Translations under genes and position numbers: made by a program
Source: Rotaria sordida
Taxonomy: Eukaryota
Assembly: GCA_905250005.1 (NCBI GenBank)
Contig: CAJNOH010000403.1
Location: forward strand, 34,708 to 98,707
Direction: 5' to 3'
Length of the DNA: 64,000 nt
Shown: piece after piece, positions 1 to 64,000 of the stretch
How positions within the stretch are numbered: position 1 is the first letter of the stretch
How the letters are laid out: each line of letters starts with the position of its first letter
Notes under the pieces: model-generated
The model's database searches: none
What the model was told of the DNA's origin: nothing
The model's input: only the letters and a program-made list of their open reading frames with translations

Positions 1-204
1 TTTTCTTCTTGTCTTCTTTATTAATAAGTTCCCATTAATAAGTAGTATTGAAGAGTCAACTGTTCTGCAAACATTCGACGCATTCGAAATCGTTTAAATA
101 GTACCAGAGCATTCCATATAGAGAAAAAAATTTTCTTTTCGTATAGAGAGAAAATCCAATGACAGCACTTCTTTTTATTTTCTTTCTCTATATCTATCTA
201 TTTG

Positions 205-205
205 C

Positions 206-258
<53 letters not shown>
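205..258. repeat. (CT)n dinucleotide microsatellite of about 26 units
   Basis: Uninterrupted ctctct... run read directly. The 65-aa minus ORF 194..391 over it (RERERE...) is a translation artifact. Confidence 0.95.
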
Positions 259-260
<2 letters not shown>

Positions 261-2476
261 TCTCTCTTTGCGTTATGATGCTGATCACCATCACCTTTTT
301 CTTCTTCGCCTTTAGCTGCACTGTTATTGACTGTAACGAATGTCGTCTTGAGCATGTAGGCAGATGATAGATGGGCGGAAAATGAGTGCACTATACAATC
401 GAATAAACTTCAGGATAGTAGTATATAAGAAGGACGGAAAAGGATGAGCACATCGATAAGAGGCCTGATGAGAAAAAAAAGAAGAATGAAAGAAGAGCCG
501 AGATGAATGTCAACCAAATCAATTTCATTCGTATGTCGTTCATCGTTTGACTAATCATTGTCATCATCAATACGGAACATCAGCGATGCATATTATTATT
601 ATAACCAACAAATATACATGTACGGAAAAATCAGATGATGAAAAACAAAATGATAAGATCTTCATTCAAAACACTTATATGGATTCATTAGTGAACAGAT
701 ATGAAGGTCATTTATTATTCATTTTTACTAGAGGCAACATAGTTCATTCTTGAAAACAAATTTAGCATTATGTCTAGATGGTGAAAAAAAAAAAACACCT
801 GTAAATTTTCAAAAGGCAAGAATATTTTTATTTTTTTTTATATTTCTCAATAAAAATGAGATCCGTTGAATGAACATTTCATTCAAATGATCATCTCTTT
901 TTAAATGATGAAAAACCAAAAAAAAAGAAAAACGAAATCTCCAGAGAAAAGAATCGAGTTTTGGCGTTCCAATATGATATTAAATTTGTCCTCATGACTA
1001 TAATCTAGTTTTAGCTCTTTGCCTGACTTTTTTTTTCCTTGAAATCAATAATAAAAATAGCAATTAATGATGGATTAATTTTCAATTTGTCTTTATCTTC
1101 TAAGAAATATAAATTTAATTGTCGTCTAATTCAATCAAACATTGAATAGCGAAGCAACTGTTTTACAGAACAGACAAAAAAACAAACAGACAAACATAAC
1201 TTTTATTTCTTTATGTTTAGATGTCATTTAAGTAGAACAAATAATCTTTAAATGGGTTTCAATTAAGGTCAAAACATTCAACTATTGTTCAATCAAATGT
1301 AAAAGCTTAAAAAATACATATATTTATAAGAAATTTTCATTAAATTGTAAAATATATTCTTTAAGTCTTTTGTATATTATTCACAAATATTCAATTTATT
1401 TACTATCTTTACAATGCCTACATTTTAAATGCACGATCAAACTACATCCGGAGATATACATGTCTCAAACACATGCATGAAAAAAAAAACAAATTTATTA
1501 AATTTTAAAGTAAAACGTGCGAGACTCTAATCTATGAGTATATTCACATGTATAACATTTATGTATATATGAACGTCAAAGTGTTCATTCTAGTGTATTT
1601 TCAAGATGAACAGAATTTCGTAGAATTCTACATGAACCATGCAAAAGGGTTGTATTTATAAAAACTATTACTAAAGCGATTCTGTGTCAAAATGCAAGGT
1701 TTTACTATGTTGTAATGTGCATGATAGTACATGCAAGAATTTTGTTCTTTCTATGATTGTTCATATTTTATTAAAGATCAATTTGTTCTTCAATAATTGT
1801 ATTATATCAGTTCATCAAAAATTTGTCCTTTTTTTTAATTATCTGATAGGTTTTATATCTATGATCTTAAAAATATTCGATGATCATTAATTCCTCCTGT
1901 TTTAATGGGACTTGTGATATCAGTAGGTGTTTGAATAGTGAAAAAAGATTATGTTCAAAACCGAATTATGTATGTTTGAATCTTATATCAAGAAAAGACT
2001 TAGATGTTCACATATAATTACTTTAATGCACTTCATTTTTTTGCGACATCCAAGCGCTGTCTTCAATGCACACACAGGAGTTCTTTACAAACACATTGAT
2101 ATATTCTTACATATGATAATATAACGCGTGTATACACGAAAATTCTCATATGTATAATATCCAAACATAATCTAGTCCATGATCATTCACACCTATATCG
2201 AGCAAAAACGATTTGTGCCTGTATACATAGTGTTATTATAGGATTATAGGCATTTTTTTTTGATAATTGAAAATAAATATAATAGAAATATTTTGTATTC
2301 TACCTTTAGTTATTGAATAAAAAAAAATTTAGATCTGATATTCATATTGATAATGAACAATTGATAGATTTAAATGTATTTGAAAGAAAAATTTTACATT
2401 TATTTATATATAATTTATATTAGACAAATGTTATCAAAAGATGGACACACTAACAAACAAAAGCATTGAATAATAT

Positions 2477-3646
2477 TCATTTCATATAATAATCACATTT
2501 AAGTATTGGACAATCAACTTGTACGTTCGTTGGTAAATAATCATAATAGAGTGTATAAGTAGGAAATGATTGATTATGTGTACCATCAACATATGCACCT
2601 ATATAGGAATAATTTTCAAGTGAATGCATCGGATCTAGAGGAGTATTACGTGAACGAGTATTTTCACGAAATATCCTGACAGATCGTGTAGCTAAATCTG
2701 TTTTATCAATAATCATTTTAGATAGAGCATAGATGCTTATATAATCTGGTACAGTAATATGTATATGACCTGGATATCCATGGTAGGAATCGAATGTGAT
2801 AAAACGAAGATGAATAGTAACATATCTATATATATATATATACGAGACAATATATTTTATTTTAAATCATATTGATATTACCTAATATGATTTAATTGTA
2901 AAGATTCATTAAATTTTTGTTGAAATTTCTTTGGAGATTTTTCAAGAACAATTTCTTTTGGTTTTGGTACAGATAATTTTGTTATATGTTGTAAAATACC
3001 ATTACCAAGTTTTTCATCTAATATTGTTCGATAATCAATTAAACCTTCAATTTCGAATAATTTTATAAGAACAAAAAAATCTTCTATAGACATTTCAGGC
3101 AATCGATCTTTGATGACTAAGAATAAAAAAAAACAAATAAAATTTCATTTCAATATAAATAATCACATAACGAAATGATTTTTTTAATTACTAAGTCGAA
3201 ATTGTTCATATGGTAAACGACCGGAATGTAGTTTATCTAATGAATGACAAACAGCAAGTAATCTTGTTTTGTGACCTAATAATAATGAATTAATACGTTC
3301 ACATACAGTATTTAATTGTTCAGGAGAAGCAAATATAGCTTTTGTTACTTTTGTTAAATGTTCCTATATTAGAAAATATGAATAATAATAATAATATTTT
3401 TCTTATTATGAAGATCTTTACAAGTTCTTTTTGACGAAGAGTTTTGACTTTCTTTTTCTTCTTCTTTTTCTTCTTATTTGCCTCTTCATTTTCTTCGAGT
3501 TGAAGAGATTGAATTAAGGATATTGTTGTTGGTGGTAATTGTTTAGTATTGATCGTTTCATCCGGTGATGATTCTACATCAGAATATTCAGTAGCTTCTA
3601 TCTGATGTTGTTGTTGTTGTTGTTGTTCATTATCGATATTCTCCAT
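2477..3646 (-). CDS. Conserved hypothetical protein, 4 exons, with an N-terminal polyQ/polyK low-complexity region
   Basis: Exons approx 3411-3646 (ATG at 3646; MENIDNEQQQQQQ...KKKKKKKKKKVKTLRQKEL then donor gtaaag), 3188-3364 (acceptor ttctaatatag; EHLTKVTKAIFASPEQLNTVCERINSLLLGHKTRLLAVCHSLDKLHSGRLPYEQFRL; donor gtaatt), 2882-3107 (VIKDRLPEMSIEDFF...LNHIR; donor gtaata), 2477-2828 (YVTIHLRFITFDSYHGYPGHIHITVPDY...CDYYMK, stop). Frames stay open across canonical GT/AG junctions. No family recognised. Confidence 0.55.
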
Positions 3647-4399
3647 TTTACAATCAAGAAGAATAGAAAAAAAAACGATTGATGATGCTATTTAGTGGCA
3701 TCTTACTATGGACATAAGAATGCATCATTTGCATGTCATATTGATTTCAACAGCATAGAGAGCAATGTAATTTGAGACTTTTTTTATAATGAGTTTCAAA
3801 TAAATGAGTAGAACGAATATTCAACAACGAAAAGTTCATTCATTGAATAGATTATGTATTTTTTTTCAAGGTTTACAATATTTATTGGCTAACACAATTA
3901 ATAGTAATGACTGATTATTGATTGAATAAAGTTTATTAATGCATTGGTCCATATGATTTGTTATAACGATTTTTTTAATTCTAAAACATGTTTTTATGAC
4001 ATCCAACTAATAGAAATTATTGAGTTGTTGAAGATTGCGCGATGATATAAAAATTTCCATTGATTAGATTGGCATGATCAGTCATTGGTCACGCACAAAT
4101 GAGAAGGGGTTAGAACTTAAAAGTGAAGAAAGCTTATGAGGAAACTTTTCCAGGTGTCAAATCGCTTTTCGATCGAGACGATGTTCATTAGATGAGTACT
4201 AGTAAGTAATAGAAAAGTCTAGAATGGTTTGGTTTTCTGGGTTTTTGTTCTTGCAATACCGAAATTTTACTGGATTTTCCAACAAAAACCTATGGTCTCT
4301 CTCAGCTTATCTGGAAAATCGACTTTCGACTTACAAATTTGCATGAACAAAGTTCGTAATAAGATTAGTTGCTTGTGCAACTTTTAACTTTTTTAGTAT

Positions 4400-5650
4400 T
4401 TCTTTTCTGGAAACGTAAGGTGTCGGCAATGCAAATTTCAAGTAAAAACTTTTTCGCTTTTTTTAACATTATGTGATAGAAAGTGAATTGCTGATCATGA
4501 AAAATTTGAAGCATGTCGTTTTTTTTCCGACAAACACATGCTTTTCAATATGTGGAAAATTTTCCTTTCCATCCTTCTTTCCAGCTTTTAAACATTCATT
4601 ATTCAGATTCAGCATCAAAATTTGAATATAGATAAGTTGTTACATCGATTCCAATCTCGACAATATTTTGATGATGACGTTTCGAATTGTGACGAGTGCA
4701 ATATTATAGGTCGATTTTATAAATCTATCTAGTTTTTTGTGTAAGTGATCAAACCAAATATTTTATCTCATTTAATTTCTTGTATCATCAGTCATAAAAG
4801 TATGAATCGCTTTTTTTTTCTTTTTCTTTCTTTGTTGAGAAAAACCATTTTTTCTGAATTTTGGAGAAAAAAACTAGAATTCTGCCTGTATTTTTCCATT
4901 TTCTTGATCAAAACTAAAATCTCCTATAATATGATTGAAATATTCGGAGTCAACGTAAAAAACTGGTTTCACTAATGTATGTTTCGAAAATTTTCATTAC
5001 TTTTCATTTTTTGATGAAAATTTCAGGGACATTTTCATCTGAAAACTGGCAAAAAGCTGAAGTCAACGAAAAAGGTTAAATTATATATAAGTTAATTTAG
5101 TTTTTTTTCTCTGATTCCGAATATGATAACATTATTGTATGAAAGCTTAGTTTTTATGAAAAAAATGAAGAAACACAGACAGAATTCTATCTATTTAGCC
5201 CAAAATGCAGAAAAAGTGATTTTTCTCAACAAGAAAGGAAAAAGAAAAAAAAGTGACTCATATTCTTATGACTGATGATACAAGGAATTAAATGAGATAA
5301 AATATTTGGTTTGATCACTTACACAAAAAACTAAACAGATTTATAAAATCGACCTATATATATTGCATCTGTCGCGATTCGAAGCGTCATCATCAAAAGA
5401 TTGTCGAGATTAGAGCCAATGTAACAGCTTATCTGTATTCAGATTTTGGTGATGAATCTAAAAAATGTATGTTTGAAAGCTGGAAAGAAGGATGGAAAGG
5501 AAAATTTTCCACATATTGAAAAGCATGTGTTTGTCGAAAAAAACGACATACTTCAAGTTTTTCGTGATCAACAGTTCACTCTCTATCAAATAATGTTTAA
5601 AAAAAGTGAAAAAAAAATTTTACTTGAAATTTGCATTGCCAGCACCTTAT
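4400..5650. repeat. Foldback F1: about 1.25 kb near-perfect long inverted repeat (hairpin), symmetry centre about 5030
   Basis: The reverse complement of 4400-4990 aligns to 5070-5650 at roughly 85-90% identity when read by eye. Example: 4741 gtaagtgatcaaaccaaatattttatctcatttaatttcttgtatcatcagtcataa versus 5262 ttatgactgatgatacaaggaattaaatgagataaaatatttggtttgatcacttac. Arms diverge beyond about 4395 and 5660. ORFs 4745..4975, 5446..5769 and 5606..5824 lie inside the arms. Confidence 0.85.
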
Positions 5651-8393
5651 TTCAATGCATTTGGTATTCAGCCTGCTCAGCAACGAAAAATCTTCTCAAT
5701 CCATCAGTTGATCATAGAAAAATCGAAGGGAAAAATGTCGCAGTGGAAATTGATCGAAAAGTACTTTAGAAAACTCCGACTTGCAAGAAATTCTGTATTG
5801 TATAGCAAAATACTAACATTCTAACAGAGATCATACAGAAGTCACGAAAAAAGAAAAACTTCATGTGCTCAAAGTCATCGTACACTAGAAACACCACTGT
5901 TTCGATATTTTTCGGTTTCGACATTTTTCTGTCTCAATATTTTTCCTTTCGATCTTTCTACTCCTAAAAAACAAGAAGCCCGTTTCATGTAGCTGCATGC
6001 TTTGCTCGAAATCATCCGTAATTTTTCACATCCTATCTCGATCGGTGATACTTATCAAGCAGTCATTAACGAATTTCGTATTTGCTATCGCAGCAATAAG
6101 CACGGACTGAGACGTATCGATGAATTCTCATGCACTTACATTCCGATCAAATCGATCTACTAGTTTATAAAAGATGTCTTTCTTTATTCACTGTTAAATA
6201 GAGTCCTGAGAATATAAAACATAATCGCTATTGTCAAGTTTCAATACATCATACAAGATGTTTATTGACAACTAGCTGAACTGTTCTCAAGGCTCAGCAA
6301 TCGGCTCACATACATATTAAGTCATAATAGAATATAATTCTTAAAACATTATTGGAAAATGTATCTTTATTTGTTTGTCCAACATATATACAGATTTAAA
6401 GCTTTTTTAATTGAAAAACATGCTATCGAAATGATAAGCACATGAACAACTATTTCAATTTTACTAAAAATCTGTGGAATGTAAAATTCTATTGGCAAAA
6501 GTTTAGTATGAAAGTCTGTTTTTATAAGCTAAGGAACAGCTAGTAAATTAGTAGACTATAGTTCACTAAAAAAATTGTGACGATACTCCTACTATAGCAT
6601 ACATTCACTCTGAAACTCCATTTATTTGAAAGTAGAGTGTAATTTCTGATGATTTGATAATTTCTTAGTGTATTTGAGTGGAGTATGCATGAAGAGTAGC
6701 GCGACACCTACATCTACACCCTTCTGATGCATCGAAACAGAAAAATAAATGGTCGACAGCATTACAAATCGAATAAGTACATTGTAAATCGATATAATGA
6801 TTGGCTCCTAATAGTATCTAATCTTCTGAATGGTTTGTCCTTAGTTGTGGCAAAAAAATTGTGATGGTTCAATAGGAGCATTACTTAACGTTGATAAAAT
6901 AAGATATAAAAATCTTTTTACTTGTCTTTTACTATTTCTTTTTTAATAGTAAACATTTGGTTCAAAGTTATGTGCTTGGTTTTTTAATTTACGCGGAAAA
7001 ATAATATTCAAAAATTTCCACCTCAAGTTTTTGATATTTTTACTTTCGACCAAAGTAGGGGTATTCAGAAGATCAGTTGAGAGTGAAGACTGGTTCTGCA
7101 GAACTATGGCTTTCTTTTAGGACAGTTAAAATGACCTATATACAACAATAGATAAATCCGCTGGTTTAAATAAATCCAAAACAAAAAAAAAAACAAATCT
7201 CAATAGCTCCTCAGTTATTGGAAAACTTTTGAAACGTATTTGATTCACTAATAAACTTTCGTGTCGATATATATAACATAACAAGTTTGGGAGATACATT
7301 TATGGCTGCAGGTAAACAACAATACAAAAAGAAAAAGTTTACCTTTCCTAAATTTATTGATTTCGTAAGTCATATTTTTCAAAGACAGTAATCAAGTAAA
7401 ACAATCCTTGTTTACCAATCGATAGCTCATTAACTTCTCCATAATTAGCATAAAGTTAATTGCCGATTAAATGTTTTCATTTTTGTTAATAATGCTATTT
7501 CTGCTGATGCTCACGCCAGTAAAAATGAGTTCATTTTGAAACATACAGGATTTTATGACTACATATATACAATTGCTCATAAATATCAAAGGAAAATTCA
7601 GCAAATATTATAAGTTTTACCTTAATCACTATTATACAAATTGTGCATAATATGTGAGAACCTTTGAGTATCAACATAAGCTTCTCTAATTATATATAAC
7701 TCTGTCATTTAAAATGTGTAAAACTTATCGTCAAAAAAAAAACAATTTAAGTACATTTCCATTCATTAAATGTTTATTATTTGCAAATACAAACAAAAGA
7801 TTCCACTATAGAACAATATCTTAATTATACTTACATATTGTTTTCATTTAAAGAGAATAAAAATTTATACTCGAACTGTACTAATTGTTTCCAAGGGCAA
7901 TTTTCATATGAATAGAACGTATAATTTTCTTTCCGATAAATTATTTAATTGAATTTATTATACACCAACAATGTTATTATCTTTCATTTTAATATGAATA
8001 CTTCAAAATAACATCACGTTCTCTTCTAATTTTCGAGTCTCTGCTAATATTTCTAATCATCACATGCCTACAACATTCTATATATGTATTGATATGTTGA
8101 AAACAATATTAAAAAATTCTGATACATGCTTTGTTTTTTCTTTTTACTTCGTTGCTTATCGTGCTTACTATCGAAAATCAAAAGCCACGAACATACATAT
8201 TAAAAAAATGACCAAGAAAAAAAAGAGAGTATAGAAAAAAAAAAGAAGACATCTGTTGCTACTTTATTTTATTAGTAGTTATATAAAAATGGCTATATGA
8301 GAAAGAAATGAAATAAGACAAAAAAGAAACGTAACAGATGACGATTTTGTTTTAGTTCTTTTAATCGGGTGTGATTGTAATGATTTAAAATAT

Positions 8394-9003
8394 CTACTCG
8401 CCACGTTTGTACCAACGACGAGCTGTGACATCACCAGCTTTCATCTCCTAAAAACAGATAAGAAATTAAAATAGATTTTATTTTCGAAGAAATAAAGAAA
8501 TAAACATACAATTTGTTGTTGTCCTTGTCCATCAACATAACGTACAATTGTCGATTCTTTACCATTCTTATCACGCATTGTATGAACCCATTTATCATTT
8601 TCAAATTTGATAACGGACTATTGAAATAAATAAAAAAAAAAGATAATGTTTACATTTTCTAGATAAGACATGCGACTAACCTTAACATTTTCACCATCAA
8701 GACGAGTTTCATCGAATTCAACACCAGGTGTAAATTCATATTGTGCCGTTTTAAGCGTTGATTCACTTTTCAATGACCATTTACCATCACTTTCTTTAAT
8801 AATTAATTTTGGTTTAATCAATTTAGCTGATTGACGAAGAGCAAAACCGACACCCTTTTACAAAATAAATCAACATTTCATATATAAATATTCAAAAGTA
8901 AGAAAATCTTCTTACAATTTCTTTCATATAATCATCGAAATGTTCACCATCGACGTATTCCCATGTACCTTTAAGTTTTTCAATACCGCTAGTAGCTGTC
9001 ATA
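8394..9003 (-). CDS. Cytosolic fatty-acid-binding protein (FABP, Sm14-like), 4 exons
   Basis: Exons approx 8916-9003 (ATG at 9003; MTATSGIEKLKGTWEYVDGEHFDDYMKEI; donor gtaag), 8681-8853 (GVGFALRQSAKLIKPKLIIKESDGKWSLKSESTLKTAQYEFTPGVEFDETRLDGENVK), 8501-8617 (SVIKFENDKWVHTMRDKNGKESTIVRYVDGQGQQQ), 8394-8437 (EMKAGDVTARRWYKRGE, stop). It has the classical 4-exon FABP layout. The C-terminus matches the Schistosoma Sm14 pattern ...GDVTAIRNYKR. Confidence 0.8.
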
Positions 9004-9829
9004 TTAGTTTAATCGGTATTCTAAAAAATCACATTTGAATGTAAATATATCACTATAAACATAAAGTTCACTATGAACTTACTGAATCAACAAAAAAAAA
9101 GTTATGCGTGCAAATATGAAAAGACGAGGTAATGAGTGAATGAAAGAATATAGACACGTCTTGTTTTATATATATAGTGATATCTTCTATGAGAGAATAA
9201 GAGAGAGGGAGAGAGAGAAAGAAAATGAAATACCAATCGTATTGTATAGAGGCATTTTTTTTTTCTTTGTTAAAATAGAAGGAGAAAATGTACACATGTT
9301 GTGGTGGTGATATATGGTTGGATGAGCCTCGAAAGCTTTACATACATAATATCATTTATCACTAAATAGAATGAAAACAATGTACGATTTCTTATCGTCG
9401 GAGTCTCGCGGTTATGCGCCGAGGAATCTGTATCATTCATTGAATGAAAGAGAAACATAGACATCCGAATTTTTTTTCTTCGTAAACGAAATACATCAAA
9501 GCGTGAAGCACATCTGCTTCATAATAGTAATAACTATTATCATATCATAATTTATTTCCATTCATATATCGACTTACTTTTTAGCCTTTGATCAAGGTAA
9601 ATCAATCTTATAACGAATGATAACTGCATAGTTCTATTCTCTTTAATAAGGTTATTAATGAATATAAGAGAAAAAGAAATATGATATTCGTTGTTAATTT
9701 GAAAATATTTTTATTAATTATTTAATTTTGAAAAAAAAACAAACAAGTCTCTTGTTTTATTTATTTCATGATTAAAAAACATAATATAAAAATTTCAAGT
9801 TAATTATTAATATGAAAAAGTGCATATTG

Positions 9830-10480
9830 AATAAATTTTTCCCATGATGAATAATTCAATTCTAATTGTTCACAATAAATTCCATAACATAAACGTTTTT
9901 GCTCGTAATAATCAATTGCTTTATCAATATTCTCTAATAAAGGTTTCGGTAAATGATGATGAAGAATTGACTAAAAGTTAACAAAAAATTTAACAAAAAA
10001 AAAAGAACTAAAATGTTACAATCTCTTACTCGAATTTGTTCACTGTCAAATGGAACTAAAAATATATTTCTTTCCGATTTGGGTACTTGTAATAATAATT
10101 CAAGAAGAATAATACCCGTAGCAATCAAATGAATTATATCATTTTGTATATTTAATGCTAAAAACAAAATAATTCGATAGGTTAAGTTTTTTATTTTTCG
10201 TTTAAAAAAATAAAAGATAATTTCATCTTACCAAAAGAATTAAAACCTTGTTTATTTAAATATATTTTAAGTTCAACAAAATCTTTCATATCAAGAGATA
10301 ATAAATTAGCTAAATCTTGATTTAAATCAAATGATCCATTCGTTAATTGAATTCTTTTGAATTCATTTATCATCATCGAAGTTAAATCAATTTGTTTCGA
10401 TTTATTAAATGTTGAAAAACCTTTAAAAATTTCTGATTCACAAGTAAAATTAATTTTTTCATTTGTAGTTTCACCTTTAA
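9830..10480 (-). CDS. Hypothetical protein, at least 3 exons, family not recognised
   Basis: ORFs 10191..10376 and 9934..10167 plus a terminal exon about 9830-9965 (acceptor aacttttag; SILHHHLPKPLLENIDKAIDYYEQKRLCYGIYCEQLELNYSSWEKFIQYALFHINN, stop). Donor gtaag after ...NKQGFNSF and donor gtaagag after ...FDSEQIR. The 5' end was not determined. Confidence 0.4.
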
Positions 10481-10699
10481 GCTAAAAATAAAAATTGAAA
10501 AGATTTTCTTTTTTAAAAGAAGAATCATGAGACTATCGAGTATACGAGGCATTCAATACAAAAAAAAATGTTTTCTTTTTAAGCATTCAATACGTCGATA
10601 TCTGAAACCACCAACTCCATATATTAACTTTCTATAGTCTTTCTTTGGAAAGTTAGTCAATATCTACTTTTTACCACTATCATATTCTTATTAAAAAAA

Positions 10700-11290
10700 T
10701 GCCTTGAACAAAATTACCTATCTCAATATAATATTATATTAACCAAGTTAAGTTTGATAAGGTTGGCATCAATGAAAAATGGCTCTTTCGATAGGTATAA
10801 AACGTTCATTTGATAACAATCCATCTCCTATCGTAATCAGCAACCAAAACTGAATTGAGTTATTCGACAATTTAATTCAATTCAATTCAACAGCAATCTC
10901 TTCATTAACTCTCAAACACAAGCAACAAAATTCACTTCAATATACGGTATATACTTTCTATGTCTTGCACTTACACAAACTGTATCGATCTCTTGGTATG
11001 AGAGGTCTACTACTATTCATTTCAAAGTATCATGTATGTGAACTCGGTTTCGCCCTAAATGTATCATTTATTTTTGAATATTTATTTACAGTTTTGTAGA
11101 GAATAAAAAGTTGTATCAAATATATAATATTCAGCTTGAAACTTTTTGATTCAAAATCCCCACAAGAGATAGATTGTTATAAAGTAGACATTTTAGACTC
11201 TCATCTATGGAAACATTTTGCATTCATACTAACCTTATAAAACTTGGCTCAGTTGATATTATATTATATTGAAATAGGTCATTTCGTTCA
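10700..11290. repeat. Foldback F8: about 590 bp inverted repeat, centre about 11000
   Basis: 10715 acctatctcaatataatattatattaaccaagttaagtttgataaggttggcatcaatgaaaaatgg matches the reverse complement of 11200-11275 (ggttagtatgaatgcaaaatg...ccttataaaacttggctcagttgatattatattatattgaaataggt). Confidence 0.7.
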
Positions 11291-11589
11291 GTTTTTAATT
11301 CTCTATCTTTTAGTATAATTTATAAAAAATTCGAATGATTTGTTGAAACGAGTACGATATTTATAGGAAATATTTTTTTCATAAGGACATGATAGTGATA
11401 AAAAGTCGATATTGATTAATTTTTCAAAGAAAATCTATTGGAAACTAAAATATTGGAGTTGATGTTTTCAGACATCGATGAACTGAATGCACAAAAAAAA
11501 ATTTTTTTTTTATTGAGTGCCTCGTATAACTCGGTTATCTCATGATTCCTTTCTTTATAATTTTACAAACCATATATAATGAATCATTT

Positions 11590-12218
11590 GGTTGTCGATC
11601 ACCAACCCATACGGCATGAAAATCTTGGTTACTTTCTACATATGAAAGATGTCGTTCAATATCATTTTTGTCACATGGATCTATATAATAAATAGAAACT
11701 AACTAAGAAAATTTTCATTTTAATTAAGCAATATTCTTACAATTTTGTGAATTAATTCGAAATTTAGTTTTAGCACCTGATCGTATTTCTTCAGCTTCAA
11801 CTTGTAACAAACCATTACAATCAATATCCATACAAATTGATATTTCTAATGTTTGTGAAGCAAAATTTGGTATTAAATCAGTAAGTATAAATTCACCAAG
11901 AAATATCTAAAAAAAAAAGGCAACAAAATGAATTAATATAATAATTTTTGATTGAACATATTTTAAACTAACATTATATTTTGTAAGTTTATGTTCACCA
12001 CTGAAAATGCGAATTGTAGCTGTTGTTTGATAAGCATAAGCATTTGTAAAACAAGAATCAAATTGTGTTCGAAATGGTATTGTTGTATTACGACGAATAA
12101 TTATACACATATGACCATTAATATCTTCAATACCCAAACTGAGTGGTGTAACATCAAGTAATAATAATGCTGTATCTTTTACATCATTTTTCGAAGATGA
12201 CTTGCATTTCTTTTCCAA
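11590..12218 (-). pseudogene. HSP70-family substrate-binding and lid fragment with no ATPase domain; truncated gene or pseudogene
   Basis: Three exons: 11923-12218 (MEKKCKSSSKNDVKDTALLLLDVTPLSLGIEDINGHMCIIIRRNTTIPFRTQ...IRIFSGEHKLTKYN), about 11745-11905 (IFLGEFILTDLIPNFASQTLEISICMDIDCNGLLQVEAEEIRSGAKTKFRINSQN), about 11590-11700 (DPCDKNDIERHLSYVESNQDFHAVWVGDRQPNDSL...). It aligns with the Hsp70 motifs LLLDVAPLSLGIETAGGVMT..RNTTIPTK...GER..T.DN..LG.F.L.GI.PAPRG.P.IEV.F.ID.NGIL.V.A but is divergent. Upstream DNA (12230-12900) is foldback F2 and the PARP4 stop is at 13074, so there is no room for a nucleotide-binding domain. Confidence 0.6.
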
Positions 12219-12229
12219 CCTAGAATACA

Positions 12230-12900
12230 GTCAAAGGAAGTAGCACTTATACCCCTCGCAGATTTTTTTTTCGCACAAATATTTTTTGGTTGCAGATAGT
12301 ATGAAGATGTAAAATCATCCAATCAGACCTTGGACATTTTTAGTCTTAGCAAAGACAATCAATATTTTAGAGGACGGTCATTTATATAGGAAAGTACTAG
12401 AAAATAGGGAATATTTAGAAGTTTCTGTAGTCGAAAGTTGATTTTTATGTAAAATGAGTATGGTATTCAGAATCAGCATGAAAAATTATACTAGACAGTC
12501 TATTTTTCATTGTAAAATATTTTTCATGAAAATTTGACCCATAGGGGACCACGGGGAAAAATCTCATGGATAAAAGGTTGAGGGGGAGTAGGGGTCAGAT
12601 TTTCATGGAAAATATTTTACAATAAAAAATAGACACTAGTTTAATTTTTCATGCTGATTCTGAATATCATACTCATTTTACATAAAAACCAACTTTCAAC
12701 TACCGAAACCTCTAAATACTCACTATTTTCTAGTACTTTCCTATATAAATGACCGTTCTCTAAAATATTGTTTTTTTTGCGAAGACTAAAAATGTCCAAG
12801 GTCTGGTTAGATGATTTTACATCTTCACACTACCCACAACCAAAAGATATTGAAATGAAAAGAAACCTTGCGGGAGGAGGGGTATAGCCTATGGAAAAAG
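12230..12900. repeat. Foldback F2: about 670 bp near-perfect palindrome, centre about 12562
   Basis: 12241 tacccctcgcag... versus 12875 ...gcgggaggaggggtatagc. The interior is mirror-symmetric, e.g. 12400 gggaatatttagaagtttctgtagtcgaaagttgatttttatgtaaaatgagtatg versus 12640 catactcattttacataaaaaccaactttcaactaccgaaacctctaaatactc. Centre is gaccacggggaaaaatctcatggataaaaggttgagggggagtaggggtc. Confidence 0.9.
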
Positions 12901-13073
12901 CGCCATTTTCTTTATATATTATTCACTACAATGAATGACTATTATTTCAAAGTCATACTTGTTTTTGGACAGCAAGTCTATCTGGGTAGGTGAATTAGAA
13001 TACGATTCTTTGAAAGTCGAAGTCACCGTTGGTTCCGTTTGTTCATCAGATCGTGTCTACAATAAGCAATAAT

Positions 13074-14310
13074 TTATGCAAATGATCTAAGCGTAATTCT
13101 ATCTATACATACATCAGTATACCGCATGCATGACACAGCAGATTTATGAACAACAGGTTTAGCTTCTGAAGCTGACTTGAATTGGTTTACAAATTCGGAA
13201 AATTTATCCAATTCTACTTTTCGACGCATTTGAGGAGCGCAGATACGACTAGTAGTGTGTAGTTTACTTGATTGTTCAACAGCTCTGTCACGATAAATAG
13301 ATTCCTTTTGCTGAACTGTTGAATTTGGTTTATCTGATTCTGTTTGGATTTTGTCAACATCTGATAACATTGCCGTTAAATGTAGTAAGATAGAACGAGA
13401 TGAAGATGCAGCAGTTGATTCGATGCTAGATGGTTTAGGTGTTTCACTAACATAACCGAATGATAACGGTGCTGATAGAACAGATGAAGTCGAAGGAATG
13501 TTAAATATCGATTGATTGCTAATCATTGAAGGTGCAGCATTACAAACAGTATTTTCGCCAGATCCACCGAATGAAAACAATGATCGTGACTCCGAGGATG
13601 TGGTGCTCAACGGTAATGCTTCTGTTGTTGGATGAGGAGGTGGCGACCAAGGACACATTGCCGATTGTTGTACGATAAAGTTTGGAGTCATAAAAGAAGT
13701 ATTGGTATTATAGTTACTACTACTGCTTCCAAACAATGCTGAACTAGGTGGAGGAACGGGAGGAGGCAGTGGTGGTGGTAGTCGTGAAGGTGCACCAGAA
13801 AACATTGCTGAACCGCCATATCCTCCGAGCATGGAAGGAGCATTGATGTTGTTATTGGTGTTGTAGCTAACGTTACTTCCAAATGTAAATCCATATGATG
13901 CAGGAGAAAAAACTGATGGTTGAAACCCAAAAGGAGAAGATATTGTTGAAGCCCCAAATCCTGTGGAGCCGAAAGAAGCGTTGTTGCTGACGTTGCCGCT
14001 AACGGTAGTAGTTCCGAATGGATTGGAAGCAAATGGTACACCAAAAGAAGGAAGTGGTAATGTTGCAGGTGTGGTAATGGTAGCATCATTAGAAGCTTGA
14101 TACCCTACTGGTGCATTAAATTCTGAGAACACAGGATAGGTGTTACTAGTGTTGATGGTACTGCCTGGGAACGAAAACAGTGATGTTGTACTAAAAGTCG
14201 TACTTGAGTCACTTATTTGAGCCATTTGTGGTGCGACCATTTTCTCATTTGATAAGCAACTCGTATGTGTGAAAACAGATGAATCTAATGATGTCATTTG
14301 TTGTTGTTGT

Positions 14311-14368
<58 letters not shown>

Positions 14369-14441
14369 CTTGTAGTCCATGATCAGAAGAAGTGTATTGT
14401 TGTATTGAACTTTTCTCCCGTGACTTGCTAGACATTTCTGA
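13074..14441 (-). CDS. Putative terminal exon of the PARP4-like gene: polyQ of about 24 residues plus an S/T/N/G-rich FG/GF-repeat region and a proline-rich stretch
   Basis: 465-aa ORF 13074..14471. The in-frame acceptor ttttcag sits at about 14441. Sequence includes QQQQQ(x24), SFGVPFASNPFGTT..FGSTGFGAS..PFGFQPSVFSPASYGFTFGSN and PPPLPPPVPPP. Joining it to the upstream exons is inferred from donor/acceptor pairs at 14738/14441 and 15243/15180. It could instead be a separate gene. Confidence 0.5.
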
Positions 14442-17400
14442 AAAGAAAAGATTGATCATAATTCCTAACAAATCGTTGACATTTTAAGGATGTTCTCAAA
14501 GCATCTTCAGAAGATGATCAATATCGAAAGTTATCGATAAATATTTTATCTGAACATAGGTCTCGATGTAGAAGGAGCTAGAATTGGGTAATTTCATTCT
14601 TCTACTATCTTCATGTTTACGAAAATGTTGAACTGTAGTCAGAAAGTTGTCCGCCAAATTCTCAATTCCTTCCATATGTAAGAACTATTGAGACTCTATT
14701 TGGATACAAAAAAAACTTTATTGAAAATTTTTACCTGCTCTAGGTGAAATTTCACCACCAAGAACATTCGCATGAATAGCACTCGACTTTTCGTGAATTT
14801 GTGCCTTTTTCAGAGCGAATTTTGATAAAACTGGAGATGCTATCTGCTTTTTTGAATATTCCTTCACTTCTTGAATTGATTTTTTTGCTTTTAGAGTTTC
14901 CACTTTGTCATATGCTATGGGTTCCATCTGTTGGAAAAGAGAAGGATCAGCATCAATTTCATAAGAGTTCGCTTCTTCTTCTAGTGCTTCATCAAATGAG
15001 CATATATGACCTTCTGTTTTTTCAGAAGTAACATTCATTATTAGGTTCTCGAATTTTGTGTGCACCTCCATTGGAACTTCATAATCATCAAATAAACCAA
15101 AACTCATGCCTGCCTGACTTTCTTCACATTCTTCGTTTTGCACTGATTTAATTTCACTACATTCTAGTAGATCGTAATTCACTTAGAAAACATAGAGAAC
15201 ATGAAAATGATTAAAATAATGTTTTGAACAAAGTAAATTTACCTGCCTGGGACGACATCAAACGTAAGGAATCATCTTTTACTTCATCTAAACCGAAGTC
15301 AAATGAAAGCTTATTGTTACCCTTCATCTAGAATTAATCCAAACAATGTTTCATTTATGCTATAGAATTCACTTACAAATAGATCACCACCATCTTCGTC
15401 ACTGTAATATATTCCATCATCATCCTCAACGAGTGAATAGTTTTCCTCTTCTTCTTCTTCTTCTTCTTCTTCTTCTTCTTCCCTTTCTTCAACAGTTGCA
15501 TTTCGATGTTCTAAATCTTTTCTAATAAAAATATAATCGTACAAAACATAAATATCTCTCCATTTTCAACTTACAACATTTCAGTTCCAAGACGTATATC
15601 AATTTCATCTAGTCGTTTTTCTAATATTTTTATTTCATCAGTTGTCGCATTTTTGATTTCATTCATTAAATCTATTAATATACATTCAATATTAACTAAG
15701 AATTTTAAGAAAAATTTCATATTTACCTTTCTGCATATTTTCTTCTAATTCTCGAGCTTTTTCTTTTTGTTTAAATGTTGTTCGATATGTATTAATAATT
15801 GTTAACATTAAATCATATTTTGCATCACCACCAAAACGATATGATATATTCTGACAAAGATTTTCATATTCATTTAATAAATCAATTTTATTTGCTATTG
15901 AAGCACTATCAAATAAACGTTTTCCATTAATTAATTTATCTTTAATTATATCAATTTGTGATCGATCACCATCCCAACCAATATATGGAAGTAAATCAAT
16001 ATTATTTTCAAGCATAACATCAAGTAATCGAACACCTGTTTCAAGTGCTTGTCCATCACGTTCTTCAATAGCTACAAAACTTGTAAATGAACTCACAACA
16101 GAATATTTCATACTAAGTTCAATTAAATTTTGTTTATATTGTTTTTTAATAAGTTCATTTTCACATTCATCATTATGTAATAAACCGTTTTCATAATCTT
16201 GAATAATAGCACGAGCTGTTAAACAATGTAATATATACGTCCTCTTGTTTCAGTTATTTTATTACTAAATACAGTTGTTATATATTCTTGATTATTTATT
16301 GTTGCTGTTAATGTTGCTTTATGACAATTTTGTATAAAACGATATACAGTTAAACGCATACCGTTAAACAATGAACGAATTATTTTTGGTGCTTGACTAG
16401 TAAATTTTTCTTGTTGATCATCAATTGTTCCATGCCAATCAATGGATATATTTGTTACACATGGTTGATGAATATGTTCAAGTATTTGAAGTACTTTTGT
16501 TTTCCATCTTGAACGATAATTTGAATCAAATACAGTTATTAAACCACCACCATTTATTCCATTAGATAATTGTCTTAAATTATGTTTATTAGATATTTCA
16601 CCAATTGAACATGTAAATAAACGATCATAACGCATTGATGATCGACTTTCTAATAATATTAAAATAGATTGAAGATCATTGATATGTCCATCAGAGAGAA
16701 GAATAAATTGTCGACCGAGTTTAGATGAAGATGGTAAAAGAGAATATTGACGAAGTACAGAAAATAGATCAGTATTACCACGATGATCAAGTGAATGCTA
16801 TAATAGATATAGATTTAAATATATAAAAAAAACAAAAACCAATGGACATGATTAAAATAAAACGATACCAACCAAAATAAAATGCTTAGCTTTATCAATA
16901 TTTTCTTTTGTATTTTGTGATGAAATAGGAAAACATTCATCATTATCTAAAATAAATAAATTAATGAGAAAAAAATTAATAAAAATAAAAATATTGTTCT
17001 TGATTTACCTGATCCAAATGTAACAATATTAAAAAATATATTTTTATCATCAGTTTTCATATTTGTCAAAAATAAATGTGCTAATTGTTTTGCTTGTTGT
17101 ACATGTTTTCCATCCATAGAATTTGATACATCAATAATAAAAATAATTTCTACGTATTCATTTGAATTATTGATCATTTCAAATTTTGGATAAAATGTTA
17201 ACATACATGCTTGAGAATTTTCATCAATCAATTGATTATTAGTATTTGTATCGGATAAAACAAATGTTTCATTTAACATGCGTGGTAAATTAACACTTTT
17301 TAATGTTATGGAAAGAATAAAATCTTTTTCAAGTAAAATATTATCAACAAGTTCAATCATAGCAAGACAATCAGTTATTTTTCGACGAAGTCGATGTGTT

Positions 17401-20400
17401 GGTGAAAATAATTTTGTTATTTCATATGGCATACGTATTGATGCTTTAAGACTAAATTCAATTGATTTCATTGAAGAATTATCTTGTTCAAGATTAATTG
17501 ATGGAAGTATTGTTTGATCTTTGATTTCTAAAGCTTGTTTTGATTGCCATGAAGCTACTTTAGCTGGTAAACGAAATATAATATCATTATTTTCAATAGA
17601 TAATTCAACAACATATGTAATTTTTATAATCACTTCACAATTAGCTGGTAAATTACCAACAGATACACTAAATACTTCAGGTTGTTCTTGATGCATTAAA
17701 TATGCACCATGACCTTTTTCAATAGCTTCACGATATTCACGTTTAGCTTGTTCTTTTTCTTTAACAACACCTTTAATTATTTTATTATTAATATGAGCTT
17801 CAAAACCACAAACAGAAGAATTTTCATCAAGAGGAAATATATATTTTGCTTCAATTGGTATTGAACTTGAATTATGATAAACTTGATAAAGAACAATCTA
17901 AAATAATTTATAAAAAATGCTTTTTTTTCTTCGGAAAAGAAAATTATTTAATTTACTTCAGCAGTAACATCAATAAGTTGAGCACGAATATGAAAAGCTT
18001 TAAGTGGAACAACTTCACCTGACGATGGACAAATTAAACCATAATCTTGTTCTGCTACTTGAATTACTTCATCTTCGATTGTTGAAGGAATATCCACTGA
18101 AACAAAATATATACATGTATAATTACTGCTTTATCAGCTGGAATACTAACGAAGAAACGTTTCTAAGTGTCAAATCGTTTATGAATCGAGGCTATGTACA
18201 TCACGTAGGTTCTAATGAGCTAAGAATACTCTGCAAACAGTTCGAGCTTATAGCTCATTACTGTCAAGATACTGTATTTTTCTAGCAGAAGGCCGTAGTC
18301 TTCATTAGGAATAGCAGAAAAACTAAGTTTGGAATTTCACCTTGAAACTTTACATAGAGACAGGCCTTAATGGAAATAGGTTATTGTAAAAGTTTCAGAT
18401 CTTTTGATTACTTCTATTCTAAGATACAACTATGATGAAAGCATGTTTTTCACGCCATTCATATACAATAACAAATTCCAATGTTCTTATTTCAAAATAG
18501 GCGTAATCGAAAAATCTGAAATTTTCACAATAAGTTATTCTCATTAAGATCTCTGTTTATGCAAAGTTTCAAGTTGAAATTCGGAATTCAGTTTTCCTAA
18601 TGTTTCTAAGGAATATCATGGCATTCTACTAAAAAATACGGTAAAAATATAGTATCTTGACAGTAATAACCTATTAGCTTGAACTCTTGTCATGGTAATC
18701 ATAGTTCATTAGAACCTACATGATGCACCTAGTCCCGACTCAAAAATAATATAACATTTAGAAATGTTATCTCATTAGTTTAAATCGTTTTTCTAATAAT
18801 GTCTTATTCTTTTAAAATTTTTGCAGTTTGATTCCTTATCAATATGTATTTGATTATTAAGTTCGTTCCTTAATGTACGGAAAATAAAACCTATGGAATA
18901 AATCTTGAACAGAAAATATCCAACAAGCAAATAATTATATGATTATCATTGAGCATATTTTTATTTTTCTTTCAGAGATTAGTGGAATTCTTTCCATGAT
19001 TCTGAAGTATAACAATATCTTCGTTTTTCTATATTGCTAGAGATTGATCAAACATAAATATACAAATGGTTAATGAATTACAGAGATATCGACTAGAAAT
19101 TGCTCTTGTAACATTGTACTTAACCATGACCCATCTATAAATTTCAGTGTATAGTTTTTAGGGGAGAATATGTGAGCGAATTCCATCCCACTGATCTAAA
19201 GAAAGGCTATTTACACGATGATATGCCCTGAGCCTACTCTATAGGTCTTTGAAATAGACTTTCTTCAGATCAGTATGTTGAAATTCTCTGAAACTTTTTT
19301 TCCCCAAGCACTATTCACTTAGATCTATCTGAAGACGTAAGCAAACGTTTGAGATCTTCAATTGAGCCGAATCATTCATGAATCTCGCCTCATTATTCAT
19401 TCCAACTGTTTAGAGAGGAATTGAATGATTACCGAGATTTATTTTCGTTGGACTTACTTAAACTATGGAATTTATCTGAACTTTTCCTATTGATAGTATA
19501 TAATACATTTTCACTGTATCAAAAGAAAGCCATAGTTCTGAAGAGTCAACGTTCCGTTCACCCTCAGCTGATCCCCAGCTTTATGTGCCATTCTCGTCCT
19601 CGCTATCGGCTAGGCATCTGCCTTCAATCTAGTTTATTTCGTTTGATGATAACATAAATAACGAAATTTATTAAAAAAAATCCCCAAAATTTCCTACAAA
19701 AATAAATCTCGAAAGCTGTTGCTACGAGGATGACAAACGTCCAACCAATGATCAATATATTACAATTAAAATCTATTGAAGAGAACTAATGCGAAATCAA
19801 GACGAAATCTGAATGCTGATGTGTATTATGAATTATCTATGATTTGTTTGGAAAAAAACTGATTACCTTCATCTGACAATAATTTTGACTGATTTGTTAA
19901 ATAATCACGAATAATAGGTAATAATTTTAGTGATTGATCCATATTATCATATGGTATCCATGAAAGTTCAACAAGATAGAGTAATCGTTGTTGATCAAGA
20001 TTATAAATAACATATTCATCATCCTAAATAAACATCATAATAAAAATCTGATTGAAAATAATTATTTATTTCTTACGCTAAACTTTGAATTATTTTCATC
20101 ATTTCTTTTTACTCCATGTGTACTATGAAAATGTTCAGGTGGTTGAATTAAATTTGGTGCATATGAATAGAATTTTGCCGAATCTCCTAATGCTACTTGA
20201 GATATACATAATAATCGTCGATCAGGACGTGTTATACTTGGTTTTGTATATTTTAATGATGTTGAAACTGAATCAGAAAAATAAAGTCCATATCCTAAAC
20301 ATCCAATATCAGTACGTGTAACTCCTAAATCATTAACAACCATTTTTGGCATAAGAAGACCGCTAAAAAGAAAACACAAAGAATTTGAATATAAAACTAA

Positions 20401-22203
20401 GAAAACAATGTTTTTTTCCGTTTTTTGTTTAATTTACCGTGATAAAATACCAAGAAAATTATTATATTTTGATCCATGAAAAAGTTGTTTTTGATTAAAA
20501 AATGTTGAACGAAAATTCAATGCATCTGTTTGTTTAGCTACACTATATATTTGATGAATAATTACTTGTTCATTTCTACAAAAAATATAAAAATTTTGAT
20601 AATTACAAACAAGACAAAAAAAAAAAAAAAATACGAACGAATTCGTTGATGAAGAAATCATTTTACTAATTGTAGCGTATTCATGTGTATCACTCTTTAC
20701 AGTTTCTATATGACATTTTAATGCCCGATATTTTGCTTCAATTGATGCTTTTATATTCCAATTTGTTAATTCATTTATAGTAACCATATCGCGTAGCATC
20801 TAAACTTTGAAAAACGAAAAAAACTAGAAAAAATTTAAAATAAAATTTCTACCTGACATAAATCTAATTTATCAATTAATGCACGACGATTATTAATAAG
20901 ATCGATAACAAATGATTGTTGATGAGGAATAAGCGAATAGAAACGAATTTCTGCTTCTAATGGCGATTTACTATCAGATTTGATTTCAAGTAAAGCAGCT
21001 TCTGCTTCAATAATCTAACAATAATAAGAAACAAATAATAAAATTTTTTTTTTAATGTTTTTCTCCTACTGTTTTAAGAGCAATTGTTTCTGGTTGTATA
21101 GAAAGTATTTTATTTAAATCACCAATTGATTCAATCCAAAGTGATTCAACTAATTGACAAACATTATCATCAAGCATTTGTGTATCAATTCGATGAAGAA
21201 ATAATGACTAAAAATTAATTGAATTTTTTTCAAGAGGGAAAAAAACAAGCATTTTTATATTTATCTTACACGTAATAATAATTTCGAACCTAATTTATCC
21301 GGTAATAAATCACGAATTCGTGTTATTCGTGGCATTGTTACAATACGATTATAATATAAAGCATATAATTGATGTAATTCATTAATATCATGACTAAATG
21401 CATATTGAATTAAAGATATTTTACCTTTTAAATTTGTTATTGTTTGTTTTTCATAACGAAATCTTAATCGATAATCATTATTTGTTTGATTATTATATTC
21501 TTCAGGAATAATTTGAACTTCAAGAACAAAATAAACATCAGAATTTTCATTTGTTTCCTATTTTACGAGAAAATAAATCAACAATAAATTTATTTTTCAA
21601 CAAATATTTACTTTAAAAATTGCCCATTTACTAATTTCAGCATGTGTTAATTCATCAAATCGTGGTAGTTTAACATCATCAGAATTCCAAATTTTAATTT
21701 TTGACAAATCTAATTTAACAGGTTTTATTATACTACCGGAAGGATTTCCTCCATCTATGAGAAAACAAAAGATAGAATAATTTTTTATATTTCAATGAAA
21801 TCAATTTATTAACCCGTAATAGATATAGTACCACTTTTTGAAAAATTTTCTTTATCTTCTGCTGACGTTACAATAAATCGTTTAATATCAATAGAATTAT
21901 TTTCATTGGGTAATTTACGATATTCATAAATATATTCAACATTTACTAATGGTATACCGAACTGTTTAGCTCGACGAGTTTTATATGTATCAATATCATT
22001 AGAAACCAAAACATAATCAGTCTAGAGAAAATTATATTTAATTATATTTAAATATGAAATTAATTAAAACATACACTGGCTGTTAAAATATATGAAATAT
22101 GAGCATTTTGTTTATGTAAATAATTAATAAGTTCTTGTTTAGTTTTGAAACGAATATCTCGACCAAGCTCAAGTACAAATGTCTTACCATTTAATGGTGA
22201 CAT
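13074..22203 (-). CDS. PARP4: PARP4 / vault poly(ADP-ribose) polymerase-like gene, about 20 exons: BRCT, PARP regulatory and catalytic, VIT, VWA, then a long low-complexity C-terminal region
   Basis: ATG at 22203 (MSPLNGKTFVLELGRDIRFKTKQELINYLHKQNAHISYILTAS, BRCT-like). The PARP catalytic signature spans exons 20437-20565 and 20087-20367 (...LFHGSKYNNFLGILSRG|LLMPKMVVNDLGVTRTDIGCLGYGLYFSDSVSTSLKYTKPS...) and exon 19868-20037 (DDEYVIYNLDQQRLLYLVEL). VIT runs from exon 17955-18107 into the large exon about 17000-17885 (...KEKEQAKREYREAIEKGHGAYLMHQEQPEVF...). VWA with MIDAS is IIFIIDVSNSMDG in the same exon. Further exons are at 16240-16800, 15692-16218, 15567-15668, 15317-15545, 15243-15316 and 14738-15180. 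The terminal exon is 13074-14441. Most GT/AG junctions check out. This BRCT-PARP-VIT-VWA order is specific to PARP4. Confidence 0.75.
14281..14352. repeat. (CAG/CTG)n trinucleotide repeat encoding polyQ
   Basis: ttgttgttgttgttgctgttgctgttgctg... seen on the plus strand; it codes for Q(24) on the minus strand. Confidence 0.9.
15436..15482. repeat. (GAA/TTC)n trinucleotide repeat encoding polyE
   Basis: cttcttcttcttcttcttcttcttctt gives EEEEEEEEEEEEEE in the minus-strand exon 15317-15545. Confidence 0.9.
18135..18775. repeat. Foldback F3: about 640 bp inverted repeat, centre about 18450, inside the PARP4 intron 18108-19867
   Basis: 18160-18290 cgtttctaagtgtcaaatcgtttatgaatcgaggctatgtacatcacgtaggttctaatgagctaagaatactctgcaaacagttcgagcttatagctcattactgtcaagatactgtattttt is the reverse complement of 18640-18760. 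The inner parts also pair (18330 ggaatttcaccttgaaactttacat with 18560 atgcaaagtttcaagttgaaattcgg). Confidence 0.85.
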
Positions 22204-22662
22204 AGATGATGATATTACTATCAAGTAAAGACTGAGAAAAAGTTATAGGGAATAAACGTGCCTTTTATATTTTATATTTTTTGTTAACGATTGAGAGAAA
22301 AGAATAGAAATCCAAGCATAACATTCAATGACTCACATGTTATATGACAATGATAGCCGAAAGAGAAAGGCGGCAAGCAAAGAGTATTGCCTTGTTTTTT
22401 ACTGTTCTTTCACCATATGTCAGGAATACTGTTCTTGCACAAGTCAATGAAATTTTTCGTTAATAATCTTCAGGTTTTTTTTTTTATTATATGATGAGAT
22501 ATATTATTTATAATAATAAACAAGAAGATAAATAAAATTAAAAAAAAAAAAAACAACAACAAAATGAAAAAATACATTCTTTTAATCAATATTATTCTCT
22601 CTCTTTATGTTAACTTGCATTTGTAGTAATTCAAGATGAACTTCTTTCTTGATAGATATTAT

Positions 22663-24393
22663 TTCGTCAAGTACTACTTAATACATAGATCGGATATCTT
22701 TCAGCATTATAAATACGACTTATTTGTAATAACATATTTCCAACTTCTGGATCATTTAAATAAGTTGTTATTGTACTTGGATTTTCATATAATTGAAGCA
22801 TAACTAAATGGAAAATTTTCAATTTCAATAATATTAATTATTAAAAATAAAAAAATCTACCTAAAAATATCTTTGGATTATTAATTGCTCGTTGAATAAC
22901 TGAATTTTCCATAATAGCTTGAAACATATTTGAATTTGGATCAAGACCTTGTTCATTAATAGCATCGAGTATATTTTGTTGTTCTTTATCAGTAATAAGA
23001 TATTCACACTAAAAGAAAAAACAAAAATTTACAGATAAATATTAATGAAAAAGAAATTCTTTTTTTTCATACAGCTAAATTTCCATTATTATAACATATT
23101 CGTAAAGCATGTATTATATCATCATGATTAAAACCCATATCTTCTAATGATTGAATGGCCTATTTAAAAATAAAAGAAAATTTTTTCAATTAATCATAAT
23201 TGTTTTTTTTTTACTAATGAATTTGGTTGAAAACATTTTTTTCGAAATTCTCGAAATGGTATAAATGGACCGTTACGTGAATAGAAAAATTTTGTTTTAT
23301 GCAAGTTTTTTCTTCCTTTTTCATTATCATCGGTATCTTTTTCGGTTAAAAGTAATTTCATAGCAGCATTTAAATCATATCTTAACAAAAAACAAAAATA
23401 TTAAAATTCTATAAAAATAATTTATTCTTGTAATTATTCTTCTAACTTTGTTCGTTCAAGAGCTTGTTGTGCTTGCTGTTCAGTAAATCCCATATTAACT
23501 AGTTTTTCTATCTGATTTTGATGTTTTTCTGTATGATTTGAATCTGTTCTCGGTGATTTTGAAAGAATTTCTACAAAATACAATAAATGAGAAAAAACAA
23601 ACAAATTTAAAATTAAGAAAACAATATACCTTCAGCTTCCTGAAAGATATTTTCAGCATCTGCACAATACCAAAGTAATTTGTGTGATGTTTCAATCAGT
23701 GTAAGTAATACACGACTAAGATCAGTACGAAACTAAATATTATGGAATTCATTTTTTTCTTTGAAAGTAGGAGAGAGACATAATTAAGAATTGAATATTA
23801 CTTCTGTTCTCCCTGCTAGATGTTGAGATCGAGAAAGTGAATATGTAGGTAGTGGAAGATCTTGTGTTCGAAATTCGATTAAATTTTGATTTATAGAAGA
23901 AGGTTCGAATGTCTATATAGTCAAATATATATATAGATTTTGAAGAATGGAGTTTTGTCGTTATACTTGTTCAGCTTTCGATGGTTGTTGAGATACTTTT
24001 GCTGCTAGAAGATACTCATCTAGAAAAAAAAACAAACATTCATGAAGAATAAATTAATATTTCTTGACGAATAATCCAACCTCCATCTTTAACATCTTCT
24101 TGACTTAAAGTTTTCTGTTCATCAATAATTTTTTTTGTTTCAATCGATATTAATTTATAATTATCCATTTCATTCAATTGTATGCTACGCATTGAACAAT
24201 CATATTTCGATAAATTACTATTATTATTTTTTAATAAAAATTGTATAGCTAAATATTTAACATATGCAAAAGTTGTATTCTCAGCTGGAAATGTATCTTG
24301 AAAAATTGCACCAGTTTTTGACCAAATTATGAGCATAATATTTTTTGATTGATCATCACGAACATCGAATATTGCACTTGTTGCTTCTGCCAT
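22663..24393 (-). CDS. NUB1-like protein with three UBA domains, multi-exon
   Basis: ATG at 24393 (MAEATSAIFDVRDDQSKNIMLIIWSKTGAIFQDTF...). Exons at 23830-24030 and 23580-23700. UBA1 is at 23495-23580 (IEKLVNMGFTEQQAQQALERTKLEE). UBA2 is at 23194-23388 (YDLNAAMKLLLTEKDTDDNEKG...). UBA3 is at about 23100-23160 (AIQSLEDMGFNHDDIIHALRICYNNGNLAV). Terminal exons about 22870-23020 and 22663-22800 (...QISRIYNAERYPIYVLSST, stop). The UBL-less N-terminus with a C-terminal UBA triplet resembles NUB1; I cannot exclude another UBA protein. Confidence 0.55.
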
Positions 24394-24760
24394 TTTAATT
24401 TATAAATAAAAAAAAAAACAAAAGAGAAAAATCTAGAAAAAAATGAACCAAAAAAAAATTTTTTGTTTTTGCTTTTTGTCTGTTGCATTCGAAAGAAATA
24501 CGAAAAGAAAACTTTGTTACAACAGAAACACACACAAAAAAAGAAAAGAAGAAGACATTTTCTCTCATTTCGGCCTTATACATATATCTGTTAGTTGAGA
24601 GAGAGAACAGGGGTAACAAGAGCACACAAATACACACACAAACAAATAAACGAAAACAAAAAAAAGAAGAAAAGAGAGACAAATATGAAATGATAATCTT
24701 CGAGTTTTTTTTTTTCTTGTCTTATTTTCGAAATACATATCAGTGTTGAAGTTTATAATA
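24394..24760. promoter_or_regulatory. Purine/AC-rich low-complexity tract just upstream of the NUB1-like ATG; probable 5' UTR or promoter region
   Basis: Runs of aaaagaaaa and acacacacaaa. The overlapping ORFs 24327..24533, 24395..24682 and 24483..24749 on both strands encode K/F/E-rich nonsense. Confidence 0.4.
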
Positions 24761-25014
24761 AGAATAAACTAGACAAAAGATAGAGTCAATGTATACAAGT
24801 TAAACAATATACTCACATAAACGTACAGAAAAAGAAAAACTTATTTACAGAGACAAACTACAGTGATCATCAATTACATGTGGAGAAGTATATGCGAACT
24901 ATGTAAAAAAAAAAAAAAAACAAAAAAAAAAAAAAAGAAAAGCAAAAGCATTATTTGGTTTGTCTCTCTTCTTTTTTTTTCTCTCTTTTCGTTGTATGTT
25001 TACGATAATGATTA

Positions 25015-26662
25015 ATTTAAATTAAGATACTGCCCATTTTCTTTAAGCCAATCGACAGCACAAGCTTTCACATGCGCCGTTATTCCTTGACATTTGAGTG
25101 ATTTTCGACATTGAACATTTGGCTAAAGAAAATAATGTATTGTATTCAAAACATTTTAATCAATTTTTAGTTTATTATTAAATAAGTTCATGTAGAATTA
25201 TATAAAATAGAACGAGTTTGTAAATTAATTCTATCATATAACGATTCTTTTAAGCACATAGTATTATATATGATGTGACCTAAACTAACTAGAATTCGGA
25301 TAAACTTAATCTATACAATTCAATTTATGCTGAGTTCAATTTTTTATGAGATTATCATAGAACATATACTATTGCATGAATATATAATGTTGATTTATTG
25401 TTTTTTGAATTTAATTTTAAATGAATAGATCATAGTAAATATTTCGAAGAAGAGAAAGGCTGATTTTTGAAAAAAGACAATTGTTGATGATGATTATCTA
25501 TTTGTTCGTTTCTCATCAAAATTCAAATATTTGTTTTTACTAATGAAATAAATCAAAGCAATTTTCAGATAAGTTTTTATTGAAAAAGTCTTCTATCCTT
25601 TAAGAACAAAGAGAATAAAGTTTTGCTTTTTTTTTTAAAAATTACTCAGCAAAGATTTCAATTGAATATCCTTTCGATCGAAATTTTTTTTTCTGTAAAT
25701 CTTCAATGAGTAATATTTTAGAAATTAAAACAAATCTTTAATCTAAATTCTTTTTTCTGTTTTATACTTACACATTCGTATTCTCCTTCAGCATTTTTCA
25801 TTAATAAAGTCACAATTTTATTTTTACCACTTCGTCGTTTTTTAACTACATTAACTGCTAGCTGCTGTGATGATCGATCTTGATGATGTGAATTTGTTTG
25901 ATGATGATTACCATGTCCACTACTTGTATGATGTGGTTGATGATGTGATGGAAGTTTATTTGGATTAGTTGTACCACTACCATTTTGTTGCGCAGGTAAA
26001 TTATGATGTGCAATATGATGATTTGTTGCACCAGCAGCAAGTGCAGCAGCAGCAGCTGCAGCTGTTGATGCTGCTGCAGCTTGTTGTTGTGTTGTTTGAC
26101 TAATATAACCACATTGATGTTGTATAAGTGCTGCTTGTGACATAGAAATTTTTCCAACTGTAGCCCATCGTTCAAGTAATTCACATAGTGTACGTTGTTT
26201 TTCATCTAGTACTTGTGCTGTCGTTGATGTTGGTTGTTGTTGAGATGTTGTTAATAATGCACGAATATTTGCTTTGACTATATTCGTTTCTATTTATATC
26301 ATTAAAAAAACAAAAAAATTAAACTAAGAAAAGAAAAGAAAAAACTGAACGTTCTATTTACCATTAATTAATTGTTCAATTTCATATCGTAATAAATTTT
26401 CATGTTCATGTATATGATCAATACAAAGTAATAAATGACAATGTGGACCTGAGATTAAAGCAGAAAAAAAAAACATATTCAAGTTAAATGAATAGAAAAT
26501 CTTACAAGAAACATAAAGATTTCTTGAACATGTTAATAAACCATTTTCATTTCTATGTTGACATTTAACTGATATTGTTTGGCATATACCAGAAAAATAA
26601 AGTGACGATGCTTGATCATCAGCTGCTTGTTGTGTTGCAGCCATATGTGTACCGGCTGCCAT
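25015..26662 (-). CDS. Cys-pair-rich and His/Gln/Ala-rich nuclear-type protein, multi-exon; possibly FAM76-like
   Basis: ATG at 26662: MAAGTHMAATQQAADDQASSLYFSGICQTISVKCQHRNENGLLTCSRNLYVS | CPHCHLLLCIDHIHEHENLLRYEIEQLING (exon about 26354-26456) | ETNIVKANIRALLTTSQQQPTSTTAQVLDEKQRTLCELLERWATVGKISMSQAALIQHQ...AAAASTAAAAAAALAAG..HHNLPAQQ..HHQPHHTSSGHGNHHQTNSHHQDR...KRRSGKNKIVTLLMKNAEGEYEC (exon about 25745-26290) | PNVQCRKSLKCQGITAHVKACAVDWLKENGQYLNLN, stop (about 25015-25125). The N-terminal CxxC pairs and His-rich tract are reminiscent of FAM76; this is a low-confidence family call. Confidence 0.5.
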
Positions 26663-27974
26663 TTTATTCCAGGAAACAAAAGAATATATATTGAAGTACC
26701 TTTTTTTTTTAAATCAACTTTGAATTTGAATCAATTAAAATGCACAAAAAAAATAAAATAAAATTAATAATAAATGTTGATCTTGTTTTTTTTTTTTAGT
26801 TTTGGTATTATTCAATTGGAAATATGAACAAGAAAATAAAATGGCAACGTTTTATTAGATTTGACAAGAGAATCTAAAGAGAATAAACAATAATCGTAAT
26901 TGACGATCTTTTGACAAAAGAAATTCCAGCTGATCCAACTTCATTATCCATATTTTACATTGGAAATGTTGAGGATCAACAGCCATCATGATTTCTATTG
27001 ACATTCATTATGCGTAGAGGTCTTTGTGCTAATTTTTTTTGATACGATATTAGCGACATCATTTATCTTAACAATAATTGAAATGAAATTATTTATTTAT
27101 TTATAATGAAAAATAGTATTATTTGAAAAAGATTAAATTATTGGTTTATTTTTTGAAAGAAGAAAAAATTATTTGATGGAAGATGAATCATCACTATGAG
27201 AGTGGTGGTTTTTTTTGTTTAAAGAATTTCGATTGGTTTTTTTGAATTTAAAGTCAATTTTTTTCAAGAATGTTAGAATTTTTGTTTCTGATGAAAGGAA
27301 AATAATGATGATTTTTATTACATCGATATTTAACAGATTTTCATTGTAAAAATCAATGTCATGTTCGATTAGAAATAATAACGAATTACTTGACATTGTT
27401 ATTGGAATGGAAGAAAACACTTATTATAATTGAATTGATGATGTTTATTAAAATATGTTTTGAATTTTCGGAAGATTGTACCGAATATGAACTTTTTATT
27501 AATATGTAAATTGATGAAGAACTTTGAATATACTTGAATCTTGTCTATGTTGATACTTAATGTCTTCTCGACTTATTTTTAAAACAATATACACAACAAA
27601 AAGACAGTATAGAATGAAGAAGAAATAGACTGATTTATATTAATCGAACTCATTTTTATTCTAGTTAACGAAAGTTTATGAAAAAAAAATAGATATGCAT
27701 AGTTTTAATATTGAAAGTTGTAAGTGAGATATTATGATATATGGATGTGTGGTGGTATGGAGTGAGTTGACAGTGATGAACGTCGACCTTTCATTAGCAA
27801 AAGAGAATGTACAATTTGATGCGAATTCATAGTGGAAATTTGATTGATCAACATTTAGGACACTTTCAAGTTTGTACTTGAGTAAGACCTTTTGAACTTC
27901 ATTAACAGATTTTTAGCTAATGCTCATTTCAAAAAAGAAAGGCAGGTGAGTATTTTTTTTTTCTTGAATAAATT

Positions 27975-28700
27975 TTGAAGGGAATGACATAGAGAGCCGC
28001 GATTTTCACAGTTGGAAAGAGGCGATGAAGACGCATCGAACTATATACAAAAAAATTTTTCTGATTACTTTGCTAAGAGTCTTATGTAAACTACCAGCGA
28101 CAAAATTAATGCGACATCTATTTTTCAAGTTAGGAATAGCCAGAAGATTTTGAACGTATTACCATCATTTTTTGAGGATATCTAAAGTTTCTTTTTTACC
28201 AAAATAATCAGCTTTACTAGCTTTACAAAGTTCTATAAATGAAATAATTTTTTGATGAACTTTTGTCTTTTATGGTTTACTATTATTGAAAATATCCATG
28301 AAAAATAAGTGTAGCTTTATTTTTGTCGTTGGTAGAAAGCTCCTAGAAAACCAACATGCCTTGTACGATCGCGATATTGACTTATTTATTTTCGGAGGTG
28401 AACTAGAACTGCCAATCTAAGAACTAAAAAACTGCATAAAGATTTTATTCCTAGCTGCTACCAATAAGATATCCTAGCTATTGAAGTGCAAGTTATCACG
28501 ACATTCTTCCAAGAAAATAATCGAAAGATATACGTTTTTCTTATATTTTGATGAAAAATCCCTTGTTTTAACACATGAGAAAAAAGCAATTCTTTGAGAA
28601 AGTCTGACTAAAACTCTTAGGAAAATAGTTAGAAAAATCTTTTCATATATGGTTCGATGCATCTTCATCTCCTCTTTCCAATGGTGAAAACCGCAGCTCT
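27975..28700. repeat. Foldback F6: about 720 bp inverted repeat, centre about 28340, intergenic
   Basis: 27981 gggaatgacatagagagccgcgattttcacagttggaaagaggcgatgaagacgcatcgaactatatac versus the reverse complement of 28630-28700 (gaaaatgacatagagagctgcggttttcaccattggaaagaggagatgaagatgcatcgaaccatatatg). Confidence 0.85.
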
Positions 28701-31174
28701 CTATGTCATTTTCTTCAAAAAGTTATTCAAAAAATACTCACTCATCCGTTTTTTTTGGAATGGACATTAGTATCGATAAATAGAAAAGAAAAATACAACT
28801 AAACAATAGAATGGTGCGTGAATATCTTCTCTAGACCCGTCTTCGATGGAAAACTGGAATGGTGATTATAGTGGATGTTTCGAGAATGTGACCACAAGAA
28901 CAAAACAGCATTAAATATAGGCGATTCTGAAAATTTTGTGATTGTTTCGTACACATTAAGATGCGTTTTTTGTAACAGCTTTTCTTTTATGTCGTTGGCC
29001 AACTACACTTCCAATTGAAACTTTATCTTTAACCCAAAGTCATATCACATTGGACAAAACATAATGCCACGAATAGGTATGTGAAATTATTAGTGTGTAG
29101 ATGTTAGAACCAAGAGTGCACATCCTTTGTCTGGAAAAGTTGGTATGTGGCAGTGATAGTTCCGCGAGAACGTAAAAAAGAAACGAGATAAAGAATTTCT
29201 ACAAGTTTTGGGAGGACGACAATGTGATAGCATAGATACGGAAACAGAAATCGAGAAGAATTGTTACTACAGGAGGCTATTGTGAACGTTAGTGGGTGGA
29301 TGTTGAGTTATAGATGGATGAGTATGTGTAGACATTTAACGAGGACGGTGAGTCATCGCTTCACCATCACCGTTTCACTGATTCAAACTGGTAATTGTTC
29401 CACCGATGAATGTTTTATCGGTAACCCGTAGAACAGTCTTCGATTAGACTGGTTATCGTCGCCATTGCATGCATAAGCATGGGTATGAGTTCTCTATTCA
29501 TCTATCATACCTACCCACTTGTCCTCAAAACATATAAGAGGTATAAGGAATCATAGAATAATTTTGAACACAAAGCAGTGATTCAAGTCCTCTTACGAAG
29601 GTATTTAGATTTTTAGGTTAAGAATCAATAGTTTAAGTTTTCAATGATCAATATAGTAGTGTATAGAGATTAGGTATAAAGTGATCAGTAAAAGACGTAT
29701 AAAGAGTACAACGATTTATGGAATTATTTAGACACTAAATCGAGCTTCTAGCTCTATCACTAGGATATAGTTGTATACAAGTCTAAGCATACATGTAAAA
29801 CTCGAAGAGTTGTTTCAAATATTCAACTATTCGAGGTCAAGGAATCCGAATCTGAAGTCGGTTTTTCAAAATTTTGAGTTTGATTTTTTCACCAAAAACT
29901 TTCATTGTAAAAAAAATATTCTTAAATTATTTTTTCATAAAAAAATTTTTGCCGAAAATGCTAGGAAAGCACGTCCACATCTACAGTACCGGGTGTGAGT
30001 ACCACGGGACATCAACAAGCGCGAAAGCCCTAAGAATAGTTGAAAGTTGAATAGTCGAAACGAGTTAACGGCTTCTACACTACTGCAACTTCTTTGTGAA
30101 ATATTCAGACAAATCATTGTTTCCGCGTTGTAAACGCCAAATTGAATTTTTTTTGAAATTATTTGTTGCTCCGTCTCTTATACACTAGGCCAACTATTTA
30201 AATATGATACAAATGCCTTTATTGCAATGAACAGTTGTATATATATCTATACATACGTTTGAATAAAAACTTGTGATCAAAGTTGCGGAAGTGCTACAGT
30301 ATTTTTTGTTCTAAGGTTTTTTTTAACTTCAGAAAATATTTCCAATCAAGTTCTTTTTTATATATGTTTGCATTCAACTCAACATCTGCATCTTTCTACC
30401 AAAAACAAAAGAAAACATCAAGTCTCTACAATATTACATTGCAACGCTATATCAGAAAAAACAAAATCAATGCAGAACTTTTGCCCTTACCGTTACTATG
30501 AGAAAAGCCTTTTCGAAAATATTAATTAAGTACAGTTCTTTGTCAAACAAGACAATTAACACTGTCATCTTGACTTTTGCGAATGATAAAAATATCAAAT
30601 CATTTATTTTTCCATACTCTGATCATAATAACATCCAAAAATAGTTCAGTTATTTTTCTCAACGAAAACAAATAATAAATATCCGATCGTACTTTTTTCC
30701 CAAAACTCTAATAGCTATAATAATTTTTTGTAATACTAATTCATTAAACATAACCATACTATTTATCAAAGGGTTGATCTATAATATTTATTTGAGTATG
30801 TGCATGGTAAAGATTTAGATGTGATATTATCTTCCATTCAAAATCATGACATAAAAGAGAAAACGGTGTAACATATACAAACAATCAAATGTTGATAACA
30901 TTTCTTTGTTTGATTATGATTGTTAACCACGCATACATGTAGAGGGTAAGATCAAAAAGAAGGTGAATATAAACGAAAAAGAAAGAAAAAAAGAAAAAAG
31001 AAGAACAAATAATATTTCATTGATCTCCGATCATTAATGTGTTCTGTTATTGTTGTTTTTGTAAGTCACCAGTGATTCATAGATACAAAATAAAAATAAT
31101 TAATAAACTAAAATTATTTTGTTGTTAAAAAAAGAAGAAAAAAGAAATGAAAGTGTATTTATTTAAATAAACGT

Positions 31175-31800
31175 GCACGTAGTTGTTTGATACCATCTAA
31201 TTTACGTTTCATATTATTTAATTCATATCGATTTTTTAACTAAAATAAAAAGAATTAATTAAAAAACAAAAAAGAAAGAATAAATAAAAAAATAACTAAC
31301 AGCATCAGCTTCCATTTGATAAAATCGTGATGCAACTCCATCCGAATTAAGAAGAGATTCACGAGATATATCACTTCGTTCACGAATATCATAGATTTTA
31401 TCAGCACATTCATCATTTATACGTAAAAATTCTCTTAAGAAAAGAAAATTTTTATATAATAAATTAATAAAATTTATCTTACTTTCCAGCTTCTGCTTGA
31501 TCTTCACATCTCCATGTTGATGGTTTATGATCAACTTGTTTGCCCAATGTCTTATATTGTGAACCAACTTCATTAACATGATTTTTTTCTAACCATGCAT
31601 ACTAGAAAATAAATAATAAATTATTTTTATAAACAATTTGTTTTTATTTTTACTCGATTTTGATAACGATCATGAAATTCTGCTCGTTCACTTCCAGCAT
31701 TCGATGAATGTAAATCCGAATGATGTACTGGAGATGAATAATGAGAATTAAGAAGAGAACTTGATGAATGATGATATGAATCGTGCGCTGAACGCATTTT
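31175..31800 (-). CDS. Small Ser/His-rich hypothetical protein, about 4 exons
   Basis: ATG about 31797 (MRSAHDSYHHSSSSLLNSHYSSPVHHSDLHSSNAGSERAEFHDRYQNR). Exon about 31490-31600 (YAWLEKNHVNEVGSQYKTLGKQVDHKPSTWRCEDQAEAG). Exon about 31290-31440 (REFLRINDECADKIYDIRERSDISRESLLNSDGVASRFYQMEADAV). Terminal exon about 31175-31260 (LKNRYELNNMKRKLDGIKQLRARLFK, stop). Splice sites look plausible; family not recognised. Confidence 0.4.
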
Positions 31801-34800
31801 TTATTATAATTCTATTAAGATAAATCTACAGAAATAATATAAACATTATTGTTTTAAGATATAAAATTACTGCATAATAGAGTCGAAAAAGAAAAGAAAA
31901 AAAAAGGCTAATAAATAAGATGAACATGAGCGATTGATTGATCAAGAACAGTCGCTATTTTATTATACTACATTTATATACAAAGATGGATTACCTTAAC
32001 CTCTTATAATATGTATGGAATTTTTTATTCTTCTACTTAATTTTTTTCTTAACCTACACTTACTCTCGATTATTGTTTTCCAAGAATATCCTTTTACTCT
32101 CTCGCTCTTTTTGCTTCTTATTTGATACTAACATGGTTAGAAAGATAGCGGTAATAGTTGTTGTGTTGTTTTCAGAATTCTTTTTTTTTCTCTCTGTCTC
32201 TTTATCGCTTTGGTTCTTGGTAGTATTATCCGAGAAAAAAAAATAAGCAATCTCGATTATTGCAAAGAACATGTATAAAAGAAAATAAAAGGCAGTAACG
32301 TTTAGTCTGATATTTTCTATTATCATGCCTACTGAAAACATATAACAACAACAGCAAAAAGAAAAAAAACCGACAACGAATGGAAGAAGAACAGAGTATG
32401 TATATCTATGTGTGTATGTATGTATTTCTAGTCCTAAAAATATGGAGACAATTTTTCTTCTTCTATATCTCTCTTTTTTTTCTCATTCTCGCTTCGATGC
32501 AGCCGTAATATCCGACAATGATTAGGAAGTCAGTTATTATATATGCTTGCCTCATGGCCAAGATAAGAGACAACTAAATAGTAATAACAGTAGAGCAAGA
32601 GGGGGAAGAAAACAGAACTCAAAATGGTACATATCAACATCAATAAGATTATATTATACTTAGTAAATGATGTTTGTCTTATTTTTTTGAAAATATAAAG
32701 AAAACAATAATTCTAGCAAAATAAAAAGCTGCCGTCAAAAATATCCAACGGTTTGCTAAATAGATTTCTTTCCTATACCACTCATGGTACAGATTATTGT
32801 ACTGTATATATTCAATCATGTTCTCTTTTCCGTCGGTTATCATCAAGGACATTTTCTATCTTTCTAAACCAGTAGGCGTATTGATAACAACATAGGCATA
32901 TACTCCTACGTTCTTCAAACTTTTGCAATGGATCCATCTGTGATATTATATTTTTATAAACAAATATTTCTACTAAGTTATAATATAATGTTGTTATTTT
33001 TCTTATTATTATGACTTAATTATCATTCTATTCCATGATAACATTTAGCTTCGTTTTTCTTAAGAGATAGATGTAGTTATCTATTTATAATATCAAATCA
33101 ATTTGCTTTTTTTTTTTTTGTTTTTTAAAAACTATTTCAGTTTCTTTATTATTCTATTTATTGATATGAATTTCATAGAAGTGAAGTTTTACATCTCTGG
33201 AGATATTCTTTTTCTTTTGTCTTGAGTAATATTCAGTAGATTCTACAATGAATATGTATTCGTTTGTTTATCTCATGTAAATTATCTATACAAATAAACT
33301 TTTGAACAGAGATAGTATAAGTCTCATATATTACGCTAATTTATAGGAAAACTAATAATAATTTTGTTTTTTTTTTCACCATAAAGCAGAATTTCAAAAA
33401 TTTCTAAATAATGATCTCTTAACTAAATCATGTAATGATATTAACAGCAATAATAAATTCAATATTCATGTCACAAATAAAAGATGTATTTGAATCAATT
33501 TTTGTGTTTTTCTGTAGGCAAAAATAAAAAAAAAATAGAAATTTCTAAGAATAGTTTATTGAAGTTATATTAATATGTAAGTAGGCTTTTTAGTATTTAT
33601 ATAGAACAAGCATAGATTCTCATTGATAAACCATTAAATGTATTTACTCCGACAAGGTCAAACTGTATTCCTTGACCTAATTGAATTGCATAATAATTTG
33701 TAGAAAGAAAAAATTGATCATACAAATAAACAGAAGAATCAAAGACAAATTGACAAATATGAGATATATTGAGTTACACAATAATGTATTTATTTTATTG
33801 TTTCATTCTATAGATTGATCAATAAAGTTAATAAATTTTTAAAAATTTTTTTGGATAGTTGAAATAAGTTGCGTCTCTATATAAATGAGATAGTCTGTCG
33901 TTTTTTTTTCTTCTAGATTATAGAAAATAATAAAAAATACATCTCGCCTATTCGAACGTTTTAATGAAAGATTTTGTTTGAACATGTTTACTATTATCAA
34001 AGAGCTTCAAGTAATACGATATGAAGTTGAAATTATATTGACGTACTTTACCTTCATCTTTCTTTATTTCATTATTGAATGGAAAAAAGAATTTAACAAA
34101 TAATGTACGAATAATTTTCAATTTTAGTTTGAAATCAACCATGTATACGTTTTGTTTGATAGGATATATATTCAATTTTCATGGTTGCTTAGATTATTAC
34201 ATCTCAAAGAAAAAAAGATCAAATAAATCCAATTAATTGTGATATAATCACCTTTAAGATTAGGATTTGTTGTCTGTCTGGAATTCATGTGGGTTCCACT
34301 TGTTAAAGTAAATATGATATATGCAGTTCTTAATAGTTTATCAAGAACATATGAAGGATCTAGACAATATTTGATTACAAGAAGAACTAACGAAAGCAGA
34401 AAAGTCGTTAGTCTGAACCAGAAATGGAATCGGTACCGGTACACATTTTAGATCAGTCGATAGACTGGTCGTGAAGAATCTAGACTTGTTCCATCTCTGA
34501 TTCGAACTATGTATCTATCTTGCGTTTTTGTTTTATCATTATCTACTCTTTTTTTCAAATTTTCATGTATTTGAAATCATTCATAACAATCGTGATATTT
34601 GGTATATCTTGAACTGCTCCATCCATAGCAAAAACAACTGTCTATAGTTGGCTGATGTTATCGGTATATTATACTAAGTATCTATAATCTATACTTGAAA
34701 AGATAGAATTTTATTAAATGTTGTGAACGTTTAACATGACAAAGAATCTCAATGAGATCTGTCTGGAGTCTATGTAGTTACAATAAATATTTACATGTAT

Positions 34801-37191
34801 TTCTGAGTAGTTGTCTGTTCGTATCAATAGTAGTTAGAGTTTATCAGCTGATGTGATCAACAGACTTTACTAACCTTCTCTAGAGTATATTTAGGAGATG
34901 AGCCGATATCATCTGATACTTTGCACTTATCATACAATAGTGGAATTGGCTGGAGTCCTAGCAAATTTCAAATGATCATGTTACAGTTAATCAAAACGCT
35001 TTAGATCTTCAATGTTGATATGTTGCATCTCGTTCGGTGTTTCCTTCAAGATATTCATAAGTAATTTACAGAAAATTTCATATATACGTATATATGTGAT
35101 CAATTAATAGCTGTTGATTGAATTGAATGCTTTAAATAATCTAACGATGAGACATATTTTCGATTTTATTTCTTTATTATTAATAATAAAAATTGAGAAT
35201 AAGTTCTAAAGTGTTAAAACAAAATGGCCTAAACACAAATAAAATACATCGAGTTTTATGTGAAATTAATATTGACGATTTTGGAAAAGACTTCAAAGAA
35301 ACATATTTTATATTCAAAAACGAATCATTTATTTATTCTTATAGTGTATTTTGAGAATAAAATTCGAAGATGAGAAATCCTTATATGTAATTCTAATTAA
35401 TTTAGAAGCAAAAAAATAATGAACCTATGTCAATCGAAAGAGATGACTTTTTTTCGTCAAAACCATAAATTTATTTATGCTTCCCAAAGTAATATCTGAA
35501 GTGTAATAAGTTTTAAGGAGTCCGTAGCAAATCTGAAATTACTACTAGTTTTTATTAGATCTCTAATTGCTGATTTCGGACTTTTGAAGGAAAAAATCGA
35601 CAAAAAAAAAACATTCAGAAAAGCGGAAATCAGAAGTCAAAAAAGTGAAATGTTACTTCGATGATACCAATATTTTAACGATAACGATGACAATGACTAT
35701 TCGTTAAATCCTAATGCCGTACTCTTGCTATCATCTTCATTCAAAGAGGGGCTAATCTCAAAATTCTAACTATAAATAGAGCTCGGTAAGCTCTGATCGT
35801 AAGCAGCAACTCGAAGTCAATAGACTCGTTAATACGAAGCATTTATGATGAAACCATTGATTTTTTTCCTAGAGTTTAAAAAAGGCTTTTTTGATATTTC
35901 TCTGTTTTGTCACTATTTGAATGTGTCAACCTTCATTTTCTTATTAACAAGTAAAGATTCGCATGTCTACATTGCATCACGCATATGGTACTTTAATTCA
36001 TTGTAATCTGGAGGCGTGAGAAAGCCATTATTGTCTGGAACAGTCTTAGCGTAGATCTCTTCTTCATTGATAATTGCAATTGTGAAATTTTCAAAACTTG
36101 ATTAGAGCAGGGCAGTCAATGGAGAAAATTTCAAGGCAAATGATTAAAATTAGTCGAAGATATTGATCACTTTTTCACGATTCTTATCGACTCTGACGTT
36201 GGAACTACTCAAAAAATACTTCATGAATCATGCAAACCAAAACCGTTTGACATGACATTTTAATTGGTGATAGAGGCAACACTGAGTTGTCACTTCTGGC
36301 AGGTACGGATGAAAGCGGACCAAGTCCTAATTAGTACTTGCGATCAGAGTTCAACATGCTCGATTGGTGATCAAACTATGAGTTTAAAGGAGTAAAATTT
36401 GTATTTTTTACCTGATGGCAGGACGTTTTTGGACCATTGTAGTTAAGAAATCAGAAAACAGAAATTCACTTTCTTGACAATGGATGCGAGTCAGAGTGAC
36501 GATACAGATGAAGATTAGGGTGAGTGTAACGATGAGGATGATCGTAAGAGTAAGCCATTGAGGTGGAACGAATAGTCGCTACCGTCATAACTGTCAAATA
36601 CTAGTATCAATGAAACAACATTTCTCATTTTTTTATTTCTTTAATGTCTGGTTTTCTGTTATTTTTCATAATTTACTTGTATTAAAAATCAATAATCAGA
36701 GATTTAATAAAAGTTAGTAATAATTTGATATTTGCCACGAGCTCAAATAGATATAATATATTCAATCATTTTCAAGCTATTGCTTTTCTTTTTGACATGA
36801 AAAAAAAGCATATTAAATTATAAAATCAAATAATAGAGAATATATTTTATTTATTAGTAACTCTCTCACTAGAATAAGAAATATAATTAATATAAGTAAT
36901 TCATTTTCTCACTGGAATATTATTCGTTTTGAAATACAAAGAATTATAGATATATAAATAACTTTTTTTTTTTTGTCAAATCACACTGTTATAGAAAACA
37001 AAATAAAAAGCCAAACGCACATGATAAATATACATGGCGAAAGAGAAAAAGAATATTTATCAGACAATTTATAAAAAAAAAAAAAATCAATTATTATTCT
37101 TATTAATATGTATATATATATATATGAAATATTAGTGGGATTATTCAGATGGACGGAAATAAAATCACCGGAAGAACGAAATAAAAAAGAA

Positions 37192-40100
37192 TTATCTTGA
37201 TATTTTTGATAGACTTCTTGATAAAATTGTTTGTGGTTGAACACTAGTTGATCTTTGAAAACTTGTCGCATCATCATTACGTACTGATAAACGATTTAAA
37301 TAATATGGACGTGGATTAGATTCTCCATAATGTTGATTATGAACAATTACACCACTATAATTATTTTGTTCAAATATACGTTTTCGATATTCTTCTTTGA
37401 CACGTTCTGATTGAGAATAAAGTTTTTCAAATATTAAATGTAAATCATTTGGTCGAAATAATTTTATTAAAAGAGCTTCAATAACAATGTAAACAAATCG
37501 ACGATTAAGAGTTTCATTTTGTAATAATTCAAATAAACGTAATAAACCACGACGAGTTGTTTCACTGCCAATTATATGACGAAGTTCATCTAAAAAAAAC
37601 AAAAAAAGAAACAATGTCAACATGAACGTATTCAGTTGCAAATAAAACTAATTTGAAAGATATTTAACGAGAAGACATTTCTTCCTTTTTCTCCGAGATG
37701 CTTCAACTGATTGAGCTGAAATTCGGGTGTATATTTTTTTTTCTTAAAATAATAGTCTAGTGGTTTTTGACAAATCTTACAAAATTTACCCTAGACAAAA
37801 CAAAACACATTTGTGACAGGACTTTTTGTATTTTGGTTCCTTAAATCGAAGGAAGCAATATTTTTCAAAGAAAAATTATATACATTCTGATTTGGTTCTA
37901 GTTGTTACAAAAAAATTTCAATCATAAAAAATGAATTATGGCTGTTTGGGGGATTTCAAGTCGTTTTTGGCTCTTACGTTCCCTATATCTCATAGAAGGA
38001 AGCATCTAGGAATTCTGAATGTATGACAACTTTCGCTCTACTAGTCAGAATCGATCTACCATGAAAGTTTCAGAAGTTTTAGTCGAAATCTTCTTGAGAA
38101 ATTCAGGAAAGGGGTGCCCTTAAATAATACCAAACTTTTAGAATGAACTAATCGATCTGGTCGTTTTATTATCCCATCATTTAAATGACTCTATTCATTA
38201 TTGAATACGTTGAAAGATATTGGTCAAGACATAACTGCTTGCTGTTTGTCGAGCCAACATCTCACAGTACACGAATGAATATTTTCTTTTTCTCTGTGCA
38301 TGCGATAGTCTTTAACCATAGGCGGCAAAGCCATGAGGCTTGGATAGGTTGAAGTCTACCCTAGTTTCACATTTCGTAGGTTAGAATGGACTCAAATTTT
38401 TTTTCTCGTTCCATTAGATTGATAGATTTATGCAATGCATCGAAATTCTTGTACAAGGGTCAGGATTTTCAGTCGTCTTCGGAGACAAATAGTAAATTTT
38501 TCCTAATGAAGTGAATTTAGAAAATACTCTTAAAGGAAACATTGAATTTTTTTTATGATTAATGTTAAACCCTACATTGTCAACAGTTTGAAGTAATACC
38601 AACTGAAGGAAGACTGTACGAGAAACTTCATTTAGATAAACTACAATTTGCCAAAAGTTTTCTTTGCTATCAGTAACAAAGTTTACACGCCTTAGAAGAT
38701 TTTTAACAAAATGAACAAACATATAATGAAATTCCATTTTTTTTTGTGAACACTGCTGCTTCACTATTGATTCTACTTTTCCAGTAAAGTAGATCGAGAA
38801 TCAAAATTATTTAAAGACAAATGCTGGCGTATTTCTTTAAATATAGATTGATTTTTTAGTACAGGTTGCGAACTTTGCCTGAATTGTACCGGCTTTATAC
38901 AGTACAAAATATGAGTTGGAAGTAAGAAGCACTAAATTTCATTCATCAGAATGATATAAACAGATTTTCTCCCTCCTCATTCTGAACATCTGGGAAGAGA
39001 TTTTATAAAGATTGTTGAATCTACTCTGGATTCAAATTGTTCCGCCGCTTATGTCTTTAACAGACTCTTGACTGATTTTCTGATGCATTTATTCACTAAT
39101 GATCAATATGAACATTTTGATATCAATACAAAAATCCTGGACATCAATCCAAAGATCTTTCTAAAGCAAGTGAACTTTTCTGTCGTCAGAGACAAACTTA
39201 AAATCGAGTCATTGCCTAATAGTAAGAGAAGAGTCAACCAAAGACGATCGTCAAATATACTTGAAAGGTACAAACTTATTAGAGATATCTATCCAATCAT
39301 ACACTCTAAGTACTTATTAAATTTAAATATAAAACTAATAACTCAACTAAAATAAAATTTTTGTATTAAAAGTGAAAATCTACATTAAATTTTCCTGTGC
39401 TATTGACATTAAGTTTGTGGATAAGTCAAATTAATTTTAAACTATTTACCTGAGACAATACCAAGTAATTTAGCTTTGCATATTACTTGAGTTATATTAC
39501 GAACACCTAGATCACGTTCGGGTGATGGATCAGCTTGAATACCATTTGGCCAAAAACTCTCTCTAGAAAAAAGAAATTTCCATTGTTTATACTTAATGAA
39601 AATTTTTTGTCGTACTTGAATTGTATTATTTCTTTAGCAATTTTTTTTGCTGATGTCCAATGTTGAACAAACGTTGCAATTCGTCTAATACAAGAAAAAA
39701 TTAAGTAAAAAGAAGAGAAAAAAAAAGATACAACATACCGATTAACTGAATCACCCATAAATGCTCTTAAAAATCGTTTTAATATCGATACAAATCTTGA
39801 ACGAAACCACATATTTTTTTGTTTAAGATCAAATACTTCATCCATTATAACAAGAAGTACACGAAGTGGAATATTTTTTGCATTCTAATACAAAACAACA
39901 AAAAAAAAAAAAGAAAATAAATAGACGTTCTCTCTTGTATAATACATGACATTAGTATCTAATTACTTCAGCCTGAGTATCTTCAACAATAGAAAATGTT
40001 TGTTTATCTTTACTTAAATTAATATTCATTCCATTATTATTATTTGCATTTGTTCGAAAGATTTTTCCAGCATTTTCAACAACAGTATCCGATACAATTG

Positions 40101-43100
40101 TTAATCCACCACCTATTTTTGATACACCTTTAGCAATACCAATTGATGCTTGTATAAATGGATTTGTAAGTGTATCCATCTATATAAACATAATAGAAAA
40201 GTAAATATATTCATTAAGAAAAAAAAAAAAATCTATATAAAAGAAACAGAAGAAACAGTCGTGACGAAACACAAATAGAAGAAAACTATTTTCTTAGTAA
40301 ATTTGTGCATTTATGAATGTTAGTGTTAAAAAAAAACTAGGAAAAAACAAACCGTAGTAGTGAAAAAATCCTATAAGATAAAATCAAAATTCAAAACTGC
40401 AAATATTTCTTCTTAAAAAAAAAACGCAAAGTCATTTCACTTTCATATTAACAAAAACTCAGAATCATGAAGAGATTACATGAACTTGCCAAATATCGTA
40501 CTTTCTTTTAAATGTTAAACTTCCTATAGACAACTAACGATGTAAACCATTCAGAATATATTGATTAAAGTGTACTAAAATGCTACAATTCTTATATTTC
40601 GTAATAAAATCTTTCTTCTTTTCTATCAAGTTATGTTTTTCTTATATAACACAAAAAAAATCTTATCTTTTAATAATAGATTTCGAAGGTTTTGTTAGTT
40701 TACTATTTTCTATTAGCTCCGTAAGTTCTATTTCATAGTAATTCAGATAAAATACAGTATGTTCCAGAGTAGACTTGTATATACGCAAAGAGTCTTGACT
40801 GGAGATATGTGAGGCCAAGTTGTTTTTAAGTCCGATCTAGAGTAAACTATTTCAGAATTTATTAGTATCACATCGAAAAGTTTCTCAATACTCGTTTTTT
40901 TTTATTTATTTAGTAGATGGTTAGAACTTTTTTGGAGTAATCTCTCTTGATTTATGTTCTACTTGATGATTGATAAGATAATTTGTTTAAAATCATAGAA
41001 TATTTAACTACGATCTTTAGTTCTAGTTAGAACAATTTTTTTTTGTAGCTTCAGTCTTGATCTCAGCAACTTCTCTTTCCCATGATTCTACACATCACTA
41101 GTTCTGACTAATAAAGAGATTCATGAAAAAGGAACATTTTCATAACTGGCCTATTTTCGATCATTGAAGTCTGAAAATGAAAACTAAATAATTATAAGAT
41201 ATTCAATAGCGTTTCTGAAATCTTGATTTTAGTGATTGGACGCGTTACTTGTCTTTTTGTTTTTACCTTTCGAGCTAATTCAGTTTGTTCATGTTTCCAT
41301 TGTTGATTTCTTAAAAATTTAAGTACAAGTTCACCGAGACCTGGATTATGTTGAAGAACTCTCGGATTTAATAATGTCTAAATTAAAAAAAATCAACAAA
41401 GAAAAAAAAAATCTAAACTTACTGTTAAATAATCATTTAATTCTTTTTGTCGTTTTAAACGTACTTCTGGACTTGTATTATTAATAAAACTCTTACTTGG
41501 CAAATTAATAAATTCTTTTATAGCAGGATAACGTTTTTTTATTGTCATATGTAGATCATTAAATTCACTATAACGACGATATGTTATCCATTCGCGTCTT
41601 TGTTCATCATTATTTGAATATAATGGTTTACAAAAAACAGATATCACATAAATTGCATATTTTTCACCTTTGTCACAGCATACACCTGGACAAAGAAAAA
41701 TATATACCTATCAAATAAATAAAAATTTTTTAAAACTGACCGGATTCATTAATTTCTGTAGTAATTGAATAATTCTCAATGGTTTCAACTATATCAGGTG
41801 TAATTGTACTTGTACGTTCTATACTTGGTCCAGGACTTGTCAGCTGTTGTGGTTCAATAGAATCATTGTATATTTCATTACTATTATTACTTGACAAAGA
41901 CGTAGCATCTTTATTTTAAAAACAAATATACAATAAAAATAATAAGATACTTTTCGATTGAAAAGAAAAACTAACCAGAATTATCATTAAGTGAATCAGT
42001 AAATTCAAATTCACTTAATACTTTTATGTATTGTGTTGTTGCTTTAAATTGACCATAATATTTATCGGATGAAAGAATTTCAAAAACCTTTGAAATTAAT
42101 AATTAATGAAATATAATTTTAAATAAAACAATATTACACATACTTTTGCTTGAAGTTCATCAAGTAATGTTTCATCAATAGTTTCTGAATTTAAATTTTT
42201 TAATGCCTTTCTTATTAGACTTTCATCCATAGGTAATTTAAATGTTCCCTAAAAGATTTTAAATCATTAAAATTCATATTTATAATCGATACATATAAGA
42301 TCAAATTTTCTATTAACTATATTTATTAGACAAGTATTGAAGTAGAACGAAAGAGAACTCTTTTGAGAAATGAAAAGCGTGGATGTGGATGTAGAAAACA
42401 TCCAAACCAACACTCACACACACATCGGAGGCATAGTCATGGGAATGCAAGAAGTGCTTGTGCACCTCTGTTGGCCAAAAACCACCTGAAGGGAATAGGA
42501 AATAAGGACAAAGAACTTCTTCATGGAACAAAAAATTATTTTTCTGATGATGTGCACTCCCGTTGGAAAATTTCTAACTGTACAACGGAAGAAATGGACG
42601 CAATAGAAATTTTAATCTTACATATAATAGTTGAAACTTGAAGTTTCATGAAATCTTCTAAAGTTTTTGAAGAAATTTTGAAGTCTTGAAGCGTACAGTT
42701 TTCTCCTCGAAAATGTGAAAAACTACAAGGGTAGGAAGAAAATCTACTCTTATGCTTCTTCAACAAAACTCATATTCAGTAGTGAAATTTGACATATTCC
42801 TTTCTAACTTAGAAAATTTATAGCTCGTACTAGAAGTAAATTTCGATCAAATCAATTCAGTATATTTAACTTGTGTATTTGTCCTGAGAATCTGAACTTG
42901 CAATGTTTTACAAGTCACAAAAATTGTATGTTGAAGATTTTTAAAATACATTAACAATATTTCATTCTGTTTATGAATAAGATTTCAAGATGAAATTTTA
43001 CACATTAATTTTTCACTAAGTGTCTTATTATAGACAGATGCCTTTCATAATTTTATAATTCTCATAAATAGAGGTATAAACCGATGCATTGATCTACGAC

Positions 43101-46100
43101 TGCTAGACATATTTGAAACTCCGACGGTGCGGCCGAATAACTTGAGCATTGACGGTAGCTTATATATATATATATTAAAATTTTTGTGGTCATCGGCGAC
43201 TCAGCCGATCGGCTTATATCTCTACTCATAGAGCTATTTCTTCTAATTCCACATTTTCAACTGTCTAAATCAATAGTAACACCTCTTCATCAGTCTTCAA
43301 TGATCGAATTAAGATGAAGTTAGTATACAAGTTTAAAGCTTGTAATTACATAAAACTTATTTTCTAAAGCAAATTTTTCTATAATAAAACTCATATTAAA
43401 CGTACAAATAATCTTCTAATGAACATAATAAAACAGAAAAAAAAAACTCACTGTTGAAAGAAAATATTGTTCAATAAGATCTCTAGCCATATTTCGAAGT
43501 ATTTCTTTATTCGTTTGTTGTTGTTCATATGTCAAATTAGTATTATGTTGAGATGCGGATAAACCAGCACATCGAAATGCCTAAATATAAAAATAAAAAT
43601 TCTCATTCATCATTATCTATTCTTCTTACTTCAGCATTCAAATAAAAATTTCCATAACCAACAGCATCAAGTGTTTGCAAAAATTCTATAAAAATCATCG
43701 ATAATTTCAATAAATATATTTAAAAAATCTTACTCAAAAAATAATCTAAACCATTACAATTATTTAAAATTTCTGTTAATGGTAATTCTCGATAAGAAAC
43801 TTTAGGTAATATATCATCATCATCCTAAAATAAAAATGAATTTTTTTTTTTTGTATAAATAACATTTTGAAAGATAAAATATATTACTAACAAATATTAT
43901 TGTTTCGGTTCGACTATGCGTATCTAATTTTTCATTGAGTAATTTTTTTAAATATTGATAACTATTTAATGTTGCACGAATATCTGCGTCTAAAAAATAA
44001 CACAAAAATCTATTCATTAAAAAACAATATATACATACAGTGGCTACCAAAATTATTCCATCGAGTTTATTTTCAATTCTTTTTCACTGTCATAAACATC
44101 AATAAGAATCCAAAAAATAATTTATACAGAGAGATTTATTTGCAGCAAGAATTTTTGAAGAGACAAATAATTGCTAATTCTTCAGAGATCCTATCCTTGA
44201 AAGATTAGCAATTATTTTCATCATCAAAAATTCTCTATACAAATCATTATTTGAATTCTTATTAGTGTTAACAGCAGTAGAAAACAATTGAAAATAAATC
44301 CGATCGAAAAATTTTGAGAGTTACTGTATATAAAATTTGATTTACCATTTTCTCCTCCTGTATCTTTAGAACGCCAACGATTGATTTCAATATCAAGTCG
44401 TTCAGCTAATGTTGCTAATTCAACTCTTGAATCAGTTGTTCGAACCACAAGAAGAAAATTATCGATTGTCAATGGAATTTGTTGACACTAAAAAATTATA
44501 AATTTAACCAATGTATTTCTTGTTTATTAGTGTCTTTTCTTACCATATTAATAATTAATTGATTAATCGCATCTGGATCTGAATACATATCAATAAAAGG
44601 TATTAAACCAAAATTAACTGCAACTTCCTTTAAAAAAAGAATTACAATAAAAGATAATTCATTGAATATTTTAAAATTAAACTTTACATACTCGAAGAAG
44701 AACTCGAGCTGGTACACAACGAAATTCATTAGCAGGTAAAAGAATATAAATAAGAACTTCAACAATATCTCGAAGAAATTCTATTGAAATATTCAATTAA
44801 TAATTTTAATTAATGAGATGATGGAAAAAAAAAAACAATACCTTTTTCTTTATCTTTATCCATACAAACATCATCTCGACAAATTCCTCTTTCATATTCA
44901 GCTTCTAAATCAAAAAAACACGAACGAATATCAGTTGATTGTTCCAAACGTAAACGTTCTTTTGCTTTTCGATATAATCGAACATGTGTTGCAAAACTAT
45001 CAACAATTGTTCCAGTACAAAAATCTAACCAATCAATTTCACGTAATCTAATAAATTGAATAATTTAAAACAAAAAACGAAGATTTGTAATAAACAACCT
45101 TTCAGATAAATGACGAATTGTTATATAAATTCCGTTTTTTACATCATCAATAAATGATTCATCAGAACTTAATTGAGTTTTATACCAAATTTCAATATAA
45201 TCACGAACAAATAAATCAATTAACTATTAAAGAATATTTTTAAAACAAAAGAGATTATTCTTCTTTTTTTTTTTTTTTAATTAAGTTTACTTGATAAAGT
45301 GGCTCATCAATATCTGATATTCCTGTTAGTGGTGCACGTTCAGTAGATAAATTTGAAGTTTTCAAATATGATGGTAAAACATCTTGAAAATCAGAGATCT
45401 AAATTATATTTATTTTAAGTTTTAAATTATAATATATTATTGACATTTTATTAAGCATTCATTTCATTGTGAATTAAAGACGAAATTAAATTTGATTAAT
45501 GATTTTCTTTGATGTAAAATGAAGTAAACTTTTTATAGCTATAGGTAAATCGACATCTAACTAAAATAAATATTTGCTCGGCTTCTTTTATATTGACATT
45601 CATATGTCATGATAAAAATTTTTCTATATAATTACTAAGACAATTTTATTAAATGAGTAATATTTCAAAACATGATCGAACTTTTGTCTATTTAGCAATA
45701 AGAATATTTCACTCAAGGAGAAAAAAACTGAAAGAAAAAAACAATTTTATCAAATTTGAATGTAAAAGATTTTATCCAAAACAATAAACTAATATGAATG
45801 ATAAACAAAACTCTCTTTTGTTTGCATCTAATGTGGTAGAAAAAAGTTTATCAACAACGTATTTTTGAATTTTTTTTTCTATGATATTAAGCAAATAGCT
45901 CCAATCCAAATAGTGATTTTAATAATCAATGGAATTTTCTATCCAACGTATTCTATACCAAAATATCGTAGATGAACTATGATGATAAGGTTCCTAAAAA
46001 GTCGGACACAATAGCTTTCAGATTCTAGAAACTACTTTTGAACAATGCCATTTTAAAGAACGCAAAGTTGTGAACAAAATCAGAGTTCGCCACATTTTCT

Positions 46101-47988
46101 ACGTCCTTCTCTCAAAAAAGTTAAAAATATCACAAAAACCGAAAAATTTTGATGAATTTTGGTTCTTATAGTTTTTGTGATACTTTTAACTTTTTAAGAG
46201 AAGTTCGTAGGACATGTGACGACTCTTCATTTTGTTCTATTTAAAAGGGTAATGTTAAAAAATAGCTTCTGGGACCTGAAAACTCCCGTGTCAGATTTTT
46301 TAGAAACCTTGCTATCATAGTTCATCTATGAAATCTTGATGTAGACTTCATTAGATAAAAAACTCCATTGATTATTAAAATCATTATCTGGATTTCAGCT
46401 GATTGCTTAATATTATAGAAAATCCGAAATACGTTGTTGTTAAACTTTTTTCCATCACCTTATGTTTAAGATTAACAAATAATTTGGTAGAAAGGTAGCA
46501 TGTGGATAATATATCATACATAATTATTAGAGATGCATGAGATCGGACCATGAGAAAAACGCTATCTGAAGCAAAAGTATAGATTGTATGTAAATATTTT
46601 ATGATTTTGAGTGAATCATCATATAAATCATATGAATCAAAACAAGTGACATTCATCGACTAAATCAATAAAACAAAAAAAGAACATCTAAGAATTGTGT
46701 AAGATTTCAACAGAATGAATTTTGAAATAGTTTTCTCTAAGTCGAAGCTAGATCAAAGTTGCCAAAGTTATAGGATAGATGAGATTCTATCTTCGAGACA
46801 AAAGTAACTCGGTCTCAGATATCTCTAGTTACATTTCGTTCTAAAAAATGTGATAACTACTCTTAAGATCTTTCCTATCAATAACACAAAGGTCTATTTA
46901 AGAATCAAGCTAAGTTCATAAAGAATTTTATTAGAAAATCTTCAAGAAACATATCAACTATAATTTATTAAATCTCAACGTATATCTTAATTGTGATTAT
47001 CCAGCAAAATAAAGTTTTACTTACCAAAAAAGTAATATCTACATCGTATGCACTTATCTTACTATTTTCTTGATTTATTATTAAATCTGTATTAAAACAA
47101 TTTGAATAAATTCATATCACTATTATTAGTCAATTTGAAACAAAAACATTAAACTATACTTGATCCCATTTTTAAATACTTTTTATTTGGATATCAACAA
47201 CTATTTCCAAACTCATCCTTAATACACAAGTATTTTCTAGGACTTTATAATTATATTGAATAGTGCAATGATCTTCTACATCCAATGAAAATACACCAAG
47301 AGTGAATAAGTTTAGAATATCATGAAAGAAAATCTAAGATGATACATATCATTACTCATCAATCTCAAATCTCATTATCTATGTCAATGATTCCGGCATC
47401 CGAATCTGTCAATTCTCAACAGGGTTTCCACCGGAAAGATGTCATTTCCGATCGGAAACAGCTCGTATTTCTTGACTTGGATTGTAGATTCTTCAACTAT
47501 TAAAATTAACACATTTAACTAAATTTCTCCTATCAAATGGAATTTTTTACAATTTTATATAAAATAAACATATATGCAAACAAAAATGAATTTCTTACAC
47601 GAATAAATAATTTTGATTGAATAAAAGCTGTTCGGATTTTATCATAAATTGGATTTGATTTCATCCATATTTGTCTATGAATAATTAAATGAATAATAAA
47701 ACTAAATTAAAATAATTAATTCTCATAATTAAAAAACTAAAAACAAAACAAATTCTAAACGAACCCAAAAATGAATGCCGTAAAAAAAAGAAACCAATAA
47801 ATTGTTCTTTGAATTCCAAAAAAACCCAAAATCAAACATAGACCACCGATAATAATAAGATGTTTAGAAATCATCGAAGGCCATTCAAAACATAAAACAA
47901 AATTAAATACCTTGTAAAATAATATTTTTTTTTTTTCTTTAGAAAACAAAAAACGAAATAATGATTTTTTCAATTGGTTAAAAGTCAT
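37192..47988 (-). CDS. Sorting nexin of the SNX13/14/19/25 class: N-terminal TM helices, PXA, RGS-like, PX, Nexin_C; more than 20 exons
   Basis: TM first exon is ORF 47755..47988 (HLIIIGGLCLILGFFGIQRTIYWFLFFTAFIFGFV). PXA exons lie at about 44340-45400 (...EFLRDIVEVLIYILLPANEFRCVPARVLLRV...). RGS-like exons lie at about 43440-44000 (LDYFLS..EFLQTLDAVGYGNFYLNAEV). PX exons are 41393..41647 and 41700-41900 (YAIYVISVFCKPLYSNNDEQRREWITYRRYSEFNDLHMTIKKRYP..LPSK). The C-terminal Nexin_C part is 39507..39845, 39952..40179 and 37192..37590 (acceptor ttttttttag|DELRHIIGSETTRRGLLRLFELLQNETLNRRFVYIVIEALLIKLF...). The 2.3 kb first intron carries hairpin F7. Confidence 0.7.
46090..46228. repeat. F7: about 140 bp hairpin with about 45 bp arms, in the first SNX intron
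   Basis: acgtccttctctcaaaaaagttaaaaatatcacaaaaacc ... gtttttgtgatacttttaactttttaagagaagttcgtaggacatgtg. Arms are near-perfect reverse complements with a loop of about 30 nt. Confidence 0.8.
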
Positions 47989-48191
47989 ACAATAATAGTA
48001 TTATAGATCGAGCTACATCCTTTCTTTTCCTAACTGTATTGGTGGCTCTCTTGAAAGCACTTTCAAATGGAAGAGTGAATAGACGAGAAAAAAAAACAAC
48101 AACAAATATTATTTGTCATACATTGCCACATATGTAATAGGTTTAAATCATTTAGATAATAGATTATCGGTTTTTTTTTTGTACAATCCGA
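47989..48191. promoter_or_regulatory. About 200 bp head-to-head intergenic region between the SNX gene (minus) and the TBC1D20 gene (plus); candidate bidirectional promoter
   Basis: It lies between the two divergent start codons and contains T-runs. No recognisable TATA box. Confidence 0.4.
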
Positions 48192-51100
48192 ATGGTAACA
48201 CTTGAAGAATTTTTTGAATCAAACATCAATTCGGATTCTGATAATGATTCAGCATTGATGGAAGATGCTCTCTCTGAAGTTATTTCATCATCAATAATAA
48301 CAAATGGTTCATCATCATTGAGTGATGATGAAAATTTTTTAATTATTTCTAAAACAAAATCTGATAGAATTAAAGAACTTTTAAATAAAAAAAATAAACG
48401 ACAATTAATTAAATATGCTAAAAAGACTGGTTTAATTAATATATTATATCGCAAACAGATATGGCCTTTAGTAATTCGTCCACCATCTTATTGCACAGTT
48501 GAATATGATAATAATAATAAATTATATTTTTGTCCAATTAATTATTATGCAGCAGGTATTCATTTTTTTTGTATTTGAATTTTTTGTTTTAATGATAAGA
48601 ATTTATATTAAAATATTAGATAAAAATCAAATTGAATCACATCGATATTATGGACAAGTTAGAATGGATGTTGAGAGAACATTAAAACGATTTCCACCGA
48701 GTATAAATTTTTTAAGGAAATAAATAAATGATTTTTCTTTTTGTTTTTTTATTTATTAAAGATTATTCTGATTCTGCTAGAATTGAATTACAAGAAGAAC
48801 TTATTATAACTGTTATTAAAATGTTAATTAAACATGATTATCTTAATTATTATCAAGTAAATTATTTAGACGAATAAAAATATTTATTAGATTTTAGTTT
48901 TTTTTTTTTTATTATTTTTCGTAGGGTTATCATGATATTTGTTTGACATTTTTAATTGTGCTCGGTGCAGATTTGTGTCTTCCATGTATTGATACAATAA
49001 CTAAATCACATTTCAAGTAAATTTTTGTTTAACATCTATAATTAAATTAAATTATTATTTAATATTGAATTTTTTTGTATTTTGTGAAAACATCTTTAAG
49101 CATAGAATTAGATCTTTGTTGACATTAAATGAAATATATTATAATTAAAAACTTTTTATGATGAATATTTTCAATAAGAGAATGTCATATATGTAAAAGT
49201 AACTAAGTAGTATCTTATAGTTCAATTCTATAGAGATTTATAGTAATAGTTTTTATGATTTAATAAGGAAATAATTTCTTATATAGGTCAACAAAACTTT
49301 GGTCCTCAGACAAAAACCTAATGCATTGTAAATCGTATTTTATTTTTTATCAAAACACAACTTGAATACATCTTTAAATCACTCTATAGTTTGTCATGGT
49401 TTTAAACTAATGGCATAATCAAGGAAAAGGGCTAATCGAGAGAACTACCCGAACGAATACCCGCCGTTTGAACTCATGTTGTGTTCACAAAGAGATCTTG
49501 ATAAGACTAGAAGAATCCTAAAAGAGTTCATACCCATGGACCTCTAAAGATGAGTTATGATCATTTTACTGAATATTCGATTAATATCCTGCAATGGGAT
49601 GAGGTACTTGAACGCGACCCAACAATTAAGGAGATCTCAACATTTCAAAATATTTTTACTTTCTCAAACTATTAAATTTATATAAAAGCATAGGAATGAA
49701 AATCAGTTCGATCATGATTAAGCAATTTATTTTACGTGACAACTGGTCACAAGAATGAAAAGCGATATTGTTTTACTAGAAAAATTTATTTTGAATAAAA
49801 ATTCATCTGCAGATATTGATAAAGGATATGACGAAGTAATTGAACACATGAAGAGGAAAATAAATAATTATAAAAAAGATGAATATGCATTATCGTGATG
49901 GAAATAGTATTCATGTATGTATCCATAATTATGACGTTGAGTACCAACACTGAGTTCCTTTCCAACATGATCAACAACAAGCAAACGTATGCTTAACGAA
50001 ATTGATCAGATATTAGAAGCAAAAAGACACCAAGTGAATCATGAGTCATTTCCTTCTTTTGTTGTGAAATTTGAGGTGATCTCTTTTTCCGTTGCTGTTT
50101 ATGGAAGAAACTAAATAGTACACTTTTTCATATAAAATAAAAGTTTGAAAACCATACTATGATTGTAAAAGTATCTGCTAGATGTCAATTAACTCCAATC
50201 TGGATTTGGTTATGAAAAGTTGTACTCATACAGGACGCTATTTTCGATCTATCATCTTTAGGGATTTACCGAAAAATCAAATAACAGAATTTCGACCTGA
50301 AATTTTGCCCATAGATAGGTTTGATGACTCTGGAAATATCCTGAAAGTTTCAACCAAAAAGAATGTTCGTTTGTCATGATATTGAATTTTCAGGTAAAGT
50401 TGATTTTTGTGGCAAACGATCATTTTTTGGAAATTCAATATCTCGACAAAAGAATATTCTTTTCGGCTGAAATTTTCAGAGTCATCAGATCTATCTATGG
50501 GCAAACTTTTGAGTCGAAATTCTGTTACTTAATTTTTCGGTAAATACTCAGAGCTGGATCGAAAAAAAACGGTCATTATTCGGCTACAGATGCACATGGA
50601 TACAAACCTTCTTAGGATTTTTCTAGTCTTATCGAGACCTCCTTGTGAACACAATATGAGCTACAATGACGCGTATTGATTCTCTCGTAAGTCACCCTAG
50701 TTAGCCTTTGTCACCTGCTCTTCTCCTTAACACAGGCTCCTACTGTGTCGCCTCATCGCTTTAAACCTCTTAAGAAACTATGTTTTAGAAGCTGCGAACA
50801 ACTAAGTTTTGTAAGTGAAAATCAAAACTTATGTCAACCTTGAAATTTGAATTCAAGTATTGAAGATTTTGAGATATTTAATTGTGTATGCATGTATATT
50901 TCCGTGATATTCTCACTAAGATAATATCTGAACTCAATAATTGGATTCAACTGTCCGATTTAAAATATATGAAGATCAAGTACACATTTACTTCAGTCGT
51001 AGAGACAGAGTTGAAAAGTATCACACGTATACTTGTGATACAAAACATTTAGTATCAATGTCCGTTTTAGATAATCATAGTAGCAGATATTTTTCGATTT

Positions 51101-52532
51101 ATTTTACTAATAATGTATTATTTATATATATGTATGTATATATGTAGAGATTTTATGGAGCCAACAATGGAAAAAACACGAGATTTACTTTCTTATTTAA
51201 TGCCACTTATCAATTGTGTCAATAGTGAATGTGCTGAATATATGCAGAGGTAAGCAAAATAAAAAAACAATGTTATTATTAATCCTTTTCATTAAAAATA
51301 ATCTAAATTTTTTATGAGTATGAACTAACCTCTTCTTTAATTGAAAAATCGATGTTTTTTTAGAAAATATAAGTTGAAGAATTAAAATTCGAAACGAACT
51401 GAAATTTTAGAGTTTCAATTCGATTAATTTTCTCTTTCTCATGTATCAATCATCGAATATTATGAATCATCTTATTTGTAACTTGAGTGTTCACTGAACC
51501 AAGACGATTTCGATTGTTTTTAAAATCAAAAGAATATTCAATCTAATTTCAGAGGTGGTGTTGGAAATGTTATGTTTGCATTATCATGGTTTATAACATG
51601 GTACTCTCATGTATTAGATGATCTTGACATAATCCTGCGACTTTATGATTTATTTATTGTTTCACATTTTCTTATGCCAATATATGTAGCTGCTGAAGTA
51701 GATTATTTGTTTTTGTTTTTATGTTAAAAAGACATACAGATTTTTTTTGTTTATTAGATTGTTAATTTCCATGCAGATCAAATTTTATCAATTGACTGTG
51801 ATATGCCTTCATTACATCAATATTTAACACGTTTACCCAGTGAATTAGATAGTAATACTTGGGAAGAAATTATAAATAGATCATTACATCTATTTCGAAA
51901 TCATCATCCAGACACACTTGATGTATTAAATGATGAATGGATAAAAAGATGGTAAAATATTTAACTAAACTAATTTTGTTTTCTTTTATGAAGCATAATT
52001 TAAACAGAGTGTTGGAATATAGGGGTAAAAATTTGGACGTCAATCCTCATAGCTCGTGAGAGATGCTACTCAAAAACTATTACAGAAGATTTCTAAGCGG
52101 TCGAGAAATTTTAAACTAGTTCGATTCGGACCGATTACAACTTTGTATCATAGACTGTGATAGATGTTTATAATTAACAAGAGTAGCTACATCGTATTGA
52201 ATATTTTAATCCGACAGGAATTGCACTAAGATCTTGTTTGTTTTAAATAAAATTGTTTGGTTTTTAGTGAATTTATTGAAAAATTACCTATGGAAACATC
52301 TATTCGACGACGATATGGTAAAGATTCATTGGAAAATGACAATAATAGAGAAACATCTTCGAATATAAATGATCGAAACGAACAGCAAGGTGCATTACCA
52401 CGTATTGTTCTTTGGGGTGTGACACTGACGATAAGTGGTTTAGCTATTTATATATGGAATCATACACAACGAACAGATCCAACGACAATTATTAGTCTTG
52501 GAGATTTTCTTGCGCAATTATATGGAAAATAA
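48192..52532 (+). CDS. TBC1D20: TBC1 domain family member 20-like Rab-GAP (TBC domain plus C-terminal TM helix), 8 exons
   Basis: Exons approx 48192-48557, 48622-48712 (YYGQVRMDVERTLKRFPP, the IxxDxxR arginine finger), 48769-48864, 48927-49016 (GYHDICLTFLIVLG, the YxQ motif region), 51146-51252, 51552-51698, 51757-51951 and 52266-52532 (...ALPRIVLWGVTLTISGLAIYIW..., a C-terminal TM helix as in TBC1D20; stop at 52530-52532). Junctions are canonical GT/AG. Confidence 0.7.
50262..50555. repeat. Foldback F4: about 290 bp inverted repeat, centre about 50400, in the TBC1D20 intron
   Basis: 50266 ttaccgaaaaatcaaataacagaatttcgacctgaaattttgcccatagataggtttgatgactctggaaatatcctgaaagtttcaaccaaaaagaatgttcg is the reverse complement of 50420-50550. 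The mirrored ORFs 50182..50379(+) and 50277..50504(-) are a by-product. Confidence 0.85.
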
Positions 52533-52896
52533 TTCAGCTTGGCTTACTTTGTTTTTTATTTTCTGTTTTCATTCCCGGACTCTAGTCGCTCTGTTATATG
52601 TGAAAACTATTTTCTTGCTTCATGTGTACATAGTGTTATTTAAAAAAAATTTAAGAAACAATATTAATCGATCTATTCTTTTGTTAATATTGGATAACAA
52701 CTATTTTCTTTTGTCGCTGTCTTAATTTTATATGCATTTAATGGAAATTTTCTTTTTTTTTTTGTTTATTTAACCTCTATTTTTCTTTGTTGTTGTTAGG
52801 TCTTGCACATTGAGCCAAGAAAAATAATTAACAAAAATTATTTCTTTCTAGATGAATCTCATCTGATCTGATTTATTCATTTTCGTGTTGAAATTA

Positions 52897-55800
52897 ATGG
52901 ATACAGTGGATACTCCAAACGAAATTATTCGTGAAGAACAATCAATTGAGTTAAAAGCCGAGGATTCAACACAGAATGAATCAACAAACGGTACTTCAAA
53001 TTTAGATAAAACTGGTGAGATTTTATTTATTTATTAAAAATATGTTTTATTCTATTATTTCGATACATTTGAAGTTAGAAATGTCATAATAATAGAATTA
53101 ACATTAGCATTTATTAATGTCAAAATTAATAGTTTGATATTATTTGCATTAGGATTAATTAATGTCAAGTTGTTAGCATTAAATTAGCATTATTTTTTTA
53201 TTCTAATACATAAATTATCGACGACTAATTAGATCTCGGACATTCTAAGCTCAGAAGTTTCCAAAACTGAACAATTTTGTTCTATTATCGGAAACTCTCG
53301 ACCATGTACTACTTTTATAGGTATAGTTGAAGCCACATATGTATTAGAATTAAAAATAATGCTAAGTTAATCTTAACAGCCTGACATTAATTAATTCTAA
53401 TGTAAATAATAGCAAAGCATTAAGGTCAATTTTAATTAGGTTCGAACTGATCTAAGTCTGTTATCTCAATATTTCTGAAATGTCGACTCCTTTGTTATAT
53501 GGAAGGTGATTGTGATATTTCAGAAATTTTCAGATAACAAAGTTAGATTAATTCGAACTTAAAAACAAATATCATCATTCGACTCAATACGGTTAATAAT
53601 CCCTTTCTAGCTGCTTTTCCGAATCATTAAGATCAATTGACTCAAATCGAGGGTCTCAGGAAAAAGCTTATAACTCTCAAACGAAATAACCTAGGAATGT
53701 CAACCTTGCGTAGATCGAAAGAAAAGAAATTTTTCTATCTATTAGTTCTATTAAAAGTCTAAATCGAAAGCGCAATAGTTTCGGAATATCGTTTTCAATC
53801 AATCTCTACCAAGAACTCTTCTGATTAGTCCACTGCTGACCAATCAAATTTCGATAGACTTCGATGATCCCAGGTCTTCTCTTGTGAATGATGAAAACTT
53901 CAGGTCTCTATAATGTTTCTATCAAAAGTTATTGAAAAAAAAACATGAACAGATCTCATCTCTGATTGAATGCTGAAATCCAATAGTGACACATAACACC
54001 TGCTTTCTATCAATATCATTGAATAATTTAATAAATCTATTTTTTAATTATTTTTTCTTTAGAAACTATTCCATCCGATGTTCCAGCAAATTCTGAACAA
54101 ATAGAAATAGCTCGTCTTTCATCTGTAATCACTACGCAAACAAATGAAAAAGCTGATCTGAATGCACGTCTTATTGCATGCCAACAACATTATGAAACAC
54201 TGCTAAGTCGTCAAAAAGAAGAATATTCACGTGAAAAACAATCAACTGTTATGCGTTATGCTCAAGCTGAAAAAGCCAAATTAGATTCGGATAAACGTTG
54301 TGAAATTTTAGCAACAAAAAATCATGATTTATCAAAAGAAAAAGATAATTTACAAACAAAATTATCAGAATTTAAATTAATGAATACTAAATTACAACAA
54401 GCTTATGAAAATAAATTAACTGAATTAACAACAACAAAAAAAGAATTAGAAAAAATTAGAGAAGTAAATCAATCAATTGATGCTACTTTGAAATCAACAT
54501 TAAATCATTTAAAAGGAGAATCATTACAATTAAAAGAACAACGAGAATTAAATGAAAGATTAAAAAAAGATTTGAATGAACAACATGAACTTAATGAACA
54601 ATTAAATTTACAATGTAAACAACTCACAGAAGGTAACTAAAAGAATATATTATTAGGAAATCTAGAATTTGAGTGACATTCCTTGAGTCGTTGAATAAGA
54701 AATACAAAGTTTCATGAGATTAGGAAGAGAAAGAGTGAAATTTCTGGTTGGTTGATTATAAGACTACTCTACCTTGTTTCTGATCGAAATATTAATATCA
54801 AGTAGGTTATATGACCGACAAGATCTAAGTATCCTTTTCAATTAAAGACGAGATTCGAGCAACATTGCACTACAATTTATCAGTGGATCCCTTCTATACA
54901 ACTAATTTGTGACATTTCTGGTTGGATTGGAAATTTGACCAACAATCATTGTCCATTTAAATTTGTTTAAGTATCGTTTTTTAGCTATTTCAAAAAATCT
55001 TTTACATATATTGGATGGAAGTTGCAATAAAACTTTTCTCAAAATATCGTGAAAATATTTTTGAAAAATTATTTCCTAAAGTACGAGTCTCATCATTTAT
55101 TTCCTTCTTGTTATATTAAAAATGCGAATTCGATTCATTTTATTCTAATGAAAGACTATTCTCAAACAATGAATCCTCAAATAAGATCTTGTTGATTCCC
55201 TGATCAGCTGTTTTTTCTTTCTGTTGAAAATCAAACCCTTAAGAATATTCACGATGTACTCTGTTATTCTATGTCCATGTTTATGACAAGTTCTACTCAC
55301 TAGAAAAACCATCTTCTATGATCCAGAGCTTTTGTGCTGATATTTTTCTCATAGGTAGGACTCAGTAAGACTAGATGAAGCCTAATAAGATAACGGTCCA
55401 TGGAACTTTTTTCCCGAGTTATGAGCATTTTACTAGGTTTACGACTTATTACAAGAGATTTACTGAAAACTCAAAGTATAGAGTGTCGATCTGAAATTTT
55501 TCTCATACATAAATCTCATGACTTTTATAGCGGCCTAAATATCACAACCAAAACGAGTGCTTCTTTCTTGAAACAATGTGTTTTCATGAAAAGTCGATTT
55601 TCATGACATATGGTATGATGAGAGTGTTCCTTGAAGATCCGATGCCTCGAGAAAGAAGCACTCATTTTGATTGTGATACTTCAGTCGTTATAAAGATTAT
55701 GGAATCTATATGAAGGAAAATTTGAGATCGAAACTCTATACTTTAAGTCTTCAGTAATCTCTTGTAATAAGTAATAAACTCAATAAAAGACTCATAACTC

Positions 55801-58800
55801 GAAAAGAAAGATCTATGGGCGATTATCTTAGTAGACCTTTTCTAGTCTTAGTAGGTCCTATTTATGAGAAAAATATCAGTGCAGAAACTCAGAATCACTT
55901 GGAACGGTTCCCTCGTCAGTCATTTTTTTATTCATGTGATCCCCCGCTAGTAATATATACCTGCCATATAAGCTGCACTCACTGAACACTTCGATAATCG
56001 ATCATTTCTAGTTAAATGGAAGTAAACTTTTTACATGATGAAATCTATTGATCAATCATTCATTTCAGAAAGTTTTCCTTTCAACATAATTTCGTTCAGC
56101 TGACAAGAAAAACGGTTTCTGCGTACATGCAGCTTTTCCCAATCGTACAGAATCTACCTATGTGTGCCAATATGAGCTGGTGAAATCTTTTTTGTTTAGG
56201 AATTCCAATTAAGAAAAGTTTTCCTTGTAGCCAATAAAAGTAAAAGCTCTGTATACGACCTCTGTGATTTACGTATAGATAGAAAGTATCGAAACAACTT
56301 CTTGTTTTTTTAATAAATATATAATCTGTTAGTTTTTGGAGTGGAAACTGTTTATAATACTTGATGATTAATAAATATTACCTTTTTATATGAAGTAAAT
56401 CGATTTCTCTTTCACTTTCTTCGAATATACGAATGAAAAAAGAGAATCCGCCTTTTCCTTTATTTTGATAGTAGGATAAATTTTTCGCTCTAGCAGCAGA
56501 TTCTGCATCTCTGCGAGTCGCATAGATATATTCGTTCTGATTTTGAGAGTAAAGTAAATACAAGTAAAACAAAAAACGCACTCTGAGGTGAGCATAACCT
56601 AAATAAACTCAGAATTTAAGTGTTTGCCACATGTCAAGACGGAAGCTTTCAGGATAAGATTTTGAAGTAGCGAGTTAGCTGACCTCGTTACTTCTCACAT
56701 CCTCATACTCCGCTTCAAACCTATCTTCCATCTAACCCTTCACCCCCTCACCTTCGCTGTCATATATATTGTGATACATGTACACTCATAACTATATGTA
56801 TTGAGTCTAAAAACCTAGAATTTGAGATTTTTCTATTATGTGTTGTATGATTATGTTAGTACAAGTATGATTGATGAAAACATGCACTAGTAAATGACAG
56901 TACAAATTATATTTGTATTTACGCATCTTAGGCCAATGAAAATTGTTCGATGCGAAAAATAGTCAAAAAATTTAGAATAAGAGAACAAAAGCTTTCAGCT
57001 GCACCAGAAATAAAAGAATGTCAGTTCATGAATTATCTGTAGACCTTCTAATTGTGTAGTAGCACCAAAAGTACAGTGGACGCCGATCATTTTCCAGGAT
57101 ATTTTTAAACGACAGAAAAAGTCCTGGACTCGGGTTTGAAAATCTTGAATCTGATGAGCTCTAGTCATCCAAGAAATGTATAGGATGTGCTAATCATCGA
57201 ATACAAAACGCCGGAAAAAAAAGTTTCGTATCTTCGGGACAACTATTCAATTCCTCTCAGAAAATTTCATTGAGAGTATCAAAGCACGATTTGACCGAGT
57301 TCGAAAATTTTGGACTCGACAGGCTCTAATTATCAGCGATCAATTTTCGCTTCCCCCATATCTTAGACTTCGTCTGTTGTTAATAGAGATAATAAGTTCA
57401 TTATTATATATATATAAAGAATTGGTTTGTTTTAGCTGCTCAAGCAATACCAACTGATGATGAACGTGCACAAGCATTTGATACATTAACTCATGAACAT
57501 AATGCTCTTAGAATAAAATTAACAAATATTCAAGATGAAAATAAATTATTTCGTGAAAAACTTAAATCATCTGATGAAGATCGTTTAGCATTAGAAAATG
57601 TTATTGAAAATTTTCGTCAAAATACTTTACGTGAAAAAGAATCAACAAAAAAATTATATGATGATTTATTAGCTGCACGTGGACAAGATTCTGTTGAAAT
57701 ATCACGATTAAGACAAATTGAACAACTTTATAATCAAACATTAGCTGATAATGCAGATTTAAGACAATTACTTGAAAAAGAACATCAATTACTTGAATTA
57801 ACACAAAAATTAACAGAAAAAAATTCTATTTTACAAAGTGATTATGAACAACTTCAAATATTATGTAAACAAACATCTGTAGATTTTGAAAATTTAAAAA
57901 AAATTAATGAAGAACAAAAAAATCAAATATTAAAATTAGAAAATATTGAAAAATCCTTAAGAGATCAATTAAAAGAATTAGATGAAAAATATCAAACATT
58001 AAATAAATCATATGAACACAGTGTTAAACAATATGATGATAGTCTTATTGAAATTCAAACATTGAAAAAGAAACATCAAGCTAATACAAAAGATTTAATT
58101 AAACAATTACAACAATTACAAAAGCCAAAACTTACAAACCATAATCATGAACAATTACCTATTCCACTTACTAGGTAAACAATTCTTTTTTTTCAAATTG
58201 TAATTAAAGACAACCAAATCTATTCAATTTTTCTATAAAAATTTATTTCTTAAATATTTTAATTGATCAACACATCATCTATACATTTTGAAAGATCAAA
58301 GTTATTTTATTTCAATGTAAAATATCGTTCATTATATTTTATTTGAATCTTTATACATTCCTATATACTTGAACAATCCAGAGATATTGATCGATGCTGA
58401 AAATCTATTGCTGTCGTGATGAGATTCAAAACAAAATTTTTCAAATCTCATTGATGTGACTATACTGAACATTAAATTCTTGCTGCTAATCGATGAGATT
58501 CCTCGAATGTCAGAGTGTTACATTTCTGGATATTAAAATTCCGTACGAATAGCCGCCCCGATCAACATCTCTGAAAGCGTTGTATGTGTTGACTGAATTC
58601 AATAGAAGTTTTTAAAGCTATACTATTCACTAAATGAATTGTATTTCAGAAAGAGTTAAGGTAAAATCTATCACTAATAATCTGATATAAAATTCAATCG
58701 TTCGAATGAATCATATTATTTTTTCGAAAGGTTATAAAAGTATTTAATCACAGATTACCTATTGAAAAACACGGTAAATACAATAGGGCGAATCGTTTAT

Positions 58801-60758
58801 TATTCGACATAGTTTATTGTTACTTGTTGAGTCGGATTAAATGCAATCGATAATAAATACTAAAAACAATTTTTATGATCTCTTTTTATTATACCTTTAT
58901 GACGAGTAGACTTTTCTGCAATGATACATAGAATTATACGTGTTTGATATCTTTAATTCCTATCCTAATCTGATCAATTCTAACAAGCTTAAAACGAAGG
59001 CTTTGTTATTCTTTTGAATAAATTCAGAGCACATATGGCTAGAGATCTATGATTTTTATTATCCAAAAGAGCGAAGTCGAAAACATGAATCTATGTAGAA
59101 ACCAATCTTTTAAGCACAATTCGTATTTATCACTTTACAATAAATTTATCTACATCCACTAGAATAAGCTTTAAAATATTCAAAACCTCTATTTGCTTTT
59201 TTTTATCACAGGGAATCATACTCTATTAAACAGATTAGTTTTTTCTGTTTCATAACTTAAATTGTTCATTGTTATGAATTAGTGAAAAATTATCTAACTA
59301 AATTCATTCGATAAAGCGTTCCACCCTTTGCATACTTCGACCAGAGAAATAATTTTCAGTAAAACAATCACCAATTCTTCTACTTGACATATGAGTTAAT
59401 TATAGGTTCACTATTTTCCATATCGAAATAATTCCTATTAGTAATCTCGATAAAAAAAAAGTATATTTATCATTTCATTCTTTTTGAAAAACTGTATGAA
59501 TCTCATTAAAAAATCGACTAGAAAGTTTTTGTTGGATCCGGTGTACGCTGTTGTGTAACAGAAGTTTATTACCAAAGTTAGAAAAGATACTTTCACATAC
59601 ATTAATATCAAATGTTAGATAGAATATACCAAGAGGCAACATAATACAGTTAGAAACTACATGAATTATTATATATAAGTAGGTATGCGCCATGAAAAGC
59701 TTCCAAAAGGTATGTATCCGTAGGCGTTCCTTGCCCATGGGCACAAACTTTTCAGAGACTTTTTATAACTCACCAAGGCCTACTTATGGGCAAAATATCA
59801 GTTCAAAAGGACGTGAACATGTCGGAATATTTCCTTGTTAATTCTGACTAGTTGACTAGGTCGCTAGGTAATTGAGACTGATGCATGCCTATATAATAGA
59901 AGGAAAAACCGAAAAAAAAACAATTGGGATAATGCTTGACACAAAGAAAACGAGAGAACGAACACGGATAATTAATATCTTTAGTAGAATTTCTCTCCCA
60001 CAAGATATGTTAAATATATGCTTAAATAATTTTTAATCATCTCTTTTGAATCATTGTTTATATTTTGATAATTTAGTCAAGCAAAATCCATTATAAACAA
60101 AGAGAATTCCAATGATAATATATCGAGTCGTGGCTCTCCAACAGAGTCATATAGTTCATTGAATGATATTACTCCTATTTCTATGTCAACACCTGAGCAT
60201 GTTTCATCTCATCCATTAACTCATCATCAACAACAGCAACAACAACAACAGCAAGTTTTACCTGATGAAGAACAAGAAATAGTTGTTAATATTGTTGATA
60301 TCGATCGTCAAAAATTAATTGATAAATTATTAAAACAACAAAAATTACTTGTACGACGTAATGAAAAAATCGAATTTTTAAATGATCATATACAATTATT
60401 AACACAAGATTTACAAAATAAACGTAAAATAATTCAAACATACGCAATGAATGAAGATAGTTTTATGTATACATCAAATGAATCAGATTTAATTAAACAA
60501 CAATTAGCAAATAAAGCTCGAAATTCATCATCATCATTAATGGCAACATTATATAATCGTGCAGCAACAACTGTTAATCAAACAACAAATAAATTTTTTG
60601 ACCAATCATCACCCATGACACTTGAAACAGCATTAGATATTATGGGAAAATTACAAGCAGTTTTAGAGGATACACTTTTAAAAAACATAACATTAAAAGA
60701 AAATGTTGATACATTAAGTAAAGAAATTGAAAGATTGTCAAAACGAACAATAAAATAG
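52897..60758 (+). CDS. Long coiled-coil protein, 4 exons
   Basis: Exons approx 52897-53014 (MDTVDTPNEIIREEQSIELKAEDSTQNESTNGTSNLDKTG; donor gtgag), 54063-54642 (...RLIACQQHYETLLSRQKEEYSREKQSTVMRYAQAEKAKLDSDKRCEILATK...), 57436-58174 (LAAQAIPTDDERAQAFDTLTHEHNALRIKLTNIQDENKLFREKL...) and 60077-60758 (...polyQ...TLKENVDTLSKEIERLSKRTIK, stop). Heptad-like K/E/L/Q periodicity runs throughout. Specific family not recognised; a TACC or golgin type is possible. Confidence 0.6.
53085..53570. repeat. F9: nested inverted-repeat cluster in intron 1 of the coiled-coil gene
   Basis: The reverse complement of 53140-53200 (tatttgcattaggattaattaatgtcaagttgttagcattaaattagcattatttt) matches 53340-53400 (taaaaataatgctaagttaatcttaacagcctgacattaattaattctaatgtaaata). 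Separately, 53415-53460 (ttaggttcgaactgatctaagtctgttatctcaatatttctgaaat) pairs with 53500-53560 (atttcagaaattttcagataacaaagttagattaattcgaacttaa). Confidence 0.7.
55300..55905. repeat. Foldback F5: about 600 bp inverted repeat, centre about 55600, in intron 2 of the coiled-coil gene
   Basis: 55335 tgtgctgatatttttctcataggtaggactcagtaagactagatgaagcc...gagttatgagcattttactaggtttacgacttattacaagag is the reverse complement of 55760-55900 (...tcttgtaataagtaataaactcaataaaagactcataactcg...agtaggtcctatttatgagaaaaatatcagtgcag). ORF 55400..55606 lies inside it. Confidence 0.85.
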
Positions 60759-60961
60759 ATCTGTTTTTTTTTTTTGTTTTTATTCTTTGTGGATGCTGTC
60801 AGATTTATTTATTTATTTTTTTTGTTTTCGTCGTGCAACAGTGGAATTATTAATTGTATTAATATAAATATATGACAAAATATATTTATTCCTCATTGCT
60901 TCTTAATAGAAAATATCAAATAATTTATTTCATTTTGTTTTCTTTTTCTCAGATTAAAACA

Positions 60962-61183
60962 ATGCCAATTGTGAAATCAACTTCAACAGTAAGTGAATCA
61001 ACAACAAATGAAGCACGTGAAGCACTTGATTGTCTTCATGAATTATCACAATTACTCAATACTGGCTTAGATAAAAAAACATTAACTGCATGTGTTAGAT
61101 TACTTGAAGCTGGTGTTCATCCTGATGCGCTTGCACAAATTATTCAAGTTCTTAGGACAGAAACACGACCAACAAAGCTTTAA
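60962..61183 (+). CDS. MZT1: Mitotic-spindle organizing protein 1 (MOZART1, gamma-tubulin ring complex component), single exon, 73 aa
   Basis: MPIVKSTSTVSESTTNEAREALDCLHELSQLLNTGLDKKTLTACVRLLEAGVHPDALAQIIQVLRTETRPTKL is collinear with human MZT1 ...[48 protein letters not shown]. The upstream in-frame extension in ORF 60872..61183 (MTKYIYSSLLLNRKYQ...) is probably not coding. Confidence 0.85.
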   Translation: MPIVKSTSTVSESTTNEAREALDCLHELSQLLNTGLDKKTLTACVRLLEAGVHPDALAQIIQVLRTETRPTKL

Positions 61184-62543
61184 TTTCATTTATTACATAA
61201 ATTAACTTTTTCTTTTTTTTTATAAAGTTCTTTATTATATCTGATAAATATGAACAAACATTTTCTCTATCTTGTTTTATATTTGATTGTTTTTATTTTA
61301 TCTTGCATGATATTTCGAATGTCAGAAAATCCTATCTTAAATGTTGCTTTTGAGAATTAATATCATTTACAGTAGAATTTTATATAAGTATAAATTTAAG
61401 TAGCAGGTAATATTACATTTTTTTTTATCATTATTATTCTTAATTAGGAAAATGATTTATAATGAACAAAATAACAAATTTTATGATATAATCATTATGA
61501 CTGAAATTTAATTATAGAATCAATCTATTATCAGTCAAAGGTATATTGCTTATTATTCTTCGAAGTAAAAATTCTAGTAAATAGAAACATTTTGGAAAAG
61601 GCAAGAGTCTATAGTAATATTATATTATTTTCTCAATTGTAACTACATATCTATGTCAGTGGCGGAGCTCAGTCTCCCTCAGTGAGATTTTTGAAGAAAA
61701 AAAATATATTGTTCAAAAATCTCACTAGGGAGCTCACAAAAATTCTTAACAGGGAGCTAAGTGTCCCTGGCTTCGCCACCAATCTATTTATGTTATCTTG
61801 AAATATTCCCCGACGGATGAATGCGATCATTCGACAAAATCTAATGAGAATCTGTAGGACGGAATCATTAATGTATCCGATGAAATCCGACACTCGGATT
61901 GCTCTGTCGTTAAGAATTTCAAGTTCACCTTCACCTAGCCGGATGAACTATGTGTGTGACAGAACATATCTATGAATATATAGAAGTGTCAGTTCATTCA
62001 TGTAGTCAATTGCGCAAGTGAACTACTCAGCAATCAGTTACATGGAGATCACTCAAAAACGTGAGCTCAGCTAGTAAACTTGAAATTTAGAGTTCAGTTT
62101 TGGATACCCATTTACCAAATTAGTGCTCATTTAATTCGTACACATTTAATTACTATTCACTTAATTAGTACTAGATTCTAACACTAAGGATTCGGATGTG
62201 ATTTTTGCATCTGGTTTTCGACTATATTTCTAGTGGATTTTATACAATGCTAATAGGATATGATAAGATCCGAATGTTGAATTGATTCTCTTAGGTTATT
62301 GAAATAATATAATTTCGATATTTTTTTACATTCTGCATGCGAATAAAGTCTCTGAATATATATATATATCACTACATTTACATAATCAAATTTTCTTTAC
62401 ACAATAGTTTTTCTTTGACTTTCCTGTCGTTCATGATATTTATAAATCAATACAAATTTTCTTTCTAGATTTTTGTTTGAATAATCTCAAAAGTCCAAAG
62501 AACAAAAGTCATTCTTCATTTTTTTTTTTTCGTTTGATTAATT

Positions 62544-64000
62544 ATGAATACATTATCATATCATCATTCAACATCAAGAGAAGTATTATTAAAACGTTTT
62601 CGTTTATGGAAACGTCAATATCTTCATGTAGTTATATACACATCATTATTTTGGATATTTGTTGATGTATTTTTTATAATGTTATTTTCTGATTGTACAA
62701 AAGAAGTTATTATTCCTTGTTCATCATCTTTATCAACTGATAAATATTCTACAATAAATGATCGTAATTTTCAATTACATCCGAAAATAATTATTGATAA
62801 AATAAACGAAAGAAATAAAATTATATTTGATAATAAAACTATGATTGAAACAACAAAGAAAAGTGTTGTTCCTAAATGGCAGAACATTGAGCCAGGTATA
62901 AATTTCATTTTGATTAGAAAAATAAAAACGAAAAAAGACATATGTTTTTTTTTCTATAATAGGAGCAACGAATCCAACGAATTGGCATGGTGAAGCTGGT
63001 CGTGCTGTTGTTATTCCAGATGAATTAAAAGAAGAATCAAAAAAACGTTTTGGAGAAAATCAATTTAATATTATTGCTTCAGATCTTATAGCTCTTAATC
63101 GATCAGTTAAAGATCAACGATCAGCAAGGTTTTTATATTTTATTTCAATTCATCTTTAATTACTTTCTTTTTTTATTTTAGATGTCGATCACATAAATTT
63201 CCATCTGATTTACCATCAACATCAATTATTATTGTATTTCATAATGAAGGTAATTCAACATTACTTCGAACATTAACAAGTATTATTTTACGAAGTCCAA
63301 TACAATATATACATGAAATAATCATGGTTGATGATGCTAGTATTGCTCGAGGTAAGATTGATTTCCATATTTCGTTGTTTTTTTTTCTCTCATATTTGTT
63401 CTTTTTTATTTATTTATAGACTATCTTAAAGATCCATTAGAAGCATTTACTAAAGAATTGCCTGTTTCAGTTCATATATTACGAAATACTGACCGATTAG
63501 GATTAATGAAATCTCGATTACGAGGTAAATAGAATAGAAATAAAAATAATGATAGAAAAAGTATTCTTGTCTAATTTAAAGGTGCCGAAATAGCAACTGG
63601 TGATACATTAACTTTTCTTGATGCTCATATTGAATGTTCATCTGGATGGCTTCAATATTTATTATATGAAGTTAAAAAAGATCGGTATGTATTAAGTTTG
63701 ATTTATTAAACGGATATTCAATAGACATAATTCTCAATTAGTTTTCATATCTATGAATTTGCTCAATTTTTAAAAGAAAAACATAATATCAACTTAAAGA
63801 AAATCATTTTCTGGTGATTAAATATGATCCAACTATCATGACGAGACTCCCATTCTTTGCTGCTGTCCACATAACTGGTTGTACAGGTCCGCAAAGTATT
63901 CTTTCCATCGATTTAGAATGTCTTCTTCTCGTGTTAGGAGTCGACTAGTGGTATCTTTTACTGAACGAGTTGGTTTTTTGTCGACGAATGATTTGCCAGA
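62544..64000 (+). CDS. Polypeptide N-acetylgalactosaminyltransferase (GT27 ppGalNAc-T), 5' part with at least 5 exons; continues past the window end
   Basis: Exons approx 62544-62895 (type II signal-anchor [23 protein letters not shown]), 62963-63128 ([26 protein letters not shown], the classic GALNT motif), 63182-63350 ([44 protein letters not shown]), 63420-63524 and 63582-63684 ([16 protein letters not shown]). All junctions are canonical. Confidence 0.85.
63840..64000 (-). mobile_element. Fragment of a non-LTR retrotransposon (LINE/RTE/CR1-like ORF2 region) in a GALNT intron, antisense to the host gene
   Basis: The minus-strand translation [41 protein letters not shown]... matches the conserved LT.EEDI..RWKEYF..LLN segment found between the endonuclease and RT domains of LINE ORF2. 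Local GC content is clearly higher than the flanks. A stop follows immediately, so it is a degenerate or truncated copy. Confidence 0.5.

Follow-up and report, generated by a model that had tools for sequence, protein, structure and literature searches.

Foldback elements within and between the genes of a Rotaria-like bdelloid rotifer are most probably decayed MITEs of several unrelated families

The 64-kb genomic region investigated here (the window, meaning the whole stretch of DNA analysed) is studded with long inverted repeats, and the question it raises is what these sequences are and how they arose. A repeat search combined with gapped self-blastn detected 17 local inverted matches in the window, the best of them scoring 1208 bits; each of 20 dinucleotide shuffles of the same sequence gave 0-1 weak inverted matches, with a best score of 45 bits. 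The foldbacks are genuine and exceed chance expectation by a wide margin. In all, at least 13 of them, local in arrangement, can be recognized (table 1), which sum to 9.0 kb and make up 14% of the window. The nine inverted repeats listed by a first-pass annotation of the sequence are all present, but its description of them as near-perfect palindromes proved too generous, as the two arms of a foldback are only about 76-87% identical to each other and differ by many indels. Some of the originally listed limits also need revision: F7 is considerably longer than the segment 46090-46228 initially assigned to it, F8 likewise reaches further out, F4 stands as a foldback but is nested in an outer element (F4o), and the F9 region is composed of two adjoining palindromes (F9a and F9b). 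Four foldbacks (X25, X35, X44 and X61) are additions to the original list.

The elements are 59-1234 nt long, with arms of 60-620 nt that usually span the entire element. In seven of them (F1, F2, F3, F4, F5, F7 and F9b) 74-88% of bases pair across the midline, F1 reaching 88%. The initial statement that the foldbacks have no long unpaired loop fails for F6, in which just 35% of bases are paired across the midline and approximately 525 nt separate the arms at the blastn level. All foldbacks with a resolvable context are located in introns or gene spacers. With regard to the gene hosting F8, the annotation of a related contig (L002) includes an HSP70 match nearby.

Table 1. Foldback elements recognized in the window, with arm-versus-arm identity where available.
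Element	Position	Strand	Arm identity	Description
F1	4416-5649	.	86.6%	1234-nt whole-length foldback; ends TA-AGGTG...CACCT-TA
F8	10516-11556	.		1041-nt foldback; intronic, in the gene downstream of PARP4; arms (self-blastn) outer 10516-10700 / 11372-11556, inner 10705-10827 / 11166-11290
F2	12250-12884	.	86%	635-nt foldback; TA-CCCCTC...GAGGGG-TA; spacer after the PARP4-like stop codon
F3	18145-18779	.	77%	635-nt foldback; PARP4-like gene, minus-strand intron of 1.79 kb running from 19882 to 18098
X25	25612-25744	.		133-nt palindrome in a 630-nt intron (self-blastn)
F6	27917-28770	.		854-nt element; arms 27917-28084 / 28609-28770; middle partly unpaired
X35	35523-36739	.		218-nt inverted arms with ~790 nt between; no ORF
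X44	44021-44343	.		323-nt foldback; Tc1-like ends TA-CAGTGG...TTACTG-TA at 44036-44328
F7	45829-46462	.	82%	634-nt foldback; TA-ATGTGG...CACCT-TA; sorting-nexin gene span
F4o	49456-50677	.		outer element with 112-nt inverted ends; no ORFs
F4	50241-50565	.		325-nt foldback nested in F4o; intron of the RabGAP-TBC gene
F9a	53113-53436	.		palindrome abutting F9b
F9b	53436-53562	.		palindrome; TA-GGTTCG...CGAACT-TA; mariner-like TTAGGTT end
F5	55319-55897	.	78%	579-nt foldback; intronic, the GT..AG intron being 2.78 kb long
X61	61674-61732	.		59-nt palindrome (self-blastn alone); kinship with the other foldbacks uncertain

The best named protein matches of the window come from Rotaria sp. Silwood1 (84% amino-acid identity), and a contig of this organism (L021) aligns collinearly with the window, with 77-85% of nucleotides identical. 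The suggestion that the host might be a parasitic flatworm was thus mistaken, and the window comes from a Rotaria-like bdelloid rotifer close to Silwood1. At places where the window has 0.6-2.8 kb including a foldback, related rotifer contigs either lack a gap altogether or have introns of approximately 50-450 nt. Two of these places are clean-boundary empty sites with neither arm present: F8 is absent from L002, where 22 nt inside a short GT..AG intron correspond to 1066 nt in the window, and the site of X44 is empty in L022 (2 nt versus 305 nt) as well as in L023. The spacer housing F2 measures 907 nt in the window versus 223-243 nt in L001 and L002, with F2 making up the difference; the spacers at the F2 and X44 sites are too diverged or AT-rich for the exact pre-insertion sequence to be fixed base by base. 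Five further cases (F3, X25, F4, F9 and F5) reside in GT..AG introns to which 0-450 nt correspond in the relatives, these diverged introns not being alignable base by base. Specifically, the F3 intron is only about 55 nt long in L004 and is absent from L002 and L003, the X25 intron measures about 50 nt in both L003 and L002, the intron with F4o and F4 has 2.1 kb in the window versus about 205 nt in L022, the F9 region has 1142 nt where L022 has 46 nt and L023 has 359 nt, and the F5 intron has 450 nt in L022. No long inverted repeats were found in the relatives L002, L022 and L023.

Intron length that varies among related species, together with short non-autonomous DNA elements sitting in introns, is also seen with introner-like elements, MITE-type transposons that generate introns, but the creation of introns by the foldbacks can be rejected. 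The introns carrying F3, X25, F8, F4 and F5 exist with the same junctions and a length of 50-450 nt in L004, L003, L002 and L022, so the foldbacks enlarged introns that were already there. The introns of F3 and F9 are absent in some relatives and occur as short versions in others.

The termini of the elements provide a second line of evidence. Six elements (F1, F2, F6, X44, F7 and F9b) have TA at both flanks, in a window where TA, which is its own reverse complement, accounts for 9.6% of dinucleotides; TA is found strictly at the outermost inverted-repeat base in three of 14 elements, and the other three need the boundary moved in by 1-17 nt. Four of the six carry end motifs resembling those of mariner or Tc1 elements, the similarity being restricted to short motifs: TAAGGTG in F1 and F7, TTAGGTT in F9b and TACAGTG in X44. 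The motif TAAGGTG occurs three times in the 64-kb window, each time at a terminus of F1 or F7, and it is the right terminus of F7, read inward, that shares it with F1. The initial impression that the foldbacks have no sequence in common therefore holds for the element bodies, none of which has a second copy inside the window, but not for their ends. The ends of F6 in the window read (C)TA-ATGYYCAT, and the F6-family end TACTTAGGGCATACCAAAAGTAGTG resembles, again as a short motif only, published mariner ends, namely Mos1 TCAGGTG / TCAGGTGTACAAG and Hsmar1 TTAGGTTGGTGCAAAAGTAATTG (PMC9062482). The remaining elements (F3, F4, F4o, F5, F8, F9a, X25 and X35) have TA on one side (as in F5 and F8) or on none, and a search for target duplications of 3-9 nt, with one mismatch allowed, revealed nothing convincing in the elements that lack TA on both sides. 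These elements show no clean duplication on both sides and may belong to other superfamilies.

Copies at other loci were found for two of the foldbacks. The F6 family is represented on 15 metagenome contigs and on L001, its full copies being 0.9-kb foldbacks, and it is seen in this form in several independent metagenomes. Seven ends from six contigs read TA-CTTAGGGCATACCAAAAGTAGTG (TA-CTTAGGG) and are bordered by unrelated flanks, and a short subfamily (L006, positions 891-1478) has the same TA-ATG termini as the copy in the window. A homologue of the F1 arm, 71-74% identical, is located on an unrelated contig (L019, positions 680-1038). The 23-nt end motif of F1 has no exact match in the metagenome contigs, which is not evidence for a single copy, as that collection probably does not include this species. 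The F6 pattern has no match in viral contigs, as expected.

These data bear directly on the idea that the palindromes are not mobile and arose in place as local inverted duplications, when double-strand breaks were repaired by folding back or by switching template. Such breaks are frequent on desiccation and bdelloids repair many of them (PMC5916493); moreover, every foldback is unique within the window, and the data searched yielded a second copy for only a minority of them. We nevertheless consider an origin in place very unlikely. The clean-boundary empty sites of F8 in L002 and X44 in L022 contain neither arm, and the extra length of the F2 spacer is explained by the element as a whole. 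Furthermore, the copies of F6 and F1 lie at unrelated loci of other species, and TA flanks together with ends such as TAAGGTG, TTAGGT and TACAGTG are unexpected from random breaks.

The foldbacks are best explained, and most probably so, as fossil MITEs, non-autonomous DNA transposons, that represent several unrelated families, most or all of them of the Tc1/mariner superfamily, and that each consist almost entirely of two long inverted arms. A reading as MITEs or foldback-type non-autonomous transposons had been among those put forward initially, and it is now backed by the insertions relative to orthologous loci, the TA flanks, the mariner/Tc1-like termini, the multiple copies of F6 and the second copy of F1. 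It had also been remarked, correctly, that the foldbacks are not typical of a single transposable element family; since they belong to several families, this poses no difficulty for interpreting them as MITEs. F3, F4, F5, F8, F9a, X25 and X35 are putative members of such families, which would likewise be multi-copy.

As initially reported, none of the foldbacks contains a transposase ORF; their open reading frames are short and of low complexity, and the elements have no coding capacity. For eight foldbacks the longest open frames were joined into a chimeric query, meant to pick up other copies miscalled as genes; it retrieved nothing from the protein database at E <= 0.01, an uninformative result. 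The analysis turned up no autonomous element whose ends match, and the window contains none. The only transposase-like element seen (L005, positions 11147-12465) has 99-nt inverted ends (TA-TAACCTACGATGCAAAAGTAACTGCCG), unlike those of any element in the window, and a 300-aa ORF. The latter shows a weak, suggestive similarity to the Tc3 DNA-binding and Sleeping Beauty catalytic domains (PDB sequences, E about 0.1), and in Pfam it has weak helix-turn-helix matches alone. A mobilizing mariner or Tc1 partner of the window elements would carry ends starting with TAAGGTG, TACTTAGGGCATACCAAAAGTAGTG or TACAGTGG.

MITE hairpins give rise to small RNAs in other organisms, an example being the human miR-548 family derived from MADE1. 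The foldbacks could thus conceivably be functional hairpin-RNA or endo-siRNA loci, as proposed in the first-pass annotation, with transcripts folding into long double-stranded RNA that is processed by Dicer for silencing, and with the structures being kept for this reason. Every foldback forms a long hairpin, extensively paired in the seven elements mentioned above, and most of them sit in introns and would therefore be transcribed together with their host genes. In addition, the Argonaute and RdRP families are greatly expanded in bdelloids (PMC7943196). A signature of selection on the RNA structure is nevertheless missing from the arms, in which mismatches of the G:U type (176) are no more common than those of the A:C type (198) and show no strand bias, and the folding energies are similar for both strands.

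The comparison with Rotaria sp. Silwood1 points in the same direction. X35, X44, F7 and F4o are common to the window and Silwood1 at the same positions, but not always as intact hairpins: X35 is found at the orthologous site (L021, 655-1050) with its middle part missing and is thus built differently, F7 has an orthologous left arm and no right arm, X44 is present at 6258-6942 and F4o is represented by its left part. The arm identity of these four elements (74-82%) is near the between-species identity of non-coding DNA, so their age appears consistent with their being shared with Silwood1. The elements are missing from other relatives, F7, for instance, from L022 and L023. The low arm identity with its many indels, the mismatch pattern and the losses in Silwood1 indicate neutral decay and not upkeep of a structure, and the foldbacks have no match to any Rfam family. 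We therefore regard a maintained silencing function as very unlikely, although incidental production of siRNA from the foldbacks is conceivable. Known structured RNAs and SINE-type elements were ruled out as well, with no matches obtained at Rfam gathering thresholds or in a tRNA scan. Finally, fold-back chimeras among the reads, or inverted duplications collapsed during assembly, could be suspected, given that single-animal rotifer libraries are often whole-genome amplified, which is a source of inverted chimeras, and that large palindromes described earlier from the A. vaga assembly failed to recur in A. ricciae (PMC5916493), but an assembly or amplification artefact is extremely improbable, as it would yield identical arms, not arms differing by 13-24% plus indels, and could account neither for the elements shared with the independent Silwood1 assembly nor for the F6-family foldbacks in several independent metagenome assemblies.

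Decayed MITEs of the kind favoured here have close counterparts elsewhere. The Caenorhabditis elegans elements PALTA1/2/4_CE, CeleTc2, CeleTc5 and Tc7 are likewise non-coding near-whole-element hairpins of 0.1-1.2 kb with TA flanks and Tc1/mariner ends, and they too fall into many unrelated families per genome. The window elements differ from them in their rotifer host, in bodies that have no common sequence, in the fact that no matching autonomous partner was identified, and in being old, decayed and confined to introns and spacers where the context is resolvable. A resemblance to Drosophila Foldback (FB) elements lies in the long fold-back inverted arms and in the non-coding nature of most copies. 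FB arms consist of tandem sub-repeats and FB insertions are flanked by 9-bp duplications; Tandem Repeats Finder detected no tandem arrays in any arm of the window elements, and none of the latter is flanked by 9-bp direct repeats, even with one mismatch allowed, so an FB-type identity was rejected. Stowaway-like MITEs and human MADE1 (derived from Hsmar1) share with the window elements the TA duplication, the capacity to form hairpins and the existence of many families with different ends, but they are mostly 80-300 nt long with short inverted ends, in contrast to the arms of 60-620 nt observed here, most of which span the element. The TTAGGTT terminus of Hsmar1, the parent of MADE1, may be compared with TTAGGTT in F9b, TAAGGTG in F1 and F7, and TTAGGG..CCAAAAGTAGTG in the F6 family, all being mariner-type termini. 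Stowaway-like MITEs are known from plants and form 56 families in Aedes aegypti; several to many families with different ends coexist in one genome in the case of the C. elegans PALTA and Aedes Stowaway-like elements, and foldback MITEs that are palindromic over their whole length and flanked by TA duplications are well established (PMC3814204). The foldbacks of the window are thus most likely new members of a known Stowaway-like or PALTA-like kind, an ordinary type of element in a host for which it has barely been described.

A plausible history of these MITEs can be outlined. A transposase of the mariner or Tc1 type, acting in trans, would recognize the terminal 20-30 nt of an element, excise it and reinsert it at a TA dinucleotide that is duplicated in the process. 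The palindromic body would have been present already in the master copy of each family, having probably arisen by template switching or fold-back repair of half an element, an origin that has reportedly been proposed before for other hairpin MITEs. In the Rotaria-like bdelloid lineage, insertions into typical 50-nt introns and short spacers would have been tolerated, lengthening them to 0.6-2.8 kb, and subsequent neutral decay would have brought the arm pairs to their present divergence of 13-24%.

Bdelloid rotifers are a standard test case for the fate of transposons in the absence of sex. What the window contributes to this subject is that hairpin MITEs sit in many of its regions that are longer than their counterparts in related rotifers. 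Surveys of bdelloid genomes attributed 2-7% of the genome to classified transposons and left a large unexplained fraction of unclassified repeats, which amounts to 22-28% in Rotaria, is of a nature left open by these surveys and has been assigned to MITEs in less than 1% of cases; Rotaria also possesses a puzzling separate class of long introns (PMC7943196, PMC5916493). It is tempting to speculate, and we do so only tentatively, that TA-flanked palindromic MITEs might constitute much of the unclassified repeats of Rotaria, be the cause of its long introns and continuously feed double-stranded RNA to the unusually expanded RdRP/Argonaute machinery, since elements located in introns of expressed genes would be constantly transcribed into long hairpins. 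If the abundance and placement of the elements in the window were typical of the genome, the DNA-transposon load of Rotaria would have been underestimated, the growth of its introns and spacers would have a simple cause, and many intronic sources of double-stranded RNA would have been identified that would be of interest to consider alongside small-RNA data.

A repeat search combined with gapped minus-strand self-blastn over the whole window recovered all nine long foldback inverted repeats listed in the first-pass annotation (F1-F9) and added four others (X25, X35, X44 and X61), along with an outer inverted pair (F4o) enclosing F4. The coordinates of F1, F2, F3 and F5 were refined, F8 had previously been represented by its inner arms only and F7 by just its central 140 nt, and F9 resolves into two abutting palindromes, F9a and F9b. 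The self-comparison yields 17 local inverted matches with a top score of 1208 bits, compared with 0-1 matches of at most 45 bits in 20 dinucleotide-preserving shuffles of the window, and the foldbacks total 9,018 nt (14.1% of the window). Their initial description as near-perfect palindromes was too strong, the arms being 76-87% identical with many indels. The reported lack of a long unpaired loop holds for F1, F2, F3, F4, F5, F7 and F9b, near-complete hairpins in which cross-midline pairing involves 74-88% of bases (ViennaRNA), but not for F6, which, like X35 and F4o, has an ends-plus-middle structure (19-38% paired). No foldback has coding capacity, which bears out the earlier statement that transposase ORFs are missing, and no tandem sub-repeats were found in the arms. 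Two weak dispersed matches in the window, one inverted (7071-7151 and 19487-19573, 77% over 87 nt) and one direct (4138-4188 and 18151-18201, 78% over 51 nt; it pairs the left end of F3 with a site lying 230 nt upstream of F1), could be remnants of additional repeat families, either fragments or solo ends.

Foldback elements of the window, their TA-bordered ends (slashes mark the element borders) and the corresponding sites on related rotifer contigs
Element	Window coordinates	Ends	Window vs relatives
F1	4416-5649	GTA/AGGTG...CACCT/TAT	
F8	10516-11556		1066 nt vs 22 nt in L002, within short GT..AG intron
F2	12250-12884	ATA/CCCCTC...GAGGGG/TAT	spacer past PARP4 stop 907 nt vs 223-243 nt in L001, L002; difference is F2
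F3	18145-18779		intron 1.79 kb (18098-19882, minus strand) vs ~830 nt in L005, ~55 nt in L004; no intron in L002, L003
X25	25612-25744		intron 630 nt vs ~50 nt in L003 and L002
F6	arms 27917-28084, 28609-28770	CTA/ATGCTC...GGACAT/TAG	
X35	35523-36739		
X44	44021-44343	ATA/CAGTGG...TTACTG/TAT	305 nt vs 2 nt in L022; L023 also without X44
F7	45829-46462	CTA/ATGTGG...CACCT/TAT	
F4o	49456-49567, 50566-50677		intron 2.1 kb (with F4) vs ~205 nt in L022
F4	50241-50565 (inside F4o)		
F9 (F9a, F9b)	53113-53436, 53436-53562	F9b: TTA/GGTTCG...CGAACT/TAA	1142 nt (intron ~52940-54061) vs 46 nt in L022 (no intron), 359 nt in L023 (intron present)
F5	55319-55897		intron 2.78 kb vs 450 nt in L022
X61	61674-61732		

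The window has a G+C content of 28%. An exon at 16947-17696 codes for the VIT/vWA region of a PARP4-like protein whose named relatives come from Rotaria and Didymodactylos species, a RabGAP-TBC exon (48192-48578) is 84% identical to a Rotaria sp. Silwood1 protein, and a Silwood1 contig (L021, GCA_905332295.1) matches window positions 34866-49878 collinearly, with nucleotide identities of 77-85%. These matches indicate that the host is a bdelloid rotifer near, yet distinct from, Silwood1, and not the flatworm that had been considered. The last exon of the PARP4-like gene is of low complexity, contains a (TGTTGC)n array (14299-14368) encoding about 23 glutamines, and aligns poorly to its counterparts in relatives.

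Comparison with homologous loci on rotifer contigs at the PARP4-like gene (L001-L005) and the TBC gene (L021-L025) indicates that the foldbacks are insertions. At F8 and X44, the only two sites with clean boundaries, the empty site holds neither arm, which argues against an in-place inverted duplication of local sequence, and no long inverted repeats were found in the loci of L002, L022 and L023. At orthologous positions, Silwood1 carries X35 and X44 together with the left arm of F7 and the left-hand part of F4o; these four elements are missing from L022/L023, a distribution that dates their insertion between the split of the L022 and L023 lineages and that of Silwood1. Their arm identity (74-82%) comes close to the identity of non-coding DNA between species, which is what neutral decay after insertion would produce. 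Introners were considered and rejected, the introns being old and lengthened but not generated by the elements. Intron presence varies among the related rotifers for the F3 intron of the PARP4-like gene and for the F9 intron.

Where the window is longer than its relatives, most of the regions concerned hold foldback MITEs, which leave part of the extra length unaccounted for. F5 covers just 579 nt of its intron (54646-57422), and F1 just 1.2 kb of a 7.9-kb region (529-8391) that measures 1.1 kb in L002; the remaining extra DNA in both may represent other decayed repeats, or a gene missing from L002. The short intron that houses F8 in the window, in the gene downstream of PARP4, carries other foldbacks in L001 (8850-9935): an F6-related inverted pair (a deletion derivative of that family) and a palindrome of 180 nt (9532-9711). 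Different foldbacks in the same intron of two species point to repeated independent insertion or preferential survival there.

Six elements (F1, F2, F6, X44, F7 and F9b) have TA borders on both sides, although just three elements end in TA when counted strictly at the outermost inverted-repeat base, the boundary of F6 and F9b needing a 1-nt inward shift and that of X44 one of 17 nt; TA makes up 9.6% of window dinucleotides and is self-reverse-complementary. Eight others (F3, F4, F4o, F5, F8, F9a, X25 and X35), with TA at one side or none, may have lost the duplication (decay is at least 10% per arm) or belong to other superfamilies. Target duplications longer than TA were not detectable at the foldbacks. 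X44 starts with TACAGTG, the Tc1-type end. TAAGGTG occurs only three times in total on the two strands of the 64-kb window, each time at an extreme terminus: both ends of F1 and one end of F7; the view that the elements share no sequence is thus valid for their bodies but not for their ends. The termini of the TA-bounded elements are similar to published mariner ends (Mos1 TCAGGTGTACAAG..., Hsmar1 TTAGGTTGGTGCAAAAGTAATTGCGG; PMC9062482).

Mobility among the window elements is tested directly by the F6 family. Searching with a degenerate 30-nt pattern taken from the conserved core of the arms identified 15 JGI metagenome contigs, in which the family forms foldbacks of ~0.5-0.9 kb; full copies (L010 1227-2161, L020 1320-2228) have 325-nt arms that are 80-87% identical. 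Seven ends read TA followed by CTTAGGGCATACCAAAAGTAGTG, with flanks turning unrelated exactly at the TA, and this end has TTAGG and CAAAAGTA in common with Hsmar1. In the window copy, each arm is reduced to its inner ~180 nt and the ends are its own (TA followed by ATGYYCATTYCA). L006 (891-1478) has these short-type ends too, flanked by TA at either side, which indicates that the symmetric "truncation" is a subfamily itself mobilised. Near the arm end lies a conserved (C/A)AG followed by GTGAGTATTTTTTGAATAA (window 27945-27960 and 28727-28742, and the arms in L006-L020), which fits the animal 5' splice-site consensus, the variants GTGAGT and GTAAGT preserving it in many copies; this likeness may be due to chance or may influence host-intron splicing.

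An F1 arm has a 71-74% identical copy on an unrelated contig, L019. Searching the metagenome collection for exact matches to the F1 end motif gave none, and a search with a chimeric ORF query from the foldbacks came back empty; in the contigs covered, multiplicity is demonstrated for F6 only and hinted at for F1. L019 also holds a solo F6-family arm and two other palindromes, its interval 400-3200 being dense in foldback debris (inverted pair 403-465 / 629-691, F1-like solo arm 680-1038, palindrome 1093-1222, F6-family solo arm 2862-3164). Unrelated palindromes occur in other metagenome contigs (L006 398-629, L013 1026-1125, L017 200-485), so dense hairpins are not special to the window.

No autonomous element with ends matching the window foldbacks was found. 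Directly downstream of the PARP4-like stop codon in a related rotifer, approximately at the position of F2 in the window, L005 carries a TA-flanked 1.3-kb element (11147-12465) whose inverted ends measure 99 nt and whose intact 300-aa ORF weakly matches (E about 0.1) the Tc3 DNA-binding and Sleeping Beauty catalytic domains. This element probably represents an autonomous Tc1/mariner transposon; its ends (TA followed by TAACCTACGATGCAAAAGTAACTGCCG, with TGCAAAAGTAAYTGC in common with the Hsmar1 end) differ from those of the window elements.

The foldbacks had alternatively been proposed to be hpRNA or endo-siRNA loci. Selection on a transcript hairpin should leave, on the transcribed strand, an excess of G:U-compatible arm mismatches; the elements combined have 176 G:U-type and 198 A:C-type mismatches, and none of them is biased individually. 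Folding energies are similar on both strands, in Silwood1 the F7 orthologue has been reduced by loss of the right arm and X35 is built differently, and Rfam gave no match; together, these observations fit neutral decay of the arms. siRNAs may nonetheless arise incidentally from the intronic hairpins, a question of interest because bdelloids possess ~39 RdRP and ~21 Argonaute genes (PMC7943196). As for the suspected artefact, chimeric reads or collapsed assembly would predict identical arms, whereas the observed arms differ by 13-24%, four of the elements recur in an assembly made independently, and several metagenomes have F6-family members assembled as foldbacks.

The insertions, TA borders, mariner-like ends and dispersed F6 copies favour the other original proposal, that of MITE or foldback-type non-autonomous transposons. 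Precedents exist for foldback MITEs in which the hairpin takes up the whole element and TA is duplicated (PALTA1/2/4_CE, CeleTc2, CeleTc5, Mirza and Hairpin; Yang et al. 2013, PMC3814204), TA is always duplicated by Stowaway MITEs, and template-switch repair is a route to long-arm or hairpin MITEs (PMC3814204). The pattern was rightly judged atypical of a single TE family, the elements being unrelated apart from their ends, but it is no oddity: Aedes has 56 Stowaway-like families, few with similar ends (PMC3814204), and, given this and the PALTA precedent, dense unrelated hairpins are the normal appearance of a genome that houses numerous MITE families. Elements of this kind are already known; the host and context are new. 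In bdelloid surveys, classified transposons make up 2.4-7.3% and repetitive DNA 19-45% of the genome overall, the repeats being largely simple or "unclassified", with MITEs accounting for <1% of the unclassified portion (PMC7943196); in Rotaria, ab initio repeats whose nature is undetermined reach 22-28%, and the introns include a second, long class (PMC5916493). The importance of the foldbacks is modest unless the pattern is genome-wide or the elements are productive sources of small RNAs.

Follow-up and report, generated by a model that had tools for sequence, protein, structure and literature searches.

A long palindrome between two genes of the bdelloid rotifer Rotaria sordida: neutral decay and a probable origin from a foldback-type DNA element

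Results

The window analyzed here, a stretch of 64,000 nucleotides of Rotaria sordida DNA taken as a whole, is eukaryotic in character, being AT-rich (26-36% GC) and containing split genes. The exons of a minus-strand gene at 2477-3646 are a 100% match to a Rotaria sordida protein, and the VIT/VWA exon of a PARP4-like gene matches bdelloid rotifer proteins. This PARP4-like gene (13074-21000, minus strand) has PARP, VIT, and VWA domains as well as a long poly-Q exon, and an HSP70-like fragment (11907-12218) lies directly downstream of it; the R. sordida annotation L064 fuses the two into one 2,409-aa model.

The feature under study, F1, is a palindromic (foldback) element of 1,234 bp at 4416-5649, delimited as a whole by self-alignment, BLAST, and folding and carrying no strand assignment. 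It lies ~770 bp upstream of the gene at 2477-3646 and ~2.7 kb downstream of a fatty-acid-binding-protein (FABP) gene. The initial annotation had placed it in intergenic DNA and regarded its open reading frames (ORFs) as mirrored artifacts devoid of coding potential, and both statements are borne out: the R. sordida record L060 has zero annotated genes between the FABP gene and the gene next to F1, and the ORFs of F1 are at most 107 aa long and mirror one another. Their concatenated translations had no relatives among 5.8 billion proteins at E ≤ 10, and a Pfam search with the ORFs returned no significant match, all hits falling under the curated cut-offs. Similarly, Rfam gave no match over 3600-8400, and the F1 arms showed no similarity to genes or proteins in the window, in the protein database, or among significant Pfam matches.

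In a gapped self-alignment, F1 resolves into a left arm at 4416-5013 (598 nt), a loop at 5014-5049 (36 nt), and a right arm at 5050-5649 (600 nt), with a symmetry axis near 5032, so that F1 consists almost entirely of its inverted repeats. The arms align with 511 matches, 79 mismatches, and 15 indel events, corresponding to 86.6% identity at aligned bases or 84% when gap columns are counted. BLAST of F1 against the window recovered only F1 itself and its own reverse complement (E = 0), and the sequence folded as RNA into a single nearly continuous stem with a minimum free energy of -668.8 kcal/mol. The coordinates, arm length, centre, and identity that had been estimated from the letters were thus reproduced by repeat search, self-alignment, and BLAST. 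The accompanying statement that mismatches are spread evenly was not, since arm divergence falls into two tiers. The outer left arm (4416-4860, plus strand) and its partner, the outer right arm (5204-5649, minus strand), are long terminal inverted repeats of ~445 nt each that are ~91% identical (p-distance 0.089; Kimura two-parameter [K2P] distance 0.096), with an identity by quarter of 0.89/0.87/0.91. In contrast, the inner core (4861-5203, no strand), which contains the 36-nt unpaired loop, is weakly palindromic, its ~150 nt per arm being ~73% identical at aligned bases (p-distance 0.267; K2P 0.334). The arms contain no tandem subrepeats, with TRF detecting just one 24-nt T-rich run inside F1, and the palindrome does not continue into the flanks as a complete older palindrome within the window.

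To place F1 in time, we compared the orthologous loci of Rotaria sp. Silwood-2 (L004) and Silwood-1 (L005). Both are collinear with the window over 1-4411/4419 and again over 7840/7866-12235, at 81-83% nucleotide identity, and neither contains a homolog of either F1 arm; F1 is thus specific to the R. sordida lineage. In both species, the alignment breaks at the left end of F1, inside the central spacer of an older palindrome that we refer to as FB-old; in Silwood-2, this point coincides with a (TA)9 run. FB-old is complete in Silwood-2 (L004 8878-9509) and Silwood-1 (L005 8969-9505), where a short spacer is followed by an inverted copy of the ortholog of 4143-4411 and then by 2.5 kb of further DNA. 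Because the sister species carry this inverted copy, the window segment at 4143-4411 (plus strand) is recognizable as the surviving left arm of FB-old; its inverted partner was not found to the right of F1 in the window. Where the sister species have the right arm of FB-old and 2.5 kb of their own DNA, R. sordida has F1 and segment Y (5650-7865, no strand), 2.2 kb of non-coding DNA that also has no homolog at L004 or L005 and shows no similarity, in either orientation, to the replaced sister-species segment X. In a distant rotifer (L006, a JGI metagenome contig), the corresponding intergenic region measures ~290 bp, compared with 4.3 kb in the window (3842-8138). The intergenic region of R. 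sordida has grown by insertions.

Further R. sordida assemblies (L060-L064) were reached via the cluster members of the neighbouring-gene protein. F1 is complete in L060, interrupted by an N gap within the element in L064, and cut off by a contig end in L063. The assemblies fall into two R. sordida haplotype classes that are ~3.6% apart in F1, and since F1 is present in both classes, it is older than their divergence. L062 was considered as a possible F1-less allele and rejected, as it has a scaffold gap with unrelated repeat sequence and N at this position.

Long palindromes break short-read assemblies, and L061 and L063 end inside them. Together with the N gap in L064 and a stray F1 fragment in L060, this could suggest that F1 is itself an assembly or amplification artifact, i.e., a chimeric inverted join. 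The chance of this is close to negligible, because such a join would yield identical arms, not arms differing by 79 mismatches and 15 indels; moreover, the window is free of N, and F1 was assembled independently in L060 and L064, with allele-specific differences, and partially in L063. The stray fragment belongs to ~3 kb of extra sequence in L060 (reverse complement 17431-20445) at window position 9463, which has inverted ends of ~190 nt and a centre made of an F1 fragment with its flank. It was rejected as a paralogous second copy, since the fragment lies between N gaps and is 98.5% identical to the window haplotype, which points to mis-scaffolding.

A different kind of insertion separates the haplotype classes directly beside F1. 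In L060, L061, and L062, a 423-bp foldback MITE (L060 reverse complement 11906-12328) lies 40 bp to the left of F1, with ends AGGGGTGGGAAGTTACC, internal GGTAACGG-type motifs, and a 10-bp target duplication, AGTTGCTTGT; the window carries the corresponding empty target site, AGTTGCTTGT, at 4367-4376 (plus strand). As it is found in one haplotype class and absent from the window, this MITE is a recent, polymorphic insertion. F1, the 423-bp MITE, and FB-old thereby form a nest of palindromic insertions within 1.5 kb. L062 additionally contains a second element beginning with GTAGGGGTGGGATATTTAC and five ~200-bp tandem repeats.

The initial annotation had offered selection for pairing as one explanation of the structure, in keeping with a functional long hairpin RNA (hpRNA) locus in which F1 would be transcribed and diced to endo-siRNAs that regulate a target. 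A long inverted repeat that can fold as one RNA, with the very stable stem predicted here, agrees with such a role; in bdelloids, the Argonaute and RdRP families are expanded and about four Dicer genes are present (PMC7943196), and long inverted repeats can in general yield hpRNAs (PMC8728187). The comparison of alleles argues in the other direction. Between the haplotype classes, identity is 96.4% in F1, 97.9% in Y, 98.4% upstream of the neighbouring gene, and 99.5% in the FABP gene; the flanks thus differ by 0.4-2.1% (identity 97.9-99.6%) against 3.6% in F1, which evolves faster than its surroundings. Only one segment of the region, the FB-old arm (95.3%), is less conserved than F1.

Pairing itself was examined by aligning all four arms, two from each allele; 38 columns of this alignment differ between the alleles. 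In 32 of these, the pair is intact in one haplotype only (18 in the window allele and 14 in the other allele); five are paired in neither allele, and the remaining column is a compensatory-like double change, of which ~0.2 would be expected by chance. The two alleles retain 498 and 495 pairs in total, and substitutions occurred at approximately equal rates at paired (roughly 3.3%) and unpaired (3.0%) positions, so that pairs are broken at the neutral rate. Within one allele, G:U-type mismatches (29) are balanced by A:C-type mismatches (24), with a transition-to-transversion count of 53:26, and neither strand of F1 shows wobble-biased change. At the orthologous loci of both sister species the hairpin is missing, and there is therefore no conserved hpRNA locus to compare. 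F1 decays neutrally, with no constraint on either its sequence or its pairing. Given this, the absence from the sister species, and arms that have neither gene or protein homology nor an Rfam match, a functional hpRNA locus is a very improbable reading of F1, whereas the other explanation originally proposed for the arm mismatches, an old duplication, receives support.

The K2P distances allow F1 to be placed relative to other events at the locus. The haplotypes of R. sordida are separated by 0.037, and noncoding DNA of R. sordida and the Silwood species by 0.19-0.24 (about 0.22). The distance between the outer arms of F1 (0.096) lies between these values, which fits an origin in the interval between the species split and the haplotype split, in agreement with the presence of F1 in both haplotypes and its absence from the sister species. 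For comparison, the arms of FB-old in Silwood-2 are 0.251 apart. FB-old is thus about as old as the species split, and the loss of its right arm is a derived state in R. sordida. The core arms of F1 are more diverged than the species, yet F1 is absent from the sister loci, implying that the element probably had a history before its arrival. A local mutation hotspot fails to explain the divergence of the core arms, because the core exceeds the outer arms in allele divergence by a factor of only ~1.5. F1 was therefore probably moved or copied into this site rather than made here, as far as can be judged from these distances, and the simplest reading of the pre-arrival element is an asymmetric core bounded by near-identical long terminal repeats. 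In situ inverted duplication agrees with neither observation: neither arm is present in L004 or L005, and the arms diverge by 0.096 in their outer parts against 0.334 in the core.

The ends of F1 resemble those of a mobile element. The left terminus (4416-4426, plus strand) reads TA|AGGTGTCGG and the right terminus (5639-5649, minus-strand reading) reads TA|AGGTGCTGG, i.e., a candidate TA target duplication followed by a terminal motif. TA is present on both sides, a match that is just 2 nt long and self-palindromic, and the right flank has no orthologous counterpart in the sister species. On the left, the boundary is ambiguous within 4412-4420, since the opening 4-5 nt of F1 (TAAG) are shared with the flank in Silwood-1. 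By chance, the motif TAAGGTGNNGG would be expected 0.09 times in the window; it is present three times, in each case at the end of a palindrome. Two of these ends belong to F1, and the third to another TA-flanked, near-loopless palindrome of 634 bp (45829-46462, no strand), which has the terminal motif TA|AGGTGATGG in common with F1. The opposite end of that palindrome is TAATGTGGTAG, and apart from the terminal motif, its sequence is unrelated to F1. Across ~330 kb of rotifer DNA, TAAGGTGNNGG was found only in the F1 alleles and at the end of 45829-46462. Neither an autonomous partner, such as a mariner with the same ends, nor a transposase gene was seen. A further candidate for a shared terminus, the string 'AGGTGTC' in the older palindrome, was discarded, given that the palindrome in question reaches at least 20 nt further out.

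F1 is not unique in kind. Of 16 significant self-similarities in the 64 kb, 15 are local inverted repeats, and the window holds 13-14 palindromes in total, F1 among them. Besides 45829-46462, these lie at 10516-11556, 12248-12886, 18057-18862, 25612-25744, 27917-28770, 35523-36739, 43876-44480, 49424-50712, 50241-50565, 52995-53562, and 55295-55920. The 12-13 palindromes other than F1 measure 130-1,290 bp, mostly with loops of 2-45 nt and with arm identities of 62-86% (none >90%). Their density, ~1 per 5 kb, is above that of the Silwood and other rotifer loci compared. No sequence kinship was detected among the 13-14 window palindromes, and the only hint of a dispersed family is a match of part of the terminal repeat of the palindrome 27917-28770 (at 28646-28740) to L002 8937-9029, a position on the contig of another rotifer that is 74% identical over 98 nt and apparently non-orthologous.

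A block of 675 bp at 12236-12910, which contains the palindrome 12248-12886 (K2P between its arms, 0.123) and overshoots it by 12 and 24 nt, is cleanly absent from both sister species, where the empty site reads CAGTCAAA|TTTATG; no target duplication was found at this block. At the R. sordida ohnologous locus (L056), the equivalent intergenic region has its own, unrelated palindrome of 603 bp (7554-8156), which is fixed in four assemblies (L056-L059) at 99.1-99.9% identity.

The search for further copies of F1 came back empty in the window, in ~260 kb of other rotifer loci, and, by way of ORF translations, in the protein database, a sample that excludes only copy numbers of at least several thousand. 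Among JGI metagenome contigs, six right-arm peptide patterns picked out 457 candidate stretches, of which none was confirmed, and the 18-mer GGCAATGCAAATTTCAAG gave 48 loci, all of them chance matches of 18-28 nt.

Discussion

F1 is probably what remains, after decay, of a non-coding DNA element of the foldback type (long-inverted-repeat, MITE-like). The flanking TA at either end, the terminal motif that recurs at another palindrome, the polymorphic 423-bp MITE next to F1, and the cleanly absent palindrome 12248-12886 all point toward transposition. Against this stand the lack of a second copy in the sample, the mutual unrelatedness of the palindromes, and the fact that Y is also lineage-specific, which deprives F1 of a clean empty site. 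The absence of shared sequence among the 13-14 palindromes is also unusual for abundant MITE families.

A probable scenario is as follows. Within the R. sordida lineage, F1 would have entered this intergenic region by inserting into the AT-rich spacer at the centre of FB-old. We infer that it arrived by cut-and-paste transposition, in which a trans-acting transposase would have recognized the TA-flanked 5'-AGGTGNNGG termini (a Tc1/mariner-like target). The right arm of FB-old and the adjoining DNA would have been lost or replaced later, and F1, having become fixed in both haplotype classes, would then have gathered substitutions and small indels in the absence of constraint. Any read-through RNA across F1 would be expected to fold into an imperfect duplex of roughly 570 bp that could be diced into siRNAs; such siRNAs, if any, would be a by-product rather than a selected function. 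Bdelloids possess RNAi machinery capable of processing long dsRNA of this kind (PMC7943196).

The position of the breakpoint, exactly in the central spacer of FB-old, allows for another, rather unlikely origin that deserves serious consideration. The centre of FB-old may have acted as a fragile site at which a break was repaired in the R. sordida lineage, with the loss of the right arm and 2.5 kb and the capture or copying of ~3.45 kb (F1 and Y) from elsewhere; F1 would then be either (i) a palindrome that pre-existed in the donor or (ii) a product of strand switching or snap-back synthesis during repair. That F1 and Y are both novel and lie on the same side fits such an event, as do the lack of a verifiable target-site duplication at F1, the uniqueness in sequence of every palindrome in the window, and the insertion of 12236-12910 without target duplication. 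Desiccation-induced breaks and microhomology-mediated end joining have also been reported in bdelloids (PMC2861651). However, a palindrome made in one step should begin with uniformly identical arms, whereas the core of F1 has 3.5 times the divergence of the outer arms and predates the species split, and neither arm is ancestral at the locus. Furthermore, a terminal motif common to a second TA-flanked palindrome is unexpected from random repair, and no donor was found in the window or at the ohnologous locus L056. For these reasons, we prefer the reading of F1 as a relic of a transposed foldback-type element.

A broader and rather improbable idea concerns the palindromes as a group. With 13-14 of them in 64 kb, all unique, and F1 nested in the centre of another, the palindromes of R. 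sordida might, instead of being ordinary transposon families, be unique hairpin DNAs that are repeatedly made or captured at breaks, with a preference for the centres of older palindromes, and they could jointly feed long dsRNA to the unusually expanded RdRP and Argonaute families of bdelloids.

Repeats, for the most part simple or unclassified ones, account for 19-45% of bdelloid genomes (PMC7943196). F1 would be one more undescribed foldback- or MITE-like relic in this unclassified fraction and matters little on its own. It does serve as a worked example of how comparison of haplotypes and sister species dates a long palindrome and reveals neutral decay; given that decay, expression data are needed before long hairpins in bdelloid genomes are taken for hpRNA genes. 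Of greater interest than F1 itself is its context: palindromic insertions in R. sordida intergenic DNA are dense, nested, still polymorphic, and assembly-breaking, and all of these properties bear on estimates of transposon content and structural variation in an asexual lineage.

Among known systems, described hpRNAs have arms homologous to their target genes and give rise to Dicer-2-dependent siRNAs. The loci compared with F1 are those of Drosophila (Okamura 2008; Wen 2015; both cited in PMC12553114). Unlike described hpRNAs, F1 has neither gene homology nor pairing constraint.

Another parallel is found in MITEs derived from Tc1/mariner elements (Stowaway-like), for example human MADE1, in which two Hsmar1 inverted repeats form a near-loopless palindrome. 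Like these, F1 is non-coding, consists of nearly nothing but two inverted arms, has TA on both sides, and could form a hairpin RNA if transcribed; its terminus also contains AGGT(G), as do many mariner ends. Unlike mariners, in which two bases usually stand between TA and AGGT, F1 has AGGTG directly after TA, and at 1,234 bp, it far exceeds the size of typical MITEs, which are usually under about 800 bp.

F1 also resembles foldback elements (Drosophila FB, C. elegans Tc4, and PAL-type palindromic repeats) in being made up almost entirely of long inverted repeats around a short central region with no coding capacity, although, unlike Drosophila FB, its arms are free of tandem subrepeats and it is not flanked by a 9-bp target duplication. 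Such elements have a precedent in this group, as a foldback-like DNA transposable element insertion was reportedly the only large indel in the bdelloid fosmid contigs of Arkhipova and Meselson (2005; cited in PMC2861651). A further comparison comes from R. sordida itself: the 423-bp MITE is, like F1, palindromic and non-coding and belongs to the same genome and the same intergenic nest, but it has different termini (AGGGGTGGGAAGTTACC) and a clear 10-bp target duplication. In this duplication it resembles Mutator-type elements. The two also differ in age: the 423-bp MITE is a young insertion, still polymorphic, and F1 an old one that has reached fixation in both haplotype classes.

Follow-up and report, generated by a model that had tools for sequence, protein, structure and literature searches.

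Does the PARP4-like gene at positions 13074-22203 of this 64,000-nt stretch of DNA (the window) end in a low-complexity tail, or does that tail lie inside a longer gene? The original prediction had read BRCT, PARP regulatory and catalytic, VIT and VWA domains, followed by a terminal exon whose poly-Q, FG-repeat and poly-Pro tracts take the place of the C-terminus that binds the major vault protein (MVP). We find it highly likely that 13074-22203 is instead the first three quarters of one bdelloid (Rotaria sordida-type) PARP4 homologue gene, with the low-complexity stretch an internal, translated linker.

Gene model, allelic protein and N-terminal core

This is DNA of a bdelloid rotifer: the window is 98.6-98.7% identical to an R. 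sordida contig, in exons as much as in introns. Joining in-frame exons at GT-AG introns yielded a single PARP4-like gene on the minus strand, with 26 exons, an ATG at 22203, a stop TAA at 9802-9800, and a 7.2-kb coding sequence for ~2,420 aa. Junctions within the linker were set manually with a homology check, and a dynamic-programming exon chainer was kept for the downstream exons; the linker exons proposed by the chainer were dropped, as it had been trained on AT-rich domain exons and chopped the GC-richer linker into small pieces. The GT-AG model comprises:

22203-22075, 22021-21814, 21754-21612, 21557-21270, 21207-21070, minus strand: exons 1-5
21014-20853, 20799-20639, 20575-20438, 20362-20077, 20023-19867, minus strand: exons 6-10
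18096-17957, 17897-17009, 16946-16873, 16797-15727, 15671-15575, minus strand: exons 11-15
15521-15377, 15327-15243, 15181-14735, 14437-13113, 13056-12959, minus strand: exons 16-20
12219-11973, 11906-11741, 11689-11571, 10481-10232, 10157-10030, 9970-9800, minus strand: exons 21-26

The contig in question (R. sordida assembly GCA_905251635.1, contig CAJNOT010000275.1) carries the annotated allelic protein P0001, 2409 aa long and named ‘Poly [ADP-ribose] polymerase’, whose architecture matches the window gene end to end; identity is 93% over 100% of a query from which the poly-E and poly-Q runs had been removed. Both loci share their neighbours, a UBA-domain gene upstream—separated from the PARP4-like gene by an intergenic spacer of 467 nt—and a lipocalin/FABP gene downstream. 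Relative to P0001, the window has five more E and 14 more Q, lacks a 39-aa duplication of an FG unit and carries a TA frameshift. The P0001 annotation makes use of an in-frame 81-nt candidate intron, 14203-14123. A near-identical protein is already public as an automatically annotated poly(ADP-ribose) polymerase. The homologous gene models used for comparison are all computational predictions.

Pfam placed the following domains ahead of the linker:

21923..22200, minus strand: BRCT domain, aa 2-76 (PF00533, E 1.2e-4; 22.6 bits, cut-off 21.3)
19964..20688, minus strand: PARP catalytic domain, aa 394-571, across introns (PF00644, E 3.9e-25)
18004-17613, minus strand: VIT domain, aa 635-745 (PF08487, E 7.4e-36)
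17150-16549, minus strand: VWA domain, aa 900-1054 (PF13768, E 2e-13; PF00092, E 6.1e-10)

VIT and then VWA, both C-terminal to the PARP catalytic domain, form the arrangement that marks a PARP4 (vault PARP, of the clade 5 PARPs) and bear out the family assignment of the original prediction. Its domain order also held for BRCT, PARP catalytic, VIT and VWA, the BRCT match being marginal in the window protein and clearer in orthologue P0002 (E 4.7e-6). Its PARP regulatory domain did not: PF02877 gave no Pfam match at E ≤ 0.1 in the window protein and one below threshold in paralogue P0010 (E 2.2e-4; 21.7 bits, with the cut-off at 26.8), and it is the overall alignment of this region with PARP4 proteins that suggests such a domain. 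The catalytic domain contains the motifs QLFHGSK, GYGLYFSD and DDEYVIYN, which we take, from knowledge of PARP signatures rather than a structural alignment, to supply the H-Y-E triad.

The linker and its junctions

Composition, FG statistics and an open-frame test were used to characterize the linker, which falls into no Pfam family. Its features and two of its introns are:

12959..15521, minus strand: linker, ~715 aa, five exons
15481-15443, minus strand: poly-E, 13 consecutive E
15391-15377, minus strand: acidic motif GGDLF
15309-15283, minus strand: acidic motif LSFDFGLDE
15107-15084, minus strand: acidic motif MSFGLFDD
14438..14734, minus strand: 297-nt intron (GTAAAA...TTTCAG) that separates the acidic from the Q/FG/Pro exon, its splice sites shared by the two haplotypes
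14366-14298, minus strand: poly-Q, 23 consecutive Q
14297-13428, minus strand: xFG-rich segment
13778-13746, minus strand: PPPLPPPVPPP
13057..13112, minus strand: 56-nt intron, GTATGT...TTGTAG, same position and 56-nt length in Adineta vaga, Adineta steineri and R. sordida

The tracts first described as 14 E, about 24 Q, an FG enrichment and PPPLPPPVPPP are all there, the E run counting 13 residues and the Q run 23. FG dipeptides number 11 in the linker as compared to 1.7 in shuffles (z 7.7); within its 290-aa core, FG plus GF reach 12 where 3.5 are expected, a count attained in none of 5,000 shuffles. The open frame 13074-14471 spans 465 codons, the shuffled maximum being 208. Pfam runs on pieces of the linker returned noise only (E > 0.04). 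A database search with the linker alone, meant to pick up transcript-derived fragments across the junctions, detected no sequence homologues outside Rotaria and returned just two split Rotaria gene models. The linker is presumably intrinsically disordered.

Indels in the linker exons relative to the allele measure 15, 42 and 117 nt, all multiples of three; nine of the ten intron indels between haplotypes are 1-2 nt. Synonymous-site GC is ~0.19-0.27 in linker exons against 0.05-0.07 in domain exons, and this GC-richness led us to consider horizontal transfer or a transposable-element origin of the linker exons. No evidence for either was found: apart from a (GAA)n tract, the linker exons are not repeated elsewhere in the window, and the conserved position of the linker exons in Adineta also speaks against it.

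At the two joins proposed initially, the true boundaries run from an exon end at 15243 to an exon start at 15181, and from an exon end at 14735 to an exon start at 14437; the proposed joins are in frame and of GT-AG type, with coordinates off by 1-4 nt. A. vaga and A. steineri share the exon structure of the linker region. Comparison with related PARP4 orthologues, as the original prediction had suggested, revealed similar linkers and exon structure in Adineta, and the structure shared with P0001 and these orthologues upholds its inclusion of the Q/FG/Pro exon in the gene. In the Adineta orthologues P0002, P0003 and P0005, PARP-VIT-VWA is followed by an S/P/acidic/Q linker, an Hsp70 substrate-binding domain and a C-terminal helical domain, an order repeated in the more distant paralogues P0010, P0012 and P0014.

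Where the gene ends and whether this copy is intact

Straight read-through from the Q/FG/Pro exon reaches a TAA at 13076-13074, as would be expected if the gene ended at 13074 and this exon were a new C-terminal tail standing in for the MVP-binding domain. We regard such an ending as extremely improbable. The TAA is met by reading into the 56-nt intron, which runs from a consensus GTATGT donor (13112) to a TTGTAG acceptor (13057) and keeps its length in Rotaria, A. vaga and A. steineri; the peptides on its two sides are retained as well (RYTD and TRSDE in Rotaria, RYCD and TRSDE in A. vaga). Beyond it, the Hsp70 substrate-binding and MVP-interaction exons continue in frame on the same strand, and the annotated allele P0001 runs on to the end.

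A division into two genes is very unlikely too, although more can be said for it. A PARP-VIT-VWA gene would end by read-through at 14718 (...SPRAGKNFQ and stop), and a linker-Hsp70-MINT gene would start in or after the 297-nt gap. Predictions in Rotaria sp. Silwood1 and Silwood2 are indeed split: some Rotaria annotations stop the gene model at this intron via read-through to GKNFQ and stop (P0004 ends GKNFQ), and other Rotaria predictions (P0121-P0123, P0241 and P0242) begin in the linker. Moreover, an ATG at 14435 directly follows the acceptor, an AATAAA overlaps the read-through stop, and the gap (297 nt; 467 nt in A. vaga) far exceeds the usual intron length of 50-65 nt and resembles the 467-nt upstream intergenic spacer. 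However, the homologous intron is only ~64 nt long in A. steineri, and the allele has ATA in place of the ATG at 14435. Predictions are fused in R. sordida, A. vaga, A. steineri, A. ricciae and paralogues, P0122 joins the acidic exon straight to the substrate-binding domain, and in ten non-rotifer PARP4 sequences examined the MVP-interaction domain sits on the same polypeptide. A single gene with an internal linker remains our preferred reading.

A separate matter is the status of this copy, which differs from the allelic R. sordida locus, by pairwise alignment and as-is translation, in one disruptive feature:

16236..16237, minus strand: 2-nt TA insertion

The joins proposed for the interval are frame-consistent, but this insertion breaks its frame: it shifts the reading frame inside the conserved GRILHCLTARAII motif and brings in a premature TAA at 16221-16219. 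A full-length protein from this haplotype requires either an assembly error or a 50-nt cryptic intron that deletes the conserved motif. It is possible, if somewhat unlikely, that the copy is a disabled allele—an incipient pseudogene—from which the linker downstream of 16219 is untranslated. The near-neutral divergence between haplotypes (1.04% in exons, 1.31% in introns; 64 non-synonymous and 9 synonymous substitutions) would fit such a decay, as would the premature stop caused by the insertion, which lies in a (TA)n run. Against it, indels in dinucleotide repeats are typically errors of assembly or polishing; all other exon indels are multiples of three, and nothing else breaks the frame in the 7.2 kb of coding sequence. 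In the linker region every splice site checked is intact, and outgroup-polarised amino-acid changes showed no asymmetry between the alleles (11 versus 11 in the N-terminal domains, 5 versus 5 in the linker). With haplotype substitutions mostly non-synonymous, purifying selection leaves no visible trace over this timescale, and dN/dS between haplotypes, being uninformative at 1% divergence, was set aside. A disabled allele would bear on this copy and not on how the gene is built, so this possibility and the single-gene reading can stand together.

C-terminal modules and relation to known proteins

The gene extends 3.3 kb past 13074 and has six more exons after those of the linker, the last three of which encode the very MVP-interaction domain that this exon had been thought to replace. 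The modules are:

11741..12219, minus strand: Hsp70-type substrate-binding beta domain, exons 12219-11973 and 11906-11741 (Pfam PF00012, E 1.5e-22)
9800..10481, minus strand: PARP4 MVP-interaction (MINT / MVP-ID) domain, three exons (BLASTP, hhalign)

The Hsp70-type domain carries the LLLLDVTPLSLGIE linker motif and matches profile positions 380-499 of 599 of PF00012 only. In the PDB it matches the Hsc70 substrate-binding domain (PDB 1ckr, E 3.2e-23), the PDB matches covering residues of Hsp70 substrate-binding domains only; of lid helix A just the start is present, running into exon 11689-11571, and no coding exon for an Hsp70 ATPase (nucleotide-binding) domain lies upstream of the substrate-binding domain. 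Located between linker and MVP-interaction domain, the insertion was present, LLLLDV interdomain linker included and ATPase domain lacking, in all seven full-length bdelloid PARP4 homologues examined, most of which keep an acidic MGFGLFD motif in the linker that resembles the ribosomal P stalk; among the matches listed, only bdelloid PARP4 homologues had it. The literature searched held no description of a PARP4 with an Hsp70 substrate-binding domain, while the architecture is visible in automatic Pfam annotations of public proteins.

For the C-terminal domain, BLASTP matched hamster PARP4 residues 1625-1743 (E 4e-4). A single-sequence PDB search of it returned nothing relevant, so profile-profile comparison was needed: hhalign aligned bdelloid with other metazoan PARP4 C-termini at a probability of 98.4% (E 4.9e-15). 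Paralogues carry PF26156, with the UniRef name ‘PARP4 MVP-ID C-terminal domain’. An AlphaFold2 model of the C-terminal 356 aa of P0001 was poor (mean pLDDT 48.5), and Foldseek of this model against the PDB returned just Hsp70 substrate-binding domains with low TM-scores, which adds nothing to the sequence comparison.

The linker separates the folded BRCT-PARP-VIT-VWA-helical core from the C-terminal Hsp70-type and MVP-interaction modules. If human PARP4 is a guide, the C-terminal domain would dock the protein inside the MVP cage, against its wall, and a long flexible linker could let the catalytic and VIT-VWA end reach its substrates while displaying short candidate partner motifs (acidic MGFGLFD-like, xFG and PPPxPPP). 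For the most part this is an ordinary finding, because the low-complexity stretch is the usual internal linker of PARP4 and the vault-binding end is still encoded: the gene model is corrected, and the supposedly unusual extension becomes the normal, presumably disordered linker of the family. We rate as rather unlikely a bolder view, in which bdelloids remodelled their vault PARPs by capturing an Hsp70-type domain that tethers clients or chaperones to an ADP-ribosyltransferase in the vault. If the captured domain has kept its affinity for extended hydrophobic peptides or for partners of Hsp70, it would hold unfolded clients or the chaperone machinery inside the vault, and vaults, ADP-ribosylation and proteostasis could be linked in extremely stress-tolerant animals. 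In bdelloids, PARP and MVP genes are induced by desiccation and radiation; the presence of MVP genes in A. vaga and the radiation response of bdelloid MVP genes have been described (PMC10809525).

Among known systems, FG-nucleoporins and prion-like Q/N-rich domains share with the linker a poly-Q run and xFG dipeptides set in S/T/N/G/P-rich sequence. Unlike FG-nucleoporins, the linker has just 9-11 FG, and Pfam found no nucleoporin anchor domain or nucleoporin family in the window protein; the resemblance is compositional only. A relation to ribosomal stalk P proteins (PF00428) was rejected: the tail-like motif is internal (MSFGLFDD, 15107-15084), the P1/P2 dimerisation domain is absent, and the match in orthologue P0002 (profile positions 63-88) falls below cut-off (27.2 against 28.1 bits). 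The Hsp70-type domain is ~42-44% identical to cytosolic Hsp70 substrate-binding beta domains (Hsp70 / Hsc70 / DnaK) and keeps the interdomain linker LLLLDV, TPLSLGIE, RNTTIP and DID.NG, whereas the nucleotide-binding domain is missing and the helical lid is reduced to its start. Embedded as it is in a PARP4 protein, it does not make the rotifer protein an Hsp70-family chaperone in the usual sense.

Nor is the linker composition unusual, as originally held, since S/P-rich, FG-enriched linkers, often with proline runs, occur in PARP4 of Adineta, amphioxus (Branchiostoma), an octocoral (Dendronephthya) and a frog (Pelodytes). From rotifers to vertebrates, PARP4 has kept both the MVP-interaction domain and an S/P-rich linker with frequent FG enrichment. 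Adineta linkers cannot be aligned to Rotaria residue by residue, but composition, poly-Pro runs and MGFGLFDD motifs are common to both; their poly-Q run has 8-11 Q and is absent in A. vaga. The PARP4-like proteins of Branchiostoma (P0040) and Dendronephthya (P0041) carry an acidic EEMGFGLFDD / EDMDFGLFSDD motif in linkers with, respectively, 19 FG (z 8.9; proline runs to 7) and 10 FG (z 5.4; proline runs to 4). The acidic MGFGLFD-like motif also recurs in two amoebozoan PARP4-like proteins, which makes it a testable short-motif candidate for PARP4. Behind the linker, the Branchiostoma and Dendronephthya proteins have an MVP-interaction-type C-terminus (Dendronephthya as part of the hhalign profile, Branchiostoma as judged by eye) and no Hsp70 substrate-binding domain, Branchiostoma having a 14-3-3 domain in its place (PMC4245714).

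In vertebrate PARP4, the BRCT, PARP catalytic, VIT and VWA domains come in this order too, at 33-40% identity over the part of the query that can be aligned (41-58%, essentially the N-terminal core). A long S/P-rich linker is likewise present, which in frog, bird and fish contains runs of proline and is somewhat enriched in FG. The rotifer protein differs in its longer linker (~715 aa against ~250-580 aa), its runs of 23 Q and 13 E, its acidic MGFGLFD-like motifs, the Hsp70 substrate-binding beta domain between linker and MVP-interaction domain, and the lack of a Pfam match for the PARP regulatory domain. In human PARP4, the MVP contact residues are S1614, K1618 and R1689, and residues 1562-1724 (MINT) bind MVP repeats 3-5 (PMC12280208).

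Gene structure and C-terminal modules

The original prediction ended the PARP4-like gene at 13074, where a stop codon is met only if a 56-nt intron (GTATGT at 13112, TTGTAG ending 13057) is left unspliced. Once this intron is spliced, the frame carries on into an exon at 13056-12959, followed by a 739-nt intron with a foldback element inside and six more exons, up to a TAA at 9802-9800.

Modules of the PARP4-like gene
22203, minus strand: ATG start codon, beginning of the gene
12219-11741, minus strand: Hsp70-type substrate-binding beta domain (PF00012, E 1.5e-22, profile positions 380-499 only)
12219-11571, minus strand: exons by which the PARP4 homologue carries the Hsp70-type domain (LLLLDVTPLSLGIE...); an ATPase domain is absent
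10481-9800, minus strand: helical domain, aligning with hamster PARP4 residues 1625-1743 (E 4e-4)

The Hsp70-type domain matched the Hsc70 substrate-binding domain in the PDB (1ckr, E 3.2e-23). A bdelloid profile of the helical domain matched a PARP4 C-terminus profile, built from fish, shark, bird, frog, mammal, placozoan, octocoral and sponge sequences, with 98.4% probability (E 4.9e-15), and the matching Pfam family in the paralogues is named ‘PARP4 MVP-ID C-terminal domain’ in UniRef. Its human PARP4 counterpart, the MINT domain (residues 1562-1724), docks on MVP repeats 3-5 (PMC12280208). Given this homology, the vertebrate-type C-terminus is retained in the 10481-9800 exons; the central claim, that a novel extension stands in place of the MVP-binding end, is wrong, and the predicted finding is accordingly of low interest. 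The proposed N-terminal order held in part: BRCT (marginal), PARP catalytic, VIT and VWA domains lie within the first 1,357 residues, but the PARP regulatory domain had no Pfam match at E<=0.1 in the window protein.

Allelic locus and reading frame

The window is rich in AT, with a GC content of 25-36%, and has short GT-AG introns. With poly-E and poly-Q runs removed from the query, the minus-strand conceptual protein best matched R. sordida P0001 (2409 aa; 93% identity at 100% query coverage), followed by other bdelloids (Adineta, other Rotaria) and then by PARP4 from numerous animals and PARP4-like proteins from two amoebozoans. The locus encoding P0001 (L001, GCA_905251635.1) shares 98.6-98.7% DNA identity with the window, exons and introns included, and has the same neighbour genes; from this identity and shared neighbourhood we take the window to belong to the same species, as a further haplotype or isolate.

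Neighbouring genes
~22670-24395, minus strand: UBA-domain gene, ~470 nt upstream of the PARP4-like gene; this neighbour was seen in the R. sordida locus only
~8378-8986, minus strand: lipocalin/fatty-acid-binding protein (FABP) gene, downstream; likewise in R. sordida, A. vaga and A. steineri

In the A. ricciae model P0005, the lipocalin/FABP gene is wrongly joined to PARP4.

At 16237-16236 of the minus-strand gene, the window carries (TA)3 against (TA)2 in L001, a 2-nt insertion that falls within the conserved GRILHCLTARAII motif. In the sequence as given, residue 1163 is the last before a premature TAA at 16221-16219, and the linker lies downstream of this stop. The exon chainer could restore the frame only via a 50-nt cryptic intron (16265-16216), which costs a net 16 residues including most of the GRILHCLTARAII motif and, applied to L001, would disrupt the frame there. 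Derived amino-acid changes fall symmetrically on the two alleles, which thus give no sign of long-standing decay; the insertion represents either a frameshift allele of recent origin or a misassembly of the (TA)n run. Between the two loci, 64 codon changes are non-synonymous and 9 are synonymous; exons diverge by 1.04%, nearly as much as introns (1.31%), and several changes are clustered (e.g. 13391-13364, 14435-14402).

Foldback (palindromic inverted-repeat) elements, each inside a long intron
18145-18779
12278-12851
10516-11556; the allele differs by a 101-nt indel (10946-10846)

Arm complementarity is 71-92%, all three lie within stretches alignable with the allelic contig, and they are probably MITE-like insertions.

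Position and composition of the linker

Both proposed joins of the low-complexity exon proved in frame with canonical sites, at exact boundaries 15243|15181 and 14735|14437. The core, linker, Hsp70 domain and MVP-interaction domain are predicted as one protein in the R. sordida allele, three Adineta orthologues and distant bdelloid paralogues. When the proteins of A. vaga and A. steineri were mapped to their own loci, a common plan emerged, with the linker at a conserved position: an acidic exon, an intron, the big low-complexity exon, a 56-nt intron (4/4 loci), an exon of 33-35 aa (opening with TRSDE in Rotaria and A. vaga), and the Hsp70-domain and MINT exons.

A true split into two genes is favoured by some Rotaria assemblies, in which P0004 ends in ...GKNFQ*, a read-through of donor 14735, and models P0121-P0123, P0241 and P0242 begin inside the linker. 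However, the candidate second start, ATG 14435, is ATA in the other haplotype, and the intron ahead of the big exon (297 nt in Rotaria, 467 nt in A. vaga) measures only ~64 nt in A. steineri, leaving no space for a gene boundary. We consider a split very improbable; on comparative evidence the exon is predicted to belong to the PARP4-like gene, of which alternative isoforms are possible. P0001 lacks the 28 residues STTFSTTSLFSFPGSTINTSNTYPVFSE because its public annotation removes an 81-nt in-frame candidate intron (14203-14123, GTACGA...TCTCAG) within the Q/FG exon; the frame is intact either way. Also in favour of one gene, the three linker indels between the haplotypes measure 15, 42 and 117 nt, against 1-2 nt for 9 of the 10 intron indels and 101 nt for the tenth.

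The predicted composition was borne out: 13 consecutive E (15481-15443), 23 consecutive Q (14366-14298), PPPLPPPVPPP (13778-13746) and an xFG-rich S/T/N/P/G segment (FG+GF 12 versus 3.5 expected; reached in 0/5000 shuffles). The 465-codon open frame is far above chance (longest in shuffles, 208 codons). The description of the composition as unusual did not stand, as linkers of other PARP4 proteins, excised between conserved anchors, are FG-enriched too.

FG enrichment in PARP4 linkers
Adineta orthologues (n=3): FG 9-15, z 6.5-8.2
Branchiostoma: FG 19, z 8.9
Dendronephthya: FG 10, z 5.4
Frog Pelodytes: FG 7, z 5.3

Most of these linkers have proline runs of 4-11; two Adineta orthologues and one Rotaria paralogue have poly-Q of 8-11. 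Sequence homologues of disordered regions are usually not detectable, and a database search detected none of the linker outside Rotaria. The linker contains an acidic motif (AGMSFGLFDDYEV) resembling a ribosomal P-stalk tail.

15107-15084, minus strand: MSFGLFDD, internal to the linker, similar to the tail at the C-terminus of ribosomal stalk P proteins

A motif of this MSFGLFDD / MGFGLFDD type recurs inside the linkers of P0002, P0003, P0005, P0010, P0014, P0040, P0041, P0116 and P0118, its carriers being bdelloids, the amphioxus Branchiostoma (EEMGFGLFDD), the octocoral Dendronephthya and the amoebozoans Balamuthia and Acanthamoeba; the PF00428 match in P0002 is sub-threshold. Third-position GC is 0.07 in exons of the folded N-terminal domains, 0.12 in Hsp70-domain and MINT exons and 0.24-0.27 in linker exons, near intron GC (0.27); at four-fold sites it is 0.05 versus 0.19-0.20 in linker exons. 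This may reflect relaxed codon selection or quicker linker turnover.

Comparison with known PARP4 proteins

By analogy with PARP4 biology, the C-terminal domain would tether the enzyme within the MVP cage, and the ~715-residue linker could serve as a flexible leash, also displaying motifs, from this anchor to the catalytic/VIT-VWA core. MVP genes are present in bdelloids alongside many PARP genes, and radiation and desiccation induce both (PMC10809525).

A nearly identical protein, P0001, is already deposited, and the protein family, linker and C-terminal domain are known. Conservation of the inserted Hsp70 domain extends to both groups of bdelloid paralogues, many alignment columns being invariant (e.g. 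FTNAYAYQT), and among the best 120 PARP4-like matches PF00012 is confined to bdelloid proteins. The literature searched held no description of such an insertion in PARP4; a survey of PARP4-like architectures lists 14-3-3, actin and ubiquitin accretions, an Hsp70 substrate-binding insertion not among them (PMC4245714). The newest defensible point appears to be this Hsp70 substrate-binding domain insertion, bdelloid-only among the PARP4 matches listed.
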